Shown here piece by piece: positions 1 through 64,000 of a stretch of 64,000 nt of DNA; positions within the stretch are counted from its first letter, which is position 1; each line of letters begins with the position of its first letter. The notes beneath the pieces are model-generated. The model was not told the DNA's origin and did no database searches. It saw only the letters and a list, made by a program, of their open reading frames with translations. The stretch lies in the NCBI GenBank assembly GCA_947624255.1, contig CANQJO010000003.1, forward strand, positions 32,852-96,851, given 5' to 3'. The DNA is from an uncultured Ruminococcus sp. GTDB taxonomy: Bacteria; Bacillota; Clostridia; Oscillospirales; Ruminococcaceae. The translations under genes and the position numbers were made by a program.

Positions 1-1357
<1,357 letters not shown>

Positions 1358-1411
1358 GATGACCTATGATCTCCTTTTATAATTTTTGAATGAAGCTCCC
1401 GGTATGTCGGA

Positions 1412-1741
1412 TCAATCTCTTGAAGTGTCGTAGAATCTGCGCTCATCGGGATAAGCGTATCCCTGCTCCTCCATAGCGACCTTTTCCATGTAAGCGGACA
1501 TATCATCGCTGTCGAGTATTCTCTGAAGTTCGGAGTTATCCGCCTCGTAAGCGTCGATCTTCTCCTGGATGCTGTCCAGCTCACGCTGTTTTTCAGAGCA
1601 GTCGCTTTCGGTGCTGATAATGAGGGCAGCACAGCCTACGGCTACAGCGGCAGCGGCGAGCCTCACCAGCATACCGTTAAAGAGGATGCCTCTTTTTTCT
1701 TTTCTGAGCTTTTTTGCTTTTTTAGCCATAAGCGAGCTCAC
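1412..1741 (-). CDS. divIC: Septum formation initiator (DivIC/FtsB family)
   Basis: Basic N-terminus, one TM helix, coiled coil, C-terminal YMEKVAMEEQGYAYPDERRF; synteny. Confidence 0.8.
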   Translation of the reverse strand: MSSLMAKKAKKLRKEKRGILFNGMLVRLAAAAVAVGCAALIISTESDCSEKQRELDSIQEKIDAYEADNSELQRILDSDDMSAYMEKVAMEEQGYAYPDERRFYDTSRD

Positions 1742-1821
1742 GTCCTTTCACATGAGAGTGATAAAACATATCTCATATAATTATACTACAAAAGGCAGTA
1801 TGATAGCAAGAGTTTTATGTA

Positions 1822-2265
1822 TTATTTAATATAATTTACAGATTTTTTGGAATTTCCCACAAATTTTCCTGTGAATTTTTTACGCAGGAATATATACGCT
1901 CCCCATACGGGTGCGGTGACAGCTTTCAGAAGCGCTCTCAGCATAAAGGATATCTTTCTCATGAGAGCGCACACGATGTTCCCTAATGTGAGGAGATAAA
2001 GTACGAATCCGATGAGACTTCCGGCGGCATAACAAAATCTCAGCTCGCCACGTGCCGCAGCAGAAGAAAAGCTCAGCAGACAAAGTGCGAATATGCAGGA
2101 GAAGACGATATCCTCGATCATTACGAGCCATTTGTTATGCGGGAGAAGTATGCGTGCCGTCCGGAAAACGTCATACACCACGCCCATGAATGCACCGAGC
2201 AGACATGAGAGCCCGAAGAGAACAAGCTCCTCACTTACCGGGAAGAATGTTTCGGGGACGTTCAT
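1822..2265 (-). CDS. yabQ: Spore cortex biosynthesis protein YabQ
   Basis: Membrane protein with GVVYDVFRTAR...EDIVF...GELRF motifs; follows yabP. Confidence 0.88.
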   Translation of the reverse strand: MNVPETFFPVSEELVLFGLSCLLGAFMGVVYDVFRTARILLPHNKWLVMIEDIVFSCIFALCLLSFSSAAARGELRFCYAAGSLIGFVLYLLTLGNIVCALMRKISFMLRALLKAVTAPVWGAYIFLRKKFTGKFVGNSKKSVNYIK

Positions 2266-2540
2266 CGGAACAGCCTTCCCAGAGCCGAGATCGGACCCTT
2301 TCTATCCTTATCGCCGTAGATCAGGCTCCATATATCGCCGGAGACCGTCATATTGCCGTTCTCCACACTCATAGCCTCGATATGCAGCTCCCGTCCCTGA
2401 ATAGTCAGCTCTCCGAGTTCCGTGAACAGCGTTATCTCCCTTTCATCGAAGCTGTCCACATCGGTGATGCCCGAAATGCTCAGGCTTTTGCGGTTTTCAA
2501 GAATTATACCGTGATTTTTTTTTACAGTCTTTTCCTGCAT
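2262..2540 (-). CDS. yabP: Sporulation protein YabP
   Basis: LENRKSLSISGITDVDSFDEREITLFTELGELTIQGRELHI signature. Confidence 0.92.
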   Translation of the reverse strand: MQEKTVKKNHGIILENRKSLSISGITDVDSFDEREITLFTELGELTIQGRELHIEAMSVENGNMTVSGDIWSLIYGDKDRKGPISALGRLFR

Positions 2541-2572
2541 AAGCTCATCCTCCGTAAATCAGTCTACAGAAA

Positions 2573-2601
2573 ATTGTATGCAGGGACAAGCCGGGATATT
2601 A
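2573..2601 (-). promoter_or_regulatory. Sigma-E-type promoter of yabPQ
   Basis: Minus strand TAATATC-14 nt-CATACAAT, close to the B. subtilis sigE consensus; yabPQ is a sporulation operon; the -35 lies inside a small hairpin (agccgg/ccggct) just after the glnA stop. Confidence 0.65.
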
Positions 2602-2605
2602 CCGG

Positions 2606-4714
2606 CTATACGTTATAGATGATCTCGGAATAAGAGGGTATCGGCCACTGAGCGGAGGGGATATTCAGCTCTGTTTCGTCAGCTATCGAGCGCATGATAT
2701 CCATTTCCGCAAGAACGTTCCGGCGGAAAAATCTCGCCTGTTCAAGAACATTCTTTATGTTCACAGCTTTATTCACCAGATCTTCAAGCCGCTCTATTGA
2801 TTCGTAGAAGCGGTCGGACAGTGCACCCAGTTTTGCGGCGATCTTCTCCTCAGTGGCAGAGGTAACGCCCACCTGCTTTTTGACAGCTATAGAGCGGCAG
2901 AGTTTCTCCACGTATTCAAGCACTGCCGGCAGCAGCTGTTTGCGTGCCATTTCTATCATGGTGCGTGCCTCTATGCTTATTGTCTTTGAATATTTTTCAA
3001 GGTGGATCTCCTTGCGCGCTGTCAGCTCGCTCTGGTTATATATGCCGAATTTCCGCAGTATACGCAGATTCTTTTCATCCGTATAGTGAGGCATACAATC
3101 AACCGTTGAGGCATAGTTCGGCAGACCTCTCCGCTCAGCCTCTTTCACCCATTCGGGCGAGTAGCCGTCGCCGTTGAATATGATCCTCCTGTGATCTTTG
3201 AGAACGCTTTTCAGCAGTTTCTTGACCTCCGACTCAAAATTGTCAGAGCCTTTCAGCGGTTCAAGTATCTCTGTGAATTGACTCAGCTCCTCGGCAACGA
3301 TAGTGTTCAGGAGTACATTCGGACAGGCGATATTGTCTGATGAGCCTACCATTCTGAATTCAAACCGGTTTCCGGTAAACGCAAAGGGAGACGTTCTGTT
3401 GCGGTCGGTGGAATCCTTCGGGAAAGACGGCAGAGCGTTCACGCCGATGACGAATGTCTCATTCTGCGTTTTATAGACGGTGTCCTCCTCAATGGCTTTC
3501 AGCACAGCATCAAGCTCCTCCCCGAGAAACATGGAGATTATCGCCGGAGGAGCTTCGTCTGCTCCGAGGCGGTGATCGTTTCCGGCAGAGGCGGCAGAAA
3601 GTCTCATGAGATCGGCATATTCGTCAACGCCCTTTATAAGTGCGCAGAGTATCGTCAGAAACTGTAGATTCTCCATGGGAGTATCTCCCGGATCGAGAAG
3701 ATTCTGACCGTCATCAGTGGACATTGACCAGTTGTTGTGCTTTCCCGAGCCGTTGACACCCTCAAAGGGCTTTTCGTGCAGAAGACACACAAGACCGTGC
3801 CTCAGTGCGACTTTCTCCATGACCTCCATAGCGAGTTCGTTCTGGTCTGCGCCTAAATTTGACGTTGTAAATACGGGAGCCATTTCATGCTGTGCGGGAG
3901 CTACCTCGTTATGCTTTGTCTTTGAGAATATCCCCAGTTTCCACAGCTCCTCATCAAGGTCGGACATAAATGCGGCGATCCTTGGTTTGAGGTTGGCGAA
4001 ATACTGATCGTCAAGCTCCTGACCTTTTGGCGGATTAGCGCCGAAAAGCGTTCTTCCCGTCAATATGAGATCTTCACGCCGGTCGTACATTTTTTTATCT
4101 ATGAGGAAATACTCCTGCTCTGCGCCTACGGTCGATGTAACACGTGTCACATTCTCATTGCCGAAGAGCTTGAGGAATCGTACGGACGTTCTGCTGAGAG
4201 CCTCCATAGAGCGCAGCAGAGGGGTTTTTTTATCGAGAGCTTCTCCCGTATAGGAGACAAATACCGTAGGTATGTAGAGACTTCCCTCCTTGACAAAGCA
4301 GTATGAGGTCGGATCCCATGCCGTATAGCCTCTTGCGCTGCTGGTCCGGCGCAGACCTCCCGACGGAAATGAGGAGGCATCGGGTTCGCCCTTTACCAAG
4401 GATTTTCCTGAAAACTCCATAATTGCCATACCGTTTGCAGTCGGAGCGATAAAAGAGTCGTGCTTTTCTGCGGTCGAGCCTGTCATCGGCTGAAACCAGT
4501 GGGTATAGTGAGTTGCACCCTTTTCCACAGCCCATTCCTTGATCGTATTGGCAACAAAATCAGCGGTGGTCATATCAAGCGGTTCGCCGCCGTCAATAGT
4601 TTTTCGCAGTGTCTTGTAGATATTTTTCGGCAGCCTTGTTTTCATTACCTCATCGTTGAAAACGTTGCAGGCAAAGATATCGGGAATATTTGCGTTCATA
4701 AAAGCCTCCTGCAA
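2606..4714 (-). CDS. glnA: Glutamine synthetase type III
   Basis: 702 aa; [79 protein letters not shown]. Confidence 0.96.
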
Positions 4715-4787
4715 GAAATAGTTACAGGCAGTCGGGACTACCCATGCTTTATTACAGCATTAAAAAATAAATAAATGATGTATGTTT

Positions 4788-4816
4788 ATTATAGCATAAT
4801 GCAGAAAAAATGTCAA
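4788..4816 (-). promoter_or_regulatory. Sigma-A promoter of glnA
   Basis: TTGACA-17-TATAAT on the minus strand. Confidence 0.75.
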
Positions 4817-4926
4817 TGATATTTGAAAGCAGCACTCTTATCAATAATTTTTAGCTCTATTATGCACAAAACCTTGTATAAAAAGCTGATAAATGATTAC
4901 ATTTCAGAAACTTTTTGCAATATTGC

Positions 4927-4955
4927 TTGAAATTATGAATATTCGGTGATATAAT
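4927..4955 (+). promoter_or_regulatory. Sigma-A promoter of lipoprotein array
   Basis: TTGAAA-17-TATAAT. Confidence 0.65.
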
Positions 4956-5028
4956 ATTGTTGTCCTGCTCATTTGTTCCGGGGCTGTTTTGTGCGGAGAT
5001 CCCGCAATATCGTCAAAGGAGGAATACG

Positions 5029-5655
5029 ATGAAAAGGCTCACAGCATTGCTCCTCTCCGCATTGATGCTCGCAGCGCTATGTATCGGCTGCGCCGGCAAA
5101 AATAACAGCATCATCGGCAAATGGAGCTATTCCGATACTGACACCTACGGAGGATATATTTTCGGGGATAACGGAAAGGTCAGCATTTTCCATGATATTT
5201 CAGAGTCGATCCATTTTGAGAACGATGCTTTTGTATTCGCTGATAATCGTATTGAAGGCAGCGGCATCTCTTATGACGGTTCGCTCCTTACCGTTGAAGA
5301 CTCCGGTCAGTCTCTTATGGAGCTGCGGCGCACAGGTGAGGATTCTCCGGGAAATAAAGACGGCGAATACAGGCTTGAGGGCGGCATCATGCTGAGTTCA
5401 CTGAAGCTCTCGATGGATATCCCCGTTGATTCCGAAGCAGTGATCCTGCTCGATATATACGGCAGCAGCGTTACTATCACCGCTGTAGATATCATGGATT
5501 ATTCCTATGACGGCAAACTGCTCAAATTCAGCGGCTATCCCGCAGGTCAGGGCGCTTCTGAGGAGAGCTCGGGCAATGAGACAGTTATCTCCGGAGATGA
5601 AATGCGTATAAAGCGCTCTGACGGCAGCGAACGTACATTGAAAAAATGCGGCTGA
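5029..5655 (+). CDS. Lipoprotein, tandem paralog family member 1
   Basis: ATG 5029 after aaggagg; lipobox CIGC; IGKW...YDGSLL...DGEYRL pattern shared with neighbours. Confidence 0.8.
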   Translation: MKRLTALLLSALMLAALCIGCAGKNNSIIGKWSYSDTDTYGGYIFGDNGKVSIFHDISESIHFENDAFVFADNRIEGSGISYDGSLLTVEDSGQSLMELRRTGEDSPGNKDGEYRLEGGIMLSSLKLSMDIPVDSEAVILLDIYGSSVTITAVDIMDYSYDGKLLKFSGYPAGQGASEESSGNETVISGDEMRIKRSDGSERTLKKCG

Positions 5656-5871
5656 TCTAAAAGTTGAAGCGGCAGAAATGCCTTTCATACAGCGATCCGC
5701 TTGAAAAAATGATATGGGAGGGGAAAATAAAAAGAATGTAAGCGGTATCGTCCCGGCGTATGTGCCTCTCTGAGGCATACGAAAAATCGACCAAAAAGTG
5801 ACTGACACAAATTACATGAAACAGCGGAAATATTCCCAAAGATCTGAAATTGATAAAAGGAGAAAATTACT

Positions 5872-6819
5872 ATGAAAAAATTATTGGCTATGCTTATGGC
5901 TTGCATGACACTCACCTGCGCTTTCGCTTCATGCGGCAAGGACAAGGACGATGACAAGGAGGATACAAAAAATTCTGTATCCGACAGCAAGGACAAGGAT
6001 TCCGACAAAGACAGCGATGAGGACTCCGACAAGGACAGCGACGAGGACTCCGACAAGGATAGTGACAAGGATTCCGACAAGGACAGTGACGAGGATTCCG
6101 ACAAAGACAGTGACAAGGACTCCGACAAAGACAGTGACAAGGATTCCGACAAGGACTCCGACAAGGACAGCGACAAGGATTCCGACAAGAACAGCGACAA
6201 AGACAGCGACAAGAATTCCGATAAGGACGATGATAAGAACAACGATAAGGGCAGCAGCTCGATCGGTTCAAGCAAGCTCTCGGAGAAGGATCTCATCGGT
6301 GAATGGGATATGGATGATGAAGAAATGTCCGGAATGGGCATAAACATGGGCTTTGAGTTTGAAAAAGGCGGCACAGGCTCTATCTACATTGATGCATCCG
6401 AAATATTTGTTTTCAACGGCAAAGATTTTATTGTAATGGGTGATACCGTACCTGCGGACGAATGGTCCTTTGACGGCACAACTCTCACTGCTGATGATTC
6501 CGGCGAGACCGTAAGCTTCAAGAAGACGGAGTCTATAGGCTCAAGCAAATCAGACGGACTGTACTCTCTCTCTGCCGATGCTGCCGAGGAAATGGGTGTG
6601 GGAGATTCAGCACTCATTGAATTCATCGGCGACACAAGCCGTATCATAATGAAAGACGCTATCAGCTACGAGATCAAGGGCGATAAGATCGGGCTTACGG
6701 CTTCTGATATATTCGGCTCGGGCGGTGGAGAAACTTCCGAAATGAGCGTTGAATTCAGCGGCAGCAAGATGACACTCACCGATGAAGACGGCGAATCAAT
6801 GACATTTGTAAGACGGTAA
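5872..6819 (+). CDS. Lipoprotein with DKDS repeat stalk, family member 2
   Basis: RBS aaggag; lipobox FASC; 19 D[KE][DN]S units; IGEW...FDGTTL...DGLYSL domain. Confidence 0.85.
5992..6252 (+). repeat. Coding tandem repeat, 12-bp unit (GAYRAGRAY + Ser codon), 19 units plus 2-3 degenerate ones
   Basis: Units read directly from 5992; Ser codons mostly alternate TCC/AGY, giving a 24-bp super-period. Confidence 0.95.
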
Positions 6820-6827
6820 TTTTAGGG

Positions 6828-6855
6828 CAGCACCGCATAAGGGTGCGGTACTGCT
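6828..6855 (+). terminator. Stem-loop between lipoprotein genes 2 and 3
   Basis: gcag-c-accgca/taaggg/tgcggt-a-ctgc followed by ttt. Confidence 0.5.
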
Positions 6856-6892
6856 TTAAGGCAAATCTGTAATATACAAGGTGGAGATCTGT

Positions 6893-7990
6893 ATGAAAAA
6901 ATTATTGGCTATGCTTACGGCTTGCATGACACTCACCTGCGTTTTTGCATCATGCGGCAAGGATGAGGACGATGACAAGGAGGATACAAAAAATTCCGTA
7001 TCCGACAGCAAGGATAACGACAAGGACAGCGGCAAAGACGAGGAGAAAAGCACTGAGGCAAAGAAGACCGAAGCCGCTTCCAAGGCTGAGGATAAAAAAG
7101 ATGATGATGATGAAAAGGACGAGGATTCACCGCTCAATGCAAAGCCGGATAAAAGCGCCTCTGAAAGCGATATAGTCGGCAAATGGGAGATGAAGGAGAG
7201 CTATTATGAAGGAGAACTGATAACCGATCTGTCAATGGGCTTTGAGTTTTATGACAACGGTATTGTCGGATATTATCAGGATGACGAATATATATCTGCT
7301 GATTGGACATTGTCGGACGGCATTGTCACCTATACCGAAATTGGAGGCGATGCGTTAGAGCTTATCTACTCAGATGATACGCTTATTTCAACTGACGGAG
7401 AATCGTATTTTCTGATTGAAAAGGTTTCATCATTAGATATCGACTACAGCCCTGAAGATGCTTTTGAGGACTACTGGTCAGTATACGGTGATGACAATTT
7501 TGTATTTCTTTTCGATGACGGCAATTTTACATTGTGCGAAACAGATGTAAACGATGATGATTGCTACTTTGATGAGGACGGAAACTTTTACATGGATGAT
7601 AAGCCGACTTCGGATGATTGTGTGTCATTTGACGGTACAAATCTTGTGATAGATCACGAAAGATCCGGTTTGTATTTGAAAATGAAAAGGATCGGCGATA
7701 TCGGTTCCGGTAAATACGATGGAATATATACCCTTATCAGAAACAGTACTGATGATTTTGAAGGTCAAGATGTTGAAATATTGATAATAAACGGCAGATG
7801 CTATGAAGAGGATAAAAATCTCGGAACATACAGCTTTGATAAAGGTGTGCTCACGATCGAACCATCAGGTGACGACACAGGAGAATTAGGATCAGGCATT
7901 ACCCTGAGAGTCGGCTGCACCGATGATGATGAAATATACCTGATAGATGAAGACGGCGAAGAAATCAGATTGGAAAGACAAGACCGGTAA
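6893..7990 (+). CDS. Acidic lipoprotein, family member 3
   Basis: Lipobox FASC; first 122 nt differ from member 2 at only 7 positions; VGKW...FDGTNL...YDGIYTL. Confidence 0.85.
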   Translation: MKKLLAMLTACMTLTCVFASCGKDEDDDKEDTKNSVSDSKDNDKDSGKDEEKSTEAKKTEAASKAEDKKDDDDEKDEDSPLNAKPDKSASESDIVGKWEMKESYYEGELITDLSMGFEFYDNGIVGYYQDDEYISADWTLSDGIVTYTEIGGDALELIYSDDTLISTDGESYFLIEKVSSLDIDYSPEDAFEDYWSVYGDDNFVFLFDDGNFTLCETDVNDDDCYFDEDGNFYMDDKPTSDDCVSFDGTNLVIDHERSGLYLKMKRIGDIGSGKYDGIYTLIRNSTDDFEGQDVEILIINGRCYEEDKNLGTYSFDKGVLTIEPSGDDTGELGSGITLRVGCTDDDEIYLIDEDGEEIRLERQDR

Positions 7991-8027
7991 GGCTTTAATT
8001 ATTATAATATTCAGGGAGAAGATCTAT

Positions 8028-8672
8028 ATGAAAAAGATGGTATCATTTTTAACGGCACTCACACTTATGGCAGGCTTCACTGCCTGCGGAGACAAGGACA
8101 GCGGCGAAAAGAAGGAGAAATCCGACGGCATCGAGGGCTCATGGGGCATGGAATCAGACGATACTGCCGTAACTATGGTCTTTGATGACGGAAAGATCTC
8201 AGCTGCCGTAGTTGTTCCCGATTTGCTTGAATTTGACGGCGACAAGGTTTTGTTCGGCGGTGAGGAGCTCAGCGAGGACGACTATGAATTTGACGGCAAG
8301 AAATTCAGCTGCTCGATGCAAGGTCAGAGCATTCTTGAAATGGAAAAAACAGGTGGCGGAGAAGACAACTACGACGGTGAATACAATATCACCGGAGGTG
8401 TGTTCAGCTCAATACTTTCAAGCGCATTAGGCGCTGAGGAAACTGATGCTGATATGTCACTTGTCGTTGCCGGTGATACAACAACATTCGTATTAAATGA
8501 TATAGCCGACTATGAGGCTAAAGACGGAAAGCTCACTATCTCCGGTGTAATTTCATTTATAAGCGATGCAGCGGACGGTGAAGATGAGGCAACCGTAGAA
8601 TACAAGATCAACGGAGACACACTGACTCTCACGAACGAAGACGGTGAAGAAACAGAACTGACCAGAAAATGA
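8028..8672 (+). CDS. Lipoprotein, family member 4
   Basis: ATG 8028 after gggaga; lipobox FTAC; IEGSW...FDGKKF...YDGEYNI. Confidence 0.82.
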   Translation: MKKMVSFLTALTLMAGFTACGDKDSGEKKEKSDGIEGSWGMESDDTAVTMVFDDGKISAAVVVPDLLEFDGDKVLFGGEELSEDDYEFDGKKFSCSMQGQSILEMEKTGGGEDNYDGEYNITGGVFSSILSSALGAEETDADMSLVVAGDTTTFVLNDIADYEAKDGKLTISGVISFISDAADGEDEATVEYKINGDTLTLTNEDGEETELTRK

Positions 8673-8701
8673 TCTCACCGTGACCATCGGAGGATAATTT
8701 T

Positions 8702-9535
8702 ATGAAACGCTTTATTGCTTTTCTCCTTGCCTGCATGACATTCTCTTGTGTCCTTGCCTCGTGCGGCTCGGCAGACGATGAATATGCAGGAGCATTAAGC
8801 TCCGACAGCGATGATAGAAATGCTCCGGAGGAAGAAAAAACCTCTGAAAAAGATAAATCCTCAGAGAAAGATAAAACCTCCGAGAAAGACACAACCTCTG
8901 AGAAAAACAAAACCACAGAGAAAGACACAACCTCAGAGAGAGACACAACCTCAGAGAGAGACACAACCTCAGAGAAGAATACCACTGCCACGATCACAGA
9001 GCCTGTCACCGAAGAAAAGAAGCCGCTTATGGAAATTCCGTTTAATGCCGGAGATGTTCCGTTTCAATCGGGACATCTCACAGACGATGGCAGCTCCAAA
9101 TGTGTGTATTCCATGTGGTTAGACATTTCACAAAATAAGGACCTTGTCTTCAACGGAGAATTTGTAAAATTCAGATTCAAGGTGAGCCGGAACGCTCCGC
9201 AGGGAGTATATCCCATGGATATTAAGTTTGACGGCTCAGATGTGAACGGTATAAGCTGCAATGATAAGGTGAACACGATCAGCGGAAACATAGGCGTGAA
9301 AACACCCGTGACAGCTCAGGAAAAAATGACCGGATCCACAGTGTATGCCGAAAATGTCACCGCCGAAGCAGGCAGCGAGATCGAATATATCGTCAGCTTT
9401 CAGGATAATCCCGGAATTGCCGCATTTATCATCTATCTGAATTATAATGCGGATATTTTTGAATATCTCGGCTGCGAGCCGGTGGGAGAATTCAAGGAAG
9501 CGGCAAATAAGCTCACCACGGGCAGCATCTCATAA
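8702..9535 (+). CDS. Lipoprotein with T/S/E/K hexapeptide stalk and cohesin-like C-terminal domain (apparently permuted)
   Basis: Lipobox LASC; xTSEKD repeats aa 46-95; cohesin-like motifs FNGEFVKFRFKV..APQGVYP and NVTAEAGSEIEY..NPGIAAF..LNYN. Confidence 0.7.
   Translation: MKRFIAFLLACMTFSCVLASCGSADDEYAGALSSDSDDRNAPEEEKTSEKDKSSEKDKTSEKDTTSEKNKTTEKDTTSERDTTSERDTTSEKNTTATITEPVTEEKKPLMEIPFNAGDVPFQSGHLTDDGSSKCVYSMWLDISQNKDLVFNGEFVKFRFKVSRNAPQGVYPMDIKFDGSDVNGISCNDKVNTISGNIGVKTPVTAQEKMTGSTVYAENVTAEAGSEIEYIVSFQDNPGIAAFIIYLNYNADIFEYLGCEPVGEFKEAANKLTTGSIS
8837..8986 (+). repeat. Coding tandem repeat, 18-bp unit (e.g. acaacctcagagagagac), about 8 units
   Basis: KTSEKD/KSSEKD/TTSERD units in the translation. 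Confidence 0.88.
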
Positions 9536-9560
9536 ATACTTATCAGCAGTCATAATACTG

Positions 9561-9706
9561 AAAAACCGTGAAAAATTTGCGGACAGACCATGCATTTTAC
9601 AAGGAAAAGGAACGAAGCCGTACCGATGTATGCCGAGTCACTTTGACGCAGTAAAAGGTGCGGGACCTTCGCAAAGGTTCCCGGTTTTTAGAGTGAGATC
9701 GGTATA
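9561..9706 (+). repeat. Dispersed structured repeat, long form (copy A)
   Basis: Shares acgaagccgtacc, agtcactttga, agtaaaaggtgc and ttttaga..tga..gatcggta with 24763-24926. Confidence 0.85.
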
Positions 9707-9745
9707 AAATCACGGGAAGCAGGCTTCCTGTCTGGAGGATTTTAA

Positions 9746-11077
9746 ATGATAGTGCAGCTAATACTGCAAATTATCCTTATAGCTCTTAACGCTGTCTTTG
9801 CCTGTGCAGAGATAGCAGTAATATCCATAAATGATACACACCTTGAAAAGCTCGCTGCGAGCGGCAATAAGCGAGCCGTCCGTCTGAAGCGTCTCACCGA
9901 GAGTCCCACACGCTTTCTTGCTACGATACAGGTAGCGGTGACGCTCTCCGGATTCATCGGCGCTGCTTTTGCAGCCGACAGCTTTGCCGAGATCCCGGTG
10001 AGAGCGATACTGAAAACGGGTATCTCTGTCAGTGAAAGCGTGCTGCGGTCGGTTTCGGTAGTGCTGGTAACTCTTGTGCTGTCATATTTCACACTTGTGT
10101 TCGGAGAACTCGTTCCCAAGCGTGTGGCAATGAAACACTCGGAAAAGCTGGCACTCGGCATGAGCGGCTTTATTGAACTCGTGTCAAAGATATCTGCTCC
10201 GCTTGTATGGCTGCTGAATATCTCGGCGAACGGCGTACTGCGCCTTATGGGAATTGATCCGGAGGCGGAGGAGGATACCGTCACTGAAGAGGAAATACTT
10301 ATGATGTCAGATGCAGGTGCTGAAAAGGGTACTATTGACGAGGACGAAAACCGTATCATAAAGAACGTCTTTGCATTTGACGATATGACTGCCGGTCAGA
10401 TATGCACTCACAGGACAGATGTCTCCGTACTCTGGAGCAATGACGATATCAGCGTATGGGAGGATACTATCCACCGGACACGCCATTCGATCTTTCCCGT
10501 GTGCGGTGAAAGCGTGGATAATATCGTGGGAGTGCTTAATGCTAAGGACTACTTCCGCCTGGATGACAAGAGCCGTGAGAATATAATGCAGAACGCCGTC
10601 ACCGAGCCTTATTATGTTCACGAGACGATGAAGGCTGACAGACTCTTCCAACAGATGAGGCAGAGCGGCGCAGCGCATTTCGCTGTAGTCGTTGATGAAT
10701 ACGGCGGAATGAGCGGCATTATCACCGTGACTGACCTTGCGGAGCAGCTCATAGGCGATTTTGCCGATGATGATGACGGCGATGAGCCGAGGTTTGAACA
10801 GATAGATGACAATAGCTGGATCGTTCCGGGAATGATGTCTCTGAGCCAGCTCAGCGATGAGCTTGATATCACTCTTCCGGCGGATAAGTACGACACTCTC
10901 GGAGGCTACGTGATCGCTTTGCTCGGAGAGATCCCAAAGGACGGCACTCAGGTAAGCCTTGAGACAGACGGACTCCACATTCTTGTCCGGGAAGTAAAGC
11001 ATCACCGGATAGAGGTCTGTACAGTGGAGAAAATAAATACCACCTCTGATAAAGATGACAATGCAGATCCGCAGTAA
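9746..11077 (+). CDS. HlyC/CorC family transporter (CNNM + CBS pair + CorC_HlyC)
   Basis: LNAVFACAEIAVIS, FGELVPKRVA, CBS motifs, VVDEYGGMSGIIT, DTLGGYV. Confidence 0.93.
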   Translation: MIVQLILQIILIALNAVFACAEIAVISINDTHLEKLAASGNKRAVRLKRLTESPTRFLATIQVAVTLSGFIGAAFAADSFAEIPVRAILKTGISVSESVLRSVSVVLVTLVLSYFTLVFGELVPKRVAMKHSEKLALGMSGFIELVSKISAPLVWLLNISANGVLRLMGIDPEAEEDTVTEEEILMMSDAGAEKGTIDEDENRIIKNVFAFDDMTAGQICTHRTDVSVLWSNDDISVWEDTIHRTRHSIFPVCGESVDNIVGVLNAKDYFRLDDKSRENIMQNAVTEPYYVHETMKADRLFQQMRQSGAAHFAVVVDEYGGMSGIITVTDLAEQLIGDFADDDDGDEPRFEQIDDNSWIVPGMMSLSQLSDELDITLPADKYDTLGGYVIALLGEIPKDGTQVSLETDGLHILVREVKHHRIEVCTVEKINTTSDKDDNADPQ

Positions 11078-11167
11078 CCTTAAATATAATTTATGTTCGG
11101 CATCCTTGATGAAGTACAGAATTACACTCCAAGTTGATATATTCGTGCTTGTCTGTCAATCAATGAT

Positions 11168-11208
11168 ATTATAGTGAACGTCAAAAATAATTTGACATTC
11201 ACTATAAT
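11168..11208. repeat. 18-bp-arm palindrome (copy 1)
   Basis: attatagtgaacgtcaaa-aataa-tttgacattcactataat with one mismatch; 19 bp identical to 24649-24667. Confidence 0.85.
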
Positions 11209-11271
11209 TTATTTTTTAAAGTGCCTCGCACATCCGTACGCTTATGCTTGCTCGTGACACTTGACTTACAC

Positions 11272-11300
11272 TTGACTTGTTTCTTAAATAATGGTATAAT
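11272..11300 (+). promoter_or_regulatory. Sigma-A promoter of thyX operon
   Basis: TTGACT-17-TATAAT; the -35 lies in an 11-bp tandem duplication (acacttgactt x2). Confidence 0.7.
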
Positions 11301-11339
11301 TATATTAAGTATCAATTTGTAAAAGGAGGATGCCGGAAA

Positions 11340-12134
11340 ATGAAGGTCACTCTTATCTCTCACACTCCCGATCCCGAAAAGCTCGCAGCTACTGCCGCAA
11401 AGCTCTGCTATTCCTCTGCCGGGATCTCTTCGCTCAGGGAGGGACTCACCTACGACAAAACCGAAAGCTATATAGATATGCTCGTTTCTATCGGACACGA
11501 AAGCGTCATGGAGCACGTGAGCTTCACTTTCGGCATTGAGGGCATATCACGTGCCTGCTCTCATCAGCTCGTCCGCCACAGGATCGCCTCATACTCTCAG
11601 AAAAGTCAGCGATATGTGAATGAAAATGCCTTTGAGTACGTCACTCCGCCCGAAATAGAGGCTATCCCCGCAGCAAAAGCCGAGTATGACCGTATCATGA
11701 GAGAGATCACCGGAAGCTATGAAATGATCGCCGATCTGCTCACGGAAACTCATAAGGAGAAAATGCTCTCTGACGGCATTAACGCTGATACGGCAGCTTC
11801 AAAGGCAAGAAAGCTTGCTAACGAAGACGCTCGCTTTGTTCTTCCGAACGCCTGCGAGACAAAGATAGTCGTTACTATGAATGTCCGCTCGCTCTTTAAT
11901 TTTTTCCGTCACCGCTGCTGTAACCGTGCTCAATGGGAGATACGTGAGGTCGCCTGCGAAATGCTCAGGCTGTGCCTTAAAGAAGCTCCGCATATTTTCA
12001 GACACGCCGGTCCGTCATGCTATGTTACCGGAAAATGCCCGGAGGGAAAAATGTCCTGCGGAAAAATAAAGGAAGTAACGGAACGTTTCGGCAATTTTAT
12101 GAATGATGCCGCAGCAGAACGTTCTGACCAATAA
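11340..12134 (+). CDS. thyX: FAD-dependent thymidylate synthase
   Basis: GHESVMEH, GISRACSHQLVRHRIASYSQKSQRY, EDARFVLPN, AQWEIR. Confidence 0.97.
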   Translation: MKVTLISHTPDPEKLAATAAKLCYSSAGISSLREGLTYDKTESYIDMLVSIGHESVMEHVSFTFGIEGISRACSHQLVRHRIASYSQKSQRYVNENAFEYVTPPEIEAIPAAKAEYDRIMREITGSYEMIADLLTETHKEKMLSDGINADTAASKARKLANEDARFVLPNACETKIVVTMNVRSLFNFFRHRCCNRAQWEIREVACEMLRLCLKEAPHIFRHAGPSCYVTGKCPEGKMSCGKIKEVTERFGNFMNDAAAERSDQ

Positions 12135-12157
12135 ATTTTTATGAAAGGAATTTCACT

Positions 12158-12700
12158 ATGATCTACGTTTATCTCGCAGAAGGCTTTGAAGAAACGGAAG
12201 CTGTCGCTCCCATTGATATGCTCAGACGCAGCGGAAAGGAGGTCATTACCGTCGGCGTCGGAGACAGCATCATCAAAAGCTCTCACGGCGTTCCCGTTGT
12301 TGCCGATATCATAGCTCAGGAGGCTGTTCTCAGCAATGAAACGGAGATGATCGTACTCCCCGGCGGTATGCCCGGAACTCTTAATCTTGAAAAGTCTGAA
12401 TACGTTCAGGCGGCAATAGATCACTGTGTCAGCAATAATATCCCGATCGGTGCTATCTGTGCAGCACCGTCCATACTCGGTCACAAGGGACTTCTCAGAG
12501 GCAGGAACGCCGTTTGCTACGAGGGCTTTGAGGCTCAGCTTGAAGGCGCAAATGTATTGGATATCCCCGTTGCGGAGGACGGCATCTTCATCACCGCAAG
12601 AGGTGCGGGCGTTGCTGTTGAATTCGGTCTTAAACTCGTTGAAAGAGCTGTATCAAAGGCTGAGTCCGACAGACTTCGTGCAGCTATAATGTGCGTCTGA
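12158..12700 (+). CDS. DJ-1/PfpI family protein (YajL/ThiJ-like)
   Basis: AEGFEETEAV, VLPGGMPGT, AICAAP, ITARGAG. Confidence 0.92.
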   Translation: MIYVYLAEGFEETEAVAPIDMLRRSGKEVITVGVGDSIIKSSHGVPVVADIIAQEAVLSNETEMIVLPGGMPGTLNLEKSEYVQAAIDHCVSNNIPIGAICAAPSILGHKGLLRGRNAVCYEGFEAQLEGANVLDIPVAEDGIFITARGAGVAVEFGLKLVERAVSKAESDRLRAAIMCV

Positions 12701-12701
12701 T

Positions 12702-13265
12702 ATGGAGGATAAAAATACTCTCAGGAGGTTTTACTCACATATACGTGAAAATATCCCCGACAGATCCGGCAGAGACAGGCTGATTGTCAGGAATATCCTT
12801 GAGCTGAAAAAATTCTCGGAAGCCGATACCGTACTGCTGTATGCTTCTTTCCGCTCCGAGCCCGATACCGCCGAGCTTACTCGTATTCTTTTGAAAAGTG
12901 GCATAAGACCTGCTTTTCCGAAATGCTTTGAGAACTCGGATATGAAATTTTTCCACATATGCTCTCCTGATGATCTTGTTCCCGGAAAATTCGGCATTTC
13001 AGAGCCGTCTGAAAGCTGTCGGGAGGCTGTTTATACGGACAGAACGGTCTGCATCGTTCCCGGACTTGCTTTCACCGAGCTCGGCGGCAGACTGGGTCAC
13101 GGAGGCGGCTTTTATGATCGTTTCCTCCAAAAAAACAGTGGGATCTTCACTATAGCTCCGGTCTATGAAGCGCTTATTGCACAGGAGCTGCCGCTTCTGG
13201 AGCATGATATTAAAATGGATATGATCGTAACCGAAGAAAGGAAGGTATCATGCGATGAGCAATAA
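12702..13265 (+). CDS. 5-formyltetrahydrofolate cyclo-ligase
   Basis: IVPGLAF...GRLGHGGGFYDRFL, HDIKMDMIVTE. Confidence 0.93.
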   Translation: MEDKNTLRRFYSHIRENIPDRSGRDRLIVRNILELKKFSEADTVLLYASFRSEPDTAELTRILLKSGIRPAFPKCFENSDMKFFHICSPDDLVPGKFGISEPSESCREAVYTDRTVCIVPGLAFTELGGRLGHGGGFYDRFLQKNSGIFTIAPVYEALIAQELPLLEHDIKMDMIVTEERKVSCDEQ

Positions 13266-14646
13266 TGATGACCTTGTAAATAATATACTCCGTGAGCTTG
13301 ATAACGCTCCGAAAGAAACTCCTCCGGCGGAAACTCCTCCCGTGGAAAAGCCCTCCGGTAAGGAGGGCGGCACCGCCGAAAAAAGCACTCACACAGAGGA
13401 AACTCCGCATGAGGAAAAACGTACACCCCGGAATAATGCCCCTCTGAGAAATACTCCGCAGCAAAATGACCGCAAGCCGGAGAGAGCGTATCCTACTCCG
13501 GTGAGAGAAAATAACTCTGCACCGCCAAGAAGAAAAAAGAAAAAGAAAAAAAGAAGCCGTCTGCCGGGAGTGCTTATCCTGACCACATTCATTTTTGCCG
13601 TATCCATATGCCTTTCAATGGTGATAATCGCATTCGGCAAGGATATGCTTGGTATAGGCAAAAGTGAAAAAACCGTCCCCTTTGTCATAAGAGAGGGCGC
13701 TACTACTCAGGAGATCGCAGATCAGCTGAAGGACGATGGGATCATAAGGTCTCCTAAATTCTTCGTGCTGTTTTCAAGGCTGAGGAAATCAGATGCGGCA
13801 TATATCGCAGGAGAGCATTACCTGCGCCCGAATATGGCATATGAAACAATAATCAGCAACCTTACCACAGCAGAGGATATAGTCGGCGAATCCGTTGAGG
13901 TGACGTTCCCGGAGGGCATCACGCTCTATGATGCGGCAGATATTCTCCAAGAGAATAATGTCTGCTCAGCCGAAGACTTCATTTTCTACTTCAATTCGGG
14001 CGACTACGGCTTCGATTTTGAGAGTCGTCTGCCCACTGATTACTCGCTTAAATTCTGCCGTATGGAGGGCTACTGCTTCCCTGATACGTACATCTTTACC
14101 GAGGGAATGGATCCCGAACAGGTCTGCATGAAGATATACTCCAACTTCAACAGCAAAATGGAGGAAAACGACCGCTATGAAAAGCTGGCGAAAAGAGGAG
14201 TATCTCTTGACGAGCTTATCACTCTTGCATCTATAGTGCAGAAAGAGGCTGCGACCGTCGATGTCATGAATGCCGTTGCATCGGTATTCTGGAACAGACT
14301 TGAACACAGCGATGAGTTCCCGCTCCTCCAGTCAGACCCGACTACGAATTATGCGCAGAACGTTATCAAACCGCACCTTGAAGTCGTCAACAAGACAATG
14401 GTCGATGCCTACGACACCTACGTCGGCGCAGGACTGCCGCCCGGAGCTATATGTAATCCCGGCACAGATGCTATTGATGCCGTTCTTGATGCCGTTGATA
14501 CACCGTTCTTCTACTTTATCGCAAATACCTACACCGGCGAAACAATGTTCGCTGAAACTCTTGAACAGCATGAAGCAAATCAGGCTCTGATAGAACAGCA
14601 AATGGCTGAATACGAAGCTGCTCAGCAGGAGGAACAAAATGAATAA
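13255..14646 (+). CDS. mltG: Endolytic transglycosylase MltG
   Basis: One TM helix after a poly-Lys stretch, VTFPEG, EGYCFPDTY, LASIVQKEA, LQSDPT, GLPPGAICNPG. Confidence 0.93.
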   Translation: MSNNDDLVNNILRELDNAPKETPPAETPPVEKPSGKEGGTAEKSTHTEETPHEEKRTPRNNAPLRNTPQQNDRKPERAYPTPVRENNSAPPRRKKKKKKRSRLPGVLILTTFIFAVSICLSMVIIAFGKDMLGIGKSEKTVPFVIREGATTQEIADQLKDDGIIRSPKFFVLFSRLRKSDAAYIAGEHYLRPNMAYETIISNLTTAEDIVGESVEVTFPEGITLYDAADILQENNVCSAEDFIFYFNSGDYGFDFESRLPTDYSLKFCRMEGYCFPDTYIFTEGMDPEQVCMKIYSNFNSKMEENDRYEKLAKRGVSLDELITLASIVQKEAATVDVMNAVASVFWNRLEHSDEFPLLQSDPTTNYAQNVIKPHLEVVNKTMVDAYDTYVGAGLPPGAICNPGTDAIDAVLDAVDTPFFYFIANTYTGETMFAETLEQHEANQALIEQQMAEYEAAQQEEQNE

Positions 14647-15856
14647 GCCGGAACTCCTTTCTCCTGCCGGAGATGCCGAACGCCTTGAAGCAGCTCTCAA
14701 TTATGGTGCTGATGCCGTATATCTGGGACGAAAACAATTCGGTATGCGTGCATCGCCGGAAAATTTCACGAAGGAGCAGCTTGTCACGGCTGTGAAAGCG
14801 GCTCATGCAAAGGGAGTCAAGGTCTACCTGACGTGTAATACTCTCCCCAGAAATAACGAGCTCCCCGGCTTTGAGGGATTCGTCAGAGAGGCTGAGGAGG
14901 CAGGCATAGATGCTCTGATCGTGGCTGATATCGGTCTTCTGATGATGATAAAGCGCATCGCTCCGGATATGGAAATACATATCTCCACACAGACCGGTAT
15001 CGTCAACTATGCCGCTGCAAGAGAGCTTTTCGATATGGGCGCAAAAAGAGTCGTCCTTGCAAGAGAGCTTTCTCTTGATGAAATTGCTGAAATACGTGCC
15101 AAAACAAGCCCTGAGCTTGACATTGAGGCATTCGTACACGGAGCTATGTGCGTCTCCTTTTCGGGAAGATGCCTGCTCTCACAGTATCTTGTGAACCGTG
15201 ATGCGAACCGTGGTGAGTGCGCTCAGCCGTGCCGGTGGGGATATCATCTCATGGAGGAAAAGCGTCCGGGAGAGTTTTTTCCCGTTTTCGAGGACAGCTC
15301 CGGAACGTATATTCTCAACTCCAAGGATATGTGCATGATCGAACATATAGATAAGCTTGCCGCCGCCGGGATCACGAGCTTTAAGATCGAGGGACGTGCA
15401 AAATCCGCCTACTATGTGGCAGTTGTGACCAACGCCTACAGAATGGCTATTGATGAATTTTTACGCTCCGGCGGTGATTTCAGACTGCCTGACCGGATAC
15501 GTGACGAGGTCTTCAAGGTAAGCCACAGGAAGTATTGTACCGGCTTTTACTTCGGAACGCCTCCTGATTCGCAGTATTATGAAAACAGCGGTTATATACG
15601 CAATTATGACGTTGTTGCCGTGGTGGAGGAATGCCGCAGCGGAATGGTGTACTGCACCCAGCGGAACAGATTTTTCGCCGGAGATACCGTGGAGCTTATT
15701 TCACCCTCGCAAATGCCGACTGTCATGACACTCAATGAGCTTTTCAACGAAGATGGAGAGCCTATTACAACTGCCAATCATGCAATGATGAAGTTTTCGT
15801 TCAGATCGGATAAGGTATTTCCTTCCGGAACATTCATCAGAAAAGAAAATCCGTAA
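14639..15856 (+). CDS. Peptidase U32 family protein (TrhP-like, tRNA hydroxylation)
   Basis: KPELLSPAG, GADAVYLG, FVHGAMCVSFSGRC, NRGECAQPCRW, SFKIEGR. Confidence 0.9.
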   Translation: MNKPELLSPAGDAERLEAALNYGADAVYLGRKQFGMRASPENFTKEQLVTAVKAAHAKGVKVYLTCNTLPRNNELPGFEGFVREAEEAGIDALIVADIGLLMMIKRIAPDMEIHISTQTGIVNYAAARELFDMGAKRVVLARELSLDEIAEIRAKTSPELDIEAFVHGAMCVSFSGRCLLSQYLVNRDANRGECAQPCRWGYHLMEEKRPGEFFPVFEDSSGTYILNSKDMCMIEHIDKLAAAGITSFKIEGRAKSAYYVAVVTNAYRMAIDEFLRSGGDFRLPDRIRDEVFKVSHRKYCTGFYFGTPPDSQYYENSGYIRNYDVVAVVEECRSGMVYCTQRNRFFAGDTVELISPSQMPTVMTLNELFNEDGEPITTANHAMMKFSFRSDKVFPSGTFIRKENP

Positions 15857-15869
15857 TATAATAATACAA

Positions 15870-15893
15870 AAACGCCGCTTGACAGCGGCGTTT
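15870..15893. terminator. Bidirectional intrinsic terminator
   Basis: aaacgccgct-tgac-agcggcgttt between convergent genes. Confidence 0.85.
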
Positions 15894-15895
15894 GT

Positions 15896-16729
15896 TCATT
15901 CACTGTATTTTTCACGGAGAAAGGCTATCTCACGTGCATATCCGTCAATATCATTGGGAGTCTCCAATATCATCGGAAGACCTCTCAGCGCAGGATGCAG
16001 CATCACCCTGACAAGAGCCTCCGCACCGATATGCCCCTCTCCTATTTTTGCGTGTCTGTCCTTATGCGCTCCGAGGGGATTCATGCTGTCATTGAGGTGT
16101 ATCGCTTTCAGCCGGTCAAGTCCTATGACCTTATCGAACTCCTCCAGTACGCCGTCAAGATTGCTGACGATATCATATCCGCCGTCCCAGACGTGACAGG
16201 TGTCAAGGCACACTCCGAGGACATTGTCATGCTCAGTCAGATCAATTATCCGGCGAAGCTCTTCAAAGCGGCTGCCTATCTCAGAGCCTTTTCCCGCCAT
16301 AGTTTCAAGAAGAACGGCAGTCGTTTCATCTCCCGTAAGAACGGAGTTAAGCTGTTCGGCGATAAGATCTATTCCCTGATCTATGCCCTGTCCCACATGA
16401 CAGCCGGGATGAAAATTGTAGTAATTTCCGGGAACTGCCTCCATTCTGCGGAGATCATCCGCAAGTGTGTCATGTGCAAACTGACGTATTTTCTTATCAG
16501 ATGCACAGCAATTCATGGTATATGGAGCGTGAGCAACTATTCTGCCGAAGCCTTTTTCATCAGCGAACTCGTGAAACCGCTTTATATCGTCCGAATTCAG
16601 CTCTTTAGCAGAACCTCCTCTCGGATTTCTCGTGAAAAAAGCGAATGTATTTGCATCAATAGCTGCCGCTTGTTCAGCCATTGCCCTATATCCCTTTGAT
16701 GATGAAAGATGACATCCGATGTAAAGCAT
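15896..16729 (-). CDS. nfo: Endonuclease IV
   Basis: FTRNPRG, VAHAPY, NFHPG, LLETMAGKGSEIG, CLDTCH, HLNDS, DRHAKIGEG, LETP. Confidence 0.96.
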   Translation of the reverse strand: MLYIGCHLSSSKGYRAMAEQAAAIDANTFAFFTRNPRGGSAKELNSDDIKRFHEFADEKGFGRIVAHAPYTMNCCASDKKIRQFAHDTLADDLRRMEAVPGNYYNFHPGCHVGQGIDQGIDLIAEQLNSVLTGDETTAVLLETMAGKGSEIGSRFEELRRIIDLTEHDNVLGVCLDTCHVWDGGYDIVSNLDGVLEEFDKVIGLDRLKAIHLNDSMNPLGAHKDRHAKIGEGHIGAEALVRVMLHPALRGLPMILETPNDIDGYAREIAFLREKYSE

Positions 16730-16742
16730 AAACTCCTCCGTG

Positions 16743-17213
16743 TCAGACGATAGTGACCTTCTTCATGATCTGCGGCTTAACGGGCTTATCGCTGTGATCA
16801 GTGGGAGTTTCTGCGATCTCGTCAACGACATCCATTCCGTCGATCACCTTTCCGAACGCAGCATACTGTCCGTCAAGATGAGGAGCGTCCTCATGCATGA
16901 TGAAGAACTGCGAACCCGCCGAATCGGGAGCCATTGCTCTTGCCATTGACAGCACGCCTCTTGTGTGTTTCAGATCGTTTTTCACGCCGTTTGCGGCAAA
17001 CTCTCCCTTGATATTCCAGCCGGGACCGCCTGTGCCGTTTCCTTTGGGACAGCCTCCCTGTATCATAAAACCGGGGATAATTCTGTGGAATGTAAGACCG
17101 TCATAAAAGCCGCTTTTCACCAGCTTTTCAAAATTCGCACATGAGATGGGAGCAATATCGGGATAAAGCTCGATGCTTATTTTTTTTCCGTTTTCCATTT
17201 CGATTATAACCAT
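16743..17213 (-). CDS. Cyclophilin-type peptidyl-prolyl isomerase
   Basis: FYDGLTFHRIIPGFMIQGG, LSMARA, SAGSQFFI, LDGQYAAFG. Confidence 0.96.
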   Translation of the reverse strand: MVIIEMENGKKISIELYPDIAPISCANFEKLVKSGFYDGLTFHRIIPGFMIQGGCPKGNGTGGPGWNIKGEFAANGVKNDLKHTRGVLSMARAMAPDSAGSQFFIMHEDAPHLDGQYAAFGKVIDGMDVVDEIAETPTDHSDKPVKPQIMKKVTIV

Positions 17214-17225
17214 TTTTTACCTCCG

Positions 17226-17834
17226 TTAGCCTATTGTGATATGCAATGTTCCGGGAGTTTCGCTGCCGGGCTGCTCTTCATCAGCGGGCTGAGTTTTGCT
17301 TGGATGATCCTCCTCATACTGCTCAAGAACACTCTTTTTTGAAGTGGTCTGAGATGTCGTCTGCTGCGGAGCTTCTCCCTGCGGGATCGTTACGTACTCA
17401 GTTGCGGTAACTCTTCCGAGGATATCCGTCACATACTCGATCATTGTGGGAGCTTCTGTAGTTACCTCGACATATTTTGTTCCCACGACTCGTCCGAGAG
17501 TATCGGTTGCATATTCGATCTCCGTTACCGGCTGAGGAGCAGTCGGCTCAGCAGGCTTAGTGCCGATAACTCGTCCGAGAATATCGGTGACATACTCTAT
17601 CTGAGGGGAGGGTGACTGTTCATCAGAGCTTTCATCGCCGGCGACAGTATCGTTGACGGGAGCGTTCGTGATTTCCGAAGAGGTGTTATTATTCTCGCTG
17701 AGCGTGGCAGATGAGGTCGTTTTGTTTTTCCGGTTAGCATTTTCAATGCTTGCGGTACATGATCTGCCTGCGATTATAACAAGCAATGCCGCAAAAAGAG
17801 CTATTACCATTGCGATGATCTTCTGATTTTCCAA
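17226..17834 (-). CDS. Membrane-anchored Thr/Pro-rich protein with three IEYxTDxLGRV repeats
   Basis: TTG 17834 after ggagggggg; N-terminal TM helix; repeats visible in the translation. Confidence 0.7.
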   Translation of the reverse strand: MENQKIIAMVIALFAALLVIIAGRSCTASIENANRKNKTTSSATLSENNNTSSEITNAPVNDTVAGDESSDEQSPSPQIEYVTDILGRVIGTKPAEPTAPQPVTEIEYATDTLGRVVGTKYVEVTTEAPTMIEYVTDILGRVTATEYVTIPQGEAPQQTTSQTTSKKSVLEQYEEDHPSKTQPADEEQPGSETPGTLHITIG

Positions 17835-17976
17835 GAGCTCTCCCCCCTCCTGACCGGTTTGCAAATATATTATAACCCTTTTTTCAGCTTTTGTCAACAG
17901 CTTTGCAGAGCGGCATCAGGATCTCCCGATAATTATATACAGCAAAAAATATCTGAAAAAAATTTCCCTCAGACTA

Positions 17977-18005
17977 TAGACAAACAGAAAAAATTGTAGT
18001 ATAAT
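17977..18005 (+). promoter_or_regulatory. Sigma-A promoter
   Basis: TAGACA-17-TATAAT. Confidence 0.55.
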
Positions 18006-18109
18006 GAGTTATATGTGACAAGTGCTGACATCGGGCAGCAAGATAAATGATGTTTGTTTCATACAAAACATCCGGAATAGTATAGATATAAAAATTGGAG
18101 GAATTTTCA

Positions 18110-19357
18110 ATGAAATGCTTTAAGAAGTTCGCTGCGGCTGTTTCAGCGGCAGTGCTGGCAGTAACTGCATCAGGATGCAGCGCTCCCGGAGCTTTGACAT
18201 TCGGCAGCAGCACAAAGAATGCCGTGACCATAGACGGCTATGAAGTCAGGGCAGGCGTATTTATCTATAATGAAATGAATGCCTATAGTGAGGCTGCTTA
18301 TGAGATCTACTCTCAGACACAGGAGTATCCTGCTCTTGATGATATCAAGAAAGCAACGATCGACAGTGTGACCTCAACAGACTGGATACAGAACAAGGCG
18401 ACCGAGTATTGCAGAAATTTCGTTGCCGTTGAAAAAGAATTCGACAAGGTCGGATTACAGCTCTCCGCCGAAGAGCTGAGCGAGATCGACGAGGTAGTCG
18501 AAAGCACCGCCTCTGATGAGACTCTGAAGAAAAACGGTATCGGAAAGGATTCGATATACGATATTTGTGCGAATTCTTATAAGCAGAGCGCTCTTTTCAA
18601 GCATTATTACGGCATAGACGGAGTGTACGGCTGCTCAGAGGACGACCTCAAACAATATTTCATCGACAACACCGCAAGAATAAAATATTTCTCCGTAAGT
18701 CTGGCTGATCCGGAGGGTGAGGCTCTCGGCGAAGATGAAAAGAGAGATCTCGAAAACGAGGTCAAGAAGTACGTTGAGGAGATCAACAAGGAGAGCAGCA
18801 CTCTCGACAAAATGTACAAGCTTGACGAAATGAAAGAGGAATACAACGATTACGTTGAGGCACATACGACCACTACTACCGACACGGGAACAACGACTAC
18901 TACAACCACCACAACAACGACCACTACGTCAGGCGAAACGACCACCACTACCACCGATCCTTACGCAAACGAAGTCACGGTGACAAAATATACCACCACA
19001 ACTCCTGCGGTGGGGGATGCCGCCGTTGTGACAACTGCCGCCGAAACAGATGCTCAGAAAGCGGAAAAGGCGTTCAATGACAAGATCTTCGGCGAGGATA
19101 TGCCTGTCGGTGAGGCTGTCAGCTATCAGTATGATGACGATACGATCTATGTTGTGATAAAGGGCGACATAAAAGAGCGTATGACTGATGATGACCTGTG
19201 GAGCGAGGATATAAAGGATTCAACGCTTCAAAAACGTTATGCGCAGGACTTCACGGATATGATGAAATCGCTTGCCGATTCCTATACTGTGGAGCGCAAT
19301 AAAAAGGCATACAGGCGGTATGATCCGTTTGATCTTGACTACGGAACTTCTGCATGA
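18110..19357 (+). CDS. Lipoprotein of unknown function (possibly SurA/PrsA-like helical foldase) with poly-Thr insertion
   Basis: ATG after ggagg; lipobox ASGC; AVTIDGYEVRAGVFIY start resembles foldase N-domains (weak); Thr tract about 18870-18955. Confidence 0.65.
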   Translation: MKCFKKFAAAVSAAVLAVTASGCSAPGALTFGSSTKNAVTIDGYEVRAGVFIYNEMNAYSEAAYEIYSQTQEYPALDDIKKATIDSVTSTDWIQNKATEYCRNFVAVEKEFDKVGLQLSAEELSEIDEVVESTASDETLKKNGIGKDSIYDICANSYKQSALFKHYYGIDGVYGCSEDDLKQYFIDNTARIKYFSVSLADPEGEALGEDEKRDLENEVKKYVEEINKESSTLDKMYKLDEMKEEYNDYVEAHTTTTTDTGTTTTTTTTTTTTTSGETTTTTTDPYANEVTVTKYTTTTPAVGDAAVVTTAAETDAQKAEKAFNDKIFGEDMPVGEAVSYQYDDDTIYVVIKGDIKERMTDDDLWSEDIKDSTLQKRYAQDFTDMMKSLADSYTVERNKKAYRRYDPFDLDYGTSA

Positions 19358-19365
19358 TAATATAA

Positions 19366-19393
19366 ATCCCCGGATCTTCTTCGATCCGGGGAT
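19366..19393. terminator. Bidirectional intrinsic terminator
   Basis: atccccggatc-ttcttc-gatccggggat followed by cttttcttt. Confidence 0.85.
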
Positions 19394-19408
19394 CTTTTCT
19401 TTCTATAG

Positions 19409-21271
19409 TCATTCTATCACTGCTATGCCGTACAATACAAAGGTCGTTGACGGATCCTGCATATTTATAGACACGTTCAATGTGCCTGACTGCTCCTGAT
19501 AATATCCGACATCACCATCAAGTCCTCCCCATGTCCACGGAAGATCGCTGCTCACGGGGTTTGTTTCTCCATTCACTGTTACGTTGACAGTTCCCATTGA
19601 TGCATTGGAATTCGACTGAAACAGCAGCATTATTCCTTTTCCCTCTACAGTAAAGCTGAGCGGATCGTTTCCGTTTTTGCTGAAAGTGAAACCGTTTTGC
19701 GAATACGAGGAATTATTCGTTCCGGAGCTCCATGAGCCTTTCGAGAGGTTCTGCATCTCTGCGACTGTCAGCAGTCTTGCGGTAGAATACTCCGCTCCGA
19801 ATACCGTACTGTTCGTTACGGTGTATTCCTCCGATGTATTCTCGCTGCGCAGAGCCTGACGATAATAATATCCGATACAATCCGCAATGAGCTTATGACC
19901 TCCGTCACCGGGGTGGATATTATCGCCGCTGCCGTAATCGCTCCATTTCAGCGTACCTGCGTTGATAGCGTTCATTACGGCATCTTTTCCGCTTATCAGA
20001 GGAAGATCGTAATTTTCAGCGATCTTCGCCATCCAGCTCTGACATGAGCCGCCCGATTCGGTACAAAGAGTAATAAGCACTACTGCCGGTCCATTCTCCT
20101 GTGAAAGACACTTCTTCACCAAGGATTCATACGATTTTTGGAAACGTGTGCCGTCCTGATCGTTTACCGCAAATTCAATGAAAATGATATCCGCATTTTT
20201 GGCGAATACATCATTATCTACACGGAGATTTCCGACAACGGACGATGTTCCTGCCATACCTGCGTTGATATAGTTGACGTTTCCGCCCGTACCGAAAGTG
20301 TCACTGAAATAATTGCACGAAAGATTTGCATAGCAATTGGCGTGTGTGCTCGATGAACCGCCTGCTGTTATAGAGCCGCCGAGGTAAGCGATATTCACCT
20401 GTTCACCGCTTTGCGCCTTTGATATTTTATCACGTATCCTCTTTGTATTTCCCACACGATAGAGGCTATCCTTGTACATTTGCAGCCTCTCGGGCGAAAC
20501 GTCCTCCTGATAATTATCCCAGTCACCGGATACATTATTTTCCGGCGGATCTGCGATCTGCTTTCTCAGGCGAACAAGATCAAAAGCATCTATCACCTCA
20601 TTTTTATCCATATCAGCTCCGATCTCACATTCATCAGACCTTGTGAGAAGATAATCACTGAGAGTTTTGATATCATCGCCGTTTACTTTAAGATCACCGT
20701 TTGCATCGCCTGTTTTTATCACCGTGGGCGAACCCGTGACCTTTACAAGATCAATATAAAAATCCGTGAGAGATTCTGTTGTTTCGATGTAAATAGAAAG
20801 ATCGGACGCTCCCTCCGGAACAGTGTATGAATCATTGGAAAGAACCGTCCATTCGCCGTTCGGCGCTGTTTCAAGAGAGATAGCATCATAGGCTGTTGTA
20901 CCTGTGCTGTCGGTATATTGGAGAGAGAATTTCATTTCAACAGGCTCGCCGCTCTCCTGATAAACGGCAGCAGATATGTTGTATTTCTCTCCTGCTTTCA
21001 TAAAAGATGAGGCATCTCTCGAAGCGCCGTTCCATGTTGCTGTTCTTCCGCTTACAAAGAGACTGCATTCATCGGAATATGCCTTATCGGATGTCCAACC
21101 GACAGTCGAACCTCCCCTCGCAGTAAAAGAATCGTTTGTTGTCTCGAATTCTGCCGTAAGCAGATTTGCAGCCGACACATATGCAGGCCGCTGAACGGCA
21201 GGCGAGATCGTAAAGGTCAAAACTGCCGCTGATATTGCTGCGATCCCTGTTCTTTTTTTGTATTTCATCAT
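19409..21271 (-). CDS. Secreted CBM22-dockerin-SGNH esterase
   Basis: Signal peptide; CBM22-like EFETTNDSFTARG..SLFVSGRTATWNG; dockerin GDANGDLKVNGDD...ADMDKNEVIDAFDL; SGNH blocks LGGSIT, NAGMAGT, EFAVND, DNIHP. Confidence 0.85.
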   Translation of the reverse strand: MMKYKKRTGIAAISAAVLTFTISPAVQRPAYVSAANLLTAEFETTNDSFTARGGSTVGWTSDKAYSDECSLFVSGRTATWNGASRDASSFMKAGEKYNISAAVYQESGEPVEMKFSLQYTDSTGTTAYDAISLETAPNGEWTVLSNDSYTVPEGASDLSIYIETTESLTDFYIDLVKVTGSPTVIKTGDANGDLKVNGDDIKTLSDYLLTRSDECEIGADMDKNEVIDAFDLVRLRKQIADPPENNVSGDWDNYQEDVSPERLQMYKDSLYRVGNTKRIRDKISKAQSGEQVNIAYLGGSITAGGSSSTHANCYANLSCNYFSDTFGTGGNVNYINAGMAGTSSVVGNLRVDNDVFAKNADIIFIEFAVNDQDGTRFQKSYESLVKKCLSQENGPAVVLITLCTESGGSCQSWMAKIAENYDLPLISGKDAVMNAINAGTLKWSDYGSGDNIHPGDGGHKLIADCIGYYYRQALRSENTSEEYTVTNSTVFGAEYSTARLLTVAEMQNLSKGSWSSGTNNSSYSQNGFTFSKNGNDPLSFTVEGKGIMLLFQSNSNASMGTVNVTVNGETNPVSSDLPWTWGGLDGDVGYYQEQSGTLNVSINMQDPSTTFVLYGIAVIE

Positions 21272-21459
21272 ATTACTCCTTTCACGCAAAATTTTCCTTA
21301 TATACATCATACAAAATATTCACGCAATTGTCAAGAAGAAATTTCAAAGAGATCGGCTTGCACGAGCAAATTTAACAAAAAAATAATAAAATCAATATCT
21401 TAAAATATTAAAATATTATTAGAATATGCGTTTTGTCCACCAAATGTTCATTTTATCCC

Positions 21460-21489
21460 TTGACATGATTTTGCTTTTAATGATAGAAT
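21460..21489 (+). promoter_or_regulatory. Sigma-A promoter of GH43 gene
   Basis: TTGACA-18-TAGAAT with a TG extended -10. Confidence 0.55.
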
Positions 21490-21538
21490 GTTATAAACTG
21501 TAAGTGACTTAATATATTCTTCTTAAAGGAGGGGTTCT

Positions 21539-24484
21539 GTGAAAATCAAAAAATTTATCTCCGCTGTGTCAGCGGCGGCACTCACGATCACATCGGCATT
21601 TGCGGCAGCTCCCACTGTTCTGACAAACGCAGAAAATCCTATCGTGCAGACATCATTCACGCCCGATCCCGCTCCCGTTGTTTTCGGCGATGAGCTTTGG
21701 GTATTTACAGGCAGAGACCGCAATGCGGACAACGATTTCTACTATATGACCGGCTGGCAGGCGTTCTCTACCACCGATATGAAAAACTGGACAAATCACG
21801 GCTGCTTTCTTGAAGACGATGATTTTTCGTGGTGCAATGAGAACGATGCATGGGCATCACAGTGTATCGAGCGGAACGGAAAATACTACTTCTACTTCAC
21901 CACGACAAATAAAAGCGGCGGCGGACGGGCAGTCGGTGTCGCTGTGGCAGATTCTCCCGAAGGACCGTATAAAGATGTTCTCGGCAAGCCGCTTTGCGGT
22001 CCGAACTGGGATTACATTGATCCCACGGTCATTATCGACGATGACGGGCAGGCTTGGCTGATGTTCGGCAATCCCACCTGCTACTACGTTAAACTCAAAG
22101 ACGATATGATCACTCTTGACGGCGAGATAAAATCATTCGATATGACAACGCAGGCTTTCGGTGAGGGCAAGAACGGCAGTGCATACGGCGAAGGTCCGTG
22201 GATCACAAAACACGGCGATATGTACTATCTCGTTTATGCCGGATTTTACGGCTCGGACGGCGGAGAAAGCATCTGCTACTCCTATGGTCCATCTGTTACC
22301 GGTCCGTGGACGTTCGGCGGAAAGATCACACCCGAGAGCAACTGTTTTACCACTCACGGCGGAACAATAGACTATAAGGGACATTCCTATCTGTTCTATC
22401 ACAAAAACGGCTTGCCCGGCGGCGGAGCTTTCAAGAGAAGCGCAGCCGTAGAAGAATTTACGTACGATCCTGACGGCACTATCCCTATGATCGAACCAAC
22501 GGACAGCGGTCCGTCCCAGCTTGAGGCATTTGATCCCTACAAAAATGTCGAGGCTGAAACAGGAAGTTGGTTCTCCGGAGTTGAAGTCGAGCCTGCCGGC
22601 AACGGAACTCAGGCAGTCTCTATGATCAACAGCGGTGACTACATAAAGATCAGCGGAGTTGATTTCGGTGACGGCGCAGCAAAATTCACGGTAAGCGCTG
22701 CCTCAGCCACGAACGGCGGAACGATCGAACTCCACCTTGACAGCGAAAACGGTCCTATCGTAGGAACTGTCACGGTCGGCAGCACCGGCGGCTGGAAAAA
22801 CTGGGAGGAATTTTCAACATCGGTGAGCGGTGCATCAGACAAGCATGACCTTTTCATAAGATTTTCCGGCGATGACGGATACCTTATGAATGTTGACCGG
22901 TGGAAATTCGAGAAAAAAGGTTCATCATCGCTCCCCGATACAGATCCGCCCCTTTCCGGCGATGAGCTGCTCCGGGAAACCTTTGAGAGCGGTGCCGGCA
23001 GCTTTTCCGGAAGAGGAAGCGCCTCTGTTGCGGCATCAAGCTCGGAATATTACGAGGGAAGCCGTTCACTGTTTGTTTCGGGCAGAGATGCCGCATGGAA
23101 CGGTGCAATTACAGATCTGCCCGCATCATTCAAGGCAGGAGAGGCATATTCATTCAGCGTTAATGTAATGTGTCCCGCATCGGGCAAAAAGGATCTTTTC
23201 TATCTCACCATTTCATATACCGATACTGACGGCGAAACAAAATATGACAAGATCGCCCGTGGTGCGTGCATGGGCGGTAACTGGATACAGCTCTCTGATA
23301 CCTCTTATACGCTGCCTGCCGGTGCGACCGATATGCAGGTGTATGTTGAAACCGATTCGGGACACTCCGACTTCTATATTGATGATTTTGTGATCGCCTC
23401 CGAGGGTACGGAGATCGGCGGCGCAGGCTGTGCATATATGCTCACTCCCGGCGATGTTTCATGCAACGGATACATCAACGCACTTGACCTTGTTCATGCC
23501 AGAAAAGGCTTGATCAGCGATTCCTACCACTCAGACACCGCAAGGACAAATGCCGATGCCGACCGGAGCGGAACGGTCGAGGTGAACGATGTCGTTCTTA
23601 TTTCGGAATTTATAATGGGCAGGATCAAGGAATTCCCCGATAATTCGCCTGAACCGCCTGTTCCGGAATATGAGTACGATCCGGCGGCTTCATACAAGGA
23701 AGCACCCTCGAACTATTTCTCAATGAGTGACTTCAAGGGACAGCTAATCAACGAAACGTATACGGGCATCAACGGCACGAAAAAGCTAAATGTCTACCTG
23801 CCGCCCGATTACGATGAAAACAAGCAGTACAACGTCTTCTATCTTATGCACGGCGGCGGAGAAAATGAAAACGTTCTTGTAAACGATTCCGATAAATTCT
23901 ATGTTCACTGTATGATAGACCATATGATACAGAACGGAGAGATCGAGCCGATGATCGTTGTATTCCCCACATTCAACGGCTGTCCGGACGGCGCAGGCGA
24001 TGTATGGGACGAAATGAAACAAAGCATCGTTCCGTTCGTGGAGGGAAAATATTCGACCTATGCCGAGAATACAACTCCCGCCGGACTGGAGGCATCAAGA
24101 ATGCACCGTGCCTACGGCGGATTCTCAATGGGCGGCGGCTCAACGTGGAACGTACTCATCAATGATAATGATTACTTTGCATATTATATGCCGCTTTCAG
24201 GTCATTGCTGGGGCGGAGCTGCTCCCATACTCAACATTATGAATAATCATAAATACAAGGACAGCACTTACATTTTCGCAGCAACAGGTACGGAGGATAT
24301 TGCATATGGCAATATGTGCGATCTCATCAATGAGCTGAAAAAAGATCCGGCTATTAAATTTACATCGGATTTTTCAAAGGGTAATTTCTACTTCCTCGAA
24401 GCAGCCGGCAAAACACATTGGTGGGGCTTTGTGAAGCATTATGTGTATGTTGCACTGCCGTACTTCTTCCATGAAGAGGGATAA
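21539..24484 (+). CDS. Multimodular cellulosomal enzyme GH43-CBM6-CBM22-dockerin-CE1
   Basis: NPIVQTSFTPDPAP, WASQC, IDPTV, EGPW (GH43); VEAE..DFGDGA..TGGW (CBM6); TFESG..SLFVSGR (CBM22); GDVSCNGYINALDL/ADADRSGTVEVND (dockerin); VYLPPDY, LMHGGG, GFSMGG (CE1). Confidence 0.92.
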   Translation: MKIKKFISAVSAAALTITSAFAAAPTVLTNAENPIVQTSFTPDPAPVVFGDELWVFTGRDRNADNDFYYMTGWQAFSTTDMKNWTNHGCFLEDDDFSWCNENDAWASQCIERNGKYYFYFTTTNKSGGGRAVGVAVADSPEGPYKDVLGKPLCGPNWDYIDPTVIIDDDGQAWLMFGNPTCYYVKLKDDMITLDGEIKSFDMTTQAFGEGKNGSAYGEGPWITKHGDMYYLVYAGFYGSDGGESICYSYGPSVTGPWTFGGKITPESNCFTTHGGTIDYKGHSYLFYHKNGLPGGGAFKRSAAVEEFTYDPDGTIPMIEPTDSGPSQLEAFDPYKNVEAETGSWFSGVEVEPAGNGTQAVSMINSGDYIKISGVDFGDGAAKFTVSAASATNGGTIELHLDSENGPIVGTVTVGSTGGWKNWEEFSTSVSGASDKHDLFIRFSGDDGYLMNVDRWKFEKKGSSSLPDTDPPLSGDELLRETFESGAGSFSGRGSASVAASSSEYYEGSRSLFVSGRDAAWNGAITDLPASFKAGEAYSFSVNVMCPASGKKDLFYLTISYTDTDGETKYDKIARGACMGGNWIQLSDTSYTLPAGATDMQVYVETDSGHSDFYIDDFVIASEGTEIGGAGCAYMLTPGDVSCNGYINALDLVHARKGLISDSYHSDTARTNADADRSGTVEVNDVVLISEFIMGRIKEFPDNSPEPPVPEYEYDPAASYKEAPSNYFSMSDFKGQLINETYTGINGTKKLNVYLPPDYDENKQYNVFYLMHGGGENENVLVNDSDKFYVHCMIDHMIQNGEIEPMIVVFPTFNGCPDGAGDVWDEMKQSIVPFVEGKYSTYAENTTPAGLEASRMHRAYGGFSMGGGSTWNVLINDNDYFAYYMPLSGHCWGGAAPILNIMNNHKYKDSTYIFAATGTEDIAYGNMCDLINELKKDPAIKFTSDFSKGNFYFLEAAGKTHWWGFVKHYVYVALPYFFHEEG

Positions 24485-24500
24485 AACTTAGCAAAATTAC

Positions 24501-24551
24501 GGGCATCTCTGAGATTTGTTTATCCCGAAAGGGACGATCTCGGAGATGCCC
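24501..24551 (+). terminator. Long stem-loop after GH43 gene
   Basis: gggcatctctgagat/atctcggagatgccc arms with an inner tccc-gaaa-ggga hairpin. Confidence 0.7.
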
Positions 24552-24592
24552 TGTATCCGATATGTAAAAAAATTAAAAATATCTGAGAGGTC

Positions 24593-24621
24593 TTGACAAA
24601 TTCTCTTTTTTGCGGTACAAT
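24593..24621 (+). promoter_or_regulatory. Sigma-A promoter of tRNA-Leu
   Basis: TTGACA-17-TACAAT. Confidence 0.75.
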
Positions 24622-24648
24622 AAAAATGTTATTTGTGAACAAAATATT

Positions 24649-24686
24649 TTATAGTGAACGTCAAAAAAATTTGTCGTTTATTATAA
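24649..24686. repeat. Palindrome (copy 2) in the tRNA leader
   Basis: ttatagtgaacgtcaaa-aaaa-tttgtcgtttattataa; left part identical to 11169-11187. Confidence 0.8.
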
Positions 24687-24742
24687 TGTTTATGCTTGCT
24701 GATAATTGCCGCTGTGGTGGAATAGGCAGACACAAGGGACTT

Positions 24743-25145
24743 TGATGTTTGCACGCACAGCTTATACCGATTTCTTTCCGAAAGCCGTGCAGGATCTGCG
24801 AACAGACTGTGCCTGTTACAGGGAAAAGTGACGAAGCCGTACCGGGACGTATGTCAAGTCACTTTGATGAAGTAAAAGGTGCAGTATCTTCGTTACGTCG
24901 GATTTTAGAATGAAATCAGATCGGTACGTGCGTCTGCGGCAGATCCGCAGAGAGTGCCCGCAGAGAAATTTGCGGTGCAGAAGTCAGCTAAAACGGTGAA
25001 TGCGCAAACAGAACGCCGTGCTAACCCCATAAGGGTGAGTGTAGAGACTTTACACTGACTGCCTTAGTCCGAAAGGATATGGTAAAGACAAAGTCCGGAC
25101 TACAACATACGATCCCGTATGGCTATGGTGACATAGAGTAGTATG
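24743..25145 (+). ncRNA. Group I self-splicing intron (403 nt) between U34 and A35
   Basis: 5' exon ends in U, intron ends in G. P3 agtcag 24982-87/ctgact 25055-60; P4 acggtg/cgccgt; P6a accc/gggt; P7 gacttt 25046-51/aaagtc 25090-95 with R (GUAGAGACU) and S (AAGACAAAGUCC) elements; P8 with GAAA tetraloop; P9 hairpins. Confidence 0.92.
24763..24926 (+). repeat. Dispersed structured repeat, long form (copy B), inside the intron
   Basis: Bounded by taccgat...atcggta; core homologous to 9561-9706. Confidence 0.85.
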
Positions 25146-25221
25146 AAAATCCCTCGCCGGCGACGGCGTACCGGTTCAAGTCCGGTCAGCGGCACCATTA
25201 CATTGAAAGGAGTTTTTCACC

Positions 25222-25419
25222 ATGGATATCAAGGACAAACTGAGCGATATAACCGACAAGGTAAAAAATGATAAGGATTTCACAAAAAACCTCAAGGAAG
25301 ATCCGGTCAAAGCTGTTGAAAACGTAACCGGTATAGATCTTCCCGATGACAAGATCGACAAGGTAGTTGATACTGCTAAGGACAAGCTCGGCGATATTGC
25401 TGATAAGTTCAAAAAATAA
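25222..25419 (+). CDS. Small hypothetical protein (65 aa)
   Basis: RBS aaggag, amphipathic charged sequence, followed by a terminator. Confidence 0.75.
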   Translation: MDIKDKLSDITDKVKNDKDFTKNLKEDPVKAVENVTGIDLPDDKIDKVVDTAKDKLGDIADKFKK

Positions 25420-25424
25420 GTTCA

Positions 25425-25448
25425 AGGGGCAGAAAATTCTCTGCCCCT
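25425..25448. terminator. Bidirectional terminator
   Basis: aggggcaga/tctgcccct between convergent genes. Confidence 0.75.
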
Positions 25449-25463
25449 ATATTATTGCGCTTT

Positions 25464-26243
25464 TCAGCACTTTTTCATAATGTAACGGATCATCTCCCTG
25501 AGTTTGCCGAAAAGTGAGCCGAAGCCTCCTCCGGAAGCGCAGTCTGAAGGCGTTGTCGAAGCAGCAGTGGTCGTTTTTGCGGTAGTCTTCGGAACAGTTG
25601 TACTTATCCTTGTCGTGGTTTTCTGAGCGGTTGTCGTTCTCACAGTAGTAGCAGCAGTAGTAGTAGTAGCAGGTTCGGTATTTCTCAGAGTTGTGGTCAC
25701 AGTGTCCGGACCATCGGTGATGACTTCTCCCGAAAGTCCGTCAGCAGATGCAAAAAACTGAGTCCAGTAATATACACCATTGCGGTATGTAACTCCAACG
25801 CCGATATACTCTGCGTTTCTGCTGAGAATATTGGCTCTGTGACCGGATGAATTCATCCAGCCGTCCATGACTGTCTCGGGAGTGCGCTGACCATAGGCAA
25901 TATTCTCACCTGCATAACGATAGCGTATACCCATATCGGTTATCGCTGTAAAACAGCTTCTTCCATCGGGACGGGTGTGGGAGAAATACCTCTGTATCTC
26001 ATCTGCACGTTTGAGAGCTGCCTCATTGAGCTTATCCGAAAATTTCAGCATGGGAAGTCCGTCAGCGGCACGCTCACGGTTTACAAGCGCAGCCACCCTG
26101 CGTGCATACTCCTCGGTCTGAGAGTTTGCATACTGTGCGGCAGCATCTGCACCGATACTGTTCACGGAAGCTCTCTCAGGCACTGTCAGCATCACGGAAA
26201 ATGCCATGAAGCAGACCATTAAAAGCGAAATAATTTTTTTCAT
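25464..26243 (-). CDS. Secreted CAP (SCP) domain protein with Thr-rich tail
   Basis: LVNRERAADGL, FSHTRPDG, AGENIA, WMNSSGHRANIL, IGVGV. Confidence 0.92.
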   Translation of the reverse strand: MKKIISLLMVCFMAFSVMLTVPERASVNSIGADAAAQYANSQTEEYARRVAALVNRERAADGLPMLKFSDKLNEAALKRADEIQRYFSHTRPDGRSCFTAITDMGIRYRYAGENIAYGQRTPETVMDGWMNSSGHRANILSRNAEYIGVGVTYRNGVYYWTQFFASADGLSGEVITDGPDTVTTTLRNTEPATTTTAATTVRTTTAQKTTTRISTTVPKTTAKTTTAASTTPSDCASGGGFGSLFGKLREMIRYIMKKC

Positions 26244-26359
26244 GAAATAACCTCCTTTGAAGAGTGAGCTCATCTCTCCGCTTTTAATAATAACATTATC
26301 CGTCACACAAAGTCAATGCAAAAATATTACCAACACCGGGATCGGCGTCAGTCTGCCGC

Positions 26360-26388
26360 TTGACAATTTTTTCTTTTTGTTGTACAAT
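26360..26388 (+). promoter_or_regulatory. Sigma-A promoter of glyQS
   Basis: TTGACA-17-TACAAT. Confidence 0.7.
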
Positions 26389-26497
26389 AAGTATCGTAGA
26401 TCTCTTCGGAAAATAACGCACACCGTACATCAAATTTTTTGCAATATGACAATATCCTCAGAGGAGACCTATTGATTATATGAAACGAGGTTGTTTT

Positions 26498-27904
26498 ATG
26501 CTTAAAAATAATGAAAAATCTATGGACAAGATAGTCGAGCTTTGTAAATCAAAGGGCTATGTTTATCCCGGCTCTGAAATATACGGAGGACTTGCTAATA
26601 CATGGGATTACGGTCCGCTGGGCGTTGAACTCAAAAATAATATCAAAAAGGCTTGGCTGAAAAAATTCGTACAGGAGAATAAATATAACGTCGGACTTGA
26701 CAGCGCTATCCTTATGAATCCTCAGACATGGATCGCCTCCGGTCACATCGGCGGATTCTCAGATCCTCTCATGGACTGCAAGGAGTGCAAAACACGCCAC
26801 AGAGCTGATAACCTCATCGAGGATTTTGACGGAACAAATGTCGCCGGCTGGAGCAATCAGCAGATGACCGATTACATAAATGAGCACAAGATCCCCTGCC
26901 CCAACTGCGGAAATCACAACTTCACCGATATACGCCAGTTCAACCTGATGTTCAAGACCTTTCAGGGCGTTACCGAGGACAGCAAATCTGAGCTTTATCT
27001 CCGTCCTGAGACAGCACAGGGTATTTTCGTAAACTTTGCCAACATTCAGAGGACTACAAGAAAAAAAGTCCCGTTTGGCGTTGCTCAGGTAGGCAAGTCG
27101 TTCAGAAACGAGATCACTCCCGGAAATTTCATTTTCCGTGTCAGAGAGTTTGAGCAGATGGAGCTTGAATTCTTCTGCAAGCCCGGCACTGACCTTGAGT
27201 GGTTCTCCTACTGGAGAAGCTACTGCCATGATTTTCTGCTCTCTCTCGGTCTGAAGGACGAGAATCTCCGCCTGCGTGATCACTCTCCCGAAGAGCTTTG
27301 TTTCTATTCAAAGGCAACTACCGACTTTGAGTATCTGTTCCCGTTCGGCTGGGGCGAGCTGTGGGGCGTTGCCGACAGAACTGATTACGACCTCACTCAG
27401 CATATAAAGACAAGCGGAAAGTCTCTTGAATACTTCGATCCCGAAACAAATGAGAAGTATATCCCCTACGTTATCGAACCGTCACTCGGCGTTGAGAGAC
27501 TATTCCTTTCGATAGTGACAGAGGCTTATGACGAGGAGGAGCTCACCTCTGTTGACAAAAACGGCAATGAGAAAAAAGAAACTCGTACAGTTATGAGACT
27601 TCACCCGGCTCTTGCTCCGTTCAAGTGTGCCGTACTTCCTCTCGTGAAGAAGCTCACTCCAAAGGCAGAGGAGATCTATGAAATGCTCTCAAAGAGGTTC
27701 ATGTGCGATTTTGACGAGAGCGGTACTATCGGTAAAAGATACCGCCGTGAGGACGAGATCGGTACACCTTTCTGCATTACCGTGGATTTCGATACGATCG
27801 AAAAGGACAACTGCGTTACTGTCCGTGACCGTGACACCATGCAGCAGGAGCGTATTCCCGTTGATGAACTGGTGAATTTCCTTGAAAAGAAGACCGAATT
27901 TTGA
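26498..27904 (+). CDS. glyQS: Glycine--tRNA ligase (alpha2 type)
   Basis: [75 protein letters not shown]. Confidence 0.97.
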
Positions 27905-27917
27905 ATAAAAAATTACC

Positions 27918-27943
27918 GCACAGGGTTTTTCAACTCCCTGTGC
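27918..27943. terminator. Bidirectional terminator
   Basis: gcacaggg/ccctgtgc between convergent genes. Confidence 0.7.
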
Positions 27944-27973
27944 AGTTTTGATTTGGAGAAAGATATTCGCCCG

Positions 27974-28885
27974 CTAACCTACTATGCCGGAGCGTTCAAT
28001 GCCCTCGGTGAAATATTTTTGCAGGAAAATATACATCACAAGCAGCGGAGCTATCGAAACAAGACAGCCTGCCTGCTTCCAGACGATCTGCTCACGGGGA
28101 GAGATCTGTATCGTTGCATCACCAAACAGACGGAGTTTCAGCTCACTGTCAAGATTATAGAGCATGGTCGCCACAGTCCTTGTGTTCTGAAAAAACATGG
28201 TACTCACATAGTAATCGTTCCAGTACCATACCACGGAGAAAAGAAATACCGTCAGAAATGATGCCATAGCATTTGGTATCATCACTCTCAGAAAGGTCAT
28301 CAGAGGCCCGCAGCCGTCAATGTAGGCGGCATCTTCAAGCTCCTTCGGAAGTCCCCGGAAAAATTGCCGGAAAATAAGTATCATTAGTCCGGAGCGTATG
28401 CCGTTCGCCGTCATCGCCGGAAGATACATAGTCAGCATATTGTCAATGAGATTGACCGTAAAAAGTCCCTTTATCCCGAAAAATCTGAACCGGAAAAACA
28501 GCGGCAGCGAGATCACCTGCGTGGGAACGAGTATCATCAGTATGACAATGCCGAACAGGAGCTTTTTTCCGTGAAAGCTGAACCGTGCAAATCCGTATCC
28601 CGTGACGGCGCATGATATCACCTGAAAGCAGGCACAGCCTAAATTAAGGAGTGCTGTGGTGCGGAGGGTGTTCCAAAGATCCATAGCCTGTATGGTCTCT
28701 CTGAGAACGCTGAGCGTATAATTCCGTGGTATCCACATGACCGTAGGATCATTCATATCACTTCGCTCACGAAAGGTGCAGCTTATCATGTATATCAGCG
28801 GATAGAGTATTACAAAGCTCAGTCCGAAAAGTATTACAAAACGAAATATCCTCCACAGTATATCAGCACTTTTTCTACGTGACAC
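27974..28885 (-). CDS. Carbohydrate ABC transporter permease
   Basis: EAA motif FRQFFRGLPKELEDAAYIDGCG, VWYWND. Confidence 0.93.
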   Translation of the reverse strand: MSRRKSADILWRIFRFVILFGLSFVILYPLIYMISCTFRERSDMNDPTVMWIPRNYTLSVLRETIQAMDLWNTLRTTALLNLGCACFQVISCAVTGYGFARFSFHGKKLLFGIVILMILVPTQVISLPLFFRFRFFGIKGLFTVNLIDNMLTMYLPAMTANGIRSGLMILIFRQFFRGLPKELEDAAYIDGCGPLMTFLRVMIPNAMASFLTVFLFSVVWYWNDYYVSTMFFQNTRTVATMLYNLDSELKLRLFGDATIQISPREQIVWKQAGCLVSIAPLLVMYIFLQKYFTEGIERSGIVG

Positions 28886-28900
28886 GTTCTGTCACCTCCG

Positions 28901-29821
28901 TCAATCATTTTCATAGAATATGATCCTTTTCACAGCGAATACAACGATACCCAGCGCAGCAAGGACTACTCCGAAGTATATCCACGCCATTGCCGAGGCA
29001 AGTCCGTAATTCACGTCCCTGCTTTGAAGTGTCAGTATACGGCGCATTGCGGTATTTGTCGGACTTGTGAATGAATCTATCACCGTAAATATAAGATTTG
29101 CAAGGACGAACGGGCTGACATACGGCAGTGTTATCTTCCAGAAAAAATCCCACCCCGATGCTCCCTCTATCATCGCAGCCTCTTTTGCGGCAAGGGGGAT
29201 ATTCTGCAAAGCCGCAAGAAACAGCAGTATCGGAATACCGCTGCTCCAGACGATGCTGAAAACATTATCAGCCACAGCCGAGATATAGGCAGTCATTTCT
29301 TCGCTGATGCCGTAAATTCCCAGAAACTGCATAAGCTCTCCCACAAGATCGGTGGAAAACATGGTAGAAAACTGCGAAGCTTCGGAGTTTCCGCTTGTCT
29401 GTAGGTCGCCGCTTATTATGCCGAATACAGGTCCTGTGGCGATTATCACCGGAAGAAAAAATATCGCTCTTGCAAGTGTCCGTCCGTGAAACTTATCATT
29501 CAGCAGAACGGCTATAAACAACGAGAATATGAGTATCAGCGGAGTTTTCCACGCTGTCTCAATGAGCATATCCCGGAGATCACGTGTAAACTCCGGATCT
29601 TTGAAAAGAGCATCAGAGTAATTCTGCAAGCCCTGCCATTTCATGGCAAGTCCGCCCGGTTGAATAATTACTTTGTTAAAGGAGTACCACAGTGATCTTC
29701 CGAGCGGTATCAGGAAAAAGACGATCGTTCCCACAAGCCACAGCCCGATAAATCCGTAGCCGTAAAGTTCCTTTCGCCTGCTGTAGGAGAGTCTGATGCG
29801 CTGTTTGTTTTTTTCATTCAT
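28901..29821 (-). CDS. Carbohydrate ABC transporter permease
   Basis: LAALQNIP..AKEAAMIEGASGWDFFWKITLP, YGLASAMAW. Confidence 0.93.
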   Translation of the reverse strand: MNEKNKQRIRLSYSRRKELYGYGFIGLWLVGTIVFFLIPLGRSLWYSFNKVIIQPGGLAMKWQGLQNYSDALFKDPEFTRDLRDMLIETAWKTPLILIFSLFIAVLLNDKFHGRTLARAIFFLPVIIATGPVFGIISGDLQTSGNSEASQFSTMFSTDLVGELMQFLGIYGISEEMTAYISAVADNVFSIVWSSGIPILLFLAALQNIPLAAKEAAMIEGASGWDFFWKITLPYVSPFVLANLIFTVIDSFTSPTNTAMRRILTLQSRDVNYGLASAMAWIYFGVVLAALGIVVFAVKRIIFYEND

Positions 29822-32631
29822 GAAGCATCTTCTCCCCCTTGAAAATAACTGTCTATGTCAATGAAGATCTCTCCCGCACTGACCGTACCGTTTTTCATAT
29901 CGGTGATGACCTTTGTGCCGTCGGAATATTCAGTGGTGATGATATCTCCCGAAACATCGTACTCCTCAATAGTGCAGGCGCCGATCTTTTCAAGGAGCGG
30001 ACGCAGCAGAGCATACTCCTCTCCGGCAGTGTCTGTCCGGCCGCTGCTTTCCGCATAAAAGAGCGTATCAAGCTCTGTATCTTTCAGAACGCTTGTCTCT
30101 TCGCAGATCATATCGTACCTTAGACAGCTTCCGGTCGCTGCCGCCATAAGCAGCATGGTACGGGAGTCGGCACTGCCGTTCACAGCCGTGGTGGAGTACG
30201 GCACAAGTCCGTGAACGACTATCTGATAAAAGGGGATATCTCTGTCGAAAATATCAAATCTGCTTGAGCTGAGCGGAACATTCTTTATATGGCTCACATA
30301 GGGCAGTGCATAGGCGTTTGCTCCGTCTGCGATAATTCCCCCCGGGAGAGTTTCGTCCAGCCGGCTATAGCTCTCGGTGAGCAGATCCATAGCATCGCTG
30401 CGTGAGGTCGTATGCCTGCCGTAGTCTCCGTAGAGGGAGGTCGTCAGCTTTGAGGCGGCAACGCCGTAAAGCCCCGATCCGGCATAGCTTTCGGCAATGC
30501 CGGAGGACACTTTTCCGAAATATTCGGGTGAAAGCAGAGAGAGATTTTTCCTAAATCCGTCGGGAATGCCGTATGCCCTGTCATAGCTGACGATGCGTGA
30601 ATAAGCTCCCGATATCCTCACCGCCGTATCGGTAAAGGAGTAGTAGCCGTTTCCTGAGCGGAAATCTCTGTTGTCCGATGCAGGATATAAGCTCCAGCCG
30701 TTGCCGCTCACATAGCTTTTCAATGAGGAGAATCCTTTTTTTCCGCCAAGAATATGCGCCGGAACAGCATCGGTATCAATTTTATTGCCGATGCCGTCAT
30801 TCGTCCAGTTTTCGTAAGATATGACCATATCCTCTGCGCCGCTGCCTTTCAGCCGTGAGAGTATCCCCTCCGCCTGTTCAAAGCTCGTCACGGACTGTTT
30901 CACCGTCATGGGTATGCCGAGTATTGACTTCTTTTTCTGCACGCCGCCGTACAGGTCGATATACAGCGGAGCAGTATTCTCATCAGTGCGGACGGTCATG
31001 CCCTTTTCCTCAATGAGATACCGTCTGTACCGCCGTGCGATGCCGGAGTAGTCCGCACTCCCCCCGGAAACGGGATAATAACGCATCTCGATATCGCCGG
31101 TCTTGATACCGCCGTTTTCAAATACCGTAAAGGCTTCATTGCCGTTTCCCGACATATAGTATGTGTCCGTTCCTCGCAGCACAAAGGTAAAATTGCAGAA
31201 ATTATATCGTGTTCCGGGATCTCCCGAAACCTGAACATTCAGCCGGGCGTTGGCATCTCCCCGAGCTGCGACCGCAAGCAGGGCGTTATTCTCTTTGACA
31301 ATACCATAGACCGGGAGGTATATCTGCTCGGTGACAGCTCCCCTTGACGTGGGAACAGCAGTTATATCACGTCCGTAGACAGGCTGAGAGTAGGAGGAGG
31401 CTTCCATAGACTTATTATTATTGAAATTGACGATCGCTCCGCAGCCGTCGGGAATGACAAAATATCCCTCCTCCTCATCAGAGGCAGCCCCGAAGCTCCC
31501 CATGATCGTTACTTCGGTGGCAATATTCGAGCTGTTTGTCTCGGTGATCGAATCGGCTTTCAGGAGTGCTTTCAGGCAGTCCTCCTCAAGAGTATATTCC
31601 ACGGGGATAGTAAATCCTGCATCATATGAATATTCCACACGAATTCCGTTCTCAATGTCAGTGACGGAGATATCACATTCATCGGAAAACGAGGCAAGAG
31701 GATTTGTATTGTTCCTCCTCTGCGGAACACCGTAATTCATAGTATTTGAGGATCTCATGCGCCGTACAAGAGCTTCATTTGCAGAGGTATCCTGTGAGGC
31801 ATCGGGAGGTGTTGACCACCAGATGTATCCTGTCTCCTTGTTTTCAAGTCCTATGACAGCATCTCTGTAGTCTGCGATCATTCTGTAGCTGCTGTTTTCG
31901 GCGCAGCATCGGAACACTCCGTAAAAGCGTGTCATATCCTCCGAGAGCTGTGCATACTCGTCCGCAGTTTCGCCGGTGTAGATCCTCATGCCGTTTTCTG
32001 TGCGTGAAAAGGTGAACTGCGCATCAGTGGACTTATTATCCTCCGTCATTATCATAAGCGTTTTGCCGTCATCTGTAAGGAACGCATTTTTGCTGTCGAG
32101 AGTGGATATCACCCGACAGACATTTTTTATCCTGCCGCTGTCGTCCGTTATGACAAGGAATCTTCCGCCTGTGCTGATGTAGCGTATTTCTCCGTCCCTG
32201 TCGGCCAATTTGTTGAACCGTGCTACCGCTCCGGAGCTGCTCAGAGCAGCGGCATCTCCTATCTCTTTAGCAGTCTTGATATCGGCTTCGGCGGCATTTA
32301 CTTCCTGCTGACGCTGACCGCTGATATCCTCATCTTTCTCCGGTTTTCCGCCGTGAGATGCCCATATCTCCTCCTCATAATTTTCATCTCTTATGTAGAA
32401 TTCTATCCCCTCTGCGCTTCCTGCAAAAGTGAGGAGTTTCTCCGCATCAGCCGGCTTAAAATCGGGAGTTTCCACCGCTTCACCACGCTTTTCTTCGGGA
32501 GAGTCTTCGCTGTCGGTATATACCTCTGCACCGCCCGAAACGCCTGACGGAGCATAGCGGAGATCTCCTCCGGAGGTAAATGCCGAAACAGCTGCGAGAA
32601 TTGCCGCAATATATTTTATTGTCCTTAGCAA
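29818..32631 (-). CDS. Large secreted protein, DUF5696-like
   Basis: Signal peptide; GYIWWSTP, GYFVIPDGCGA, LPVYGIV, FYQIVVHG motifs recalled from DUF5696 proteins of such ABC clusters. Confidence 0.7.
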   Translation of the reverse strand: MLRTIKYIAAILAAVSAFTSGGDLRYAPSGVSGGAEVYTDSEDSPEEKRGEAVETPDFKPADAEKLLTFAGSAEGIEFYIRDENYEEEIWASHGGKPEKDEDISGQRQQEVNAAEADIKTAKEIGDAAALSSSGAVARFNKLADRDGEIRYISTGGRFLVITDDSGRIKNVCRVISTLDSKNAFLTDDGKTLMIMTEDNKSTDAQFTFSRTENGMRIYTGETADEYAQLSEDMTRFYGVFRCCAENSSYRMIADYRDAVIGLENKETGYIWWSTPPDASQDTSANEALVRRMRSSNTMNYGVPQRRNNTNPLASFSDECDISVTDIENGIRVEYSYDAGFTIPVEYTLEEDCLKALLKADSITETNSSNIATEVTIMGSFGAASDEEEGYFVIPDGCGAIVNFNNNKSMEASSYSQPVYGRDITAVPTSRGAVTEQIYLPVYGIVKENNALLAVAARGDANARLNVQVSGDPGTRYNFCNFTFVLRGTDTYYMSGNGNEAFTVFENGGIKTGDIEMRYYPVSGGSADYSGIARRYRRYLIEEKGMTVRTDENTAPLYIDLYGGVQKKKSILGIPMTVKQSVTSFEQAEGILSRLKGSGAEDMVISYENWTNDGIGNKIDTDAVPAHILGGKKGFSSLKSYVSGNGWSLYPASDNRDFRSGNGYYSFTDTAVRISGAYSRIVSYDRAYGIPDGFRKNLSLLSPEYFGKVSSGIAESYAGSGLYGVAASKLTTSLYGDYGRHTTSRSDAMDLLTESYSRLDETLPGGIIADGANAYALPYVSHIKNVPLSSSRFDIFDRDIPFYQIVVHGLVPYSTTAVNGSADSRTMLLMAAATGSCLRYDMICEETSVLKDTELDTLFYAESSGRTDTAGEEYALLRPLLEKIGACTIEEYDVSGDIITTEYSDGTKVITDMKNGTVSAGEIFIDIDSYFQGGEDAS

Positions 32632-32647
32632 TGAGATACACCTCCCT

Positions 32648-32711
32648 TATACCGATCTCACTCTAAAATCCGAAAATCTTTGCGAAGATCCTGCACGGTC
32701 CTTATCAGTAT
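32648..32711 (-). repeat. Dispersed structured repeat, short form (copy C)
   Basis: Reverse complement reads atactga..accgtgcaggatcttcgcaaaga..ggattttagagtgagatcggtata. Confidence 0.85.
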
Positions 32712-32732
32712 CGGAATTCCTGACAGGCAGCC

Positions 32733-34802
32733 CTAAACTCGTATCCTGTAGGAGATCTCCGTATAGAGCGTTGAAATAAAGATATAGACCTGCTGTATCA
32801 GCGACATGAAAAGCACCAGCAGGAAAAGCATAACAGCCATTGCCGCAAATGTAAGCAGCACCGAGCCTGCTGTTCTCAGGGGAGAATATTGGTGGACTGA
32901 CTTGACCGCCGAGAACATCAGTATCACCGTCCATGCAATGCCGATGATCTGCACCGCCTGAAGAAATACGTATTCGTCCCGTATCAATATGTGCGAGAGA
33001 AATGTTCCGATAAAAAGCTGCGCCGTATACGGAACAAGCGCATATGCGCTGTAGATGAAGATATTCCGAACCGAGCCCTCTCCGTCGAGGAATGTAGAGA
33101 CAGCTCTTCCGGCGATCACCCATGCTCCGAAGAGCACGAAACTCCTGATGATATACGGCATAATCGAGAACGTCTTGTCATATGAAGCTCCGAACTGAAA
33201 GCCGGAAAGTCTTCCGCTGACGATCTCTCCGGCAAAAAGCAGCACAAGCACCACGGCGGCAACTTTGACCGAGCCTGATTTTTTCCAACGCATATCCTCA
33301 AATCCCTCGATCGGGTGCATGACAGTATACCTGAGCCGACCGTTCTTCTCCCACTTGTTAAGATTCTCTTCCGGGTGCTTTTTACGGCGGTATTTTTTTA
33401 GGAGAAATACTCCCGCCGACAATACAATTATCCCGAGAAACAGCTCTCCGCCGTATCGCTCCGTAAGCAGTGAGCGGTATCCCTCAAACGCCTCGTCGTA
33501 CACCTTCGGAGATGCCGCAAGCCGTGCATACTTCATTGCTTCTCTGTAACGCTCCTGCCGCAGAAGTCCGCAGGCTATGCCGAGATATGCTCTTGTGTAG
33601 TTTCCGTCCCTGCGCAGTACCTCGTACCACGAGCCGAGAGCCTCCACATAGAAACCGTCATTATACATCTCATTTGCCTTGTGGACGATACCTCCGAAAT
33701 CCGTCTCTTTGAAGATCGTCACCGTATTTTTCGCAGAATCAGCCACATATAGCCTTGTGCCGTATGATTCGAGAGCTGACGGAGTCTCAAAGCCTCCCTC
33801 CTGATGAGCCTTTGCTCCCATGATGAAAAGCAGAGCGCAGTTCTCATCATACTGAAAAATACGTCCGGTAGTGTAGTCAAGGCAGTTGATACAGCCGTTT
33901 TCAGAGATGTCGATATCAATGAAAGCCGTCTCTAAAAGCTGATTCTGAGCCGCATCGTACATGGGAGTATGGTCGCCGAAAGTAAGTTCAAGATCTGCAA
34001 AAATATTTTTTCCTGCTCCTCCCAATTTTTTTACGATGTCCACTTTTGAAGACGATGATGAGGTGCAGGTATAAATAAAGTCTCCCCGAATGTCAAATCC
34101 CGAGATACCGGCAGGGATATTCCGGGTACGGCGTGCTTTTTTCTCCTCGGAGGAGAAAAAGCTCTCAAAATTATCTCTTATGACCTCAGCCGTAGGCTCT
34201 GTTCTGTTTGCGCCGTAATATCCGGCGAAACTGCCGTCGGGAGCAAACATAGCCGCTCCGGTGGTAATGCTGCTGAGGACGACATAGATATTGCCTGCCT
34301 TATCGGCAATGACTTTCTGCGGAATGAATGTGGGAGCAGTGTAAAGCTCCGACTGAGGCCTCGTTATCTCGGTGATGACCTTACCGCCGGACACAGCAAG
34401 CACCCGTGAGTTTCCGCTGTCCGCAATATACATTACTCCGTCAGAGACATACACTCCGGTTGGAGCGTTAAGTTCTGTGATACTGCCGTCAGGCTCAGTG
34501 AAGCTGTCGTAAACATTAAAAACATTTTCGAGCAGGCTGTCTGTTTCGATTATCCGATCATTATCACTGTCAGCGATATAGAGCGTTCCGTCACCGGTGA
34601 AAAACAGATCTGCCGGAGCACTGAGCGCTCCTAAGCCCATGTCATATCCTGAGACGACCTTTTCGGGAATATAGCCTGCCTGTGAGGGTACGGCCTCTCC
34701 AAAGCGGTCGTATGTATAAACCTCATAGGGAACATCCGCATGAGCTTTCAGAGGTATCATCAGCAGAAAAATTCCGAGAAATACGGCAAAAAATCTTTTC
34801 AT
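32733..34802 (-). CDS. NHL-repeat/TPR-like/Yip1 fusion membrane protein
   Basis: NHL motifs LYIADSDNDRI, MYIADSGNSRV, LYVADSAKNTV; helical segment; YTVMHPIEGFEDMRW and five TM helices (Yip1-like). Confidence 0.8.
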   Translation of the reverse strand: MKRFFAVFLGIFLLMIPLKAHADVPYEVYTYDRFGEAVPSQAGYIPEKVVSGYDMGLGALSAPADLFFTGDGTLYIADSDNDRIIETDSLLENVFNVYDSFTEPDGSITELNAPTGVYVSDGVMYIADSGNSRVLAVSGGKVITEITRPQSELYTAPTFIPQKVIADKAGNIYVVLSSITTGAAMFAPDGSFAGYYGANRTEPTAEVIRDNFESFFSSEEKKARRTRNIPAGISGFDIRGDFIYTCTSSSSSKVDIVKKLGGAGKNIFADLELTFGDHTPMYDAAQNQLLETAFIDIDISENGCINCLDYTTGRIFQYDENCALLFIMGAKAHQEGGFETPSALESYGTRLYVADSAKNTVTIFKETDFGGIVHKANEMYNDGFYVEALGSWYEVLRRDGNYTRAYLGIACGLLRQERYREAMKYARLAASPKVYDEAFEGYRSLLTERYGGELFLGIIVLSAGVFLLKKYRRKKHPEENLNKWEKNGRLRYTVMHPIEGFEDMRWKKSGSVKVAAVVLVLLFAGEIVSGRLSGFQFGASYDKTFSIMPYIIRSFVLFGAWVIAGRAVSTFLDGEGSVRNIFIYSAYALVPYTAQLFIGTFLSHILIRDEYVFLQAVQIIGIAWTVILMFSAVKSVHQYSPLRTAGSVLLTFAAMAVMLFLLVLFMSLIQQVYIFISTLYTEISYRIRV

Positions 34803-34805
34803 AGC

Positions 34806-35681
34806 CTACTCCTTTATCCCGGAGTGCGCCATGGTCTCAATGACGTATCTCTGTGCGAAAATGAAAACAATGACCGGCGGTATCAGCAGAAATACTGCCG
34901 CCGCCATAGCGATCCCTGCACGTGCCATTCCGGAGGAGGCTGCCTGCATCACTGCTGTGGGCAGTGTCTTGTACTGCTCATCGAATATGAGCGATCCCGA
35001 CTGTATGTTCCACGCCGACCCGAATGCGAATATCATCAGTGTCATAAGAGCCGGCTTCTGATTGGGAATTACTATCTGCCGGCATATGCGGAAAAGTCCT
35101 GCGCCGTCCACCTTTGCCGCATCTATTACGGAGTCAGGCATCCGGAGCATTGACTGCCGCATCAGAAAAAGTCCCATAGGTGACGCTACGGAGGGCAGTA
35201 TCAGTGCCGCAGGATCGTTTATCAGGTGAAGTCTTGACAAGACGATATACTGCATTATGTAGATCACATTGCTCTGATAAAGCAGTGCCGTGACTATCAG
35301 TGCATTTATTGCTTTGCTGCCGGGAAATTGACACTTCGCCAGAACAAAGGCTGCCATTGAAACGCTTACGCATTGCAGGACCGTCACCGATACGGTGATG
35401 AAAACGCTGTTGAATACATACCTCGAAAACGGCACACGGTTCTCACGGAGAGCTGCAAACATATCAGAGAAATTATCCGTTGTCGGGCGCAGCGTGTAGA
35501 GCTTCGGCGGAAAGATGAACAGCTCCTCCACAGGCTTTACAGAGGTCACCACTGTCAGATATATGGGAAATGCCATAAAGATACCCAACACGGTCAGAAA
35601 CAAAAATATCCCCACCGTACCGGCATATTTTCTGCCGGCAGGTCTGTTTGAGGCTTTTAGCCTGTGAGCCATTTTCATCAC
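34806..35681 (-). CDS. Carbohydrate ABC transporter permease
   Basis: LFLMRQSM..MPDSVIDAAKVDGAG. Confidence 0.92.
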   Translation of the reverse strand: MMKMAHRLKASNRPAGRKYAGTVGIFLFLTVLGIFMAFPIYLTVVTSVKPVEELFIFPPKLYTLRPTTDNFSDMFAALRENRVPFSRYVFNSVFITVSVTVLQCVSVSMAAFVLAKCQFPGSKAINALIVTALLYQSNVIYIMQYIVLSRLHLINDPAALILPSVASPMGLFLMRQSMLRMPDSVIDAAKVDGAGLFRICRQIVIPNQKPALMTLMIFAFGSAWNIQSGSLIFDEQYKTLPTAVMQAASSGMARAGIAMAAAVFLLIPPVIVFIFAQRYVIETMAHSGIKE

Positions 35682-35712
35682 CGCCTTTTGTCAGAGAGAA
35701 AAATCATACAGA

Positions 35713-36636
35713 TCACAGATCATCTGCGGAGAGAAGCCTGCCTATGATCTTGTTGCATATGAACATCATCAGAAAAATTATCATGCAGATCGCCGAGGCA
35801 TATCCCATTTCATACCGCAGCCAGCCATAGTCGTAGGCGTGCGACATCATCGTATCCGCCTGATAGTCCGTACTTGGAAGTCCGACAAGGTTCTGAGCTA
35901 CCGTTCCTGCCGTGAACGAGCTGACGATCTGCATTACCGCCGCAAACAGGAGCTGCGGCTTCATGGAGGGTATTGTTATATAGACAAGCTCCTGCCACCG
36001 TGAGTTCAATCCCTCGATAGCTGCTGCCTCATATTGTGAACGGTCGATATTCTGAAAGCCTGCTCTCAGGGCAAGAAAGCCTGCTCCGAGCGAGATCCAA
36101 AGCTGCACCGCTATCGTCACCCAAAGGACATACCGACCATCGGTGAGCCACTGTATCGGTGAGGTTATTATCCCGGTATCCATGAGAAACGAGTTCAGAT
36201 AGCCGTTCATATCTCCGCTGAAAATAAGCTGCCAGACGGTGTACACTCCCGCAAATGAGGGTATGTAGAATATCAGCGTAAAGAGAGTTCTGAAAAACGG
36301 GGGAAGCTCGTTTATCAGCCACGCAAGCAGAAAACAGAGGATATAGCTCAGCGGTCCGGTGAAAAATGCGAATATCATAGTGGTGCGTATTGATCTGAGA
36401 AATATCTTATCCGAAAAGAACAGCGCCCGATAGTTGGAAAATCCCACAAATCGGGGTTTATTCACCATGTCGAAGTCTGTAAATCCTATGGGGAGCGACA
36501 TTACTACCGGCACAACGGTAAATATCAGAAAGAGTATCATAAAGGGCGCAAGCATACCGTAGCAGGCGGCATTTTTCTTTATATCCTTCCACAGGACTGA
36601 GCTGCTCCGACCCGAGCTCTTTTTCATGACGATCAC
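35713..36636 (-). CDS. Carbohydrate ABC transporter permease
   Basis: AGFQNIDRSQYEAAAIEGLNSRWQEL, EMGYASAI. Confidence 0.92.
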   Translation of the reverse strand: MIVMKKSSGRSSSVLWKDIKKNAACYGMLAPFMILFLIFTVVPVVMSLPIGFTDFDMVNKPRFVGFSNYRALFFSDKIFLRSIRTTMIFAFFTGPLSYILCFLLAWLINELPPFFRTLFTLIFYIPSFAGVYTVWQLIFSGDMNGYLNSFLMDTGIITSPIQWLTDGRYVLWVTIAVQLWISLGAGFLALRAGFQNIDRSQYEAAAIEGLNSRWQELVYITIPSMKPQLLFAAVMQIVSSFTAGTVAQNLVGLPSTDYQADTMMSHAYDYGWLRYEMGYASAICMIIFLMMFICNKIIGRLLSADDL

Positions 36637-39566
36637 CCTCCCTTTTCAGAAGATGCAGCGGCACGCCGCCCGATCTCCTCGTTTATCTCCTTGTTGTACC
36701 GGATAAGCGTATCTCGCGGGTTTTCATGCTGATTTACCGTCTCACGAAAAGCATTCATTATGTTTCTTGTCACGGCATACGATGCCTGAATTATCGGCAG
36801 CTCTGCAAGCTCCTCCTGCTGCGCACGCAGGCGTGAAAGCTGCTGTGCCGACCAAGAAAGCTGTCCGAGAGCCTCAAGATTCGCCGTGTCGAAACGTCCG
36901 AGAATTCCGGAGATGCCCTCTATCCGTGATGCGTACTGCACCTGTGTATCAGCTCTTGTGAACCATTCGATAAAGCGCCATGCGTCCTCTTTATTTTTTG
37001 CACTGTTGAATATGACTGCTCCCGAGCCGTTGGAATTTGCCGCATGAGAGACTGTGCCGTCAGCCTGTTTTGTGCCGGGAACAGGGCAGAATTCCCACAG
37101 ACCGCTTATCTCCGGAGAGGCTGCTTCAAGCTTGTTTGCAAAAGTATAGTCCTGAATGACGATCGGGTACTCTCCTGTTCTGAAACGGCTGAAAGCATCG
37201 TATGTCTGCTCGAACGAGTATTCGGTGTAGAAGTCCGTCCATTCTTCAAAGGAATCTACCGCATCGGCGCTGTCAAGCACAGAGGCTGAGAGTGTGCTGT
37301 CATAGTAGTTCATTCCCTTCTGGAGCATCAGCATGGCAAATGTATGCCCTGTCTCCGTGGCAGGAGACACACCTGCTGACGGAAGAACAAGCCCGACAGA
37401 CATATAACTCCTTTGTATCGCAGGGAGCATATCCCTCAACTCGTCCCATGTTTCGGGAGGATGGTCAAAACCAAGCTGAGTGAGGATATCCGTCCGATAA
37501 AACATCATTGGGAAACTCTGACTTATGGGGATACCGTAAATTCTGCCGTTGTATGTATACTGAGTGAGTGCGCTTTTCTGAAAACGCTCTGTCACAGCAG
37601 AGAGATCATCAAACCGGGTGAGATCGGTAAGCAACCCCCTTGACGCAAGGTTCACGGGAAACTCTCCTCCCAGAAAAAGCGCCGCATCGGGAGCTTCACC
37701 GGCAAGGGCAGCCTCTACCACTCCGCTTGTTACAAGACTTACGGCAACGGGAATACCGTATTCAGGCATGAACCTGCTTTCGGTCAGCTCTCTGACAGCC
37801 TGTGCCTGATCACGTCCGAGACTTATCCAGACATTCACAGCTTCATCGTCACTCACACCGGAGAGTGCGGTGTAGTCCTCAAAGAAAGAGCCGATAAATG
37901 ACTTGAACCGGAATACAGCCGATCTGCCGAGGCTTTTTTTACAATCGGAAAAGCTCTCATCGGCAGAGGCAAATTCAATATAGTCGATCTCAAGAGGCTG
38001 GTCACGGTACTCTTTTGTCCATGCGTAAACAGCGGTCATGCTCTCCTTTATCTGCGCAAGGTAGGAGGGAATTTTCAAGGGCTTTTCAGTACATTTGTCA
38101 AGTACGACCGTCAGCCGCTCGATTATCGCCGCCTCAGAGCCTGATGAGCCGGAAAGCGATTCGATCTCCCTTTGTGCGCTTTTCAGTTCGCCGGAGATGC
38201 GGCTCAATTCGTCAACAAGTCCGGGAATTTTTTCGTGAACGTAATAATCGGTGTATTTATCGGGAGCAGGTCCCGTTATCATAAGTATCTGCCTGTAGCA
38301 TGAATTCAGATCGTCAACGGCATTGTCTATCCTCATCAGCGAGCTTCCCGTTTCACCGGGAACAGCTTCCATAGTGAGAGTGTGGTCAGATGCGGCATCA
38401 AGGTAGATGTACAGGTCATCGCCGTCTGCTTTCGGTGTGACGATGTTCCAGTCTCTGCCGTAGAAAAATTTCACCCGATCGAGTTCCTGACACGGAACAG
38501 TTCCGTCAATATAGATCCTCCTGACGGAGTACATACCTCTCATTTCGTCCTGACGTGCCTTTATCCCGATTTTGTACAGACCGGAGCACGGAATTTCTTC
38601 ACGGGGGATTTCCCACGTGACAGACTGTCCTGTTTTTTTCCAGCTTTCATCGCCGATCGTGTTGTATCTCAGCTTCACCGGATCGGAGGGAGAAACATTA
38701 CAGCTTGTATTATCATATGTGGGACCAAGAGAAGGATCGGACTTATATGCCGCATTTTCGCCCTCTATGCGGAATACTCCCCCGGTGTTATTTTGTGAGC
38801 TGCCGGGCTGTGCGGAGACATATTCGCTGTAGGAGGGGATCTCTCTGTTAAAGAAGCGGAAACTCTCAAGAGCAAATCCGCCGCCCTGCGAAGAAAGCTC
38901 CACACGGTGAGAGCCTTTTTCAAAATAAAAAACAAGGGGCTGAGCGAAAAGACCGTCCGGGTCGGAGATGACTTGGGTGAGGAGTTTCTCCGTCTGCACC
39001 TGAACGGGGCGGACATCGTTGCCATGAGAGTCCCTGAGTATATCATTTTCGCTTACCCACACCCTGCTGAGCATAAGGCGTGATGCCTGCTCATAGGGCA
39101 GAACACCGTCAATGGTCACGGATAGCTCTATTCCGGTGCGCACCGTACTCATGGGGCAGTATTTCATTTCAAGACAGTATATGCCTGTTTCGGGGATATC
39201 GACGGTATAGGAGACAGCTCCCTGACCGTCATGCCACAGGAGGACATTATCGGCAGTGATTCCCTGAATTATGTAATCTCCGGCAGAAGCTCCGCCCTCT
39301 GCCGAAATGAAGTCTCCTCCGCTGAGGCATACCTCGCACTCCGGGCGGCTTTTGTCGGAATGGAGTGCGAGATACTCTCCATAGGAGAGTATCTTCGTAT
39401 CGAGAGGCTCAATAGAATAATAATCCTGCGCCATTGCGGAGTATGTCTCCGGTGAGGCGTAATATTCCTGTTCAGCGGCAAGAGCTGCGGCAGGGATAAT
39501 GAAACCTGCAAAGGTAAGACAGCTCAGCAAAGCAGCAACAGCTTTTGCGGTAATATTTTTTCTCAC
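36633..39566 (-). CDS. Very large extracellular solute-binding protein (977 aa) with N-terminal beta-rich modules
   Basis: Signal peptide; C-terminal SBP motifs YGIPISQSFPMMFYRTDIL, PPETWDEL, AWRFIEWF. Confidence 0.85.
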   Translation of the reverse strand: MRKNITAKAVAALLSCLTFAGFIIPAAALAAEQEYYASPETYSAMAQDYYSIEPLDTKILSYGEYLALHSDKSRPECEVCLSGGDFISAEGGASAGDYIIQGITADNVLLWHDGQGAVSYTVDIPETGIYCLEMKYCPMSTVRTGIELSVTIDGVLPYEQASRLMLSRVWVSENDILRDSHGNDVRPVQVQTEKLLTQVISDPDGLFAQPLVFYFEKGSHRVELSSQGGGFALESFRFFNREIPSYSEYVSAQPGSSQNNTGGVFRIEGENAAYKSDPSLGPTYDNTSCNVSPSDPVKLRYNTIGDESWKKTGQSVTWEIPREEIPCSGLYKIGIKARQDEMRGMYSVRRIYIDGTVPCQELDRVKFFYGRDWNIVTPKADGDDLYIYLDAASDHTLTMEAVPGETGSSLMRIDNAVDDLNSCYRQILMITGPAPDKYTDYYVHEKIPGLVDELSRISGELKSAQREIESLSGSSGSEAAIIERLTVVLDKCTEKPLKIPSYLAQIKESMTAVYAWTKEYRDQPLEIDYIEFASADESFSDCKKSLGRSAVFRFKSFIGSFFEDYTALSGVSDDEAVNVWISLGRDQAQAVRELTESRFMPEYGIPVAVSLVTSGVVEAALAGEAPDAALFLGGEFPVNLASRGLLTDLTRFDDLSAVTERFQKSALTQYTYNGRIYGIPISQSFPMMFYRTDILTQLGFDHPPETWDELRDMLPAIQRSYMSVGLVLPSAGVSPATETGHTFAMLMLQKGMNYYDSTLSASVLDSADAVDSFEEWTDFYTEYSFEQTYDAFSRFRTGEYPIVIQDYTFANKLEAASPEISGLWEFCPVPGTKQADGTVSHAANSNGSGAVIFNSAKNKEDAWRFIEWFTRADTQVQYASRIEGISGILGRFDTANLEALGQLSWSAQQLSRLRAQQEELAELPIIQASYAVTRNIMNAFRETVNQHENPRDTLIRYNKEINEEIGRRAAASSEKGG

Positions 39567-39646
39567 GGCTGCATCATCTCCGGCACCATATACTCGCCTC
39601 TATTGCAAAATATCCGAATTGTGCGGTCTGCAATATCGTTTAATAT

Positions 39647-39675
39647 AGTATAGCAGATTATTCCGCTGTTGTCAA
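39647..39675 (-). promoter_or_regulatory. Sigma-A promoter of ABC cluster
   Basis: TTGACA-17-TATACT on the minus strand. Confidence 0.7.
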
Positions 39676-39703
39676 ATTTACACGGTCTTTATGCTCTGCT
39701 GTC

Positions 39704-40066
39704 CTAATTTTTATCCTTTTGCTTGAAAAATACCGATGCCGTCAGTCCGAACAGCAGTGCCGCAGTAACTCCTCCTGCGGCGGCAGTAAGTCCTCCCGTG
39801 AAAATACCGAGAAACCCGTCACTTGATATCGCCTTGCGTATGCCCTCGGCAAGCAAATGACCGAATCCCGTAAGAGGTACGGTAGCTCCTGCGCCCGCAA
39901 AATCCGCAAACGGCTTGTATATCCCTACTGCCGAAAGTATCACGCCTGCCACGACATATCCCGTGAGGATACGTGCCGGAGTGAGTTTCGTGTAGTCAAT
40001 AAGGATCTGCCCCACGGCACAGAGCGCACCTCCCACAAGAAATGCTTTAATTATATCCGTCAACAT
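39704..40066 (-). CDS. spoVAE: Stage V sporulation protein AE
   Basis: AFLVGGALCAVGQILID..TPARIL, AGAGATVPLTGFG. Confidence 0.88.
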   Translation of the reverse strand: MLTDIIKAFLVGGALCAVGQILIDYTKLTPARILTGYVVAGVILSAVGIYKPFADFAGAGATVPLTGFGHLLAEGIRKAISSDGFLGIFTGGLTAAAGGVTAALLFGLTASVFFKQKDKN

Positions 40067-40067
40067 A

Positions 40068-41078
40068 TTATAACCTCCTTATGTGGACAAGATGTGAGAT
40101 CGCCGGAATGGACTCTCCCTGCTGCAGTGACATAGGCGACATAAGCGCACCGGTAGCGGCAAACAGAATATTGCTCGCCTCACCCCGTTCAAGCATAGGG
40201 AGAAAATATCCGCTCAATACGCTTGCACTGCAGCCGCAGCCCGAACCGCCGCAATGGGTGTCCTGAGCCTCCGGATCAAATATCATCGCTCCGCAGTCAC
40301 GATGCTGTGAAGAGATGTCTGTTCCTTGCTTTTGCAGCACCTCAACGAGCAGACGGCTTCCCACTGTGCCGAGATCGCCCGTAACGATGAAGTCCGTATC
40401 CTCCGGCGTCAGACCTGATGCATCAAGATACCGCTTTATTGTCTCAGCCGCTGCCGGAGCCATGGCACTTCCCATATTGTTTATATCCGAAATGCCCATA
40501 TCGGCAATTTTTCCGATACAGCCGCCCACAATGGCAATATCTCCCTTGTCTGCCGATAATATCACCGCTCCCGATGCCGTACACGTCCACTGTGAGGTGG
40601 GAGTTCTCTGACCGCCGTATGAAAGCGGAAATCTGAACTGCCTCTCTGCCGTGGAGAAATGTGACGAGGTGACGGCTATTGCACGCTTTGCAGCATTATT
40701 TTCTACAAAATGTGACGCAATGACCAATCCCTCCGCCATTGTAGAGCAAGCACCGTACAGTCCGAGAAAGGGTATCTCCAGATCACGAAGTCCGTATGCC
40801 GATCCGATACACTGATTTATAAGATCACCCGAACAGATCACATCAATATCCTCTTTAGTGAGCGAGGCTTTTCGCACTGCAAGACTGACAGCTTCAAGCT
40901 GAAAGCGGCTTTCAGCCTGTTCCCATGTATCCCTGCCGAAGTGACTGTCCTCAATGATCTCATCGAAGCAGCTTCCCAGAGGACCTTTTCCCTCCTTGCC
41001 GCCGGCGACCGAGGCATAGCTCTCTATCCGGACGGGAGTATTAAACATAAACGCTCCCTGAGCGATCTTTACTGACAT
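40068..41078 (-). CDS. spoVAD: Stage V sporulation protein AD
   Basis: GPLGSCFD, GDLINQC, LGLYGACST, SSHFSTAERQFRFP, GGSGCGCS, GALMSP. Confidence 0.95.
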   Translation of the reverse strand: MSVKIAQGAFMFNTPVRIESYASVAGGKEGKGPLGSCFDEIIEDSHFGRDTWEQAESRFQLEAVSLAVRKASLTKEDIDVICSGDLINQCIGSAYGLRDLEIPFLGLYGACSTMAEGLVIASHFVENNAAKRAIAVTSSHFSTAERQFRFPLSYGGQRTPTSQWTCTASGAVILSADKGDIAIVGGCIGKIADMGISDINNMGSAMAPAAAETIKRYLDASGLTPEDTDFIVTGDLGTVGSRLLVEVLQKQGTDISSQHRDCGAMIFDPEAQDTHCGGSGCGCSASVLSGYFLPMLERGEASNILFAATGALMSPMSLQQGESIPAISHLVHIRRL

Positions 41079-41225
41079 ATTACCAACTCCAAAATATTTT
41101 TTTCCAGTGATTATTTTATCCGATGACGGCACAGATATTCACAGAAAAAATTTCAAAAAGGTAGTGACAAATAAAAATAAATATGGTATAATCAATTTAT
41201 GGCAATACTGCAAAGGAGGGTATTT

Positions 41226-42014
41226 ATGATAGCCGGTGTCTCTACAGCCTGTTTGTATCCCGAACCGACGGAGGAGAGTCTGTACGATCTCGCCGTAAAC
41301 GGTATCTCTGCCGTGGAGATCTTTGTGAATACCCATTCCGAGCTGAGGAAAAGCTATGCCGTCAATATTGCTGAGATCCTCAGACGCTTTGACATGAGGT
41401 GCGTATCCGTTCACCCGTTTACCGGCGAAATGGAGCAGTTCATGCTCTACTCCGCTTACGAGCGCAGAACGGAGGATATCCTTGAATACTACAAGTATTT
41501 TTTTCGGTTCATGAATATCACGGGAGCAAAAGTGTTCGTTTTTCACGGCGGAAAAGCCGTCCGCAGCACTGAGCTGTACTGTGAGCGATTCAGCCGCCTT
41601 TTCAGGCTTGGAAAGGAGTTCGGCATCACTGTGGCACTTGAAAATGTCACCCGATGTCAGAGCTCTTCGGCAATTTATGTCAGAGAGATCATGAAACTGC
41701 TCGGCGATGAATTTGCCTTTGTGCTTGATACAAAGCAGGCTGTCAGAGCCGGAGAGCCTCCCGAACGCTTTATTGAGATAACGGGAAACAAGCTCGTACA
41801 CGTGCATATCAGCGACAGCAGCGAAATGGGAGACTGCCTTCCTATCGGAAAAGGACGTGCGGATATACGGGGACTTCTCAGAAAAATATACCTGAATAAC
41901 CCGGAGTGCAGTGTTGTTCTTGAGCTTTACAGAACAGGATTCGGCAGTGTCGGCGAGCTTGTTCACAGCTATAATATCCTGTCAAATATGACGAAGGAGT
42001 GCGAATTATCATGA
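41226..42014 (+). CDS. Sugar phosphate isomerase/epimerase family TIM-barrel protein
   Basis: SVHPF, VFHGG, VALENV, VLDTKQ, VHVHISD, VVLELY; ATG 41226 after aaggagg. Confidence 0.8.
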   Translation: MIAGVSTACLYPEPTEESLYDLAVNGISAVEIFVNTHSELRKSYAVNIAEILRRFDMRCVSVHPFTGEMEQFMLYSAYERRTEDILEYYKYFFRFMNITGAKVFVFHGGKAVRSTELYCERFSRLFRLGKEFGITVALENVTRCQSSSAIYVREIMKLLGDEFAFVLDTKQAVRAGEPPERFIEITGNKLVHVHISDSSEMGDCLPIGKGRADIRGLLRKIYLNNPECSVVLELYRTGFGSVGELVHSYNILSNMTKECELS

Positions 42015-42502
42015 AATGTCCCTTCTGCGGATTCGAGGATTCAAAGGTAGTGGATTCCCGGCCTGCTGACGATAAGATCCGCCGGAGAAGAGAATGTATC
42101 AAGTGTACGGGAAGATTCACCACATATGAGGCGGTAGAAGTTCCGCTGCTTATGGTTCAGAAGCGTGACGGCACATTTGAGCCGTTCGACCGTAACAAGC
42201 TCATAAAGGGGATCTTCAGCGCAATAAAAAAGAGACCGATCACTATAGATCAGGTCTCGGAAATTGCCGACTATGTGGAAAATCATTACGCCAATGCATT
42301 GCAGATGATAGCTGAGACACGGGAGATCGGCGATCTGGTGCTTAACCGGCTCAGAGGGATAGATCCGATATCGTATATAAGATTTGCATCGGTGTATGAG
42401 GATTTCACTGATATTGCAAGCTTCGTTGAGGTTATCAGCGAGCTGGAAAAACAAGGTGTTCAAGAGACAGACGTTTCCAATGAAACAGAAATCTCTGAAT
42501 AA
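42011..42502 (+). CDS. nrdR: Transcriptional repressor NrdR
   Basis: MKCPFCG..DSKVVDSR..IRRRRECIKC..RFTTYE, ATP cone, SYIRFASVY. Confidence 0.97.
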   Translation: MKCPFCGFEDSKVVDSRPADDKIRRRRECIKCTGRFTTYEAVEVPLLMVQKRDGTFEPFDRNKLIKGIFSAIKKRPITIDQVSEIADYVENHYANALQMIAETREIGDLVLNRLRGIDPISYIRFASVYEDFTDIASFVEVISELEKQGVQETDVSNETEISE

Positions 42503-42607
42503 TATAATAGACCTTATCTGAAACCGGAAAGCGCCGGATAACTCAAAAAACAAGTCATACAGCGTTTCTGAGGCGTTCTGAGAGGTCTGATAACGGAGGT
42601 CACTAAG

Positions 42608-42979
42608 ATGAATAATTTTCTCGGCACATTCAACGACAGCTCTGCACAGAGCACATTTTCACAGGAGGATATCAGCAAAAACGGCGTAGTTGGCGCTATC
42701 GGGTATATCATACCTATTCTTTTCTTCCTGCCCATACTCATGAACAAAAATTCCTCATACTGCAAATTTCACGCCAACCAGCAGCTCACATGGCTGATAT
42801 TCGGTGTGGTATTCGGCGTCGTTTCAGCTGTTCTGAATCTTATCCCTGTTGTGGGAGCTGTCATCACAATTATCCTGGGCATCTTCTTCCTTGCAGTTGC
42901 TATCTGCTTAGCTTACGGAGCTTTCAAGGGTATGGCTCTGAGATTACCTTTCATAGGCGATCTTATCAACATCTTTTAA
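42608..42979 (+). CDS. DUF4870-like membrane protein
   Basis: GYIIPILFFLP..SSYCKFHANQQL..LRLPFIG. Confidence 0.75.
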   Translation: MNNFLGTFNDSSAQSTFSQEDISKNGVVGAIGYIIPILFFLPILMNKNSSYCKFHANQQLTWLIFGVVFGVVSAVLNLIPVVGAVITIILGIFFLAVAICLAYGAFKGMALRLPFIGDLINIF

Positions 42980-42996
42980 TTTTCGGGAGATCGCTT

Positions 42997-43422
42997 TCAG
43001 CTCACTGAAAGCCTCAGCCCTCCCGCATCCTCGCTGTAAACCATTGATGCAACGGCTGTGTCGTCGCAGACAAGCAGCTCTGCAAGCATCTTCTTACTTT
43101 CGGGACTGTAATTTTTTACCTGATAGACGTAGAGCATCGCATCTCTTCCGGCATACTCTCTGAGCGGAAGTCCCTGCTTATCCTGTATGAGAGCGTATTC
43201 CTCATAGGCGGCGGAAAAATCACCGGGGATCGTAATGCTTTTTCCTGCGATCTCCTCGACCTCCCAGCCGTGAGAGGCAAAGTATTCGATCCGCTGTGAG
43301 GGATTTGCCGCAGCAACGGCAGTTTTATCGGTCGGCGAAGTCTCACTGTCGGGATAAAGCAATGTGACAGCAGCAGCCGCTATTACAGCGGCAGATATGA
43401 AAACAGCAGTTTTTTTCTTCAT
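42997..43422 (-). CDS. DUF4830-like protein
   Basis: TM helix, then RIEYFASHGWEV..IP..F..AYEEY..IQ..QG..L..YAG. Confidence 0.7.
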   Translation of the reverse strand: MKKKTAVFISAAVIAAAAVTLLYPDSETSPTDKTAVAAANPSQRIEYFASHGWEVEEIAGKSITIPGDFSAAYEEYALIQDKQGLPLREYAGRDAMLYVYQVKNYSPESKKMLAELLVCDDTAVASMVYSEDAGGLRLSVS

Positions 43423-43468
43423 GATGAAGTACCTCCGGAAAAAAGTCTATAGAGCATCTCTGATACTA

Positions 43469-43497
43469 TAGTATTCACCTCCGGAGGAATTTTATAC
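43469..43497 (-). promoter_or_regulatory. Possible sigma-G/F (forespore) promoter of the DUF4830 gene
   Basis: Minus strand GTATA-17-AATACTA. Confidence 0.4.
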
Positions 43498-43525
43498 CAT
43501 AACAAGATCGGAGAGTGAGATCACG

Positions 43526-44308
43526 TTGAGCGATAATATCCGCCTTGATAAATTCATATCCGAACGCACTGAGCTGTCAAGAAGCGTCATAAAGCAGCTT
43601 GCCTCAAAGGGCGGGATACTCGTGGACGGGGCAGCCGTGAAAAAAACCGATACGAAGATCGATCCGAAAAAAAATACAGTGACCGTCTCCGGCAGAGTGC
43701 TTTCCGCCCGGCGGGATCACTATATCCTGATGAACAAGCCCGAAGGATACGTTTGCTCGACCGGCGACAGGGACGGCAGGACTGTCATGGAGCTGATACC
43801 CGACGATCTGAGGACAAAGGGAATGTTTCCGGCAGGAAGGCTCGACAAGGATTCTACCGGCGCTCTCATTATCACCGATGACGGAGATCTTGCCCACCGC
43901 CTGCTTGCTCCGGGACATCATGTGCCGAAAATCTATATTGTGAAACTTGCCAGACCGTTTCAAAATAAATATATTGACAAATTCGCCGCCGGAGTAGTCC
44001 TATCCTCAGGTGAAGAGTTCCTTCCGGCAAGGATAATACCTGCGAAAAACTGCGAAAAACTGGCGTTTGTCGAGATCTGTGAGGGAAAATACCATCAGAT
44101 AAAACGAATGTTTGCGGCTGTTGAAAATCATGTTGAAAACTTGCACAGAATTTCTGTCGGAGGATTGATTCTTCCCGAAAAATTGGGCATCGGCGAGTGT
44201 ATGGAATTATTGCACAAAGATGTTGAAAACTTGTTTTCGCCCCTCGATTTTGAAAAGTTTTGCCGGGATTTTGAGGACGATTTTTCGGCAAAACACATAA
44301 ACAAATAA
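43526..44308 (+). CDS. Pseudouridine synthase, RsuA family
   Basis: S4 domain RLDKFI, MNKPEGYVCS, GRLDKDSTG, ICEGKYHQIKRMF. Confidence 0.93.
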   Translation: MSDNIRLDKFISERTELSRSVIKQLASKGGILVDGAAVKKTDTKIDPKKNTVTVSGRVLSARRDHYILMNKPEGYVCSTGDRDGRTVMELIPDDLRTKGMFPAGRLDKDSTGALIITDDGDLAHRLLAPGHHVPKIYIVKLARPFQNKYIDKFAAGVVLSSGEEFLPARIIPAKNCEKLAFVEICEGKYHQIKRMFAAVENHVENLHRISVGGLILPEKLGIGECMELLHKDVENLFSPLDFEKFCRDFEDDFSAKHINK

Positions 44309-44332
44309 TTGTAAGTTTGTCAATTTAGCATC

Positions 44333-44361
44333 TTGAAATATTTCATCTTTTTTGGTATTAT
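44333..44361 (+). promoter_or_regulatory. Sigma-A promoter of msmX
   Basis: TTGAAA-17-TATTAT. Confidence 0.55.
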
Positions 44362-44428
44362 ATTATTATAGCTGATAGTGGAGACATCAAACGTCAGCAA
44401 GAAATTATGAACTGGAGGACTGGATCAA

Positions 44429-45568
44429 ATGGCAGGCTTAACACTTAAAGGCATTTATAAAAAATATCCGGGTGGTGTTGTTGCGGTTTCGGATGTTAAT
44501 TTAGAGATAAGAGATAAGGAATTTATCGTTCTCGTCGGACCTTCCGGCTGCGGTAAATCAACAACTCTTCGTATGATCGCCGGACTTGAGGAGATATCAG
44601 AGGGCGAATTGTATATCGGCGACCGTCTTGTAAATGATATCGCTCCCAAGGACAGAGATATCGCAATGGTTTTCCAGAACTATGCTCTCTATCCTCATAT
44701 GACGGTTTTCGATAACATGGCTTTCGGACTCAAGCTCCGCAAAGTGCCCAAGGACGAGATCGAAAGAAAGGTAAACGAGGCTGCTAAGATCCTCGACCTC
44801 ACTCACCTCCTCGACAGAAAGCCGAAGGCTATGTCAGGCGGTCAGAGACAGCGTGTGGCTCTCGGCCGTGCTATCGTTCGTTCACCTAAGGTATTCCTTC
44901 TTGACGAGCCGCTCTCAAACCTCGATGCAAAGCTCCGTGCTCAGATGAGAACCGAGATCTCTAAGATCCATAAAAAGCTGGGTACTACGTTCATCTACGT
45001 TACCCACGATCAGACCGAGGCTATGACCATGGGCGATCGTATCGTCTGCATGAAGGACGGCTTCGTACAGCAGATAGATACTCCTCAGAACCTCTACGAG
45101 AACCCGACAAATAAGTTCGTTGCAGGATTCCTCGGCTCACCTCAGATGAATTTCATTGACGCTGTCCTCAAGGAGGAGTACGGTCAGTATATCGTTGAAT
45201 TCGGCTCTGAGGATTCAAGAACCGCCAAAGGCGTGAAGTATCAGATCATCGTTCCTGAGTCAAAGGTAAATGACGATCTGGGCAGCTATGTCGGCAAGGA
45301 GATCATTCTCGGCGTTCGTCCGGAGAGCATTCACGATGAGGAGATGTACCTCTCCAACGCTACAACAGGCGTTATTGATGCATATGTCGAGATCACTGAG
45401 CTTATGGGAGCTGAAACATATCTGTACCTCCTCTGCGAGGGTATCCCGCTTACCGCAAGAGTAAGCCCGAGATCTACCGCAAGACCGGGTGATGATATCA
45501 AGGTAGCTATTGATCCTAACAGAATACACATCTTCGACAAGGAGACTGAAAAAGCTATAGTCAACTAA
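44429..45568 (+). CDS. msmX: Multiple-sugar ABC transporter ATPase (MsmX/MsmK type)
   Basis: [56 protein letters not shown] tail. Confidence 0.93.
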
Positions 45569-45618
45569 TTTTTCATAATAACATATCCTTTTCTGTTCCC
45601 CTTAAAACGGGAACGCAG

Positions 45619-45648
45619 AAGGCTGTCCGCATCATTACGGGCAGCCTT
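45619..45648. terminator. Bidirectional terminator
   Basis: aaggctgtccg/cgggcagcctt between convergent genes. Confidence 0.75.
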
Positions 45649-45661
45649 TCTGTTTTCGGGA

Positions 45662-45964
45662 TCATCGTCTGTCTGAAGAAGTCTCGCTTTTATCCCGGTG
45701 ATCTTTATCGTCACGGTCATCGTCTTTACCGCCCATGATATCATCAACAGCATCGGTTACGCCGTCTGCAATATCACTTCCGGCATCTCCGATATCATCA
45801 ATGATGCTGTTTGCGTCATCTTTTGCGTCATCCTTTACATCGTCCTTGTGCTCGGTAACAGAACTCCTATCAGAGTTTGAATCGTAGGGAGTGTCCTGAG
45901 AGCCGCAGGCTGTAAAGGCGCATACCGTCAATAATATGGAGCATATCGCTAAAAGCTTTTTCAT
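45662..45964 (-). CDS. Small acidic lipoprotein
   Basis: ATG 45964 after ggagg; lipobox FTAC; Asp-rich. Confidence 0.72.
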   Translation of the reverse strand: MKKLLAICSILLTVCAFTACGSQDTPYDSNSDRSSVTEHKDDVKDDAKDDANSIIDDIGDAGSDIADGVTDAVDDIMGGKDDDRDDKDHRDKSETSSDRR

Positions 45965-45998
45965 GCTACTATATCCTCCGTTTTTATTCATTGAGGAG

Positions 45999-46190
45999 TT
46001 TTCCACAATGTAATTTTATTGTTTACACATTTTCCCCGTTTATCCACAGACTTTTCAACTTTTTCGACCTGTAAGAATATGTATTTTCCGTTGTTTTCCA
46101 CTTTTTCCACAGAGTTTTCAACAGTGGGAAGCGTGATTTCACAACGCTTTCAACACATTGTGGAAAATTTTTCCGAAGCTGTGTGGAAAA
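45999..46190. promoter_or_regulatory. DnaA-box cluster
   Basis: TTWTNCACA matches at 45999, 46040 (TTATCCACA), 46103, 46159 (rc) and 46182 (rc); one-mismatch boxes at 46021, 46094 and 46115. Confidence 0.8.
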
Positions 46191-46232
46191 TATTTCGTCA
46201 GACACCCGTGTATTTTCAGTCAAGTTGCGTTC

Positions 46233-46261
46233 TTGACAATCTCTTGATAATAGTGTATAAT
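46233..46261 (+). promoter_or_regulatory. Sigma-A promoter of ldh
   Basis: TTGACA-17-TATAAT. Confidence 0.8.
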
Positions 46262-46366
46262 ATAATTACATCTGATGCAAATTATGCTTATAAGCAGCAC
46301 CGCACAATGAACGCCTTACGGCTTTGCACATAATCTGCTTGCATTAGTAATCATGGAGGTAATACT

Positions 46367-47317
46367 ATGAGTGATAAATCAAAAAACGGCAGCAAGATCA
46401 CTATAATCGGTGCAGGAAATGTCGGCGCTACTGTGGCTTATACCTTCGCAGTTGCCGGAACGTGCTCCGATGTGGTGCTCGTCGATATAAATAAAGCCAA
46501 GGCTAAGGGCGAGGCTATGGATATAAGGCAGGGCGTATCCTTCGGTCACAACGTTGAGGTTTGGGACGGCTCATATGAGGACGCTGCCGGCTCGGATATC
46601 GTTGTGGTAACGCTCGGTTTGGCAAGAAAACCCGGTCAAACTCGTCTCGATCTTGCTCAGACAAATGTGAATATCGTCAAGGAGGTAATGCCTCAGATCG
46701 CAAGATTTGCTCCTGATGCGATCTACATCGTGGTAAGCAATCCCGTTGATATCCTTACATATGCTATCCTGAAATGTACGGGACTTTCTCTCGGACAGGT
46801 CATAGGTTCAGGCACAGCACTCGATACATCACGTCTGAGATCAAGCATTGCCGATCATGTGGGGCTCAGTCCTAACAGTATCCACGCCTATGTTTTCGGA
46901 GAACACGGCGACACCTCCATGATACCGTGGTCTATCACAAATATCGCAGGTATCCCCATGGAGGAATACTGCAAGGATCAGGATCACGCCGATATCGACA
47001 AGGACGAGATCGTTGAGGAGGTGCGCAAAGCCGGAAGTGAAGTCATAAAACGCAAGGGCGCAACATTTTATGCAATAGCTCTTTCGGTGAATAAGATCTG
47101 CGACTGCATTCTTCGTGACTCAAATAATGTTATCTCAGTGTCCACGCTTGCAAACGGAAGATACGGCATCAATGATGTGTGTCTGAGTCTGCCGTGCGTT
47201 ATCGGCGGACACGGCATAGAAAAAGAGCTCTCTCCCACGCTTACCGATGCAGAGGTAGAGAAGCTCCGTGCAAGTGCGGAGGCACTTAAATCAGTGATCC
47301 GTCAGCTTGAATTTTAA
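46367..47317 (+). CDS. ldh: L-lactate dehydrogenase
   Basis: IIGAGNVG, RKPGQTRLDL, VSNPVD, GTALDTSR, GEHGDT, RKGATFYAIA. Confidence 0.9.
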   Translation: MSDKSKNGSKITIIGAGNVGATVAYTFAVAGTCSDVVLVDINKAKAKGEAMDIRQGVSFGHNVEVWDGSYEDAAGSDIVVVTLGLARKPGQTRLDLAQTNVNIVKEVMPQIARFAPDAIYIVVSNPVDILTYAILKCTGLSLGQVIGSGTALDTSRLRSSIADHVGLSPNSIHAYVFGEHGDTSMIPWSITNIAGIPMEEYCKDQDHADIDKDEIVEEVRKAGSEVIKRKGATFYAIALSVNKICDCILRDSNNVISVSTLANGRYGINDVCLSLPCVIGGHGIEKELSPTLTDAEVEKLRASAEALKSVIRQLEF

Positions 47318-47329
47318 TAGTACAATGAC

Positions 47330-47387
47330 GTACCGACAGTATTCCCGCCTTGCTGAAAAATGCACAAGGCGAGTTAAACTTCGGTAC
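47330..47387 (+). terminator. Stem-loop between ldh and hydF
   Basis: gtaccga/tcggtac outer stem and cgccttg/caaggcg inner stem, followed by a U-run. Confidence 0.6.
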
Positions 47388-47408
47388 ATTTTTTTAAGGA
47401 GTGATCTT

Positions 47409-48584
47409 ATGAGTATGAATGATACCCCCTCCGGCGAAAGAGTCCACATCGGGTTCTTCGGCAGAAGAAACGCCGGAAAATCAAGCGTTGTCAACGCTGT
47501 CACCGGTCAGGAGCTGTCTCTCGTTTCTGACATAAAGGGAACGACCACCGATCCTGTCACAAAAGCTATGGAGATCCTTCCCCTCGGTCCTGTAGTGATA
47601 ATTGATACTCCCGGCTTTGATGATACCGGCACTCTCGGCGAGATGAGAGTCCGCCGGACAAAACAGATCCTTGACAAAACGGATATTGCCATACTTGTGA
47701 TCGACTCCGCCGAGGGAGTCACCGATGCCGACAAGGAGCTTATAAATATTTTTGACGAGAAAAAGATCCCCCACATAACAGTGTATAATAAATCCGATAT
47801 CGCCGCCGCCGAAATTTCCGAAAATGAGATCTCCGTCAGCGCTGTCACCGGTGATAATATCAACGCTCTGAAAGATATGATCGCCGCATTGGTGAAGTCC
47901 TCCGGAAACGACCGCCGCATTGTAGGAGATCTGCTCTCGCCCTGTGATACCGTTGTGCTTGTAACGCCAATTGATGCTGCTGCTCCGAAAGGAAGAATGA
48001 TACTCCCACAGCAGCAGACCCTCCGTGATATACTTGACTCCGATGCCGTTGCCGTGGTGGTAAAGGAGCATCAGCTTGCTCAGGCATTAGAGACCATAAG
48101 ATCACCCCGAATGGTCATCACAGACAGTCAGGCTTTTCATTTCGTGAATAAAATCGTTCCGGAAAACATTCCGCTTACATCATTCTCTATTCTCATGGCA
48201 AGATATAAGGGTTTTTTAGAGTCCGCTGTCCGTGGAGCAGAGGCGATCTCCTCATTGAAGGAGGGAGACAGAGTGCTTATCTCCGAAGGCTGCACGCATC
48301 ACCGTCAGTGCGGAGATATCGGCAGTATAAAACTCCCGGCACTGCTGAAAAAATTCACCGGCTCAACACCGGATATCACTCTCAGTTCGGGACGTGATTT
48401 TCCCGAAAATCTCAGCGGCTATAAACTCGTGATACACTGCGGAGGCTGTATGCTCACCGAAAGAGATGTGCTCCACCGCAGGGATATCGCCGGATCACAA
48501 GGTATACCGTTCACGAATTACGGCATCGCCATCGCAAAAATGAACGGCATACTTGAAAGAAGTCTCAAAGCTGTCAAAGGCTGA
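47409..48584 (+). CDS. hydF: [FeFe]-hydrogenase maturation GTPase HydF
   Basis: GRRNAGKSS, GTTTD, DTPG, NKSD, PKGRMILPQ, EGCTH, IHCGGCM, TNYG. Confidence 0.95.
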   Translation: MSMNDTPSGERVHIGFFGRRNAGKSSVVNAVTGQELSLVSDIKGTTTDPVTKAMEILPLGPVVIIDTPGFDDTGTLGEMRVRRTKQILDKTDIAILVIDSAEGVTDADKELINIFDEKKIPHITVYNKSDIAAAEISENEISVSAVTGDNINALKDMIAALVKSSGNDRRIVGDLLSPCDTVVLVTPIDAAAPKGRMILPQQQTLRDILDSDAVAVVVKEHQLAQALETIRSPRMVITDSQAFHFVNKIVPENIPLTSFSILMARYKGFLESAVRGAEAISSLKEGDRVLISEGCTHHRQCGDIGSIKLPALLKKFTGSTPDITLSSGRDFPENLSGYKLVIHCGGCMLTERDVLHRRDIAGSQGIPFTNYGIAIAKMNGILERSLKAVKG

Positions 48585-48686
48585 ACTTATAAAACTCCCA
48601 CTGCATAATATTATATTGGTGTGTCAATAATATTATCGATGAAAAAAATACGGGCAGCAATGCTGCCCACGAACGGGAGAAATATT

Positions 48687-49034
48687 ATGTCAGTTAAAAG
48701 AGGAGAGATCTATTACGCCGACCTCAGCCCCGTGGTAGGCTCTGAACAGGGCGGCATCAGACCGGTACTTATAGTTCAGAACGATGTGGGAAACAGACAC
48801 AGTCCCACAGTAATTGCGGCAGCCATTACAAGTCAGCGTGATAAGACGCATCTGCCTACCCACATCGAAGTTCAGGCTGAAAAATGCGGTCTTGCAAAAG
48901 ACAGCATCGTACTGCTTGAACAGATACGCACTATCGACAAAAAACGTCTCAAAGACAAAATGGGCGAGCTTGATCTGCGCTCTATGAATAAGGTGAACAC
49001 TGCACTTTCCATTAGTTTCGGACTGGAGATCTGA
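48687..49034 (+). CDS. mazF: MazF/PemK family endoribonuclease (EndoA-like), no adjacent antitoxin
   Basis: KRGEIYYADLSPVVGSEQGGIRPVLIVQNDVGN..SPTVIAAAIT..LPTH..SIVLLEQIRTIDK. Confidence 0.95.
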   Translation: MSVKRGEIYYADLSPVVGSEQGGIRPVLIVQNDVGNRHSPTVIAAAITSQRDKTHLPTHIEVQAEKCGLAKDSIVLLEQIRTIDKKRLKDKMGELDLRSMNKVNTALSISFGLEI

Positions 49035-49042
49035 TGCCGATC

Positions 49043-51640
49043 TCACTTGAAAAATGCGCATAATATCGGTATCACCGCACTGAATCCCAACGCCGTGAGC
49101 ATTTGCTGTGCAGTAAGACTGACCGTCTCAAATACTACCTGAAGCTGCGGTATCGTCACCGATGCCGCAAGCACTGCAAATGAGATGAGCACTGCGCCAA
49201 CGAGCTTCATATTGTTGAAGATGTTGATATGCAGCAGTGAACGGCTCTCAGATTTGCACTCGAATACATGGATAAGCTGCGACATCACAAGCGTCACAAG
49301 AGCAGCAGTTCTGCCTGCCTCCTGTGAACCTCCCAGTCGCATTACCGTGGTAAAGGAGGCAAGCGTGGATAAGCCGATGAATATCCCACGGAAAATTATT
49401 TTCCACATCAGACCGCCTGAGAAAAATCCCTCTGTGGATCTTCGGGGCGGTCTGTTCATTATGTCGCTCTCCGGCGGTTCAAGTCCCAGAGCAATTGCCG
49501 GAAGCCCATCGGTGACGAGATTCACAAGAAGTATCTGTACCGGCAGCAGCACAATGGGCATTCCCATTATTATACCAAGAAACATGGTCAGTACCTCACC
49601 TATATTGCAGGAGAGAAGATATCTCACAAATTTCCGTATATTGGCATAAACGCAGCGTCCCTGTTCGACGGCATCTACGAGTGTGGCAAGGTCGTCATCA
49701 AGCAGGATAACGTCAGCAGCCTGCTTGGTAACATCTGTTCCGGTCAAACCCATCGCTACCCCTACATCAGCTTCCTTGATCGCAGGCGCATCGTTCACGC
49801 CGTCACCTGTCATGGTGACGATCTCACCACGGCGTTTGAAACTGCGGACTATCCTCAGCTTGTGGACAGGCTCAACACGGGCAAAAACTGTATATTTTCC
49901 GATCTCACGGTCAAGCTCATCATCGCTCATACGGTCAAGCTCTGCGCCTGTGATAGCCTTGCCGTTTTTCAGAAGTCCTGCTTTTCTTGCAACAGCAACG
50001 GCTGTATTTTTGTGGTCGCCTGTTATCATGACCGTCTTTACCGAAGCGGCAGCACATTTTCTTATAGCTGCTTTTGCCTCTTCACGGGGAGGATCTATCA
50101 TTCCCGAAAGACCGAGAAAAATCAGCTCACGGCAGTGCGGCTCGAAGCTCTCGGAATCGCAGTATGCAAGAGCAAGAACCCTGAGTGCCCGATCGGACAT
50201 CTCAATAGCACGGTTTTCTATACGGCGGCGTATCTCGGACGTGATCGGCAGCAGCTTGCCGTCTGCGTCCATATAGCGGGTACATCGGGGAAGAATGACC
50301 TCCTCCGCACCCTTATAGTACATTCTTTTTCCTGTGGGAGATGTACTGTGAACTGCCATGAATCTGTTTTCACTGTCAAAGGGATACTCATCCAATTTTC
50401 GGCAGCTTATCTCTAAAGAGGAACGTGTAATACCGGCTTTTGCCGCTGCCACAAGCAGTGCTGTCTCGGTGGGATCTCCTGTGACCTGCCACTCTGCAAG
50501 GGTGCGGTTTCTGCCTTTTGTTTTTCCCGGAGATATCACTGCCGTAGAGCACAGCACTCCGCACTTGAGAGCCTCAGTGAGAGCGTGATCCTGCTTTGGA
50601 ACAGCTCCCTTTTCGTTGGTGATGCTTCCTCCCATTCTGTATCCCATGCCGCTGAATGAGAAATTCTCCCCAACGGTCGAAAGCTCAGTCACGGTCATTT
50701 TGTTTTCGGTGATAGTTCCCGTTTTGTCAGAGCATATCACCGAAGCGCAGCCGAGTGTCTCAACGCTGTGCAGCTTATTCACAAGAGCGTTCTGTTTCAG
50801 CATCCTGTTCACCGCAAGAGCAAGAGCGATCGTAACTGTTGCCGGAAGTCCCTCGGGTATCGCTGCAATGGCGATCGTGATGCCGGTCATCAGCATGGTG
50901 AAGACATCTTCTCCTCTGAGCACTCCTGCCGTGAACACAGCAACGCACACCGCAAGGCAGATGAGCGCAACGACCTTTCCAAGCTCGGCAAGCCTCTTTT
51001 GAAGAGGTGTCGGCTCACGGTCGATATCGGTGAGCATTTCGGAGATCTTTCCCATCTGCGTATTCTTTCCCACAGCGATTATCCTCGCACAGCACGTACC
51101 CTTGACCGCCGATGTGCCGCAATAGACGATATTCTCCTTGTTGAGAGAGTTATCTGTATCATTGACATTCCCTTGCAGCTTTGCAACAGCTTCCGATTCG
51201 CCGGTGAGTATCGCTTCATCAGCAAAAAATCCGGAGGAGCGCAGGATAACGCCGTCAGCAGGGATACGGTCGCCTACTTCAAGCTCGATAACATCATCGC
51301 ACACCAGACGTGCGGCAGGTATCTCCTGTAATCTGCCGTCTCTGTAGCATTTAGCTGTGGGAGAGGTCATTGATCTGAGGGCTTCGAGTGTGTGTTCGGT
51401 GCGGAACTCCTGTATAAATCCGAGTATGGCGTTCACCAGCACTATGAGGATTATTGTGACTGCATCTGAGATCTCTCCGAGCAGTATCGAGACAACGGTA
51501 GCGCAAAGGAGTATCATCACCATAACGTCCTTGAATTGTCCTATGAAGATACCTGCGGCACTTGTACGCTTGCTTTCACCAAAAACATTTTCGCCGTCAG
51601 CTTTAAGCCTTTCGGCTGCTTCCTTTTCAGTCAGACCCAT
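49043..51640 (-). CDS. Ca2+-type P-type ATPase (YloB-like)
   Basis: TGES, IPEGLP, ICSDKTGTIT, KGA, DPPR, MITGD, TGDGVNDAPA. Confidence 0.95.
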   Translation of the reverse strand: MGLTEKEAAERLKADGENVFGESKRTSAAGIFIGQFKDVMVMILLCATVVSILLGEISDAVTIILIVLVNAILGFIQEFRTEHTLEALRSMTSPTAKCYRDGRLQEIPAARLVCDDVIELEVGDRIPADGVILRSSGFFADEAILTGESEAVAKLQGNVNDTDNSLNKENIVYCGTSAVKGTCCARIIAVGKNTQMGKISEMLTDIDREPTPLQKRLAELGKVVALICLAVCVAVFTAGVLRGEDVFTMLMTGITIAIAAIPEGLPATVTIALALAVNRMLKQNALVNKLHSVETLGCASVICSDKTGTITENKMTVTELSTVGENFSFSGMGYRMGGSITNEKGAVPKQDHALTEALKCGVLCSTAVISPGKTKGRNRTLAEWQVTGDPTETALLVAAAKAGITRSSLEISCRKLDEYPFDSENRFMAVHSTSPTGKRMYYKGAEEVILPRCTRYMDADGKLLPITSEIRRRIENRAIEMSDRALRVLALAYCDSESFEPHCRELIFLGLSGMIDPPREEAKAAIRKCAAASVKTVMITGDHKNTAVAVARKAGLLKNGKAITGAELDRMSDDELDREIGKYTVFARVEPVHKLRIVRSFKRRGEIVTMTGDGVNDAPAIKEADVGVAMGLTGTDVTKQAADVILLDDDLATLVDAVEQGRCVYANIRKFVRYLLSCNIGEVLTMFLGIIMGMPIVLLPVQILLVNLVTDGLPAIALGLEPPESDIMNRPPRRSTEGFFSGGLMWKIIFRGIFIGLSTLASFTTVMRLGGSQEAGRTAALVTLVMSQLIHVFECKSESRSLLHINIFNNMKLVGAVLISFAVLAASVTIPQLQVVFETVSLTAQQMLTALGFSAVIPILCAFFK

Positions 51641-51671
51641 AAAATTCACCCTTTCGGAGGTTGTACAATAA

Positions 51672-51700
51672 ATTTTATGAGCCGTATCCGAAATGTAGAA
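51672..51700 (-). promoter_or_regulatory. Possible sigma-E promoter of the P-type ATPase
   Basis: Minus strand TTCTACA-14-CATAAAAT; B. subtilis yloB is sigE-controlled (from memory). Confidence 0.4.
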
Positions 51701-51705
51701 CGAAA

Positions 51706-51732
51706 TATCCGGACGCTGAATGCGTCCGGATA
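51706..51732. terminator. Perfect 11-bp hairpin ending the glycan cluster
   Basis: tatccggacgc-tgaat-gcgtccggata. Confidence 0.7.
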
Positions 51733-51776
51733 GGAAAATCATATATACCCGGCATTTGCTGCGCAGATCTGCAAGA

Positions 51777-52109
51777 TCAATCCTTGCCCTGCAAAAGCCT
51801 TACTGCTTCATTGAGTCTTTCAACGCTGTTGGTGTTGAGCTTATCTGACAGTCTCAGACGGTCAAGCTCCTTCTTAAACGCAGAGAGATCGGCTGCTGCT
51901 TTTTTCATTATTTCCTCATTCTGCACCTGTTTATCTTCAAGGGCGCACACCCGCTTTATAAGCTCATTCACGTTGGCAGCAAGCAGCTCGTTTGCCTCAT
52001 TCTGTTTTTCACCAAACTCCATGAGCTTTGCTCCGGCTTTGAGCGATGGTATTTTCTCATGTCCGTCAAATGTTTTCATGCGTTCGTTGGTGAGTTTTTT
52101 ATCAGACAT
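51777..52109 (-). CDS. Hypothetical coiled-coil protein
   Basis: Overlaps the rmd stop; heptad-like sequence; RBS ggagggg. Confidence 0.7.
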   Translation of the reverse strand: MSDKKLTNERMKTFDGHEKIPSLKAGAKLMEFGEKQNEANELLAANVNELIKRVCALEDKQVQNEEIMKKAAADLSAFKKELDRLRLSDKLNTNSVERLNEAVRLLQGKD

Positions 52110-53034
52110 ATTCTCCCCTCCAATAGTTCAGGGTATCGGCGATAGTCTGCTCCATAGAGATCTCTGCCTCCCAGCCGGTGTCGTTTTTTATGAGCGAAAC
52201 GTCCGGCTCGATGACGGGAATATCCGCCGCTCTCATGCGTGTCGGATCATTTTTTACTTCAATGGGCAGCCTTGCCATTTTCAGGGCAGTACTGAGGATA
52301 TACTGTATTTCGACAGCCTTTCCTCTGCCCACGTTGTATATTTTTCCCGAAACTCCCTTTTCGCCGAGCAAACGGTACGCTCTGACAACATCTCTCACAT
52401 CGGTGAAGTCACGGCGTGCGGAGAGATTACCCACTGAAATGACAGGCTCGTGTCTTCCTGCCTCAATTTCAGCGATCTGCCGACAAAAATCGGAGATCAC
52501 AAAAATCGGAGACTGTCCCGGACCTGAGTGATTGAAGGCTCTCACCATAACGATATCCTTACTGTAGGCACGGGAGTATATCTCACCGAGCATCTCCTGG
52601 CACACCTTTGTTGCAGCATAGATATTTCCCGGTCTGAGCGGTTCGTCCTCCTTGAGGGGACAGGCATTTTCACGTATAAAGCCGTACTCCTCTCCCGAAC
52701 CGATCAGCACAAGCCGAGAGCTTTTCCGTGCAGCTCTGTGAGCCTCCAGGACATTTATAGCTCCGATAACATTTATCTCAGCGGTGAGAGCAGGCTTTTT
52801 CCACGAAACGGCAACGGAGCTCTGCGCTGCAAGATGATACACCGCATCGGGAGCAATTTCATTGAAAATATTGTCCACTGCGCCGCTGTCAAGGATATTC
52901 AGCTTGTGAACAAAGCGATGATCTATATTCTCCTCCGGAAGACAGGTAGCGTGGACCTCCATGCCGGAGCTTTCAAGCTCACGGATAAGATATCCTCCAA
53001 CGAAACCGGCTGCGCCGATCAATAAAGCCTTCAT
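52102..53034 (-). CDS. rmd: GDP-4-dehydro-6-deoxy-D-mannose reductase (Rmd-like)
   Basis: IGAAGFVG, YHLAAQSSV, GSGEEYG, YAATK, RAFNHSGP, RRDFTDVRDVV; co-located with gmd. Confidence 0.8.
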   Translation of the reverse strand: MKALLIGAAGFVGGYLIRELESSGMEVHATCLPEENIDHRFVHKLNILDSGAVDNIFNEIAPDAVYHLAAQSSVAVSWKKPALTAEINVIGAINVLEAHRAARKSSRLVLIGSGEEYGFIRENACPLKEDEPLRPGNIYAATKVCQEMLGEIYSRAYSKDIVMVRAFNHSGPGQSPIFVISDFCRQIAEIEAGRHEPVISVGNLSARRDFTDVRDVVRAYRLLGEKGVSGKIYNVGRGKAVEIQYILSTALKMARLPIEVKNDPTRMRAADIPVIEPDVSLIKNDTGWEAEISMEQTIADTLNYWRGEYV

Positions 53035-54152
53035 AGATCTTCTCCTCTCAGTACTGCCGTAAGCTTTTGCAGGGCAGCTCTTCTGCTGAATTCCCGGCGG
53101 ACTCTTTCCGCACTGTTCCTGCCGAGCTTTTCCCTGAGAGGCTTATCCTGCGCAAGACGCATTATCGCTTGTGCGAGAGCCTTTTCATCGCCGGGAGGAA
53201 CGGTTATTCCTGTAACGCTGTCAAGACTTACCCACGGAACTCCTGTGGGCAGAGCCGTGTTTATCACCGGTTTGCCGTATATCATGGCTTCAAGCTGGAC
53301 TATGCCGAATGCCTCACTCTGTGCCACTGAGGGCAGAACGAATATATCGCAGTCACGATAAGCCTTTTTCAGATCTGTGTCAGAAAGAAATCCCAGAAAG
53401 TGAATGTTATCTCCTGCGCCGAGGTCTTCCGCAAGAGCACGCAGCTCCGGTTCAAGCTCTCCCGTACCGGAGATGAACAACTCACAATCAGAAGTAAGGG
53501 CAGCGGCTTTTATGAGCACATCAACGCCCTTATAGTAGACAAGTCTTCCGGAAAAAAAAACCTTGACACTGTTTTCATTGCGGCATTTTTTCGTCAGGAA
53601 ACCGCACTCCCGCACCGACAGATACTCCTGCGGATCAATGCCGTAGGGAACAACGGCACATTTCTTCCTGAACTCCGGGAGATACTCCGAGCCGGTGATA
53701 TGTCCCTCGGTAGCGGTAATGATGCAGTCGGCACGGCGGAGCAGCCACATCATGAACGGCTTGTACACAAGCATGAGTTTTTTCTGCTTTACCACGTCAC
53801 TGTGCCACGAAAGCACGATCCTCCCCTTATATCCGGAAAGCAGAGCAGCCGCATCAGCAAGGGGAAACGGCATATGAATGTGGACAACATCGGCTTTTTT
53901 CGCCATTTTTCCGAAATGCCGTATAAATGAGAGCGAGATCGGACACTTGAAATATGTTCCCAGACTGCCGCAGCGCTGAACGCATACGCCATTGATCTTC
54001 TCACGGCGTGTTCTGCCTCTGTCGTCACGGCAGACAAGCACACGCACCTTGATATCCTTTACTTTGCTGAGATCCTCCGCATATTGGCGCACGAGTGTCT
54101 CAATACCGCCCACATGAGGAAAATATGCCTTATTCACCTCAAGAACACGCAT
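53031..54152 (-). CDS. Glycosyltransferase family 4
   Basis: GGIET, GRLVYYKG, EAFGIVQLEAM..GKPVI. Confidence 0.9.
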   Translation of the reverse strand: MRVLEVNKAYFPHVGGIETLVRQYAEDLSKVKDIKVRVLVCRDDRGRTRREKINGVCVQRCGSLGTYFKCPISLSFIRHFGKMAKKADVVHIHMPFPLADAAALLSGYKGRIVLSWHSDVVKQKKLMLVYKPFMMWLLRRADCIITATEGHITGSEYLPEFRKKCAVVPYGIDPQEYLSVRECGFLTKKCRNENSVKVFFSGRLVYYKGVDVLIKAAALTSDCELFISGTGELEPELRALAEDLGAGDNIHFLGFLSDTDLKKAYRDCDIFVLPSVAQSEAFGIVQLEAMIYGKPVINTALPTGVPWVSLDSVTGITVPPGDEKALAQAIMRLAQDKPLREKLGRNSAERVRREFSRRAALQKLTAVLRGEDL

Positions 54153-55303
54153 TACATCAGCTCCTTGTATACATCAAAAAGCGCTTGTGCGGAACGCTCC
54201 CAAGTGAAAACTCCGGCTCTTTTGTGCCCTTTCTCTGCGAGAGTTTTCCGCAGCTTTTCATCGGCGAAAAGCCTGTACATTCCCGAAGCGATGCTTTTCA
54301 CGGAGTACGCATCGCACACAAGTGCGCAGTCACCCGTGACCTCCGGCAGCGAAGCCTCGCCCGATACAAGAACCGGCACGCCGCACGCCATAGCCTCGAG
54401 CGGCGGCATTCCGAAGCCCTCATAGAGTGACGGAAACACAAACGCCGTTGCTCCGCTTATAAGGGGAGTCATATCCTCTGAGGGAACGTATTCTGTGAAG
54501 ATGACCATATCCTCAAGTGCGAGTGCTTTTACACGACTGTAGATATCATCGTTAAGCCAGCCCTTTCCTCCGGCAAGCACAAGTTTCGGAGCATCAGCGC
54601 CGATCTTGCGGACAATTAGAGAATATGCCGAAATAAGCCGTCTGAGATTTTTCCTCGGCTCGATAGTACCGACGTACAGAAAATACTCTCCGTTGATGCC
54701 GAGTGAGTTTTTCACCGCTTCGATACGCTCCCTGTCACGGCAGGGATAGAATTTTTCGGTATCCACACCGCATGGCACTACCCGCAGCTTTCGTTCATGC
54801 TCCGGGAAATACTTGATTATCTCCCGTTTCGAGAACTCTGAATCCGTGACGATAAGATCGGCACGCCGCATTGATCTTTTAAGCCCCGTATTAAGCATAA
54901 GGAGCGTCCGTCCCCTGACCGTACCGGGAAACGCCTTGTACACCATATCATGAACAGTGACAACGATCTTTCCGGAAACTCCGGGAGGTACGATATAGTT
55001 GAAAAAATGCGTGATCTGTGAGTCGTTTCCGAAAAAATAAGAGTATGGAACAGGTAAGACCGCAGAGGCGGCTCTGTAGGCATAGCCGGAAAAATCAGAG
55101 TATTTCAAGCGGATATTCTCTCCGGCGATATTTTTCACCCGAATAAGACGCTCCTTATCGCCGCTTGTAAAGAAGCTGTACCGGAATTTTATCTCAGGGT
55201 GAAGCTGTGCAAGAGCGAGAGTCTGTCCCACCTCACACCAGCCTATACCCGTTATTCTGTCGCTCACAAGAGGAGCAGCATCAAACGTGATCTTCAACCA
55301 CAC
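54152..55303 (-). CDS. Glycosyltransferase family 4 (WbpY/mannosyl-rhamnosyl type)
   Basis: VTVHD, GTIEPRKNL, FPSLYEGFGMPPLEAMACG. Confidence 0.9.
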   Translation of the reverse strand: MWLKITFDAAPLVSDRITGIGWCEVGQTLALAQLHPEIKFRYSFFTSGDKERLIRVKNIAGENIRLKYSDFSGYAYRAASAVLPVPYSYFFGNDSQITHFFNYIVPPGVSGKIVVTVHDMVYKAFPGTVRGRTLLMLNTGLKRSMRRADLIVTDSEFSKREIIKYFPEHERKLRVVPCGVDTEKFYPCRDRERIEAVKNSLGINGEYFLYVGTIEPRKNLRRLISAYSLIVRKIGADAPKLVLAGGKGWLNDDIYSRVKALALEDMVIFTEYVPSEDMTPLISGATAFVFPSLYEGFGMPPLEAMACGVPVLVSGEASLPEVTGDCALVCDAYSVKSIASGMYRLFADEKLRKTLAEKGHKRAGVFTWERSAQALFDVYKELM

Positions 55304-55374
55304 ACACTCCCTACCATTTCAGACAGCAAATACCCGATAAGATCCCGGCATCTGTTATGCCGTCTTCAATGACA

Positions 55375-56421
<1,047 letters not shown>

Positions 56422-57486
56422 TTATATCAGTTCTGTTCTGCCCTGTTCACGAAGCTGTGCAATGACCTTTTTGACGTCCTGAGTGCTGTTCTTCGAGCAG
56501 ACAAGCACAGCATCGTCAGTATCTATGATGATGATATCCTCCACGCCAACGGCTGCAATAAGCCTTTTTCCGGCGCATATAGTGGAGCGTTCCGCTCCCA
56601 CGGAGATGACATCTCCCTCAATGTAATTACGGCTGTCGTCAGTTTCGTTGATGCGTTCCACGGCAAGCCAGCTGCCCACGTCGTCCCAGCCGAAACTGCC
56701 GGGAATGGTGTAGATATTTTCAGCCTTTTCCATGATGCCGAAGTCAACCGATTCGCTGCGGAATGCGCTGAACTCCTTTTCAAGGACGGCTGTGAACTCC
56801 GGTTTGCCGAAAGCATCGCCTATCCTGACAGCTCCCTCCCAAATATCGGGCATGAAGCGTTTGATATTCGCCATAATTGAGGAGACTCTCCACACGAACA
56901 TACCGCTGTTCCAGAGATATTTTCCCGAGGCGATATATTTTTTAGCAGTGGGAAGATCGGGTTTTTCAACAAAGCGTTCCACCTCGTAGGCATTGCCGCA
57001 CTCCCTGCCGAAATTGATGTAGCCGTAGCCTGTTTCGGGATATGTGGGAGTTATGCCGATGGTGACGAGATTCTCTCCGCTTTCGGCAACGGTGACAGCT
57101 TTTTTCAGCGTATTGATATAGATATCCTCATAGCCGATAAGGTGATCCGACGGCAGCACAAGCATTACCGCATCATCGTATTTTCTGCTTATGACGGCTG
57201 CCGCAAAGGCGATACAGGGTGCCGTATTGCGGGCACACGGCTCGGCGAGGATATTCTCACAGGGAATATCGGGGAGCCGGTCACGGACAAGCTCTGTATA
57301 AGCGGCATTTGTTACGATGAAAACGTCCTCTGCCGCCACAAGAGGGGCAAGGCGTTTCACGGTTTTTTGTATCATTGTCTCTCCGTCTGAGGTGAGAGAG
57401 AGAAACTGCTTAGGACATGAACTGCGGCTTTTCGGCCAGAAGCGTTCGCCCTTGCCGCCTGCCATGATGACTGCTGTGATCTTCAT
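56422..57486 (-). CDS. manC: Mannose-1-phosphate guanylyltransferase
   Basis: IMAGGKGERFWPKSR..PKQF, EPCARNTAP, PSDH, FVEKP, WNSGMF, WDDVGSW. Confidence 0.95.
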   Translation of the reverse strand: MKITAVIMAGGKGERFWPKSRSSCPKQFLSLTSDGETMIQKTVKRLAPLVAAEDVFIVTNAAYTELVRDRLPDIPCENILAEPCARNTAPCIAFAAAVISRKYDDAVMLVLPSDHLIGYEDIYINTLKKAVTVAESGENLVTIGITPTYPETGYGYINFGRECGNAYEVERFVEKPDLPTAKKYIASGKYLWNSGMFVWRVSSIMANIKRFMPDIWEGAVRIGDAFGKPEFTAVLEKEFSAFRSESVDFGIMEKAENIYTIPGSFGWDDVGSWLAVERINETDDSRNYIEGDVISVGAERSTICAGKRLIAAVGVEDIIIIDTDDAVLVCSKNSTQDVKKVIAQLREQGRTELI

Positions 57487-58862
57487 TTGTTATTCTCCTT
57501 TTCGTCATATGCCGTAAGGATCCCTTCTTCCGTTTCGGCATTTGTTTTTCCGGGAAAAAGCATCGTTTTGAGCGTCATGAGGATAATTTGCAGATCCATT
57601 CTGACGGAGTAATTTTCTATATACATGAGATCCATTTTCAGCTTATCATACGGAGAGGTATCGTACACTCCCGTGACCTGTGCGTATCCGGTCAGACCGG
57701 CTTTGACTTTCAGCCGAAATCTGAATTCGGGCATATCCTTTTCGTACTGATACGTAAGCTCCGGACGTTCGGGGCGTGGTCCGACTACCGACATATCTCC
57801 CCGAAGAATATTTATAAGCTGCGGAAATTCGTCAAGGCGGAATTTTCTCAGCACTTTTCCCACGGGAGTTATCCTGCTGTCCTCTTCCGAGGCAAGCTGA
57901 GGAATGCCGTCCTTTTCAGCGTCAACGATCATGCTCCTGAATTTATAGACGTAGAATTCCTTTGCATCAATGGTGAGCCTTTTTTGCTTGTAGAAGACCG
58001 GTCCGCCGTCACAGAGTTTTATCGCAACGGCAGCCGCCGCCATGAACGGCAGAGAGAGCAGCAGTGCTATCAGAGAAAAAATTATATCAAAGGCACGCTT
58101 TACAAGCCGCTGTTCAAAACTGAGTCCGTAATTACGGCAGAGCAGCAGCGGTGTATCAAAAAGGCGTATATCATCAGCACCTCTGATTATAATATCCGAT
58201 ATTTTCGGTGCAATATACGCCCGCAGAGATCTGTCAAAGCAGAATTTCAGATAGTCGTTGCGCTGCTCCGGAGGGATGTCACAGATTATCACGCCCTCAT
58301 ATTTAAGTATCTGCTCTCTTATTTTATCCGGTGATTCATCAATGCTGACGGATTCGCAGATCATATACTTGTCCACACGCCGGCTCATTTTCAGAACAAG
58401 TGCGGCAGCCTGACGGCTTCCGTAGAGAATAATGAGCTTTCGGGGAGGGTAGATCATAAAATAGACTTTTCCGGTGATGAACGTCCATATTAAAATGAAT
58501 GCAACGTCGGCAAACGTCATGATGATTATGGGATAGGCGTTCATGAAATCTCTGCCGATGAGACTCACCAGAAAGTAGGCGACAACGTTCACGCATACCA
58601 TCGAGATCATCTGAGAGTACAGAATATCGGTTTTTTTCAGATATCCGAGTCTGAATCCGCCGAATGCCTTGAAGAAAAGCATGACTATGAGAGCATAGAT
58701 ACCGATGAGTACCCAGTTTCCTCGGCGGTAGAAAGGCAGGACGATCACTTCGCTGTAGAATTTATACCAGACAAATGCGAATATGCCTGCAAGCACTCCC
58801 AGCAGAACTACAGACATGGCGAATGTCACGGATCTTTTGTATAGGTCTTTTTTGTTGTTCAT
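57483..58862 (-). CDS. Polyprenyl-phosphate glycosylphosphotransferase (priming sugar transferase)
   Basis: Four N-terminal TM helices; KRAFD, GGPVFYKQ, YKFRSM, DEFPQLINIL.GDMSVVGPRPE, AGLTGYAQV. Confidence 0.93.
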   Translation of the reverse strand: MNNKKDLYKRSVTFAMSVVLLGVLAGIFAFVWYKFYSEVIVLPFYRRGNWVLIGIYALIVMLFFKAFGGFRLGYLKKTDILYSQMISMVCVNVVAYFLVSLIGRDFMNAYPIIIMTFADVAFILIWTFITGKVYFMIYPPRKLIILYGSRQAAALVLKMSRRVDKYMICESVSIDESPDKIREQILKYEGVIICDIPPEQRNDYLKFCFDRSLRAYIAPKISDIIIRGADDIRLFDTPLLLCRNYGLSFEQRLVKRAFDIIFSLIALLLSLPFMAAAAVAIKLCDGGPVFYKQKRLTIDAKEFYVYKFRSMIVDAEKDGIPQLASEEDSRITPVGKVLRKFRLDEFPQLINILRGDMSVVGPRPERPELTYQYEKDMPEFRFRLKVKAGLTGYAQVTGVYDTSPYDKLKMDLMYIENYSVRMDLQIILMTLKTMLFPGKTNAETEEGILTAYDEKENNK

Positions 58863-58975
58863 ATAATTTCCTGAGATATCCTCGGATATACACAGGCTCC
58901 TGTTTTTTCTTTGTTCGGTGTTGCCGCAAATCAGACCTGCTCTCTGAAACAAGAATGTTTCCGGCGCATAGGAAT

Positions 58976-59004
58976 ATTATAGCAGATTAAGCAGGTCATG
59001 TCAA
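58976..59004 (-). promoter_or_regulatory. Sigma-A promoter of glycan cluster
   Basis: TTGACA-17-TATAAT on the minus strand. Confidence 0.75.
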
Positions 59005-59055
59005 GAAGAATGACTAAATTAAATTCTCAGAGGGATCTGAAATGATTTTTGAGTA

Positions 59056-59084
59056 TTGACATTGAACCGTTAAGGTGCTATAAT
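59056..59084 (+). promoter_or_regulatory. Sigma-A promoter of hydrolase-murF-ddl operon
   Basis: TTGACA-17-TATAAT; implies a leader of about 235 nt. Confidence 0.75.
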
Positions 59085-59221
59085 TAAATTATATATGGCA
59101 TTCTCTGAAACCTGTCCGCTCAGGCAAAAATCAGACGGGTGCGGTATATGTGCATAGGTCAGGCTTACTCATGTGTAGAATATATATAACTCAGTTAAGC
59201 TATCGCTCCGAAGTTGAGTTT

Positions 59222-59293
59222 TATACCGGTCTCATTCCGAAAACCGTGCAAGATCTTCGCAAAGACCCTCGTGTTTTAGAGCGAGATCGGTAT
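59222..59293 (+). repeat. Dispersed structured repeat, short form (copy D)
   Basis: tataccggtctcattccgaaaaccgtgcaagatcttcgcaaaga..gttttagagcgagatcggtat; 11-bp terminal inverted repeat. Confidence 0.85.
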
Positions 59294-59324
59294 TATCCCG
59301 AATGCGCAAAAGGAGATAACAGAA

Positions 59325-60116
59325 TTGATAAAAACAATAAACGGCATGAAAATAAACTACGAGCAAAAGGGCAGCGGAGAACTTGTTGTCCTCCTTCACG
59401 GCTGGGGGAGCAATATCAAGCTCTTTGCCAACCTTATCGACCTGCTCTCTGTGAAATATACCGTTATAGCTATGGATATGCCCGGATTTGGTGAAAGCGA
59501 TGAGCCTCCGTCGGCGTGGTGCGTTGACGACTACGTTGATTTTGTTGCGGATTTTCTCCGTGAGACCGCTGCTCCGAAAGAGGTGACACTGCTCGGTCAT
59601 TCGTTCGGAGGCAGAGTCATCATAAAACTCCACAGCAGGAAAGATCTGCCGTTTCGCATAGTAAAGACCATTCTTGTGGACAGCGCAGGTATCCTCCCAC
59701 CGAAATCAAATAAAAAAAGCCTGAGGACTCGCTATTACAAAATCGGAAAGGCTGTACTCTCTACCGGCATCGCAAGGAAGATCGCTCCCGATGCGCTTGA
59801 AAATTTCCGCAAAAAAATGGGAAGTGCCGACTATGCCGCAGCCTCTCCGCTTATGAGACAGGTGCTTGTCAAGGTGGTAAATGAAGATTTAGAGCCTCTT
59901 CTGCCGAATATAAAATGTCCCACGCTCCTTGTGTGGGGAGTCAATGACACGGCAACACCGCTTTCAGACGGTGAAAAAATGGAGAAGCTCATTCCCGATG
60001 CAGGTCTTGTAAAGCTTGAAAATGCGGGACATTATTCGTTTCTTGAACAACAGTATATATTCAACCGTGTCATGTGTTCCTTTATGAAGATAGATGAAAA
60101 GGAGATCACCCGATGA
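59325..60116 (+). CDS. Alpha/beta hydrolase
   Basis: LLHGWG, DMPGFG, GHSFGG nucleophile elbow, AGHYSF; TTG after aaggag. Confidence 0.92.
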   Translation: MIKTINGMKINYEQKGSGELVVLLHGWGSNIKLFANLIDLLSVKYTVIAMDMPGFGESDEPPSAWCVDDYVDFVADFLRETAAPKEVTLLGHSFGGRVIIKLHSRKDLPFRIVKTILVDSAGILPPKSNKKSLRTRYYKIGKAVLSTGIARKIAPDALENFRKKMGSADYAAASPLMRQVLVKVVNEDLEPLLPNIKCPTLLVWGVNDTATPLSDGEKMEKLIPDAGLVKLENAGHYSFLEQQYIFNRVMCSFMKIDEKEITR

Positions 60117-61702
60117 ATGCTGCACTTTTCATATATGTCGCTGTCGCCCTTGTGGGAATATTATTTTTCGCTCTGAGAGAGATCCATATGCTCCAGCTCA
60201 ACGGCTATAAAACACCTGAGCACCTGCGGTGGATGAAAAAAAATTTCAGAAGATATATTTTTCCGATCGTGCTTTTTGCCGGACAGTTTATCATGATCGC
60301 AAATGCAGCGTTTATTATCCCTTTTGCGGTCTTTAACGCAGCGTTCGCTGTTATCTTCAAGCCGTCAAAGAAATTCAAAAAGCCGCTGAAATATACCGCA
60401 AGAGTAAAAAGAATGACAGCGACTTTCTTTATCCTGACAGCTATAATATTTGCGGCTGCTTTCTTTGTCGATACTCTCCCATGCAGAAGTAACGAATGGA
60501 AGCCTTTACGTCACATAATGCCGTTCATTCTGACAGGATCTGCATTATATCTCACGCCTGTACTCGTTCCGCTGTCGAATCTCATAAATAAGCCGATAGA
60601 AAAATCTATCCAAAGATGGTATATAAACGATGCTGAGCGCATACTCCGTGAAATGCCCGATCTCCGCAAGGTAGGCATAACCGGAAGCTATGGAAAAACA
60701 TCTATGAAGTTTTACCTCAGCGAGCTTTTAAGCTCACAGTATGACACGCTGAAAACTCCGGAAAGCTTTAACACGCCTATGGGAGTGACTATCACTATCC
60801 GCACAAAGCTGCGCCCCACCAATGAGTATTTCATCTGCGAAATGGGCGCAAGAAGAGTTAAAGAAATAGATGAGCTTTGCCGTATAGTCGAGCCTCATGA
60901 CGGTATCATAACTTCGGTAGGTCCGCAGCATCTTGAGACATTCAAAAGCATTGAGAATGTAGTCTCCACAAAATTTGAGCTTGCCGACCGGGTGCAGTCT
61001 CACGGCGGAAAACTCTACCTCAACGGCGATAATGAACTTATCAGAAAAAAAGCTCCCGAATATAAAAACGCTATCCTCTACGGAACGTCAGAGGGTTGCG
61101 ATTATCGGGCAAGTGATATAACCGTTTCCGGAACGGGAACGGAATTTACCGTGACGGCTCCCGGCGGTGAGAGCTGCCGCTATTCGATGAAACTCCTCGG
61201 CGAACACAGCGTACTGAACATTCTCGGAGCAATAGCCTACTGTCACGGAACGGGTATTCCTTTAGAGAAACTCGTGCTGCCCGTCAGGAGGATCGCTCCT
61301 GTTCCGCACAGATTGCAGCTTCTTGACAAGGGAGGAGATGTGACATTCATAGATGATGCTTATAACTCCAATCCGAGCGGCTGCCGTGCGGCACTAAAAG
61401 TGCTGGAGCTTTTCGATGCGTGTAAGATACTCGTAACTCCCGGAATGGTGGAGCTTGGCGCAAAACAGGAGGAGCTTAACAAAGAATTCGGCACAGAGGC
61501 AGCGGCTGTATGCGATTATATTATCCTTGTGGGAAAAACTCAGACCGAGCCGATATATGCCGGAATTTCAGATGCCGGATTCAATATGGATAAGGTTTTT
61601 GTGACTGATTCGCTGAGCGATGCGCTCTCAAAAATACAGAGCTGCAAAACCGACAAGAAAAAGATCGTCCTTCTTGAAAACGATCTGCCTGACAATTATT
61701 AA
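60113..61702 (+). CDS. murF: MurF-family Mur ligase with N-terminal membrane domain
   Basis: VGITGSYGKT, SFNTPMG, EMGA, DDAYNSNP, LENDLPD; about four N-terminal TM helices. Confidence 0.85.
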   Translation: MNAALFIYVAVALVGILFFALREIHMLQLNGYKTPEHLRWMKKNFRRYIFPIVLFAGQFIMIANAAFIIPFAVFNAAFAVIFKPSKKFKKPLKYTARVKRMTATFFILTAIIFAAAFFVDTLPCRSNEWKPLRHIMPFILTGSALYLTPVLVPLSNLINKPIEKSIQRWYINDAERILREMPDLRKVGITGSYGKTSMKFYLSELLSSQYDTLKTPESFNTPMGVTITIRTKLRPTNEYFICEMGARRVKEIDELCRIVEPHDGIITSVGPQHLETFKSIENVVSTKFELADRVQSHGGKLYLNGDNELIRKKAPEYKNAILYGTSEGCDYRASDITVSGTGTEFTVTAPGGESCRYSMKLLGEHSVLNILGAIAYCHGTGIPLEKLVLPVRRIAPVPHRLQLLDKGGDVTFIDDAYNSNPSGCRAALKVLELFDACKILVTPGMVELGAKQEELNKEFGTEAAAVCDYIILVGKTQTEPIYAGISDAGFNMDKVFVTDSLSDALSKIQSCKTDKKKIVLLENDLPDNY

Positions 61703-61723
61703 AATTATGGGAGGTATCTTACC

Positions 61724-62920
61724 ATGAAAATAAATCTTGCTGTCCTCTTCGGAGGAAAAAGCGTGGAGCATGAGGTCTCTGTCATTTCGGCGGTTCAGGC
61801 TATGGCTTCAATGAATAAGGAGAAATACAACATCATTCCCGTGTATATGACAAAGGGAAATGAATTCTACACCGGCGAAAAGCTGTTTGATATAAACGCT
61901 TTTAAGGATATCCCCGCTCTCCTTTCGGAATGTACCGAGTGCGTTTTTGTCCGCAGTGAGGGAAAAGTCCGGCTTATCCGCCGGAAAATGAAAAAATTCG
62001 GCAGCAATCTTATCTCCGATGTAGATGCAGCATTTCCCATAGTTCACGGCACAAATGTTGAGGACGGTGCGCTTCAGGGATACCTCCAGACGCTTGATCT
62101 GCCTTACGTCGGCTGTGATGTGCTTTCATCGGCGGTCGGAATGGATAAGTATGTCATGAAAATACTGCTGAAAGAGGCAGGTTTTCCTGTGCTTGACTGC
62201 TGCCGTTTCTCATCGTTCGAGATAACCGATCCGGAAAAATGTGCCGCAAGGGTAGAGGAGCGTTTTCCCTATCCCGTTATCGTAAAGCCGATAAATCTCG
62301 GTTCAAGCGTTGGTATCTCACGTGCCGATGACCGTGACTCGCTGATACGCTCAATGGAGGACGCTTTTTCTTTTTCAGACCGGATCCTTGTAGAGCCTGC
62401 CGTTGTGGAGCTTAAAGAGGTAAACTGCTCTGTGGTCGGCGACAGCGAGGAGGCTGAGGCTTCCGTCTGTGAAGAACCTGTACAGGCAAAGGGAGAGGAA
62501 ATACTCAGCTATGAGCAGAAATACACAGGCGGCGGAAAATCCTCCGGCGGCAGCAAGGGAATGGCTTCACTTAAACGGAAGATCCCGGCGGATATCACTC
62601 CTCAGCAGGAGGAATACATCAGGAAAATTGCCGTTGATGCGTTTAAGTATCTGGGCTGCGGAGGCGTTACACGTATTGATTTTATGATAGATACGGCATC
62701 TGACAAGATCTACATAAACGAGATAAATACCATTCCCGGCTCGCTCGCCTTTTACCTCTGGGAACCAAAGGGCGTTAAGTACAGCGAACTCCTTGAACGT
62801 ATGATACAGCTTGCATTGAAACGCTACAGACAGCGTGAAAAGATAAATTACTCGTTCGATACGAATATACTCGCTATGGGAGGAAGCTTCGGAGCAAAAG
62901 GAAGTAAGCTCAACAAGTGA
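61724..62920 (+). CDS. ddl: D-alanine--D-alanine ligase
   Basis: LFGGKSVEHEVSVISA, VHGTNVEDG, MDKYVMK, VKPINLGSSVG, LSYEQKY, RIDF, NEINTIPGS. Confidence 0.92.
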   Translation: MKINLAVLFGGKSVEHEVSVISAVQAMASMNKEKYNIIPVYMTKGNEFYTGEKLFDINAFKDIPALLSECTECVFVRSEGKVRLIRRKMKKFGSNLISDVDAAFPIVHGTNVEDGALQGYLQTLDLPYVGCDVLSSAVGMDKYVMKILLKEAGFPVLDCCRFSSFEITDPEKCAARVEERFPYPVIVKPINLGSSVGISRADDRDSLIRSMEDAFSFSDRILVEPAVVELKEVNCSVVGDSEEAEASVCEEPVQAKGEEILSYEQKYTGGGKSSGGSKGMASLKRKIPADITPQQEEYIRKIAVDAFKYLGCGGVTRIDFMIDTASDKIYINEINTIPGSLAFYLWEPKGVKYSELLERMIQLALKRYRQREKINYSFDTNILAMGGSFGAKGSKLNK

Positions 62921-62960
62921 CACCGTGAAATTCTTGAACTTTCAGGAAAGGGGAATTAAA

Positions 62961-63764
62961 ATGACTGAAAAGGAAAAACAACAGGCAGGTGAACTGTATA
63001 ACGCCAACGATCCCGAACTCGTCGCTGAGCGTGTGGCTGCGAAAAAGCTGTGCATGGAGTACAATCAGATAACGTATAACGATTATCAGAAAAAAGAACG
63101 CCTCCTTGACCGGCTTGTCGCTCTCAGAGGTGAAAATACGTGGATAGATCCCGATTTCTACTGCGACTACGGCTACAATATCATCATCGGAGATAACTTC
63201 TACGCCAACCATAACTGCGTTATCCTCGACTGCGCAGAGGTCGTATTCGGAAACGACATCTTTATTGGTCCGAACTGCGGTTTCTATGCGGCAGGTCATC
63301 CCATTGACTTCGAGGTACGCAACCGGGGGCTTGAATATGCAAAGCCGATAAAGGTCGGAAATAATGTGTGGTTCGGCGGAAATGTCTGTGTGCTTCCGGG
63401 CGTGACTATCGGTGATAATGTTGTCATAGGCGGAGGAAGCGTTGTTGTGAACGATATCCCCTCCGGCGTTGTTGCTGTGGGAAATCCCTGCCGTCCTATA
63501 CGTAATATAGACGAGAGAGATAAGATCACCATTGATGCCGAAACTCCTGCGGAGGATACTTCAAAGCCGGAAAATACCGAACCTCCGAAACCAAAAGGGA
63601 CAAAGGCGGTTACGGAAACTCCCAAGGCTGAGGAGACTGCAAAAGCAGAGAAATCTCCCAAAGCAAACAGGACTATCGGGATAAAGGAGGTATCCGTAAA
63701 GGGCGCAGTGAGCAACAGTCAAAGGCTATCCTCCGAAAAAAATGAAAAGAAAAAACACAGATAG
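62961..63764 (+). CDS. Maltose/galactoside O-acetyltransferase family protein with low-complexity C-terminal tail
   Basis: CDYGYNI.IGDNFYAN, hexapeptide repeats, VWFGGNV.VLPGVTIG, AVGNPCR. Confidence 0.9.
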   Translation: MTEKEKQQAGELYNANDPELVAERVAAKKLCMEYNQITYNDYQKKERLLDRLVALRGENTWIDPDFYCDYGYNIIIGDNFYANHNCVILDCAEVVFGNDIFIGPNCGFYAAGHPIDFEVRNRGLEYAKPIKVGNNVWFGGNVCVLPGVTIGDNVVIGGGSVVVNDIPSGVVAVGNPCRPIRNIDERDKITIDAETPAEDTSKPENTEPPKPKGTKAVTETPKAEETAKAEKSPKANRTIGIKEVSVKGAVSNSQRLSSEKNEKKKHR

Positions 63765-63778
63765 GAAGGTTTGTTAAA

Positions 63779-64000
63779 ATGTTTGAAATTCTTGAAAAGA
63801 AAGTCCTCAATCCGACCGTAACACTTATGAGGATAAACGCTCCCCGTGTGGCTAAAAAGGCTGAGCCGGGACAGTTCATAATCCTGCGTACCGACAGTGA
63901 GGGTGAAAGAATTCCCCTGACTATAGCCGATTATGACAGGGAAAAAGGTCAGGTGACAATAATTTTTCAGATCGTGGGAGCTTCCACCGAAAAACTGAAT
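63779..64000 (+). CDS. nfnA: NfnA-type ferredoxin:NADP+ reductase small subunit (5' part, truncated; not in ORF track)
   Basis: Manual translation MFEILEKKVLNPTVTLMRINAPRVAKKAEPGQFIILRTDSEGERIPLTIADYD..VTIIFQIVGAST. Confidence 0.85.
   Translation, partial: MFEILEKKVLNPTVTLMRINAPRVAKKAEPGQFIILRTDSEGERIPLTIADYDREKGQVTIIFQIVGASTEKLN

Follow-up and report, generated by a model that had tools for sequence, protein, structure and literature searches.

Copies of the element and their host sites

The 64-kb stretch of DNA analysed here (the window) derives from an uncultured member of the Ruminococcus flavefaciens group living in the rabbit gut, and it contains four copies of a short interspersed element, designated c1 to c4, together with one probable relic. 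These features, and the evidence by which each was delimited, are as follows.

9555..9705, + strand: c1, long form (terminator scan, covariance model, sequence)
9568..9671, + strand: B module (optional) of c1 plus the flanking duplicated blocks (sequence)
24708..25197, + strand: tRNA-Leu(UAA) gene hosting c2 (exons 24708-24742 and 25146-25197)
24764..24927, + strand: c2, long form (covariance model, fold, sequence)
24787..24892, + strand: B module of c2 plus the duplicated blocks (fold, sequence)
32649..32711, - strand: c3, short form (covariance model, sequence)
49034..49072, - strand: probable internally deleted relic (19-mer matches, sequence)
59223..59293, + strand: c4, complete short form (covariance model, promoter scan, fold)

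The sites occupied by the four copies are unrelated to each other (CNNM transporter, tRNA intron, DUF5696 gene, hydrolase/Mur ligase). Copy c1 directly follows the end of one gene and precedes a CNNM/CorC_HlyC gene. Copy c2 lies within the 403-nt intron of the tRNA-Leu(UAA) gene (24743-25145, between U34 and A35; promoter at 24593-24621), where it caps the intron stem ACGCAC (24753-24758) / GTGCGT (24928-24933). Copy c3 is located in a 101-nt gap within an operon, where an NHL/Yip1 gene is followed by a DUF5696 gene, and its end is separated by 2 nt from the RBS AAGGGAGG. Copy c4 is found in the 5' leader of a hydrolase / Mur-ligase / D-Ala-D-Ala-ligase operon, ~140 nt downstream of a perfect promoter (TTGACA-17-TGnTATAAT, 59056-59084). 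The initial annotation had placed the copies in these same contexts, with three of them shortly before an RBS, and we observed distances of ~2 nt for c3, ~20 nt for c4 and ~30 nt for c1; its coordinates also agree with ours to within a few bases (9561-9706 for c1).

When the window was searched with a covariance model built on the short form, the four copies were recovered with E values from 3e-23 to 5e-8 and there was no further match. The 3' 19-mer TTTTAGAGTGAGATCGGTA is present in c1, c3 and c4 with at most one mismatch, against an expectation of 0.00 from 100 shuffles. The probable relic retains both arms of the element (ATACCGAT ... TTTTCAAGTGAGATCGGCAT) without the inner hairpin described below, and overlaps the last codons and TGA stop of a P-type ATPase ORF (49043-51742); by our own estimate, ~0.01 19-mer matches of such quality would be expected by chance. 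No reading frame is conserved among the copies. A promoter inside the element was considered and rejected: the 3' sequence GGTATAA/GGTATTA resembles a -10 box, and inspection by eye together with promoter scans gave no acceptable -35 sequence 16-18 nt upstream.

Architecture and folding of the unit

The unit consists of two ~20-nt pairing arms (consensus 5' arm, ATACTGATCTCATTCTGAAA; 3' arm, TTTTAGAGTGAGATCGGTAT) around an inner hairpin (CCGTGCAGGATCTTCGCAAAGATTCTCGG), in the order A-tract, stem, U-tract. The short form has the arms and inner hairpin only. The long form carries, within the inner hairpin, an extra hairpin of ~92 nt located between the copies of a duplicated 14-nt block, a relation between the two forms that the initial annotation had described correctly. 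In c1 the duplicated blocks are GTGAAAAATTTGCG (9568-9581) and GTGCGGGACCTTCG (9658-9671), and in c2 they are GTGCAGGATCTGCG (24787-24800) and GTGCAGTATCTTCG (24879-24892). The extra hairpin is present in about a third to half of copies, and unit sizes range from 63 to 164 nt. Folded alone, the B module of c2 gives a three-tier hairpin. The proposal that the stems of this long core covary was not confirmed, as c1 and c2 have the same 3' strands (GTAAAAGGTGC and GTCACTTT) and diverge only in the 5' strands; also, the c1 stem AAAGGAAC/GTCACTTT has two uncompensated breaks. A hammerhead-like motif in the long core of c2 (UGAUGAAG ... CGAAG) was likewise set aside, being unconserved in c1 and having no Rfam match.

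The terminal arms constitute inverted repeats that pair at 18-20 of 20 positions, with G·T counted. In c4, for example, the arms ATACCGGTCTCATTCCGAAA and TTTTAGAGCGAGATCGGTAT are paired at 18/20 positions, 3 of these as G·U, and an uninterrupted run of 20 pairs between the consensus arms requires three G·U, which are available only on the sense strand. The predicted rod fold with the arms paired had z values of -2.9 for c4 and -2.3 for c2, and 92.9% of arm cells paired in register, as compared with 30-45% when the arms were slid against each other. Among the five copies in which both arms are linked, pairs 2-11 are unbroken; pair 5-40 occurs as C-G, U·G or U-A and pair 9-36 as C-G or U-A, and all arm changes preserve pairing, either through wobble or through double change. 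A formal test of arm covariation in these five copies gave a result in the expected direction that was not significant (98/500 in the shuffle control). The arms fall into subfamilies: ATACTGATTTC/GAAATCAGTAT, ATACTAATTTC/GAAATTAGTAT and ATACCGrT.../...ATCGGTAT.

Copies c1 and c3 show signs of decay, as does the relic. The 5' arm of c1 is ~10 nt short (ATACTGA|AAAA), apparently through deletion between two CTGA repeats, and that of c3 has an 8-10-nt deletion, with the result that half of the 5' arm is gone in both. In c2, the 3' arm contains a 5-nt insert (GAAATCAGATCGGTAC). A candidate 5' extension of c1, TCATAAATACTTATC, is located at 9530-9544, where it overlaps the stop codon of ORF 8702-9535.

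Copy number, insertion and range

In contigs of the rabbit-gut metagenome from which the window derives, assembler depth over the element was 13-30 times that of its flanks: ~73 versus 5.5 for c4, 116 versus 4 for c3, and ~150 versus 5 for the long core of c1. The edges of similarity are sharp for c4 (59220-59223 and 59293-59297), and the element recurs on 13-35 separate contigs, which are comparable in depth and continue in every case into unlike sequence. The excess depth therefore indicates at least ~20 further copies, and the family occupies at least ~20-30 places in the source genome, a count that rests, together with the flanks, on short low-coverage contigs that are partially readable. 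There was no further copy in ~11 kb of additional source-genome sequence, and a protein search for other copies with spurious ORFs crossing the element gave no candidate.

The statement in the initial annotation that every copy lies sense to transcription is correct for the window (4/4). It does not hold elsewhere, as two X2 contigs carry an opposite-strand Shine-Dalgarno sequence and ATG 2-6 nt from the 5' end of the element. The overall tally is about 6 sense and 2 antisense, and these orientation statistics are weak because the contigs are short, of low coverage and not fully readable. An RBS also follows at least two copies outside the window within 2-30 nt (GGAGAAAGGAAACTCATAATG and AAAAAGGAGGA).

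Insertion brought at least two of the copies to their present sites. For c2, an X4 contig that represents a homologous tRNA-Leu intron connects position 24761 to 24943 via AATGTGTGTCTGTGGTTT, with GCAA capping the stem at the position of c2. For c3, the orthologous operons of other Ruminococcus (loci L044 and L046) have spacers of 19 and 12 nt, respectively, versus 101 nt in the window; both share the C-terminus of the window's Yip1 protein (...YTEISYRxRV*), and the DUF5696 start follows. The comparison of filled and empty sites that had been suggested earlier yielded two empty sites, one in the c2 intron and one in the c3 operon spacer, both between lineages and not between strains within one species. 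A further locus, L040, is colinear with the window.

Flanking repeats around TAC...GTA are seen as TAA/TAA at c1 and TTA/TTA at c4, and are lacking at c2 and c3. A clear target duplication was not found in these flanks; those of the other copies are visible solely as 30-nt consensus strings. Neither the window nor ~11 kb of additional flank contained a recognizable transposase. In particular, the HUH transposase that the initial annotation had proposed to look for is not encoded in the window, which gave no tblastn match with a Y1_Tnp protein. The R. flavefaciens locus L037 carries an unrelated Y1_Tnp-like gene.

Searches of wider collections may be summarized as follows. The whole window had no Rfam 15 match at gathering score, and at E<=10 neither the whole window nor short stretches of it gave a match that overlapped any copy, which lends no support to the suggested relationship with the Clostridiales repeat RNAs of Rfam. 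A pattern scan of GTDB representative genomes gave 32 matches, all single and attributable to chance only; in the ten that we inspected by eye, the rest of the element was missing. Two pattern scans of JGI metagenomes gave, respectively, 0 matches and 1 chance match within a coding region, the IMG/VR scan gave 1 chance match only, and blastn against plasmids and phages gave no match. The element was not found in ~110 kb of other Ruminococcus loci, including the regions upstream of the CNNM orthologues (L035 and L037), which have a different leader, and of the DUF5696 orthologues (L044 and L046). Within the collections searched, the family appears to be restricted to one uncultured lineage.

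Relationship to known repeat systems and possible roles

One known system that the family closely recalls in its described build is BOX of Streptococcus pneumoniae, with its boxA-boxB(n)-boxC modules (Croucher et al. 2011, PMC3049150). Both share the modular A-B-C build, in which the end modules pair as a stem around an optional self-folding middle module; both are present in dozens to ~100 copies, intergenic or co-transcribed and close to gene starts; and both have an extensive RNA stem-loop and an uncertain mobilising enzyme (PMC3049150). They differ in that the middle modules of BOX are in tandem, whereas the Ruminococcus family has one module between duplicated 14-nt blocks, in that the latter is confined to one uncultured lineage in the collections searched, and in host. 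Ruminococcus belongs to the Clostridia; sequence homology is unlikely because of this difference in phylogenetic class, and the likeness is one of analogy only.

The family also resembles bacterial MITEs such as Correia (Neisseria), RUP (pneumococcus) and Nezha (cyanobacteria) in its ~20-nt terminal inverted repeats, size of 70-165 bp, AT-rich ends, non-coding character, insertion polymorphism and co-transcription with adjacent genes (reviewed in PMC3184786 and PMC10969869). The terminal inverted repeats, the many small, non-coding, dispersed copies and the filled versus empty sites are all observed here. In contrast to MITEs, the family showed no partner IS in the window and ~11 kb of additional flank and no demonstrable target-site duplication, its arms differ at three constant positions, always as G·T, and the arm variants are compensatory, unlike the independent decay of transposase-binding ends. 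With REP/BIME sequences it shares structure-dependent palindromic units scattered through intergenic DNA, and hairpin-based recognition, as in REP/BIME-RAYT systems, would explain the compensatory arm changes. However, REPs are GC-rich sequences of ~20-40 nt with a conserved GTAG-type head, located mostly after genes and often as inverted pairs. The present units are 63-164 nt in length with AT-rich arms, and no Y1 gene was found in the window. Clostridiales-1 and similar repeat-like RNA motifs of Rfam are multi-copy structured RNAs of gut Clostridia, yet no covariance-model match to them was obtained, even at E<=10.

We conclude, with a probability of roughly 70%, that these sequences are a lineage-restricted family of modular, hairpin-forming interspersed repeats of the non-autonomous BOX or MITE type. 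The REP/MITE-like half of the initial interpretation is upheld by the multiple copies, the inverted terminal arms and the two empty counterparts; the other half, a cis-acting structured RNA, is less likely. Counterpoints to the repeat reading are that the window and ~11 kb of additional flank yielded neither a transposase nor an IS whose ends match, and that a target-site duplication was not demonstrable. Copies probably persist at sites that are transcribed but harmless, and they would be tolerated when transcribed because the unit folds onto itself as a closed rod. In the intron, the rod would only extend the tip of a stem; in a 5' leader or intercistronic spacer, it would form a self-contained hairpin closely upstream of the RBS. 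BOX, ERIC and Correia elements affect their host messages when co-transcribed, and a co-transcribed rod of the present type probably has comparable side effects, such as on stability, RNase processing or weak termination. The element itself is probably not a dedicated regulator.

A different interpretation, which we regard as possible but doubtful, is that the rod is a selected cis-acting RNA module, such as a recognition site for a protein or RNase, or an element ahead of RBSs that stabilises the mRNA 5' end or directs processing, and that its spread has been a means of wiring genes into common control. The terminal helix is held largely by G·U wobbles that are available on the sense strand only, and the variants at pairs 5-40 (C-G/U·G/U-A) and 9-36 (C-G/U-A) maintain the helix, with pairs 2-11 unbroken; this pattern is easier to reconcile with selection on the sense RNA than with transposon ends that decay neutrally. 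Moreover, all four copies in the window are transcribed in the sense direction, and an RBS lies 2-30 nt after c1, c3, c4 and at least two others, a position that could have a function. Yet the shuffle control (98/500) was not significant, c1 and c3 lack half of the 5' arm, and two copies adjoin a gene start to which they are antisense. The downstream genes have no common function, the element is missing at orthologous sites of relatives and in all other genome collections searched, and one copy resides in a tRNA intron, where mRNA control is inapplicable. That the family is a mobile RNA-structure cassette selected in the sense transcript, its 20-bp terminal helix being kept through wobble and compensatory changes for recognition by an RNase III-type or other double-strand RNA-binding factor, seems to us unlikely.

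It is more improbable still that the unit serves as a terminator-like module (SPRITE-like or a bidirectional intrinsic terminator), in which the inner hairpin between the A-run and U-run would stop or attenuate intergenic transcription. The order of A-tract, stem and U-tract is that of two-way terminators, and our scan detected the inner hairpin of c1 (9662-9681) followed by TTTTT, at a copy that directly follows a gene end. However, a GC-rich hairpin with at least 5 U in 8 positions is seen in c1 and not in c2, c3 or c4; the scan did not flag c3 and c4, which have just 4 U each and are located, respectively, inside an operon and in a 5' leader. Efficient termination at c2 would abolish the tRNA, and the rod fold pairs the U-run with the 5' arm. 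A riboswitch or other ligand-sensing leader common to the downstream genes is effectively refuted. Three copies do stand directly before coding regions, in leaders or spacers, and their conserved sequence folds, but there is no Rfam match, the middle is optional and the arms are deleted in some copies, and dozens of copies occur in both orientations. As for conserved cis-regulatory leaders in general, the genes concerned are unrelated, and the CNNM and DUF5696 orthologues have no such element upstream.

Under the repeat interpretation, the family is a fresh instance of a well-known bacterial repeat kind and does not represent a new class of regulatory RNA; a new class of mechanism would follow only if selection on the sense-strand RNA were the true reading. 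If the cassette reading were true, insertion before RBSs and in a tRNA intron would subject numerous unrelated transcripts to a single form of post-transcriptional control. To our knowledge, small interspersed repeats have been little described in gut Clostridia, and the present family provides a compact example with modular build, arm subfamilies and two documented insertions. The element causes assembly breaks in the source Ruminococcus lineage and offers a practical strain marker, and c2 and c3 constitute a natural test of how well an extra hairpin is tolerated in a putative self-splicing intron and in an intercistronic spacer.

Copies, limits and contexts of the repeat

The initial annotation had proposed four copies built on a common unit, and reading of all four places in the window bore this out, with the refined limits listed here together with a probable fifth, degenerate copy.

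Copies of the repeat in the window
9555-9705 (+), c1, long form
24764-24927 (+), c2, long form
32649-32711 (-), c3, short form
59223-59293 (+), c4, complete short form
49034-49072 (-), probable internally deleted relic, 39 nt, both arms and no middle

Three of the copies, c1, c3 and c4, carry the 3' signature TTTTAGAGTGAGATCGGTA with no more than 1 mismatch (0.00 matches over 100 dinucleotide-preserving shuffles), and the 3' end of c2 is the same signature with 5 nt inserted (TTTTAGAATGAAATCAGATCGGTAC). From the short-form versions of c1-c4 we built a covariance model, which recovered these four in a scan of the window at E values of 3e-23 to 5e-8, and no copy beyond them. The signature search also gave a fifth 19-mer match in the window, at 49035-49053 (-) with 3 mismatches, for which our own estimate of the chance expectation is ~0.01. 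Together with the upstream ATACCGAT this match makes up the 39-nt unit, which we read as a putative relic of the family and which overlaps a P-type ATPase ORF (49043-51742) in its final ~10 codons and TGA stop; the present C-terminus and stop of that ORF may derive from an old repeat insertion. When Logan contigs were aligned on c4, similarity began at 59220-59223 and ended at 59293-59297, so that the boundaries of the unit are sharp, with ends ATAC...GTAT.

The contexts first described (upstream of hlyC, in an intron, in an operon gap and in a 5' leader) likewise held for every copy. c1 is flanked by a cohesin-domain ORF and a CNNM/CBS/CorC_HlyC transporter gene. c3 occupies part of the 101-nt spacer from an NHL/Yip1 gene to a DUF5696 gene, ending 2 nt ahead of the RBS AAGGGAGG, and c4 is situated ~140 nt 3' of a promoter (59056-59084) that matches TTGACA-17-TGnTATAAT perfectly; an operon of alpha/beta-hydrolase, Mur-ligase and D-Ala-D-Ala-ligase genes starts ~30 nt 3' of c4. 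The NHL-repeat and Yip1 domains form one 689-aa ORF in the window (32733-34802, -). In the comparison loci L044 (1802-3981) and L046 (1872-3988) they are split over two genes (514/496 aa + 209 aa) that adjoin or overlap; either the genes fused in this lineage or the gene calls differ. A second DUF5696 / ABC-permease operon, a paralogue of the first, lies at 34806-39566 in the window.

Modules and pairing of the arms

c4 is made up of a 5' arm (ATACCGGTCTCATTCCGAAA), an inner hairpin (ACCGTGCAAGATCTTCGCAAAGACCCTCGTG) and a 3' arm (TTTTAGAGCGAGATCGGTAT), with 18 of 20 arm positions paired, 3 G·U among them; it folds as a single rod (-23.7 kcal/mol, z -2.9), and c2 as a longer rod (z -2.3). The extra ~92 nt of the long form sit between two 14-nt blocks, GTGCAGGATCTGCG (24787-24800) and GTGCAGTATCTTCG (24879-24892) in c2 and their equivalents at 9568-9581 and 9658-9671 in c1 (all +), and the earlier impression that short copies resemble a deletion between two GTGC-led blocks therefore holds; alternatively, the long form arose by insertion, with duplication of the block. 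The 5' arm is short by 8-10 nt in c1 (ATACTGA, then AAAA) and c3 (ATACTGAT, then AAGGA), and the loss in c1 has the appearance of slippage from one CTGA repeat of the family consensus to the other. The covariation claimed for stems of the long core did not survive inspection: c1 and c2 do not differ in the 3' strands, and the changes are one-sided. The c1 stem AAAGGAAC/GTCACTTT is broken, and a G at position 9611 in most other copies restores the pair. A little way 5' of c1, TCATAAATACTTATC (9530-9544, +), which includes the TAA stop of ORF 8702-9535, resembles the sequence preceding the 5' arm in several other copies (..CATAAATACTGATACTGATT, ..TATAAATACTTATACTAATT), so that this arm seems to be partly duplicated in some copies.

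Arm types, read from loose ends of Logan contigs matching the repeat (X2 and X4, runs of the source metagenome)
Common short-form 5' arm: TATACTGATYTCATTCTRAAA (7 contigs)
Common long-form arms: TTATACTGATTTCATTCCG and GAGTGAAATCAGTAT
Second type: ATACTAATTT (4 contigs) with AATTAGTAT (5 contigs X2, 4 contigs X4)
One X4 contig with both arms visible: 5' ATACTGATTTCA, 3' TGAAATTAGTAT

With three G·U allowed, the consensus arms pair without a gap over 20 positions. The wobbles being G·T, the sense strand forms a better helix than its complement does. In a pair count that covered only the five copies with both arms linked, 92.9% of arm cells were paired in register versus 30-45% when slid; pair 5-40 occurred as C-G, U·G and U-A, pair 9-36 as U-A and C-G, and none of pairs 2-11 was broken. 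The shuffle control for arm pairing in these five copies was not significant (98/500). End pairing is clearly a property of the repeat family, and selection for it is suggested.

Copy number, empty sites and nature of the repeat

The window derives from a rabbit-gut metagenome, and its cohesin/dockerin proteins and best protein relatives, all from Ruminococcus (CNNM 76% identical, DUF5696 58%), point to a host in the Ruminococcus flavefaciens group; the species is without a close sequenced relative. When Logan contigs of the source runs were aligned to the copies, depth was ~73 over c4 versus 5.5 in its flanks (13-15 contigs), 116 versus 4 for the 3' half of c3 (23 contigs) and ~150 versus 5 for the long core of c1 (35 contigs). 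Nearly all matching contigs continue into unrelated sequence, at a depth (2-9x) similar to the window's. Since contigs end at repeats, some copies were counted twice; we estimate conservatively that there are at least ~20 further copies, roughly one third to half of them long (8 of the 23 contigs matching c3).

Two sites were found empty elsewhere. An X4 contig, from a different sample, links 24761 to 24943 via AATGTGTGTCTGTGGTTT and is a homologous intron with the stem CACGCACA-GCAA-TGTGTGTC, a GNRA-capped hairpin at the exact site of the window's AGCTTA + c2 + C; other X4 contigs match 24979-25157 at ~90% identity, and hence represent related introns in sister lineages of the same metagenome. 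The operons L044 and L046 of other Ruminococcus, the second from R. flavefaciens GCA_000621785.1, share the gene order and the Yip1 C-terminus (...YTEISYRxRV, then stop) with the window, and the distance from the Yip1 stop to the DUF5696 start is 19 and 12 nt, respectively, the window having 20 nt + c3 + 17 nt. The CNNM orthologues in 2 other Ruminococcus loci, L035 and L037, have a different leader, without the element. The two genes are preceded by a conserved 36-codon upstream ORF (L035 9826-9936, L037 9837-9947; MK..MDGAPDGSNP.NY....RHGLHYRLC, then stop) with its own Shine-Dalgarno and synonymous changes between the 2 loci; it has no Rfam match, is absent from the window, and is a candidate leader peptide controlling a Mg/Co-type transporter.

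Among GTDB representative genomes there were 32 single matches over all phyla, and the ten checked by eye lacked the remaining element. The 3' arm had no match in JGI metagenomes, where the long core gave one chance match within a coding region; IMG/VR gave one chance match only, and plasmids, phages and ~110 kb of other Ruminococcus loci gave none. The suggested relationship to an Rfam family found no support, with zero matches in Rfam 15 at any threshold tried.

In the aggregate, these are the features of a non-autonomous interspersed repeat: a modular build, inverted arms, sharp ends, subfamilies, dozens of copies, decayed or relic copies, unrelated neighbour genes, two empty sites and restriction to one lineage. 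The finding is real and well delimited, and the MITE/REP-like reading of the initial annotation was essentially right. That annotation had also named a cis-acting structured RNA as the alternative and had placed every copy in the sense direction. The latter held for the window, where c1-c4 and the relic are all sense to the local transcription unit, and not for two antisense X2 contigs. In these contigs the flanks preceding 59221 and 59223 read GTTATAAGGAGAGCGATCATAATGAACAAG and TACAGGAGGTAATTATGAAAAACTATCAAA when reverse-complemented, each an SD + ATG that belongs to a gene on the opposite strand and lies 2-6 nt off the 5' end of the element. There are also sense examples outside the window with an RBS and ATG directly past the 3' end (GGAGAAAGGAAACTCATAATG, AAAAAGGAGGA). 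The tally is ~6 sense to 2 antisense, a bias that is not significant, and closeness to ribosome-binding sites is striking in both orientations alike. We consider a role at the RNA level on the sense transcript unlikely; a terminator role is plausible for c1 only, and a riboswitch is effectively excluded.

Compensatory variants in the arms argue that a hairpin, as single-stranded DNA or RNA, is recognized and not an end of fixed sequence; such variants could also stem from templated correction within quasi-palindromes. There was no transposase in the window and no convincing target duplication at the copies. A solitary gene for a 135-aa Y1_Tnp-like (IS200/RAYT-type) protein separates remA from gyrB in R. 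flavefaciens GCA_000571935.1 (L037 1766-2173); it has no counterpart in the window, and no copy of the present family is close to it. In build, the pneumococcal BOX element comes closest: its end modules pair, and its middle module, which is optional, folds by itself (PMC3049150). The repeat is probably tolerated in transcribed spacers because its rod closes on itself, and c2, which simply extends an intron stem, is the best illustration.

An intron-bearing tRNA-Leu gene

24708-25197 (+), tRNA-Leu(UAA) gene, exons 24708-24742 and 25146-25197

The spliced sequence around c2 is an 87-nt class II tRNA-Leu(UAA) by ARAGORN, which in default mode called no tRNA. The intron is 403 nt long (~238 nt minus c2), ends in G, and lies between U34 and A35, the classical site of cyanobacterial tRNA-Leu group I introns; c2 is at the tip of its stem ACGCAC/GTGCGT (24753-24758 / 24928-24933). 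By eye, against the group I consensus, we take GTGTAGAGACTTTACA (25039-25054) to be an R-like element, AAAGACAAAGTCC (25084-25096) an S-like element and AGTCAG (24982-24987) / CTGACT (25055-25060) the P3 pairing, and see a P8 capped by GAAA. Rfam group I models gave no match to the 223-nt intron core, even at E<=10. A 65-aa lysine/aspartate-rich ORF (25222-25419, +) with a strong RBS begins 25 nt past the gene, is followed by a terminator hairpin (25425-25448), and appears to be co-transcribed with the tRNA. We regard this intron-bearing tRNA-Leu gene, with a natural insertion in its intron, as the most interesting by-product of the analysis.

What the first reader, a model, noticed from the sequence alone, without database searches (positions are those of the whole stretch)
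24708..25197. Group I intron at the anticodon of a clostridial tRNA-Leu(UAA)
Seen: two tRNA halves 403 nt apart rebuild a complete Leu tRNA (loop CUU^AAAA). The intervening RNA shows P3, P4, P6, P7, P8 and P9 pairings, R/S elements and a terminal G. Known: the U34/A35 site of tRNA-Leu(UAA) is the classic group I site in cyanobacteria and plastids, with sporadic proteobacterial cases. I do not know it as a well-described Firmicutes feature. Inference: splicing is needed to make this tRNA, and pipelines are likely to miss or mis-call the gene.
Basis: partly seen in the sequence, partly recalled or inferred. Interest (0 to 1): 0.8.

Follow-up and report, generated by a model that had tools for sequence, protein, structure and literature searches.

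The report
tRNA-Leu group I intron, nested repeat
A leucine tRNA gene of a rabbit-gut Ruminococcus-like bacterium is split by a self-splicing (group I) intron of a known, widespread type, which standard tools miss and which has picked up a copy of a small palindromic repeat found elsewhere in the genome.

Summary
Exons 24708-24742 and 25146-25197 join into a canonical 87-nt tRNA-Leu(UAA), and the 403 nt between them start after U34 and end in G.

The intervening RNA is an IC3-type group I intron of the classical "Leu.3Ug" class. Rfam RF00028 gives no hit, even at E<=10. A covariance model built from 21 related tRNA-Leu introns matches 24949-25145 full length (112 bits). Three Ruminococcus MAG species carry the same intron, about 240 nt long, in the identical tRNA. 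Across these four sequences all 50 modelled core pairs are kept, 8 of them through compensatory changes.

- About 169 nt (24759-24927) are a nested copy of a palindromic dispersed repeat. It has three other copies in the window and many in the source metagenome. It sits in the terminal loop of a peripheral hairpin between the 5' splice site and the internal guide sequence.
- This clade has no P5 helix, which probably explains the Rfam blind spot.

The novelty claim is overstated. The same intron family turns up in many gut Firmicutes MAGs and phage contigs, and a 2020 preprint catalogued 5,292 tRNA group I introns.

Splicing itself is inferred, not shown. ARAGORN misses the gene by default and, with its intron option, mis-calls it as Phe(GAA).

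The parts
24593..24621 (+). Promoter-like site TTGACA-17-TACAAT, about 87 nt upstream of the tRNA
   Evidence: Consensus scan, 11 of 12 matches. Function is inferred.
24708..24742 (+). 5' exon of tRNA-Leu(UAA): acceptor stem, D arm, 5' side of the anticodon stem, C32 U33 U34
   Evidence: Identical in L135, L137 and L173.
24743..25145 (+). Group I intron (403 nt) including the nested repeat
24753..24933 (+). L1 hairpin A: stem ACGCAC (24753-24758) / GUGCGU (24928-24933). Its terminal loop now holds the repeat.
   Evidence: Alignment with relatives. By my reading of those alignments, window and L135 have ACGCAC/GUGCGU while L137 has ACACGC/GCGUGU. The stem closes the fold.
24759..24927 (+). Nested copy (c1, long form) of a palindromic dispersed repeat. 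It replaces the 8-10-nt loop seen in relatives. Inverted-repeat ends UAUACCGAU...AUCGGUA at 24763-24926.
   Evidence: Absent from L135, L137 and L173. blastn and nhmmer find other copies in the window. Contig depth in the source metagenome is 25-90x against 5-8x in the flanks.
24855..24869 (+). Look-alike of the 5' splice junction inside the repeat: CAAGUCACUUUGAUG against the real CAAGGGACUU|UGAUG. It is buried in the stem AAAGUGAC/GUCACUUU.
   Evidence: Significance unexplained.
24934..24950 (+). L1 hairpin B: CUGCGG-CAGAU-CCGCAG
   Evidence: By my reading of the alignments, the stem is kept through paired changes: L135 CUGUGU/ACACAG, L173 CUACGG/CCGUAG.
24952..24955 (+). Internal guide sequence GAGU. 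It pairs with exon ACUU (24739-24742), with U24742.G24952 as the wobble pair at the 5' splice site (P1).
   Evidence: Aligned to the invariant GAG of the family.
24955..24979 (+). P2 hairpin: UGC+CCGCA / UGCGG+GCA
   Evidence: CM alignment. Helix 1 has 4 pairs with changes on both sides.
24983..24987 (+). P3 5' strand GUCAG, pairing with CUGAC at 25055-25059
   Evidence: window-specific A-U where relatives have G-C. Strong covariation across the family.
24993..25019 (+). P4 (ACGGUG / CGCCGU) closed by a conserved 15-nt A-rich loop in place of P5
25026..25035 (+). P6 hairpin CCC-AUAA-GGG
25046..25050 (+). P7 5' strand GACUU, pairing with AAGUC at 25091-25095 (pseudoknot with P3; site of the guanosine pocket by homology)
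   Evidence: helix 5 (invariant). Lies in the 67-nt blastn match to the RF00028-positive phage intron.
25055..25059 (+). P3 3' strand CUGAC
25060..25084 (+). P8 hairpin: UGCC...UCC-GAAA-GGA...GGUA
25091..25095 (+). P7 3' strand AAGUC, preceded by J8/7 AAAGACA
25099..25142 (+). P9 domain: closing stem ACUAC/GUAGU, hairpin CAUACG-AUCC-CGUAUG, hairpin CUAUG-GUGA-CAUAG
25145..25145 (+). Terminal (omega) G of the intron
   Evidence: The model match ends here.
25146..25197 (+). 3' exon of tRNA-Leu(UAA): A35 A36, 3' side of the anticodon stem, long variable arm, T arm, acceptor stem, CCA
9553..9706 (+). Repeat copy c2 (long form), intergenic, about 40 nt upstream of the ORF starting at 9746
32648..32711 (-). 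Repeat copy c4 (short form), just upstream of the RBS and start of ORF 32631..29818
59222..59294 (+). Repeat copy c3 (short form, near-perfect palindrome), about 30 nt upstream of the ORF starting at 59325

Best explanation
The single tRNA-Leu(UAA) gene in this window is interrupted between U34 and A35 by an ORF-less, IC3-type group I intron.

Proposed mechanism, inferred from how the family works:
- The pre-tRNA is transcribed from the promoter-like site at 24593-24621.
- The exon end ACUU pairs with the guide GAGU (24952-24955), giving the U.G wobble at the 5' splice site.
- The P3-P9 core (24983-25142) folds.
- An external guanosine cleaves after U24742. G25145 then takes its place in the P7 pocket.
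- The exons are ligated into the anticodon loop CUUAAAA.

The intron belongs to a Ruminococcus-specific subclade, about 240 nt long in three other species. This subclade has two extra hairpins in the P1 loop and no P5 helix.

In this genome only, a palindromic dispersed repeat of MITE/REP type, about 165 nt, inserted at the DNA level into the terminal loop of the first of those hairpins. There it folds back on itself as an extension of that hairpin. It therefore most likely leaves the ribozyme working.
For: Shown:
- Exact exon halves and a clean spliced tRNA-Leu(UAA).
- A 67-nt core match to a phage tRNA-Leu intron at the same site. That phage intron itself scores 56.6 bits on RF00028, against a gathering score of 50.
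- A family of at least 74 tRNA-Leu(UAA) introns with the same boundaries.
- RNAalifold on 21 family members recovers P2, P3, P4, P5, P6, P8 and P9, with 35 of 55 pairs showing compensatory change.
- A CM built without the window or its three closest relatives matches 24949-25145 full length: 112 bits, E 2e-32, the only hit in 64 kb, ending at the omega G.
- The four-member clade keeps 198 of 198 pair cells. Eight pairs are compensatory, against 26-40% paired in the slid controls. One P3 pair is A-U only in the window, where the three relatives have G-C.
- The extra 169 nt are absent from the three relatives. They match three other loci in the window.
- The repeat is covered 25-90x in the source metagenome, against 5-8x for the flanks and the intron core.
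- The repeat plus hairpin A folds as one closed rod.
- Logan contigs from separately deposited runs span the whole intron with 0 differences (pieces 2 and 10).

Inferred: promoter use, self-splicing, and that the insert is tolerated.
Against: - RF00028 gives nothing, even at E<=10 and even on the core alone.
- The family used for the CM was collected with a 25-nt pattern taken from the window's own core, so the 112 bits are not independent.
- With those 25 bases masked, a sequence-only profile finds nothing. The IGS-P6 half alone gives no nhmmer hit and only 18 bits with the CM.
- The clade lacks the P5 helix that normally helps dock P1.
- No P10 pairing is apparent.
- There is no RNA evidence of splicing for this locus. 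RNA contigs of the relative L137 show only unspliced junctions.
- Whether the genome has a second, intact tRNA-Leu(UAA) is unknown.
Confidence: 0.8

Rival explanations
1. The gene is a dead or dying tRNA pseudogene. The repeat insertion next to P1 blocked splicing, for example by misfolding or through the 5'-splice-site look-alike competing for the guide sequence. Another tRNA-Leu(UAA) gene elsewhere does the work.
For: - The insert sits between the 5' splice site and the guide sequence, 209 nt apart instead of about 50 in relatives.
- The look-alike CACUU|UGAUG could pair with GAGUG.
- There is no RNA evidence of splicing.
Against: - The exons are intact and identical or compensated relative to the relatives.
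- All 50 core pairs are intact, including one pair that is A-U only in the window.
- There is a strong promoter-like site.
- The insert is in a terminal loop and closes on itself, and the look-alike is buried in a stem.
- The phage relatives L035, L044 and L053 carry an ORF that starts 13-21 nt into the intron, in the same L1 region; Pfam calls it HNH_3, above threshold only for the L044/L053 product.
Confidence: 0.12
2. The insert is a functional RNA module rather than selfish DNA. It would be a protein- or ligand-binding or processing element that also sits in three 5' leaders, and here it would gate P1 formation and so make tRNA-Leu(UAA) maturation conditional. This would be analogous to the c-di-GMP-II/group I allosteric ribozyme.
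For: - All three other copies lie 20-45 nt upstream of a start codon, on the same strand as the gene.
- One stem pair changes on both sides between c1 and c3, by my reading of the sequences.
- The splice-site look-alike.
Against: - The downstream genes are unrelated: the Pfam scan of the window's ORFs gives DUF5696 for one; my reading of the N-terminal sequences of the other two is a DUF21/CNNM-like membrane protein and an alpha/beta hydrolase.
- Copy c2 has lost stem pairs (my reading), and c4 folds no better than shuffles (z -0.18).
- No Rfam family matches.
- Three related species splice-site-for-splice-site lack it.
- Only four copies were seen, so the orientation bias is not significant.
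Confidence: 0.05
3. The extra sequence is the eroded remnant of a homing-endonuclease gene once carried in L1.
For: Related phage introns carry an ORF in L1 that Pfam calls HNH_3, above threshold only for the L044/L053 product. The insert contains a 54-codon ORF.
Against: tblastn of the HNH proteins against the intron gives nothing (best E 1.9). The same sequence recurs at three intergenic loci and many metagenome contigs.
Confidence: 0.02
4. Assembly artefact: a repeat was wrongly joined into the intron during metagenome assembly.
For: The element is multi-copy in the sample.
Against: Logan contigs of two runs (484 nt and 461 nt) span both insert junctions with 0 differences, at the same depth as the flanks.
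Confidence: 0.01

Closest known systems
Cyanobacterial/plastid tRNA-Leu(UAA) group I intron (Anabaena/Nostoc type; 'Leu.3Ug' in Williams 2020, bioRxiv 10.1101/2020.01.27.920355)
   Same: - Same host tRNA and same site (CUU|...G|AAAA).
- Same IC3-type core order: P1, P2, P3, P4, P6, P7, P3', P8, P7', P9.
- No ORF, U-1 and omega G present.
   Different: - The host is a gut Firmicute (Ruminococcus-like).
- The P1 loop holds two extra hairpins.
- There is no P5 helix.
- It scores below every Rfam threshold.
- It carries a nested dispersed repeat.
Azoarcus tRNA-Ile(CAU) IC3 intron (Aol6.Ile2.5Ug in the Williams seed alignment)
   Same: Very similar core strings: AAAUUCGG.GAAA, CCGAGCCAAG, GGUGUAGAGACU, AAGG.AUAGUCCAG.
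   Different: Different tRNA and loop position. Azoarcus is compact (about 205 nt), has P5, and has ACUA/UAGU in P7 where this family has ACUU/AAGU.
tRNA-Leu-TAA and tRNA-Arg-TCT group I introns of Beggiatoa and Thiomargarita, and the MITE-like hairpin shared with P9 of the Thiomargarita dsrA intron (PMC4853749)
   Same: Non-cyanobacterial tRNA-Leu(UAA) introns that annotation pipelines report as missing tRNAs. A group I intron contains a hairpin that is also dispersed at more than 100 places in the genome.
   Different: Different phylum. There the repeat is in P9 of a protein-gene intron. Here it is in L1 of a tRNA intron and is demonstrably absent from sister species.
IStrons (CdISt1 and relatives) of Clostridia
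   Same: A group I ribozyme physically combined with a mobile DNA element in a Firmicute.
   Different: IStrons carry an IS200/IS605-type module at the 3' end and move as a unit into protein genes. Here a small palindromic repeat is a secondary passenger inside a resident tRNA intron.
c-di-GMP-II riboswitch plus group I allosteric ribozyme of Clostridioides difficile (Lee et al. 2010, as cited in PMC3984707)
   Same: An extra structured RNA lies next to P1 of a clostridial group I ribozyme. An alternative 5'-splice-site-like sequence is present.
   Different: No known aptamer is detected. The extra piece is a multi-copy repeat missing from relatives. There is no evidence of regulation.

Membership tests
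Group I intron (general definition; Rfam RF00028) | U at the last exon position forming a U.G wobble with an internal guide sequence (P1) | tested here: met
   U24742 with G24952; ACUU/GAGU. The guide aligns with the invariant GAG of the family.
Group I intron (general definition; Rfam RF00028) | Terminal G (omega G) immediately before the 3' exon | tested here: met
   G25145. The family CM match ends there.
Group I intron (general definition; Rfam RF00028) | Conserved core helices P3, P4, P6, P7, P8 in the canonical order, with the P3/P7 pseudoknot | tested here: met
   Full-length CM alignment. 50 pairs are 100% paired in 4 sequences, 8 of them compensatory, against 26-40% in the slid controls. 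Family covariation. P7 itself is invariant, so it is uninformative.
Group I intron (general definition; Rfam RF00028) | P5 helix with J4/5 and J5/4 forming the P1 docking site | tested here: not met
   In the window, L135, L137 and L173, P4 is closed by a 15-nt loop AAKGCRCAAACAGAA. No helix is possible in L137 or L173. A-rich flanks remain.
Group I intron (general definition; Rfam RF00028) | Score at or above the Rfam gathering threshold | tested here: not met
   No RF00028 hit at gathering or at E<=10, whether on the whole region or on the core alone. The positive control L001 scores 56.6 bits. Only 5 of 15 family loci pass.
Group I intron (general definition; Rfam RF00028) | Guanosine-dependent self-splicing | not testable with these tools
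   No RNA runs hold this locus. RNA contigs of the relative L137 show the unspliced junctions only.
IC3 bacterial tRNA introns, class Leu.3Ug | Insertion between positions 34 and 35 of tRNA-Leu(UAA) | tested here: met
   CUU|...G|AAAA. An intron-less homologue in the same metagenome joins 24742 to 25146 exactly.
IC3 bacterial tRNA introns, class Leu.3Ug | Match to a covariance model built from members of the class | tested here: met
   Model R1 from 21 Leu(UAA) introns gives 112.1 bits, E 1.7e-32, model positions 1-222. The members were selected with a 25-nt motif taken from the window, so this is partly circular.
IC3 bacterial tRNA introns, class Leu.3Ug | Subgroup-defining tertiary contacts of IC3 | not tested
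   The subgroup assignment rests on similarity to introns that Williams 2020 reports as IC3 and to Azoarcus in his seed alignment.
MITE/REP-like palindromic dispersed repeat (for 24759-24927) | Several dispersed copies in the same genome | tested here: met
   Four copies in 64 kb. 44-46 contigs laid per run, and a 5-10-fold excess depth over the insert.
MITE/REP-like palindromic dispersed repeat (for 24759-24927) | Terminal inverted repeats or overall palindrome | tested here: met
   AUACCGRU...AUCGGUAU in all four copies. c3 folds as one hairpin, z -3.7.
MITE/REP-like palindromic dispersed repeat (for 24759-24927) | Presence/absence difference at an orthologous site | tested here: met
   L135, L137 and L173 have an 8-10-nt loop where the window has 169 nt.
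MITE/REP-like palindromic dispersed repeat (for 24759-24927) | Target-site duplication | tested here: inconclusive
   TA flanks both ends of all four copies. TA is self-complementary, so it may simply be part of the inverted repeat.
MITE/REP-like palindromic dispersed repeat (for 24759-24927) | A cognate transposase or RAYT elsewhere in the genome | not tested
   Only the window is available. No full-length element with these ends was seen in it.
Riboswitch-coupled (allosteric) group I ribozyme | A recognised ligand-binding aptamer adjoining the ribozyme | tested here: not met
   No Rfam family at E<=10 over 24600-25300 or over copy c3.

The most novel reading that the evidence does not exclude
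The palindromic repeat is an RNA-level module rather than junk. Elsewhere it sits directly in front of ribosome-binding sites. Here it sits between the 5' splice site and the guide sequence and carries a look-alike of the splice junction. Its folding, or a factor that binds or cleaves it, could then decide whether P1 forms.
Probability: 0.06. Interest if true: 0.7.

Novelty: new member of a known kind. Interest (0 to 1): 0.35.

Why it matters
**Practical value.** An entire Ruminococcus subclade of tRNA-Leu(UAA) genes is invisible to Rfam RF00028 and to default ARAGORN. With the intron option, ARAGORN calls it Phe(GAA). These genomes will therefore appear to lack the tRNA that reads UUA/UUG. 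That distorts tRNA-complement and MAG-quality statistics. A family-specific model fixes this.

**Biological value, which is modest.**
- The case is a dated natural experiment. Three species have the empty site, and one has a 169-nt palindromic repeat dropped into the P1 loop of what may be an essential ribozyme.
- It also shows a P5-less IC3 core.
- Both could be used to test how much peripheral load and core reduction a group I ribozyme tolerates.

It does not open a new category. tRNA group I introns outside cyanobacteria, including in many phyla, are already catalogued.

Tried and rejected
- **Rfam cmscan.** I ran it on the whole window (gathering), on 24600-25300, on the core alone, and on repeat copy c3, the last three at E<=10. 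There was no relevant hit. I rejected this as evidence against a group I intron, because bona fide relatives also fall below threshold.
- **Homing-endonuclease remnant in the insert.** tblastn with the HNH ORFs of related phage introns found nothing.
- **The repeat outside this sample.** Two JGI metagenome pattern scans found nothing. blastn against plasmids found nothing. The blastn of the whole tRNA-plus-intron stretch against phages matched only the exon and the core.
- **Synteny with the three Ruminococcus relatives.** tblastn of five neighbouring proteins found none.
- **Direct RNA evidence.** No RNA run holds the window locus; word share is 0.10 in rumen runs. Rumen metatranscriptome contigs cover the L137 intron and both junctions, but show no species-specific spliced form.
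- **Independence checks on the family model.** A sequence-only profile loses the hit once the 25 selection bases are masked and gives none for the 5' half. The CM on the 5' half alone gives 18 bits.
- **My first hand model of P1.** I had extended P1 into GGG/CCC, but those C's belong to P2 in the family model, so I dropped it.
- **MAFFT alignment A2.** It misplaced the insertion. I used the insert-deleted alignment A3 instead.
- **A full-length IS with the same ends in the window.** None was found.
Full report
**1. The observation**

A 35-nt 5' tRNA half lies at 24708-24742 and ends in the anticodon-stem strand AGGGA plus CUU. A 52-nt 3' half lies at 25146-25197. It begins AAAA-UCCCU and carries a long variable arm, a T arm, the complementary acceptor strand and CCA. 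The gap is 403 nt.

- ARAGORN in default mode reports no tRNA anywhere in the 64 kb.
- With its intron option it reports one tRNA at 24708-24742/25146-25197 with a 403-nt intron. It places the cut one base to the left and so calls Phe(GAA).
- Three things fix the cut at CUU|...G|AAAA: the class II variable arm, the U before the intron and the G at its end. The joined exons are then called tRNA-Leu(UAA), 87 nt.

**2. Is it a group I intron?**

Rfam says nothing. There is no hit at gathering thresholds in the window. RF00028 gives no hit at E<=10 over 24600-25300, or over the putative core alone.

A sensitive blastn against phage genomes matched 67 nt of the intron (25039-25105) to a 735-kb uncultured phage. 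That locus (L001) is a tRNA-Leu(UAA) split at the same CUU|...G|AAAA site by a 205-nt intron. RF00028 recognises it at 56.6 bits, with a gathering score of 50.

A pattern from the shared core (GTAGAGACTT...GTAAAGNNAAAGTCC) then found two sets of loci:
- 83 viral contigs.

ARAGORN with the intron option maps 149 of these into anticodon loops. The breakdown is 74 Leu(UAA), 34 Arg(UCU) and 30 Thr(UGU), plus a few Asn, Lys and others.

RNAalifold on 21 compact Leu(UAA) introns recovers P2, P3, P4, P5, P6, P8 and the P9 domain. Of 55 predicted pairs, 35 show compensatory change. I built a covariance model from these 21 sequences, excluding the window and its three closest relatives.
- It matches the window once, at 24949-25145, over the full model: 112.1 bits, E 1.7e-32. 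The match ends exactly at the terminal G.
- It also matches the three relatives, at 119-125 bits.

*Limits of that test.* The family was collected with 25 bases taken from the window's own core, so the score is partly circular.
- With those bases masked, a sequence-only profile finds nothing.
- The IGS-to-P6 half alone gives no nhmmer hit and only 18 bits with the CM.

Four things do not depend on the motif:
- The blastn link to an RF00028-positive intron at the same site.
- The exact boundaries, with U.G at the 5' site and the omega G.
- The canonical order of helices.
- The pair counts in section 3.

**3. The immediate relatives**

Three MAGs labelled Ruminococcus carry the same tRNA: L135, L137 (rumen RUG12685) and L173 (UBA3855). 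Their 5' exon is identical to the window's. In L135 and L137 the variable arm differs at two positions, which by my reading change both sides of one base pair. Each has an intron of 239-242 nt that aligns end to end with the window's, starting UGAUGUUUG and ending GUAGUAUG.

On the four-sequence alignment with the insert removed, 50 modelled pairs give these counts:
- 198 of 198 cells are standard pairs.
- 8 pairs have changes on both sides.
- The slid controls give 26-40% paired.
- One P3 pair is A-U only in the window, where the three relatives have G-C.

This is what is expected of a ribozyme still under selection.

The clade has two peculiarities.
- Between the 5' splice site and the guide sequence lie two hairpins. 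By my reading, both are kept through paired changes: hairpin A is ACGCAC/GUGCGU in the window and ACACGC/GCGUGU in L137, and hairpin B is CUGCGG/CCGCAG in the window and CUGUGU/ACACAG in L135.
- P4 is closed directly by a conserved 15-nt A-rich loop, with no P5 helix.

The missing P5 and the long P1 loop plausibly explain why RF00028 fails. It also fails on L135, L137 and L173, and passes only 5 of 15 family loci tested.

**4. The extra 169 nt**

Relative to the three relatives, the window has 24759-24927 in place of the 8-10-nt loop of hairpin A. This piece is not intron-specific.
- blastn and nhmmer find three more copies in the window, at about 9553-9706 (+), 32711-32648 (-) and 59222-59294 (+).
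- All copies end in the inverted repeat AUACCGRU...AUCGGUAU.
- The short form (c3, c4; 64-73 nt) is one imperfect palindrome; c3 folds with z = -3.7.
- The long form (c1, c2) has a rod of about 100 nt added.

In the rabbit-gut runs that hold this locus, depth differs sharply between regions.
- The flanks and the intron core are covered 5-8x.
- The insert is covered 25-90x by many other contigs at 80-95% identity, with 44-46 contigs laid per run.
- Two contigs span the entire intron with no differences, so the insertion is not an assembly artefact.

The repeat has no Rfam match. It is absent from the plasmid and phage collections and from JGI metagenomes.

The other three copies are intergenic. 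Each lies 20-45 nt upstream of the next start codon, on the same strand. The genes are functionally unrelated. Copy c2 has lost stem pairs (my reading), and c4 folds no better than shuffles.

The best reading is a lineage-specific MITE/REP-like palindromic repeat that transposed into the AU-rich loop. A TA lies at both ends, compatible with a TA target duplication but not proof of one. With hairpin A, the insert folds into one closed rod. At the RNA level it is therefore an extension of a peripheral hairpin.

There is no similarity to the HNH endonucleases that related phage introns carry at the same L1 position.

**5. How it most likely works**

*Shown:* the parts and their conservation.

*Inferred from the established group I mechanism:*
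- Transcription starts at the promoter-like site TTGACA-17-TACAAT at 24593-24621. It possibly continues through the 65-codon ORF to the terminator-like hairpin at 25425-25448.
- P1 forms between ACUU (24739-24742) and GAGU (24952-24955), with the U.G wobble.
- Guanosine attacks after U24742.
- G25145 docks in P7 (GACUU 25046-25050 / AAGUC 25091-25095).
- The exons ligate to give the loop CUUAAAA.

RNA contigs from rumen metatranscriptomes cover the L137 intron and both exon-intron junctions. The relatives' locus therefore appears in RNA libraries, though this could be transcript or DNA carry-over. No contig documents the spliced form.

**6. An unexplained detail**

The insert contains CAAGUCACUUUGAUG (24855-24869). 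This is 13 of 15 identical to the real junction CAAGGGACUU|UGAUG, and it could pair with the guide sequence. Most of it is a family feature; copy c2 has GUCACUUUGACG. In the predicted fold it is sequestered in a stem. I treat it as coincidence or a possible cryptic site, with no evidence either way.

**7. Comparison with what is known**

The U34/A35 tRNA-Leu(UAA) intron is the classical bacterial and plastid group I site. Williams (bioRxiv 10.1101/2020.01.27.920355) surveyed 80,413 genomes.
- He found 5,292 group I-interrupted tRNA genes in 21 classes, tabulated by phylum. The table is an image and could not be read here.
- He reported the four classical classes as IC3.
- He built a dedicated CM because the Rfam seed contains no bacterial sequence.

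Beggiatoa and Thiomargarita tRNA-Leu-TAA and Arg-TCT introns were noted as 'missing tRNAs'. A Thiomargarita dsrA intron shares a MITE-like hairpin with more than 100 genomic sites (PMC4853749).

In my incomplete genome scan, at least 10 Firmicutes species carry the Leu(UAA) intron, about 30 the Thr(UGU) intron, and others Asn or Lys introns. Full-text searches found no paper on Ruminococcus or Firmicutes tRNA group I introns specifically.

The kind is therefore known and broadly catalogued. This clade and this nested repeat are, as far as I could see, undescribed.

**8. Verdict**

- It is a new member of a known kind, with three variant features: the L1 three-way junction, the missing P5 and the nested palindromic repeat.
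- Interest is modest. There is a real annotation blind spot and a neat natural experiment on ribozyme tolerance, but no new mechanism.

Noticed in passing
L004-L086 (IMG/VR viral contigs); e.g. L001 496-700, L044, L053, L035: Dozens of phage contigs carry group I introns inside tRNA genes: Arg(UCU) about 200 nt, Leu(UAA) 205 or 650-700 nt, plus Asn, Lys and Thr. Three (L035, L044, L053) hold an ORF starting 13-21 nt after the 5' splice site; Pfam calls it HNH_3, above threshold only for the L044/L053 product. The 2014 review PMC3984707 stated that all phage group I introns then known lie in protein genes.
   Followed up: partly
window 9553-9706 (+), 32711-32648 (-), 59222-59294 (+): Three further copies of the palindromic repeat. 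Each is intergenic and 20-45 nt upstream of the next start codon on the same strand (my reading: a DUF21/CNNM-like protein and an alpha/beta hydrolase; Pfam: DUF5696). There is no Rfam family and no match in plasmids, phages or JGI metagenomes. It may be a lineage-specific REP/MITE-like element, or possibly a leader element.
   Followed up: partly
L087, L088, L101, L103, L112, L124, L128, L133 and about 20 more genome loci: About 30 Clostridia/Bacilli species-level MAGs have an intron of about 225-245 nt (two of about 620-660 nt) in tRNA-Thr(UGU) after position 36 (UUGU|...G|AAUC). The core belongs to the same family.
   Followed up: no
L089, L090, L093, L094, L100, L122, L123, L132, L142, L145 and others: Many tRNA-Leu(UAA) introns of Gammaproteobacteria and Bacteroidota are 680-750 nt long. 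The viral counterparts of that size mostly showed no forward ORF of 60 aa or more, so the extra roughly 480 nt may be reverse-strand genes or non-coding insertions.
   Followed up: no
window 24593-25448: The tRNA appears to share a transcription unit with a 65-codon Lys/Asp-rich ORF (25222-25419, good RBS, no Pfam hit). A promoter-like site precedes the tRNA and the first terminator-like hairpin follows the ORF.
   Followed up: partly
window 24855-24869: The nested repeat contains a 13/15 look-alike of the exon/intron junction (CAAGUCACUUUGAUG). It could pair with the guide sequence GAGUG. It is predicted to be buried in a stem.
   Followed up: partly
L137 337-645 in rumen metatranscriptome runs X21, X22, X24, X29: RNA-library contigs at 99% identity or more cover the Ruminococcus RUG12685 intron and span both exon-intron junctions. 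This fits an unspliced precursor or DNA carry-over. No species-specific spliced contig was seen.
   Followed up: partly
window 19409-24484: Cellulosome-type genes lie next to the tRNA: a CBM4_9-dockerin-GDSL esterase and a GH43-CBM6-CBM4_9-dockerin-esterase. This fits a fibre-degrading Ruminococcus-like host.
   Followed up: no
L126 (contig binned as Klebsiella pneumoniae MAG): A 702-nt tRNA-Leu(UAA) intron of the gammaproteobacterial type sits on an 11.7-kb contig labelled Klebsiella pneumoniae. The contig may be mis-binned.
   Followed up: no

What the first reader, a model, noticed from the sequence alone, without database searches (positions are those of the whole stretch)
24743..24959. 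Intron's P1 loop appears to be occupied by a non-coding repeat instead of a homing endonuclease
Seen: the 5' exon end GGG-ACUU finds a plausible guide only about 210 nt downstream (GAGU-G-CCC at 24952-24959, giving the U.G splice-site pair). The intervening segment closes on itself (gcacg/cgtgc, taccgat/atcggta, gatttc/gaaatc) and contains copy B of a dispersed repeat. No ORF was noted. Known: peripheral loops of group I introns usually carry homing endonuclease ORFs, and IStrons fuse introns with IS200/IS605 elements. Inference: this is a chimeric intron-plus-repeat RNA, in which a mobile element shelters in a self-splicing intron inside an essential tRNA gene, or the intron acquired a new structured domain.
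Basis: partly seen in the sequence, partly recalled or inferred. Interest (0 to 1): 0.85.

Follow-up and report, generated by a model that had tools for sequence, protein, structure and literature searches.

The report
Palindromic repeat nested in tRNA-Leu intron
A Ruminococcus tRNA-Leu(UAA) gene is split by a classical self-splicing group I intron, and a 164-base copy of a genome-wide, non-coding palindromic repeat sits in a dispensable hairpin loop next to the 5' splice site; a related bacterium has the same intron without it, so this is one selfish element nested in another, real and tidy but not a new mechanism.

Summary
Window 24708-25197 is a tRNA-Leu(UAA) gene split between U34 and A35 by a 403-nt IC3 group I intron (24743-25145, the "Leu.3Ug" type). 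The guide GAGU (24952-24955) lies 209 nt after the 5' splice site, directly before P2, as in the closest intron relatives.

The segment in between contains two hairpins that those relatives also have. I call them P1.1 and P1.2. The terminal loop of P1.1 carries a 164-nt insert (24763-24926).

The insert is the long form of a dispersed, non-coding, rod-folding palindromic repeat. The window holds four copies, and the source metagenome holds roughly 15-30. I found none in related Ruminococcus loci, and it matches no Rfam family.

A gut-metagenome contig with a 94%-identical intron lacks the insert; its P1.1 is a plain 6-bp stem with an 8-nt loop. More distant relatives lack the insert too, and some carry HNH endonuclease ORFs in the same region.

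The best reading is a MITE/REP-like repeat that landed in a permissive peripheral loop and is tolerated because it folds on itself. Splicing of the filled allele and the way the repeat moves remain untested. This is a new variant of a known kind, of moderate interest.

The parts
24593..24621 (+). Promoter-like site TTGACA-17-TACAAT upstream of the tRNA gene
   Evidence: 11 of 12 consensus positions. This is a consensus match only.
24708..24742 (+). tRNA-Leu(UAA) 5' exon, ending ...GGGACUU (U34)
   Evidence: ARAGORN calls tRNA-Leu(taa) on the joined exons.
24743..25145 (+). Group I intron, subgroup IC3, 'Leu.3Ug' type, 403 nt, ending in omega-G at 25145
   Evidence: blastn gives 80.6% identity over 211 nt to the L029 tRNA-Leu intron, E = 3e-40. 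Relatives L034 and L040 hit Rfam RF00028.
24736..24742 (+). P1 5' strand (exon GGGACUU); U24742 makes the U.G pair with G24952
   Evidence: Read from the sequence; compared with relatives.
24753..24933 (+). Hairpin P1.1 (my label): stem ACGCAC 24753-58 / GUGCGU 24928-33, whose loop holds the insert
   Evidence: In the X5 allele the same stem closes an 8-nt loop, AUCAAUAU. L029 and L120 have a different, compensated stem at the same place.
24763..24926 (+). Copy B of the dispersed palindromic repeat (long form, 164 nt)
   Evidence: It is skipped in the X5 contig. It is present in five independent assemblies, L133-L137.
24934..24950 (+). Hairpin P1.2 (my label): CUGCGG-CAGAU-CCGCAG
   Evidence: Conserved in X5 with a different loop, and compensated in L029 (CGUAGAU/AUCUACG) and L120 (CAUUU/AAAUG).
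24952..24957 (+). Internal guide sequence GAGU (24952-55), followed by G56 and C57
   Evidence: The position directly 5' of P2 is the same in all close relatives.
24958..24975 (+). P2: CCGCAGA-GAAA-UUUGCGG
   Evidence: P2 pairs show compensatory changes on both sides in up to 2 of the 4 sequences, including C24958-G24975 against U-A in L029.
24982..25145 (+). Catalytic core: P3 24982-87/25055-60, P4 24994-98/25014-18, P6, P7 25046-50/25091-95, P8, J8/7, P9 with two hairpins
   Evidence: 75 predicted pairs, 23 of them with compensatory changes. The X5 variants A24986G + U25056C (P3) and U24997C (P4, G.U to G-C) keep pairing, and the loop change GUGA>GUAA stays a GNRA loop.
25146..25197 (+). tRNA-Leu(UAA) 3' exon (AAAAUCCC...GCACCA)
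9553..9707 (+). Repeat copy A (long form), between a cohesin-domain gene and a CNNM/CorC transporter gene
32647..32716 (-). Repeat copy C (short form, 5' arm degenerate), between a Yip1/NHL gene and a DUF5696 gene in one operon
59221..59295 (+). Repeat copy D (short form, complete; inverted ends TTATACCGGTCTC ... GAGATCGGTAT), upstream of an alpha/beta hydrolase gene
   Evidence: Alignments of other copies end sharply at 59220-23 and 59293-97.

Best explanation
A classical IC3 group I intron of the Leu.3Ug type (CUU/...g/AAAA) interrupts the tRNA-Leu(UAA) gene of a rabbit-gut Ruminococcus. In this lineage the P1 loop already held two small hairpins, P1.1 and P1.2, between the 5' splice site and the guide GAGU. 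After this species split from its nearest sampled relative, a copy of a lineage-specific, non-coding palindromic repeat became inserted in the terminal loop of P1.1. The repeat is MITE/REP-like and comes in a ~75-nt short form and a ~160-nt long form. Its two halves are complementary, so the inserted RNA zips into a self-contained rod that extends P1.1. The splice site, guide, P2 and catalytic core keep the same topology as in relatives without the insert. The insertion is therefore probably near-neutral: the intron still splices and removes the repeat along with itself.

Shown: the intron's identity and architecture, the repeat's multi-copy and palindromic nature, the empty-site allele, and the lineage restriction.
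Inferred: that the filled intron still self-splices, that the repeat arrived by transposition or recombination, and that it has no function of its own in the intron.
For: Intron identity:
- The exons join into tRNA-Leu(taa).
- blastn gives 80.6% identity over 211 nt to the L029 tRNA-Leu intron.
- RNAalifold recovers P2, P3, P4, P6, P8 and P9 with 23 compensated pairs.
- Relatives hit Rfam RF00028.
- The type is the classical Leu.3Ug described by Williams 2020 (10.1101/2020.01.27.920355).

Architecture:
- P1, P1.1, P1.2, the guide and P2 are all formable, with different sequences, in the window, X5, L029 and L120.

Insert is a dispersed repeat:
- Four copies lie in the window.
- 14 to 35 contigs of run X1, at genome-like depth, match it with sharp ends, and depth over it is 13-28 times the genome's.
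- About half of those copies are the long form (loose ends).

Empty site:
- The X5 contig is 94% identical and skips 24760-24943, with 23 nt in between that restore a plain P1.1 hairpin.

Lineage restriction:
- No copy was found in X5 at 80% identity or more, in 93 kb of four related Ruminococcus genomes, or by a genome-collection scan with the repeat's conserved 18-mer.

Not regulatory by context:
- The genes downstream of copies A, C and D are unrelated.
- CNNM orthologues carry a different conserved leader.
- No Rfam family matches.

Rod fold.

Permissive site:
- P1 loops of related Leu introns range from 4 nt (L040) to about 450 nt with HNH ORFs (L037, L111, L109).

Persistence and constraint:
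- Four independent assemblies are identical.
- A variant strain (L137) keeps the insert, and one of its two core changes (U24997C in P4) turns a U.G pair into C-G.
Against: - Nothing shows directly that the filled intron splices. No RNA data exist for this organism.
- I could not define a target-site duplication. The loop sequences of the filled and empty alleles differ, AGCU...C against AUCAAUAU.
- No parent IS or transposase with matching ends is in the window.
- All four window copies point the same way as local transcription, and three sit just upstream of a start codon. This would also fit a transcribed, functional RNA element, although n = 4.
- The window's intron is not detected by Rfam RF00028 even at E = 10. 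Its identity rests on homology to relatives and on manual structure assignment.
- The X5 'empty' allele comes from a different species, with about 80% identity in the one protein-coding stretch that aligned. This is not a within-population polymorphism.
Confidence: 0.75

Rival explanations
1. The insert is a functional RNA module that the intron acquired. It could be a ligand- or protein-responsive element or an RNase III target, making maturation of tRNA-Leu(UAA), the decoder of a rare codon, conditional. That would be an allosteric or regulated group I ribozyme.
For: - All four window copies are in sense orientation, and three lie 15-50 nt upstream of an RBS and start codon.
- The insert is kept in every sampled strain of the species.
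- In L137 a G-C to G.U change keeps the inner stem.
- UUA is rare, 22 of 875 Leu codons, so control of this tRNA could be regulatory.
- A riboswitch-controlled group I intron is a known precedent (c-di-GMP-II in C. difficile, reviewed in PMC3984707).
Against: - The element is essentially a long imperfect palindrome, with no conserved internal loops typical of aptamers.
- The downstream genes are functionally unrelated.
- It is absent upstream of CNNM orthologues and from 93 kb of related genomes, and absent from the X5 relative, whose intron is intact without it.
- No Rfam match.
- Copy B is the most degenerate copy in its 3' half (loose-end consensus).
Confidence: 0.07
2. The filled allele is a dead intron in a tRNA pseudogene. 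Another, uninterrupted tRNA-Leu(UAA) gene elsewhere in the genome does the work, so the insertion needed no tolerance.
For: - The genome-wide tRNA complement is unknown; I saw only 64 kb plus about 12 kb.
- UUA and UUG are rare codons, so demand is low.
- Rfam does not detect the intron.
Against: - Exons, guide, P2, all core helices, J8/7 and omega-G are intact.
- A near-consensus promoter precedes the gene.
- The locus is identical in four samples. One of the two core differences in L137 and several of the differences in X5 preserve pairing, which is not expected for a decaying pseudogene.
Confidence: 0.1
3. The insert is the decayed remnant of a homing endonuclease gene that once occupied the P1 loop.
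For: Related Leu introns carry HNH ORFs in exactly this region (L037, L111, L109).
Against: - The insert is about 80% identical to intergenic repeat copies elsewhere.
- It is palindromic.
- None of the five ORFs within or overlapping the intron (listed at 30 aa or more) has a Pfam match.
- The 54-aa ORF's reading frame is not kept between copies.
Confidence: 0.02
4. Assembly artefact: a repeat-induced chimeric join placed the repeat inside the intron.
For: Assemblers do break and mis-join at dispersed repeats, and several Logan contigs end inside this repeat.
Against: Five independent ENA assemblies (L133-L137) and Logan contigs spanning 24713-25196 with 0 differences carry the same junctions on both sides.
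Confidence: 0.01

Closest known systems
[quoted passage not shown]
   Same: - Same insertion site, between U34 and A35 (CUU/...g/AAAA).
- U.G pair at the 5' splice site, omega-G, and the guide GAG(U) directly 5' of a P2 capped by GAAA.
- The IC3 core motifs AGAGACU ... GGUAAAGANAAAGUCC are present.
- It is homologous to more than 25 other tRNA-Leu introns recovered here.
   Different: - The host is a Ruminococcus (Clostridia).
- P5 is reduced to about 15 nt.
- The P1 loop is 209 nt, made of two hairpins plus a nested repeat.
- Rfam RF00028 does not detect it.
IStron (CdISt1 of Clostridioides difficile; Braun et al. 2000, as reviewed in PMC3984707)
   Same: A group I intron physically combined with a second mobile or repetitive DNA element, so that splicing removes both from the host RNA.
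   Different: - An IStron carries an IS605-family element with transposase ORFs at the intron's 3' end, and the whole composite is the mobile unit; its intron is IA2.
- Here the passenger is a 164-nt non-coding palindrome in a 5' peripheral loop of an IC3 intron.
- No transposase is present.
- The other ~15-30 copies of the repeat are not associated with introns.
Bacterial MITEs and palindromic intergenic repeats (Correia elements, ERIC, RUP/BOX, bcr1, Rickettsia palindromic elements) - from my own knowledge
   Same: - Small and non-coding, with terminal inverted repeats.
- Tens of dispersed copies, mostly intergenic and co-transcribed with neighbouring genes.
- Folds as a hairpin, is lineage-specific, and exists as long and short size variants.
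   Different: - There is no sequence relation to any named family.
- Target-site duplication and parent transposase were not found.
- Insertion into a self-splicing intron of a tRNA gene is not a setting I know to be reported for these families.
Homing-endonuclease-bearing tRNA-Leu introns (found here: L037, L111, L109)
   Same: A large insertion upstream of the guide and P2 in the same intron family, showing the P1 loop is a permissive site.
   Different: Those inserts encode 142-165-aa HNH proteins. This one encodes nothing.
Allosteric group I ribozyme with a c-di-GMP-II aptamer (C. difficile; reviewed in PMC3984707)
   Same: A structured non-coding RNA module joined to a group I intron near its 5' splice site.
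   Different: There the aptamer is a conserved ligand-binding fold that controls splice-site choice. Here the module is a genome-wide palindromic repeat with no aptamer features and no conservation outside the species.

Membership tests
Group I intron, IC3, tRNA-Leu(UAA) 'Leu.3Ug' type | Interrupts the anticodon loop between U34 and A35; joined exons give a canonical tRNA-Leu(UAA) | tested here: met
   the joined exons give an 87-nt tRNA-Leu(taa). The loop is CUU|AAAA.
Group I intron, IC3, tRNA-Leu(UAA) 'Leu.3Ug' type | U at -1 forming a U.G wobble in P1 with an internal guide sequence; G at the intron's 3' end (omega-G) | tested here: met
   U24742.G24952 lies within ACUU/GAGU, and G25145 is the last intron base. 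The guide position is conserved in L029, L120 and X5.
Group I intron, IC3, tRNA-Leu(UAA) 'Leu.3Ug' type | Conserved core helices P3-P9 with the P3/P7 pseudoknot and J8/7 | tested here: met
   P2, P3, P4, P6, P8 and P9 are recovered, with 23 compensated pairs. P7 (25046-50/25091-95) and J8/7 (GGUAAAGACA) were assigned by eye, through homology to L029, L120 and L040.
Group I intron, IC3, tRNA-Leu(UAA) 'Leu.3Ug' type | Detection by the Rfam Intron_gpI (RF00028) covariance model (a detection aid, not a defining property) | tested here: not met
   No hit even at E <= 10. Relatives score 79 bits (L034), 44 bits (L040) and 22 bits (L029). Williams 2020 notes that none of the Rfam seed sequences is bacterial.
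Group I intron, IC3, tRNA-Leu(UAA) 'Leu.3Ug' type | Self-splicing activity | not testable with these tools
   No RNA run holds this organism's sequence.
MITE / palindromic dispersed repeat | Short, non-coding, with terminal inverted repeats | tested here: met
   The forms are 75 and ~160 nt. The ends are TTATACCGATCTC / GAGATCGGTATAA. The element folds as a rod, has no Pfam hit, and the frame is not conserved between copies.
MITE / palindromic dispersed repeat | Many dispersed copies in one genome | tested here: met
   Four copies in the window. In run X1, 14-35 contigs match and depth is 13-28 times the genome's.
MITE / palindromic dispersed repeat | Presence/absence between related genomes at a given site | tested here: met
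   The intron site is filled in this species (L133-L137) and empty in the X5 contig, which is 94% identical. Only this one site could be compared.
MITE / palindromic dispersed repeat | Target-site duplication flanking the element | tested here: inconclusive
   The flanks of B (AGCU / C) and D (GAGTTT / TATCC) show no clear direct repeat. The empty-allele loop AUCAAUAU has diverged.
MITE / palindromic dispersed repeat | An autonomous parent element with the same ends and a transposase | not testable with these tools
   None is present in the 64-kb window or in the 12 kb of extensions. The whole genome is not available.
IStron | IS200/IS605-family element with transposase ORF(s) fused to the 3' part of a group I intron | tested here: not met
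   No transposase or any Pfam domain is found in the intron ORFs. The insert lies in the 5' P1 region.
Riboswitch-controlled (allosteric) group I intron | A conserved ligand-binding aptamer, found across species upstream of functionally related genes | tested here: not met
   No Rfam aptamer matches. The downstream genes are unrelated. The element is absent upstream of orthologues and in related genomes.
Homing-endonuclease-containing group I intron | ORF of a LAGLIDADG, GIY-YIG, HNH or His-Cys endonuclease in a peripheral loop | tested here: not met
   One search finds no such domain. Relatives L037, L111 and L039 do carry HNH ORFs.

The most novel reading that the evidence does not exclude
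The nested rod is not a passive passenger. It may make excision of the intron conditional, for instance through RNase III cleavage, a binding protein, or temperature- or ion-dependent folding of the 180-nt P1.1 extension. The supply of tRNA-Leu(UAA), the only decoder of the rare UUA codon (2.5% of Leu codons here), would then be regulated. That would resemble bldA-type control in Streptomyces, but exerted at the level of ribozyme splicing.
Probability: 0.05. Interest if true: 0.8.

Novelty: new variant of a known kind. Interest (0 to 1): 0.4.

Why it matters
This is a clean natural experiment on how much foreign RNA a group I ribozyme tolerates next to its 5' splice site. The same intron exists with a 20-nt hairpin in a related species and with a 181-nt hairpin (24753-24933) here, and in more distant relatives the region upstream of P3 holds an HNH gene of roughly 450-500 nt.

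It also documents three smaller points:
- A previously undescribed, lineage-specific palindromic repeat family exists in a gut Ruminococcus.
- Dispersed repeats can lodge inside structured RNA genes where splicing removes them.
- Standard annotation (ARAGORN default settings, Rfam) misses both the tRNA gene and the intron here, so a tRNA-Leu(UAA) would be reported as absent from this genome.

If the speculative reading were true, it would be a new way to regulate a rare-codon tRNA.

Tried and rejected
- Rfam at gathering and E-value thresholds, on the region and the whole window: no family matched the intron or the repeat.
- Genome-collection scan with the repeat's most conserved 18-mer: 12 hits, all chance matches on inspection.
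- Riboswitch hypothesis. I raised it because copies A, C and D sit just upstream of start codons. I rejected it because the downstream genes are unrelated, CNNM orthologues carry another leader, related genomes have no copies, and the fold is a plain palindromic rod.
- Exact-protein look-ups of neighbouring genes, to find strains with empty sites at A and D: only identical contexts came back, or nothing.
- One protein search (DUF5696) timed out.
- Laying X5 contigs on the loci of copies A, C and D, to find further empty sites: the relative is too diverged or too thinly covered there.
- Extending the window by about 12 kb: no new copies.
- HEG-remnant idea: rejected.
- The resemblance of GUUUUAGAGC in copy D to type II CRISPR repeats: treated as a coincidence of 10 nt.

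Full report
**The locus.** ARAGORN with default settings and Rfam at gathering score find nothing in the window. Joining 24708-24742 to 25146-25197 gives an 87-nt tRNA-Leu(UAA) with an encoded CCA end. The anticodon loop is split as CUU | AAAA, that is, between U34 and A35. The intervening 403 nt (24743-25145) follow a U and end in G. A near-consensus promoter (TTGACA-17-TACAAT, 24593-24621) lies upstream. A 65-aa ORF with an RBS and then a terminator-like hairpin follow the tRNA.

**It is a group I intron of the classical tRNA-Leu type.** By eye, the 3' half carries the IC3 core motifs (GUAGAGACU ... GGUAAAGACAAAGUCC). I used those motifs as a pattern in one metagenome scan.

With introns allowed, ARAGORN finds split tRNA genes in most of them: 30 Thr(UGU), 27 Leu(UAA), and others for Arg, Asn, Phe and Ser. 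This agrees with Williams 2020 (bioRxiv 10.1101/2020.01.27.920355). That study mapped 5,292 such introns in bacterial genomes and names the present type Leu.3Ug, one of the four classical IC3 cases.

The window's intron is 80.6% identical over 211 nt to the Leu intron in L029 (E = 3e-40). It is 77.6% identical over 223 nt to the one in L120, and also matches L040.

Rfam's Intron_gpI scores 79 bits on L034, 44 bits on L040 and 22 bits on L029, but reports nothing for the window even at E <= 10. Membership therefore rests on homology and structure, not on the Rfam model.

RNAalifold was run on the window intron with the insert removed, the reconstructed X5 allele, L029 and L120. It recovers P2, P3, P4, P6, P8, P9 and two P9 hairpins. 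Of 75 predicted pairs, 23 show compensatory changes. P7 (25046-50/25091-95) is a pseudoknot with P3 and was assigned by hand.

**The guide and the P1 region.** It lies 209 nt after the splice site and directly 5' of P2 (CCGCAGA-GAAA-UUUGCGG, 24958-24975).

The three closest relatives have the same order of elements:
- the 5' splice site,
- a short linker ending GUUY,
- hairpin P1.1,
- hairpin P1.2,
- GAGUGCYC,
- P2 with a GAAA loop,
- P3.

Each helix can form in every sequence, although the sequences differ.

One refinement is needed. C24958-G24975 is replaced by U-A in L029, so the last two C of the 'guide' belong to P2. P1 proper is ACUU/GAGU with the U.G wobble, and perhaps one further pair.

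A short P1 beside an intact anticodon stem is the known arrangement for the Anabaena pre-tRNA-Leu intron. I take that from Zaug et al. 1993 on my own knowledge of it; here I saw only its title, in the reference list of PMC3984707.

Across the Leu introns recovered, the P1 loop ranges widely:
- 4 nt in L040;
- one hairpin in L018, L027 and L072;
- two hairpins in this clade;
- about 450 nt with an HNH endonuclease ORF in L037, L111 and L109.

The P1 loop is therefore a permissive site in this intron family.

**The insert.** Within P1.1 (stem ACGCAC 24753-58 / GUGCGU 24928-33), the loop holds 24763-24926. This stretch is 79.5% identical over 112 nt to 9562-9671, and it shares its ends with 32647-32716 (-) and 59221-59295 (+).

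The short form is about 75 nt, as in copy D. It is an almost perfect palindrome with the ends TTATACCGRTCTC ... GAGATCGGTATAA, capped by a CUUCGCAAAG hairpin.

The long form (copies A and B) has about 95 extra nucleotides. These form a further hairpin flanked by a diverged duplication of the GTGCAGGATCTNCG segment.

Copy B together with the P1.1 stem folds as one rod (-58 kcal/mol, z = -2.6).

No gene is present. The only ORF is 54 aa with a TTG start. It has no Pfam match, and a 2-nt indel between copies A and B shifts its frame.

**How many copies, and where.** I laid the Logan contigs of the source metagenome (rabbit gut, runs X1 and X2) on the repeat copies at 80% identity or more.
- Between 14 and 35 contigs matched per query.
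- Almost all had the genome's own depth (~5x) and unrelated flanks.
- Alignments ended sharply at the element's termini.
- Summed depth over the repeat was 13-28 times the flanking depth.
- The loose-end consensus shows that about half the copies are the long form.

I take this as roughly 15-30 copies in the genome.

The organism is a Ruminococcus of the flavefaciens group. Its CNNM/CorC protein is at most 76% identical to database proteins, which their sources name as Ruminococcus flavefaciens or Ruminococcus sp..

Profile searches found no copy in 93 kb from four related Ruminococcus genomes, or in 12 kb flanking the window. A scan of species-representative genomes with the repeat's conserved 18-mer gave only chance hits.

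**The empty site.** Run X5, another gut metagenome, contains a 322-nt contig that matches 24713-24759 and 24944-25196 at about 94% identity. It skips the 184 nt between them and has TCAATATGTGCGTCTGCGGTTAG there instead.

In the reconstruction, P1.1 is ACGCAC-AUCAAUAU-GUGCGU and P1.2 is CUGCGG-UUAGU-CCGCAG. This is the same intron with a plain 20-nt hairpin where the window has a 181-nt one (24753-24933).

Several of the contig's other differences from the window respect the structure:
- A24986G with U25056C is a compensated pair in P3.
- U24997C turns a U.G pair into C-G in P4.
- The loop change GUGA>GUAA stays a GNRA loop.
- Two changes fall in the loop of a P9 hairpin.

The remaining changes fall in J2/3 and P5, or weaken a pair (U25060C leaves an A-C mismatch at the end of P3).

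X5 has no contig matching the repeat anywhere at 80% identity or more. The X5 organism is a different species, about 80% identical in the one protein-coding stretch that aligned. The comparison therefore dates the insertion, and probably the family's expansion, to after that split. It is not a polymorphism within one population.

**Within the species.** Four assemblies from different samples are identical over the whole 737-nt intergenic region. A fifth, L137, keeps the insert but has eight substitutions and one 2-nt deletion clustered in about 30 nt of the long-form hairpin. There are only two changes in the rest of the intron: U24997C in P4, also seen in X5, and C25027A in P6. Several of the clustered changes match the state of other repeat copies, including copy A. 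That suggests gene conversion between copies.

**Weighing a regulatory reading.** Copies A, C and D lie 15-50 nt upstream of an RBS and start codon, in sense orientation, so I considered a riboswitch or leader. Four points count against it:
- The downstream genes are unrelated: a CNNM/CorC transporter, a DUF5696 protein and an alpha/beta hydrolase.
- The CNNM orthologues of related species have a different conserved leader and no repeat.
- The fold is a palindromic rod without conserved internal loops.
- No Rfam family matches.

A function for the rod in the intron cannot be excluded. UUA is a rare codon here, 22 of 875 Leu codons in 19 large ORFs, so control of this tRNA could matter. I put that reading at about 5-7%.

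**Conclusion.** [quoted passage not shown] It most likely persists because it folds on itself and is spliced out with the intron.

It is not an IStron: there is no transposase, and the position and intron subgroup differ. It is not an HEG remnant and not a recognisable aptamer.

Three things remain inferred: that the filled intron splices, how the repeat moves, and whether this is the only tRNA-Leu(UAA) gene. I rate it a new variant of a known kind, with moderate interest.

Noticed in passing
L139:1-176 (ERZ27249148 contig), compared with window 25050-25225: One contig carries the same 65-aa ORF and the last ~26 nt of the tRNA (CGGTTCAAGTCCGGTCAGCGGCACCA) but has unrelated sequence upstream. 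This looks like the junction of an element integrated into the 3' end of the tRNA-Leu gene, or a second partial copy of the gene.
   Followed up: partly
L013-L132 (metagenome contigs): IC3 group I introns split many bacterial tRNA genes. Thirty of the 120 contigs have tRNA-Thr(UGU) with a 215-239-nt intron next to tRNA-Lys and tRNA-Glu; a few of these contigs are labelled as human-gut assemblies. Others split Arg, Asn, Ser, Asp, Glu and Lys tRNAs. Default ARAGORN and Rfam settings miss most of them.
   Followed up: partly
L037, L111, L109 (upstream of P3); L039, L098 and others (after P6, antisense): Long tRNA-Leu introns (680-806 nt) carry 142-175-aa HNH endonuclease ORFs. Some sit in the P1-loop region in either orientation, and some sit antisense in P6.
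   Followed up: partly
L143:9790-9960, L145:9800-9970, L147:8570-8740: CNNM/CorC orthologues in related Ruminococcus have a conserved ~170-nt leader. It holds a mini-ORF (MDGAPDGSN...) and a conserved hairpin (GGCAUGGUCUUCACUAUCGUUUGUGUUAGGCUGUGCC). It has no Rfam match and is absent from the window, where repeat copy A sits instead. It may be an undescribed cis-regulator of a Mg2+/CorC-type transporter.
   Followed up: partly
L137:130-165, compared with window 24838-24873: A variant strain has eight substitutions and a 2-nt deletion clustered inside the insert, against two changes in the rest of the intron. Several of them match other copies of the repeat, which suggests gene conversion among dispersed copies.
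   Followed up: partly
window 24736-24742 and 25091-25096: The exon end GGGACUU resembles the P7 5' strand (GAGACUU). It is therefore complementary to the P7 3' strand AAGUCC, and RNAalifold pairs the two in all four sequences. This could be a competing misfold or a coincidence.
   Followed up: no
window, 19 large ORFs: UUA (22) and UUG (37) are rare among 875 Leu codons, and GlyRS uses neither. The intron-bearing tRNA serves a low-demand codon.
   Followed up: yes
window 25222-25419: A 65-aa, Lys/Asp-rich ORF with a strong RBS starts 24 nt after the tRNA's CCA and ends at a terminator-like hairpin. It has no Pfam match and is identical in 8 contigs. It may be co-transcribed with the pre-tRNA.
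   Followed up: no
window 5850-9000: Long arrays of 12- and 18-nt coding repeats (Asp/Ser/Lys- and Glu/Lys/Thr-rich) lie in consecutive ORFs that end in a cohesin-domain protein. They are probably cellulosome scaffold linkers.
   Followed up: no
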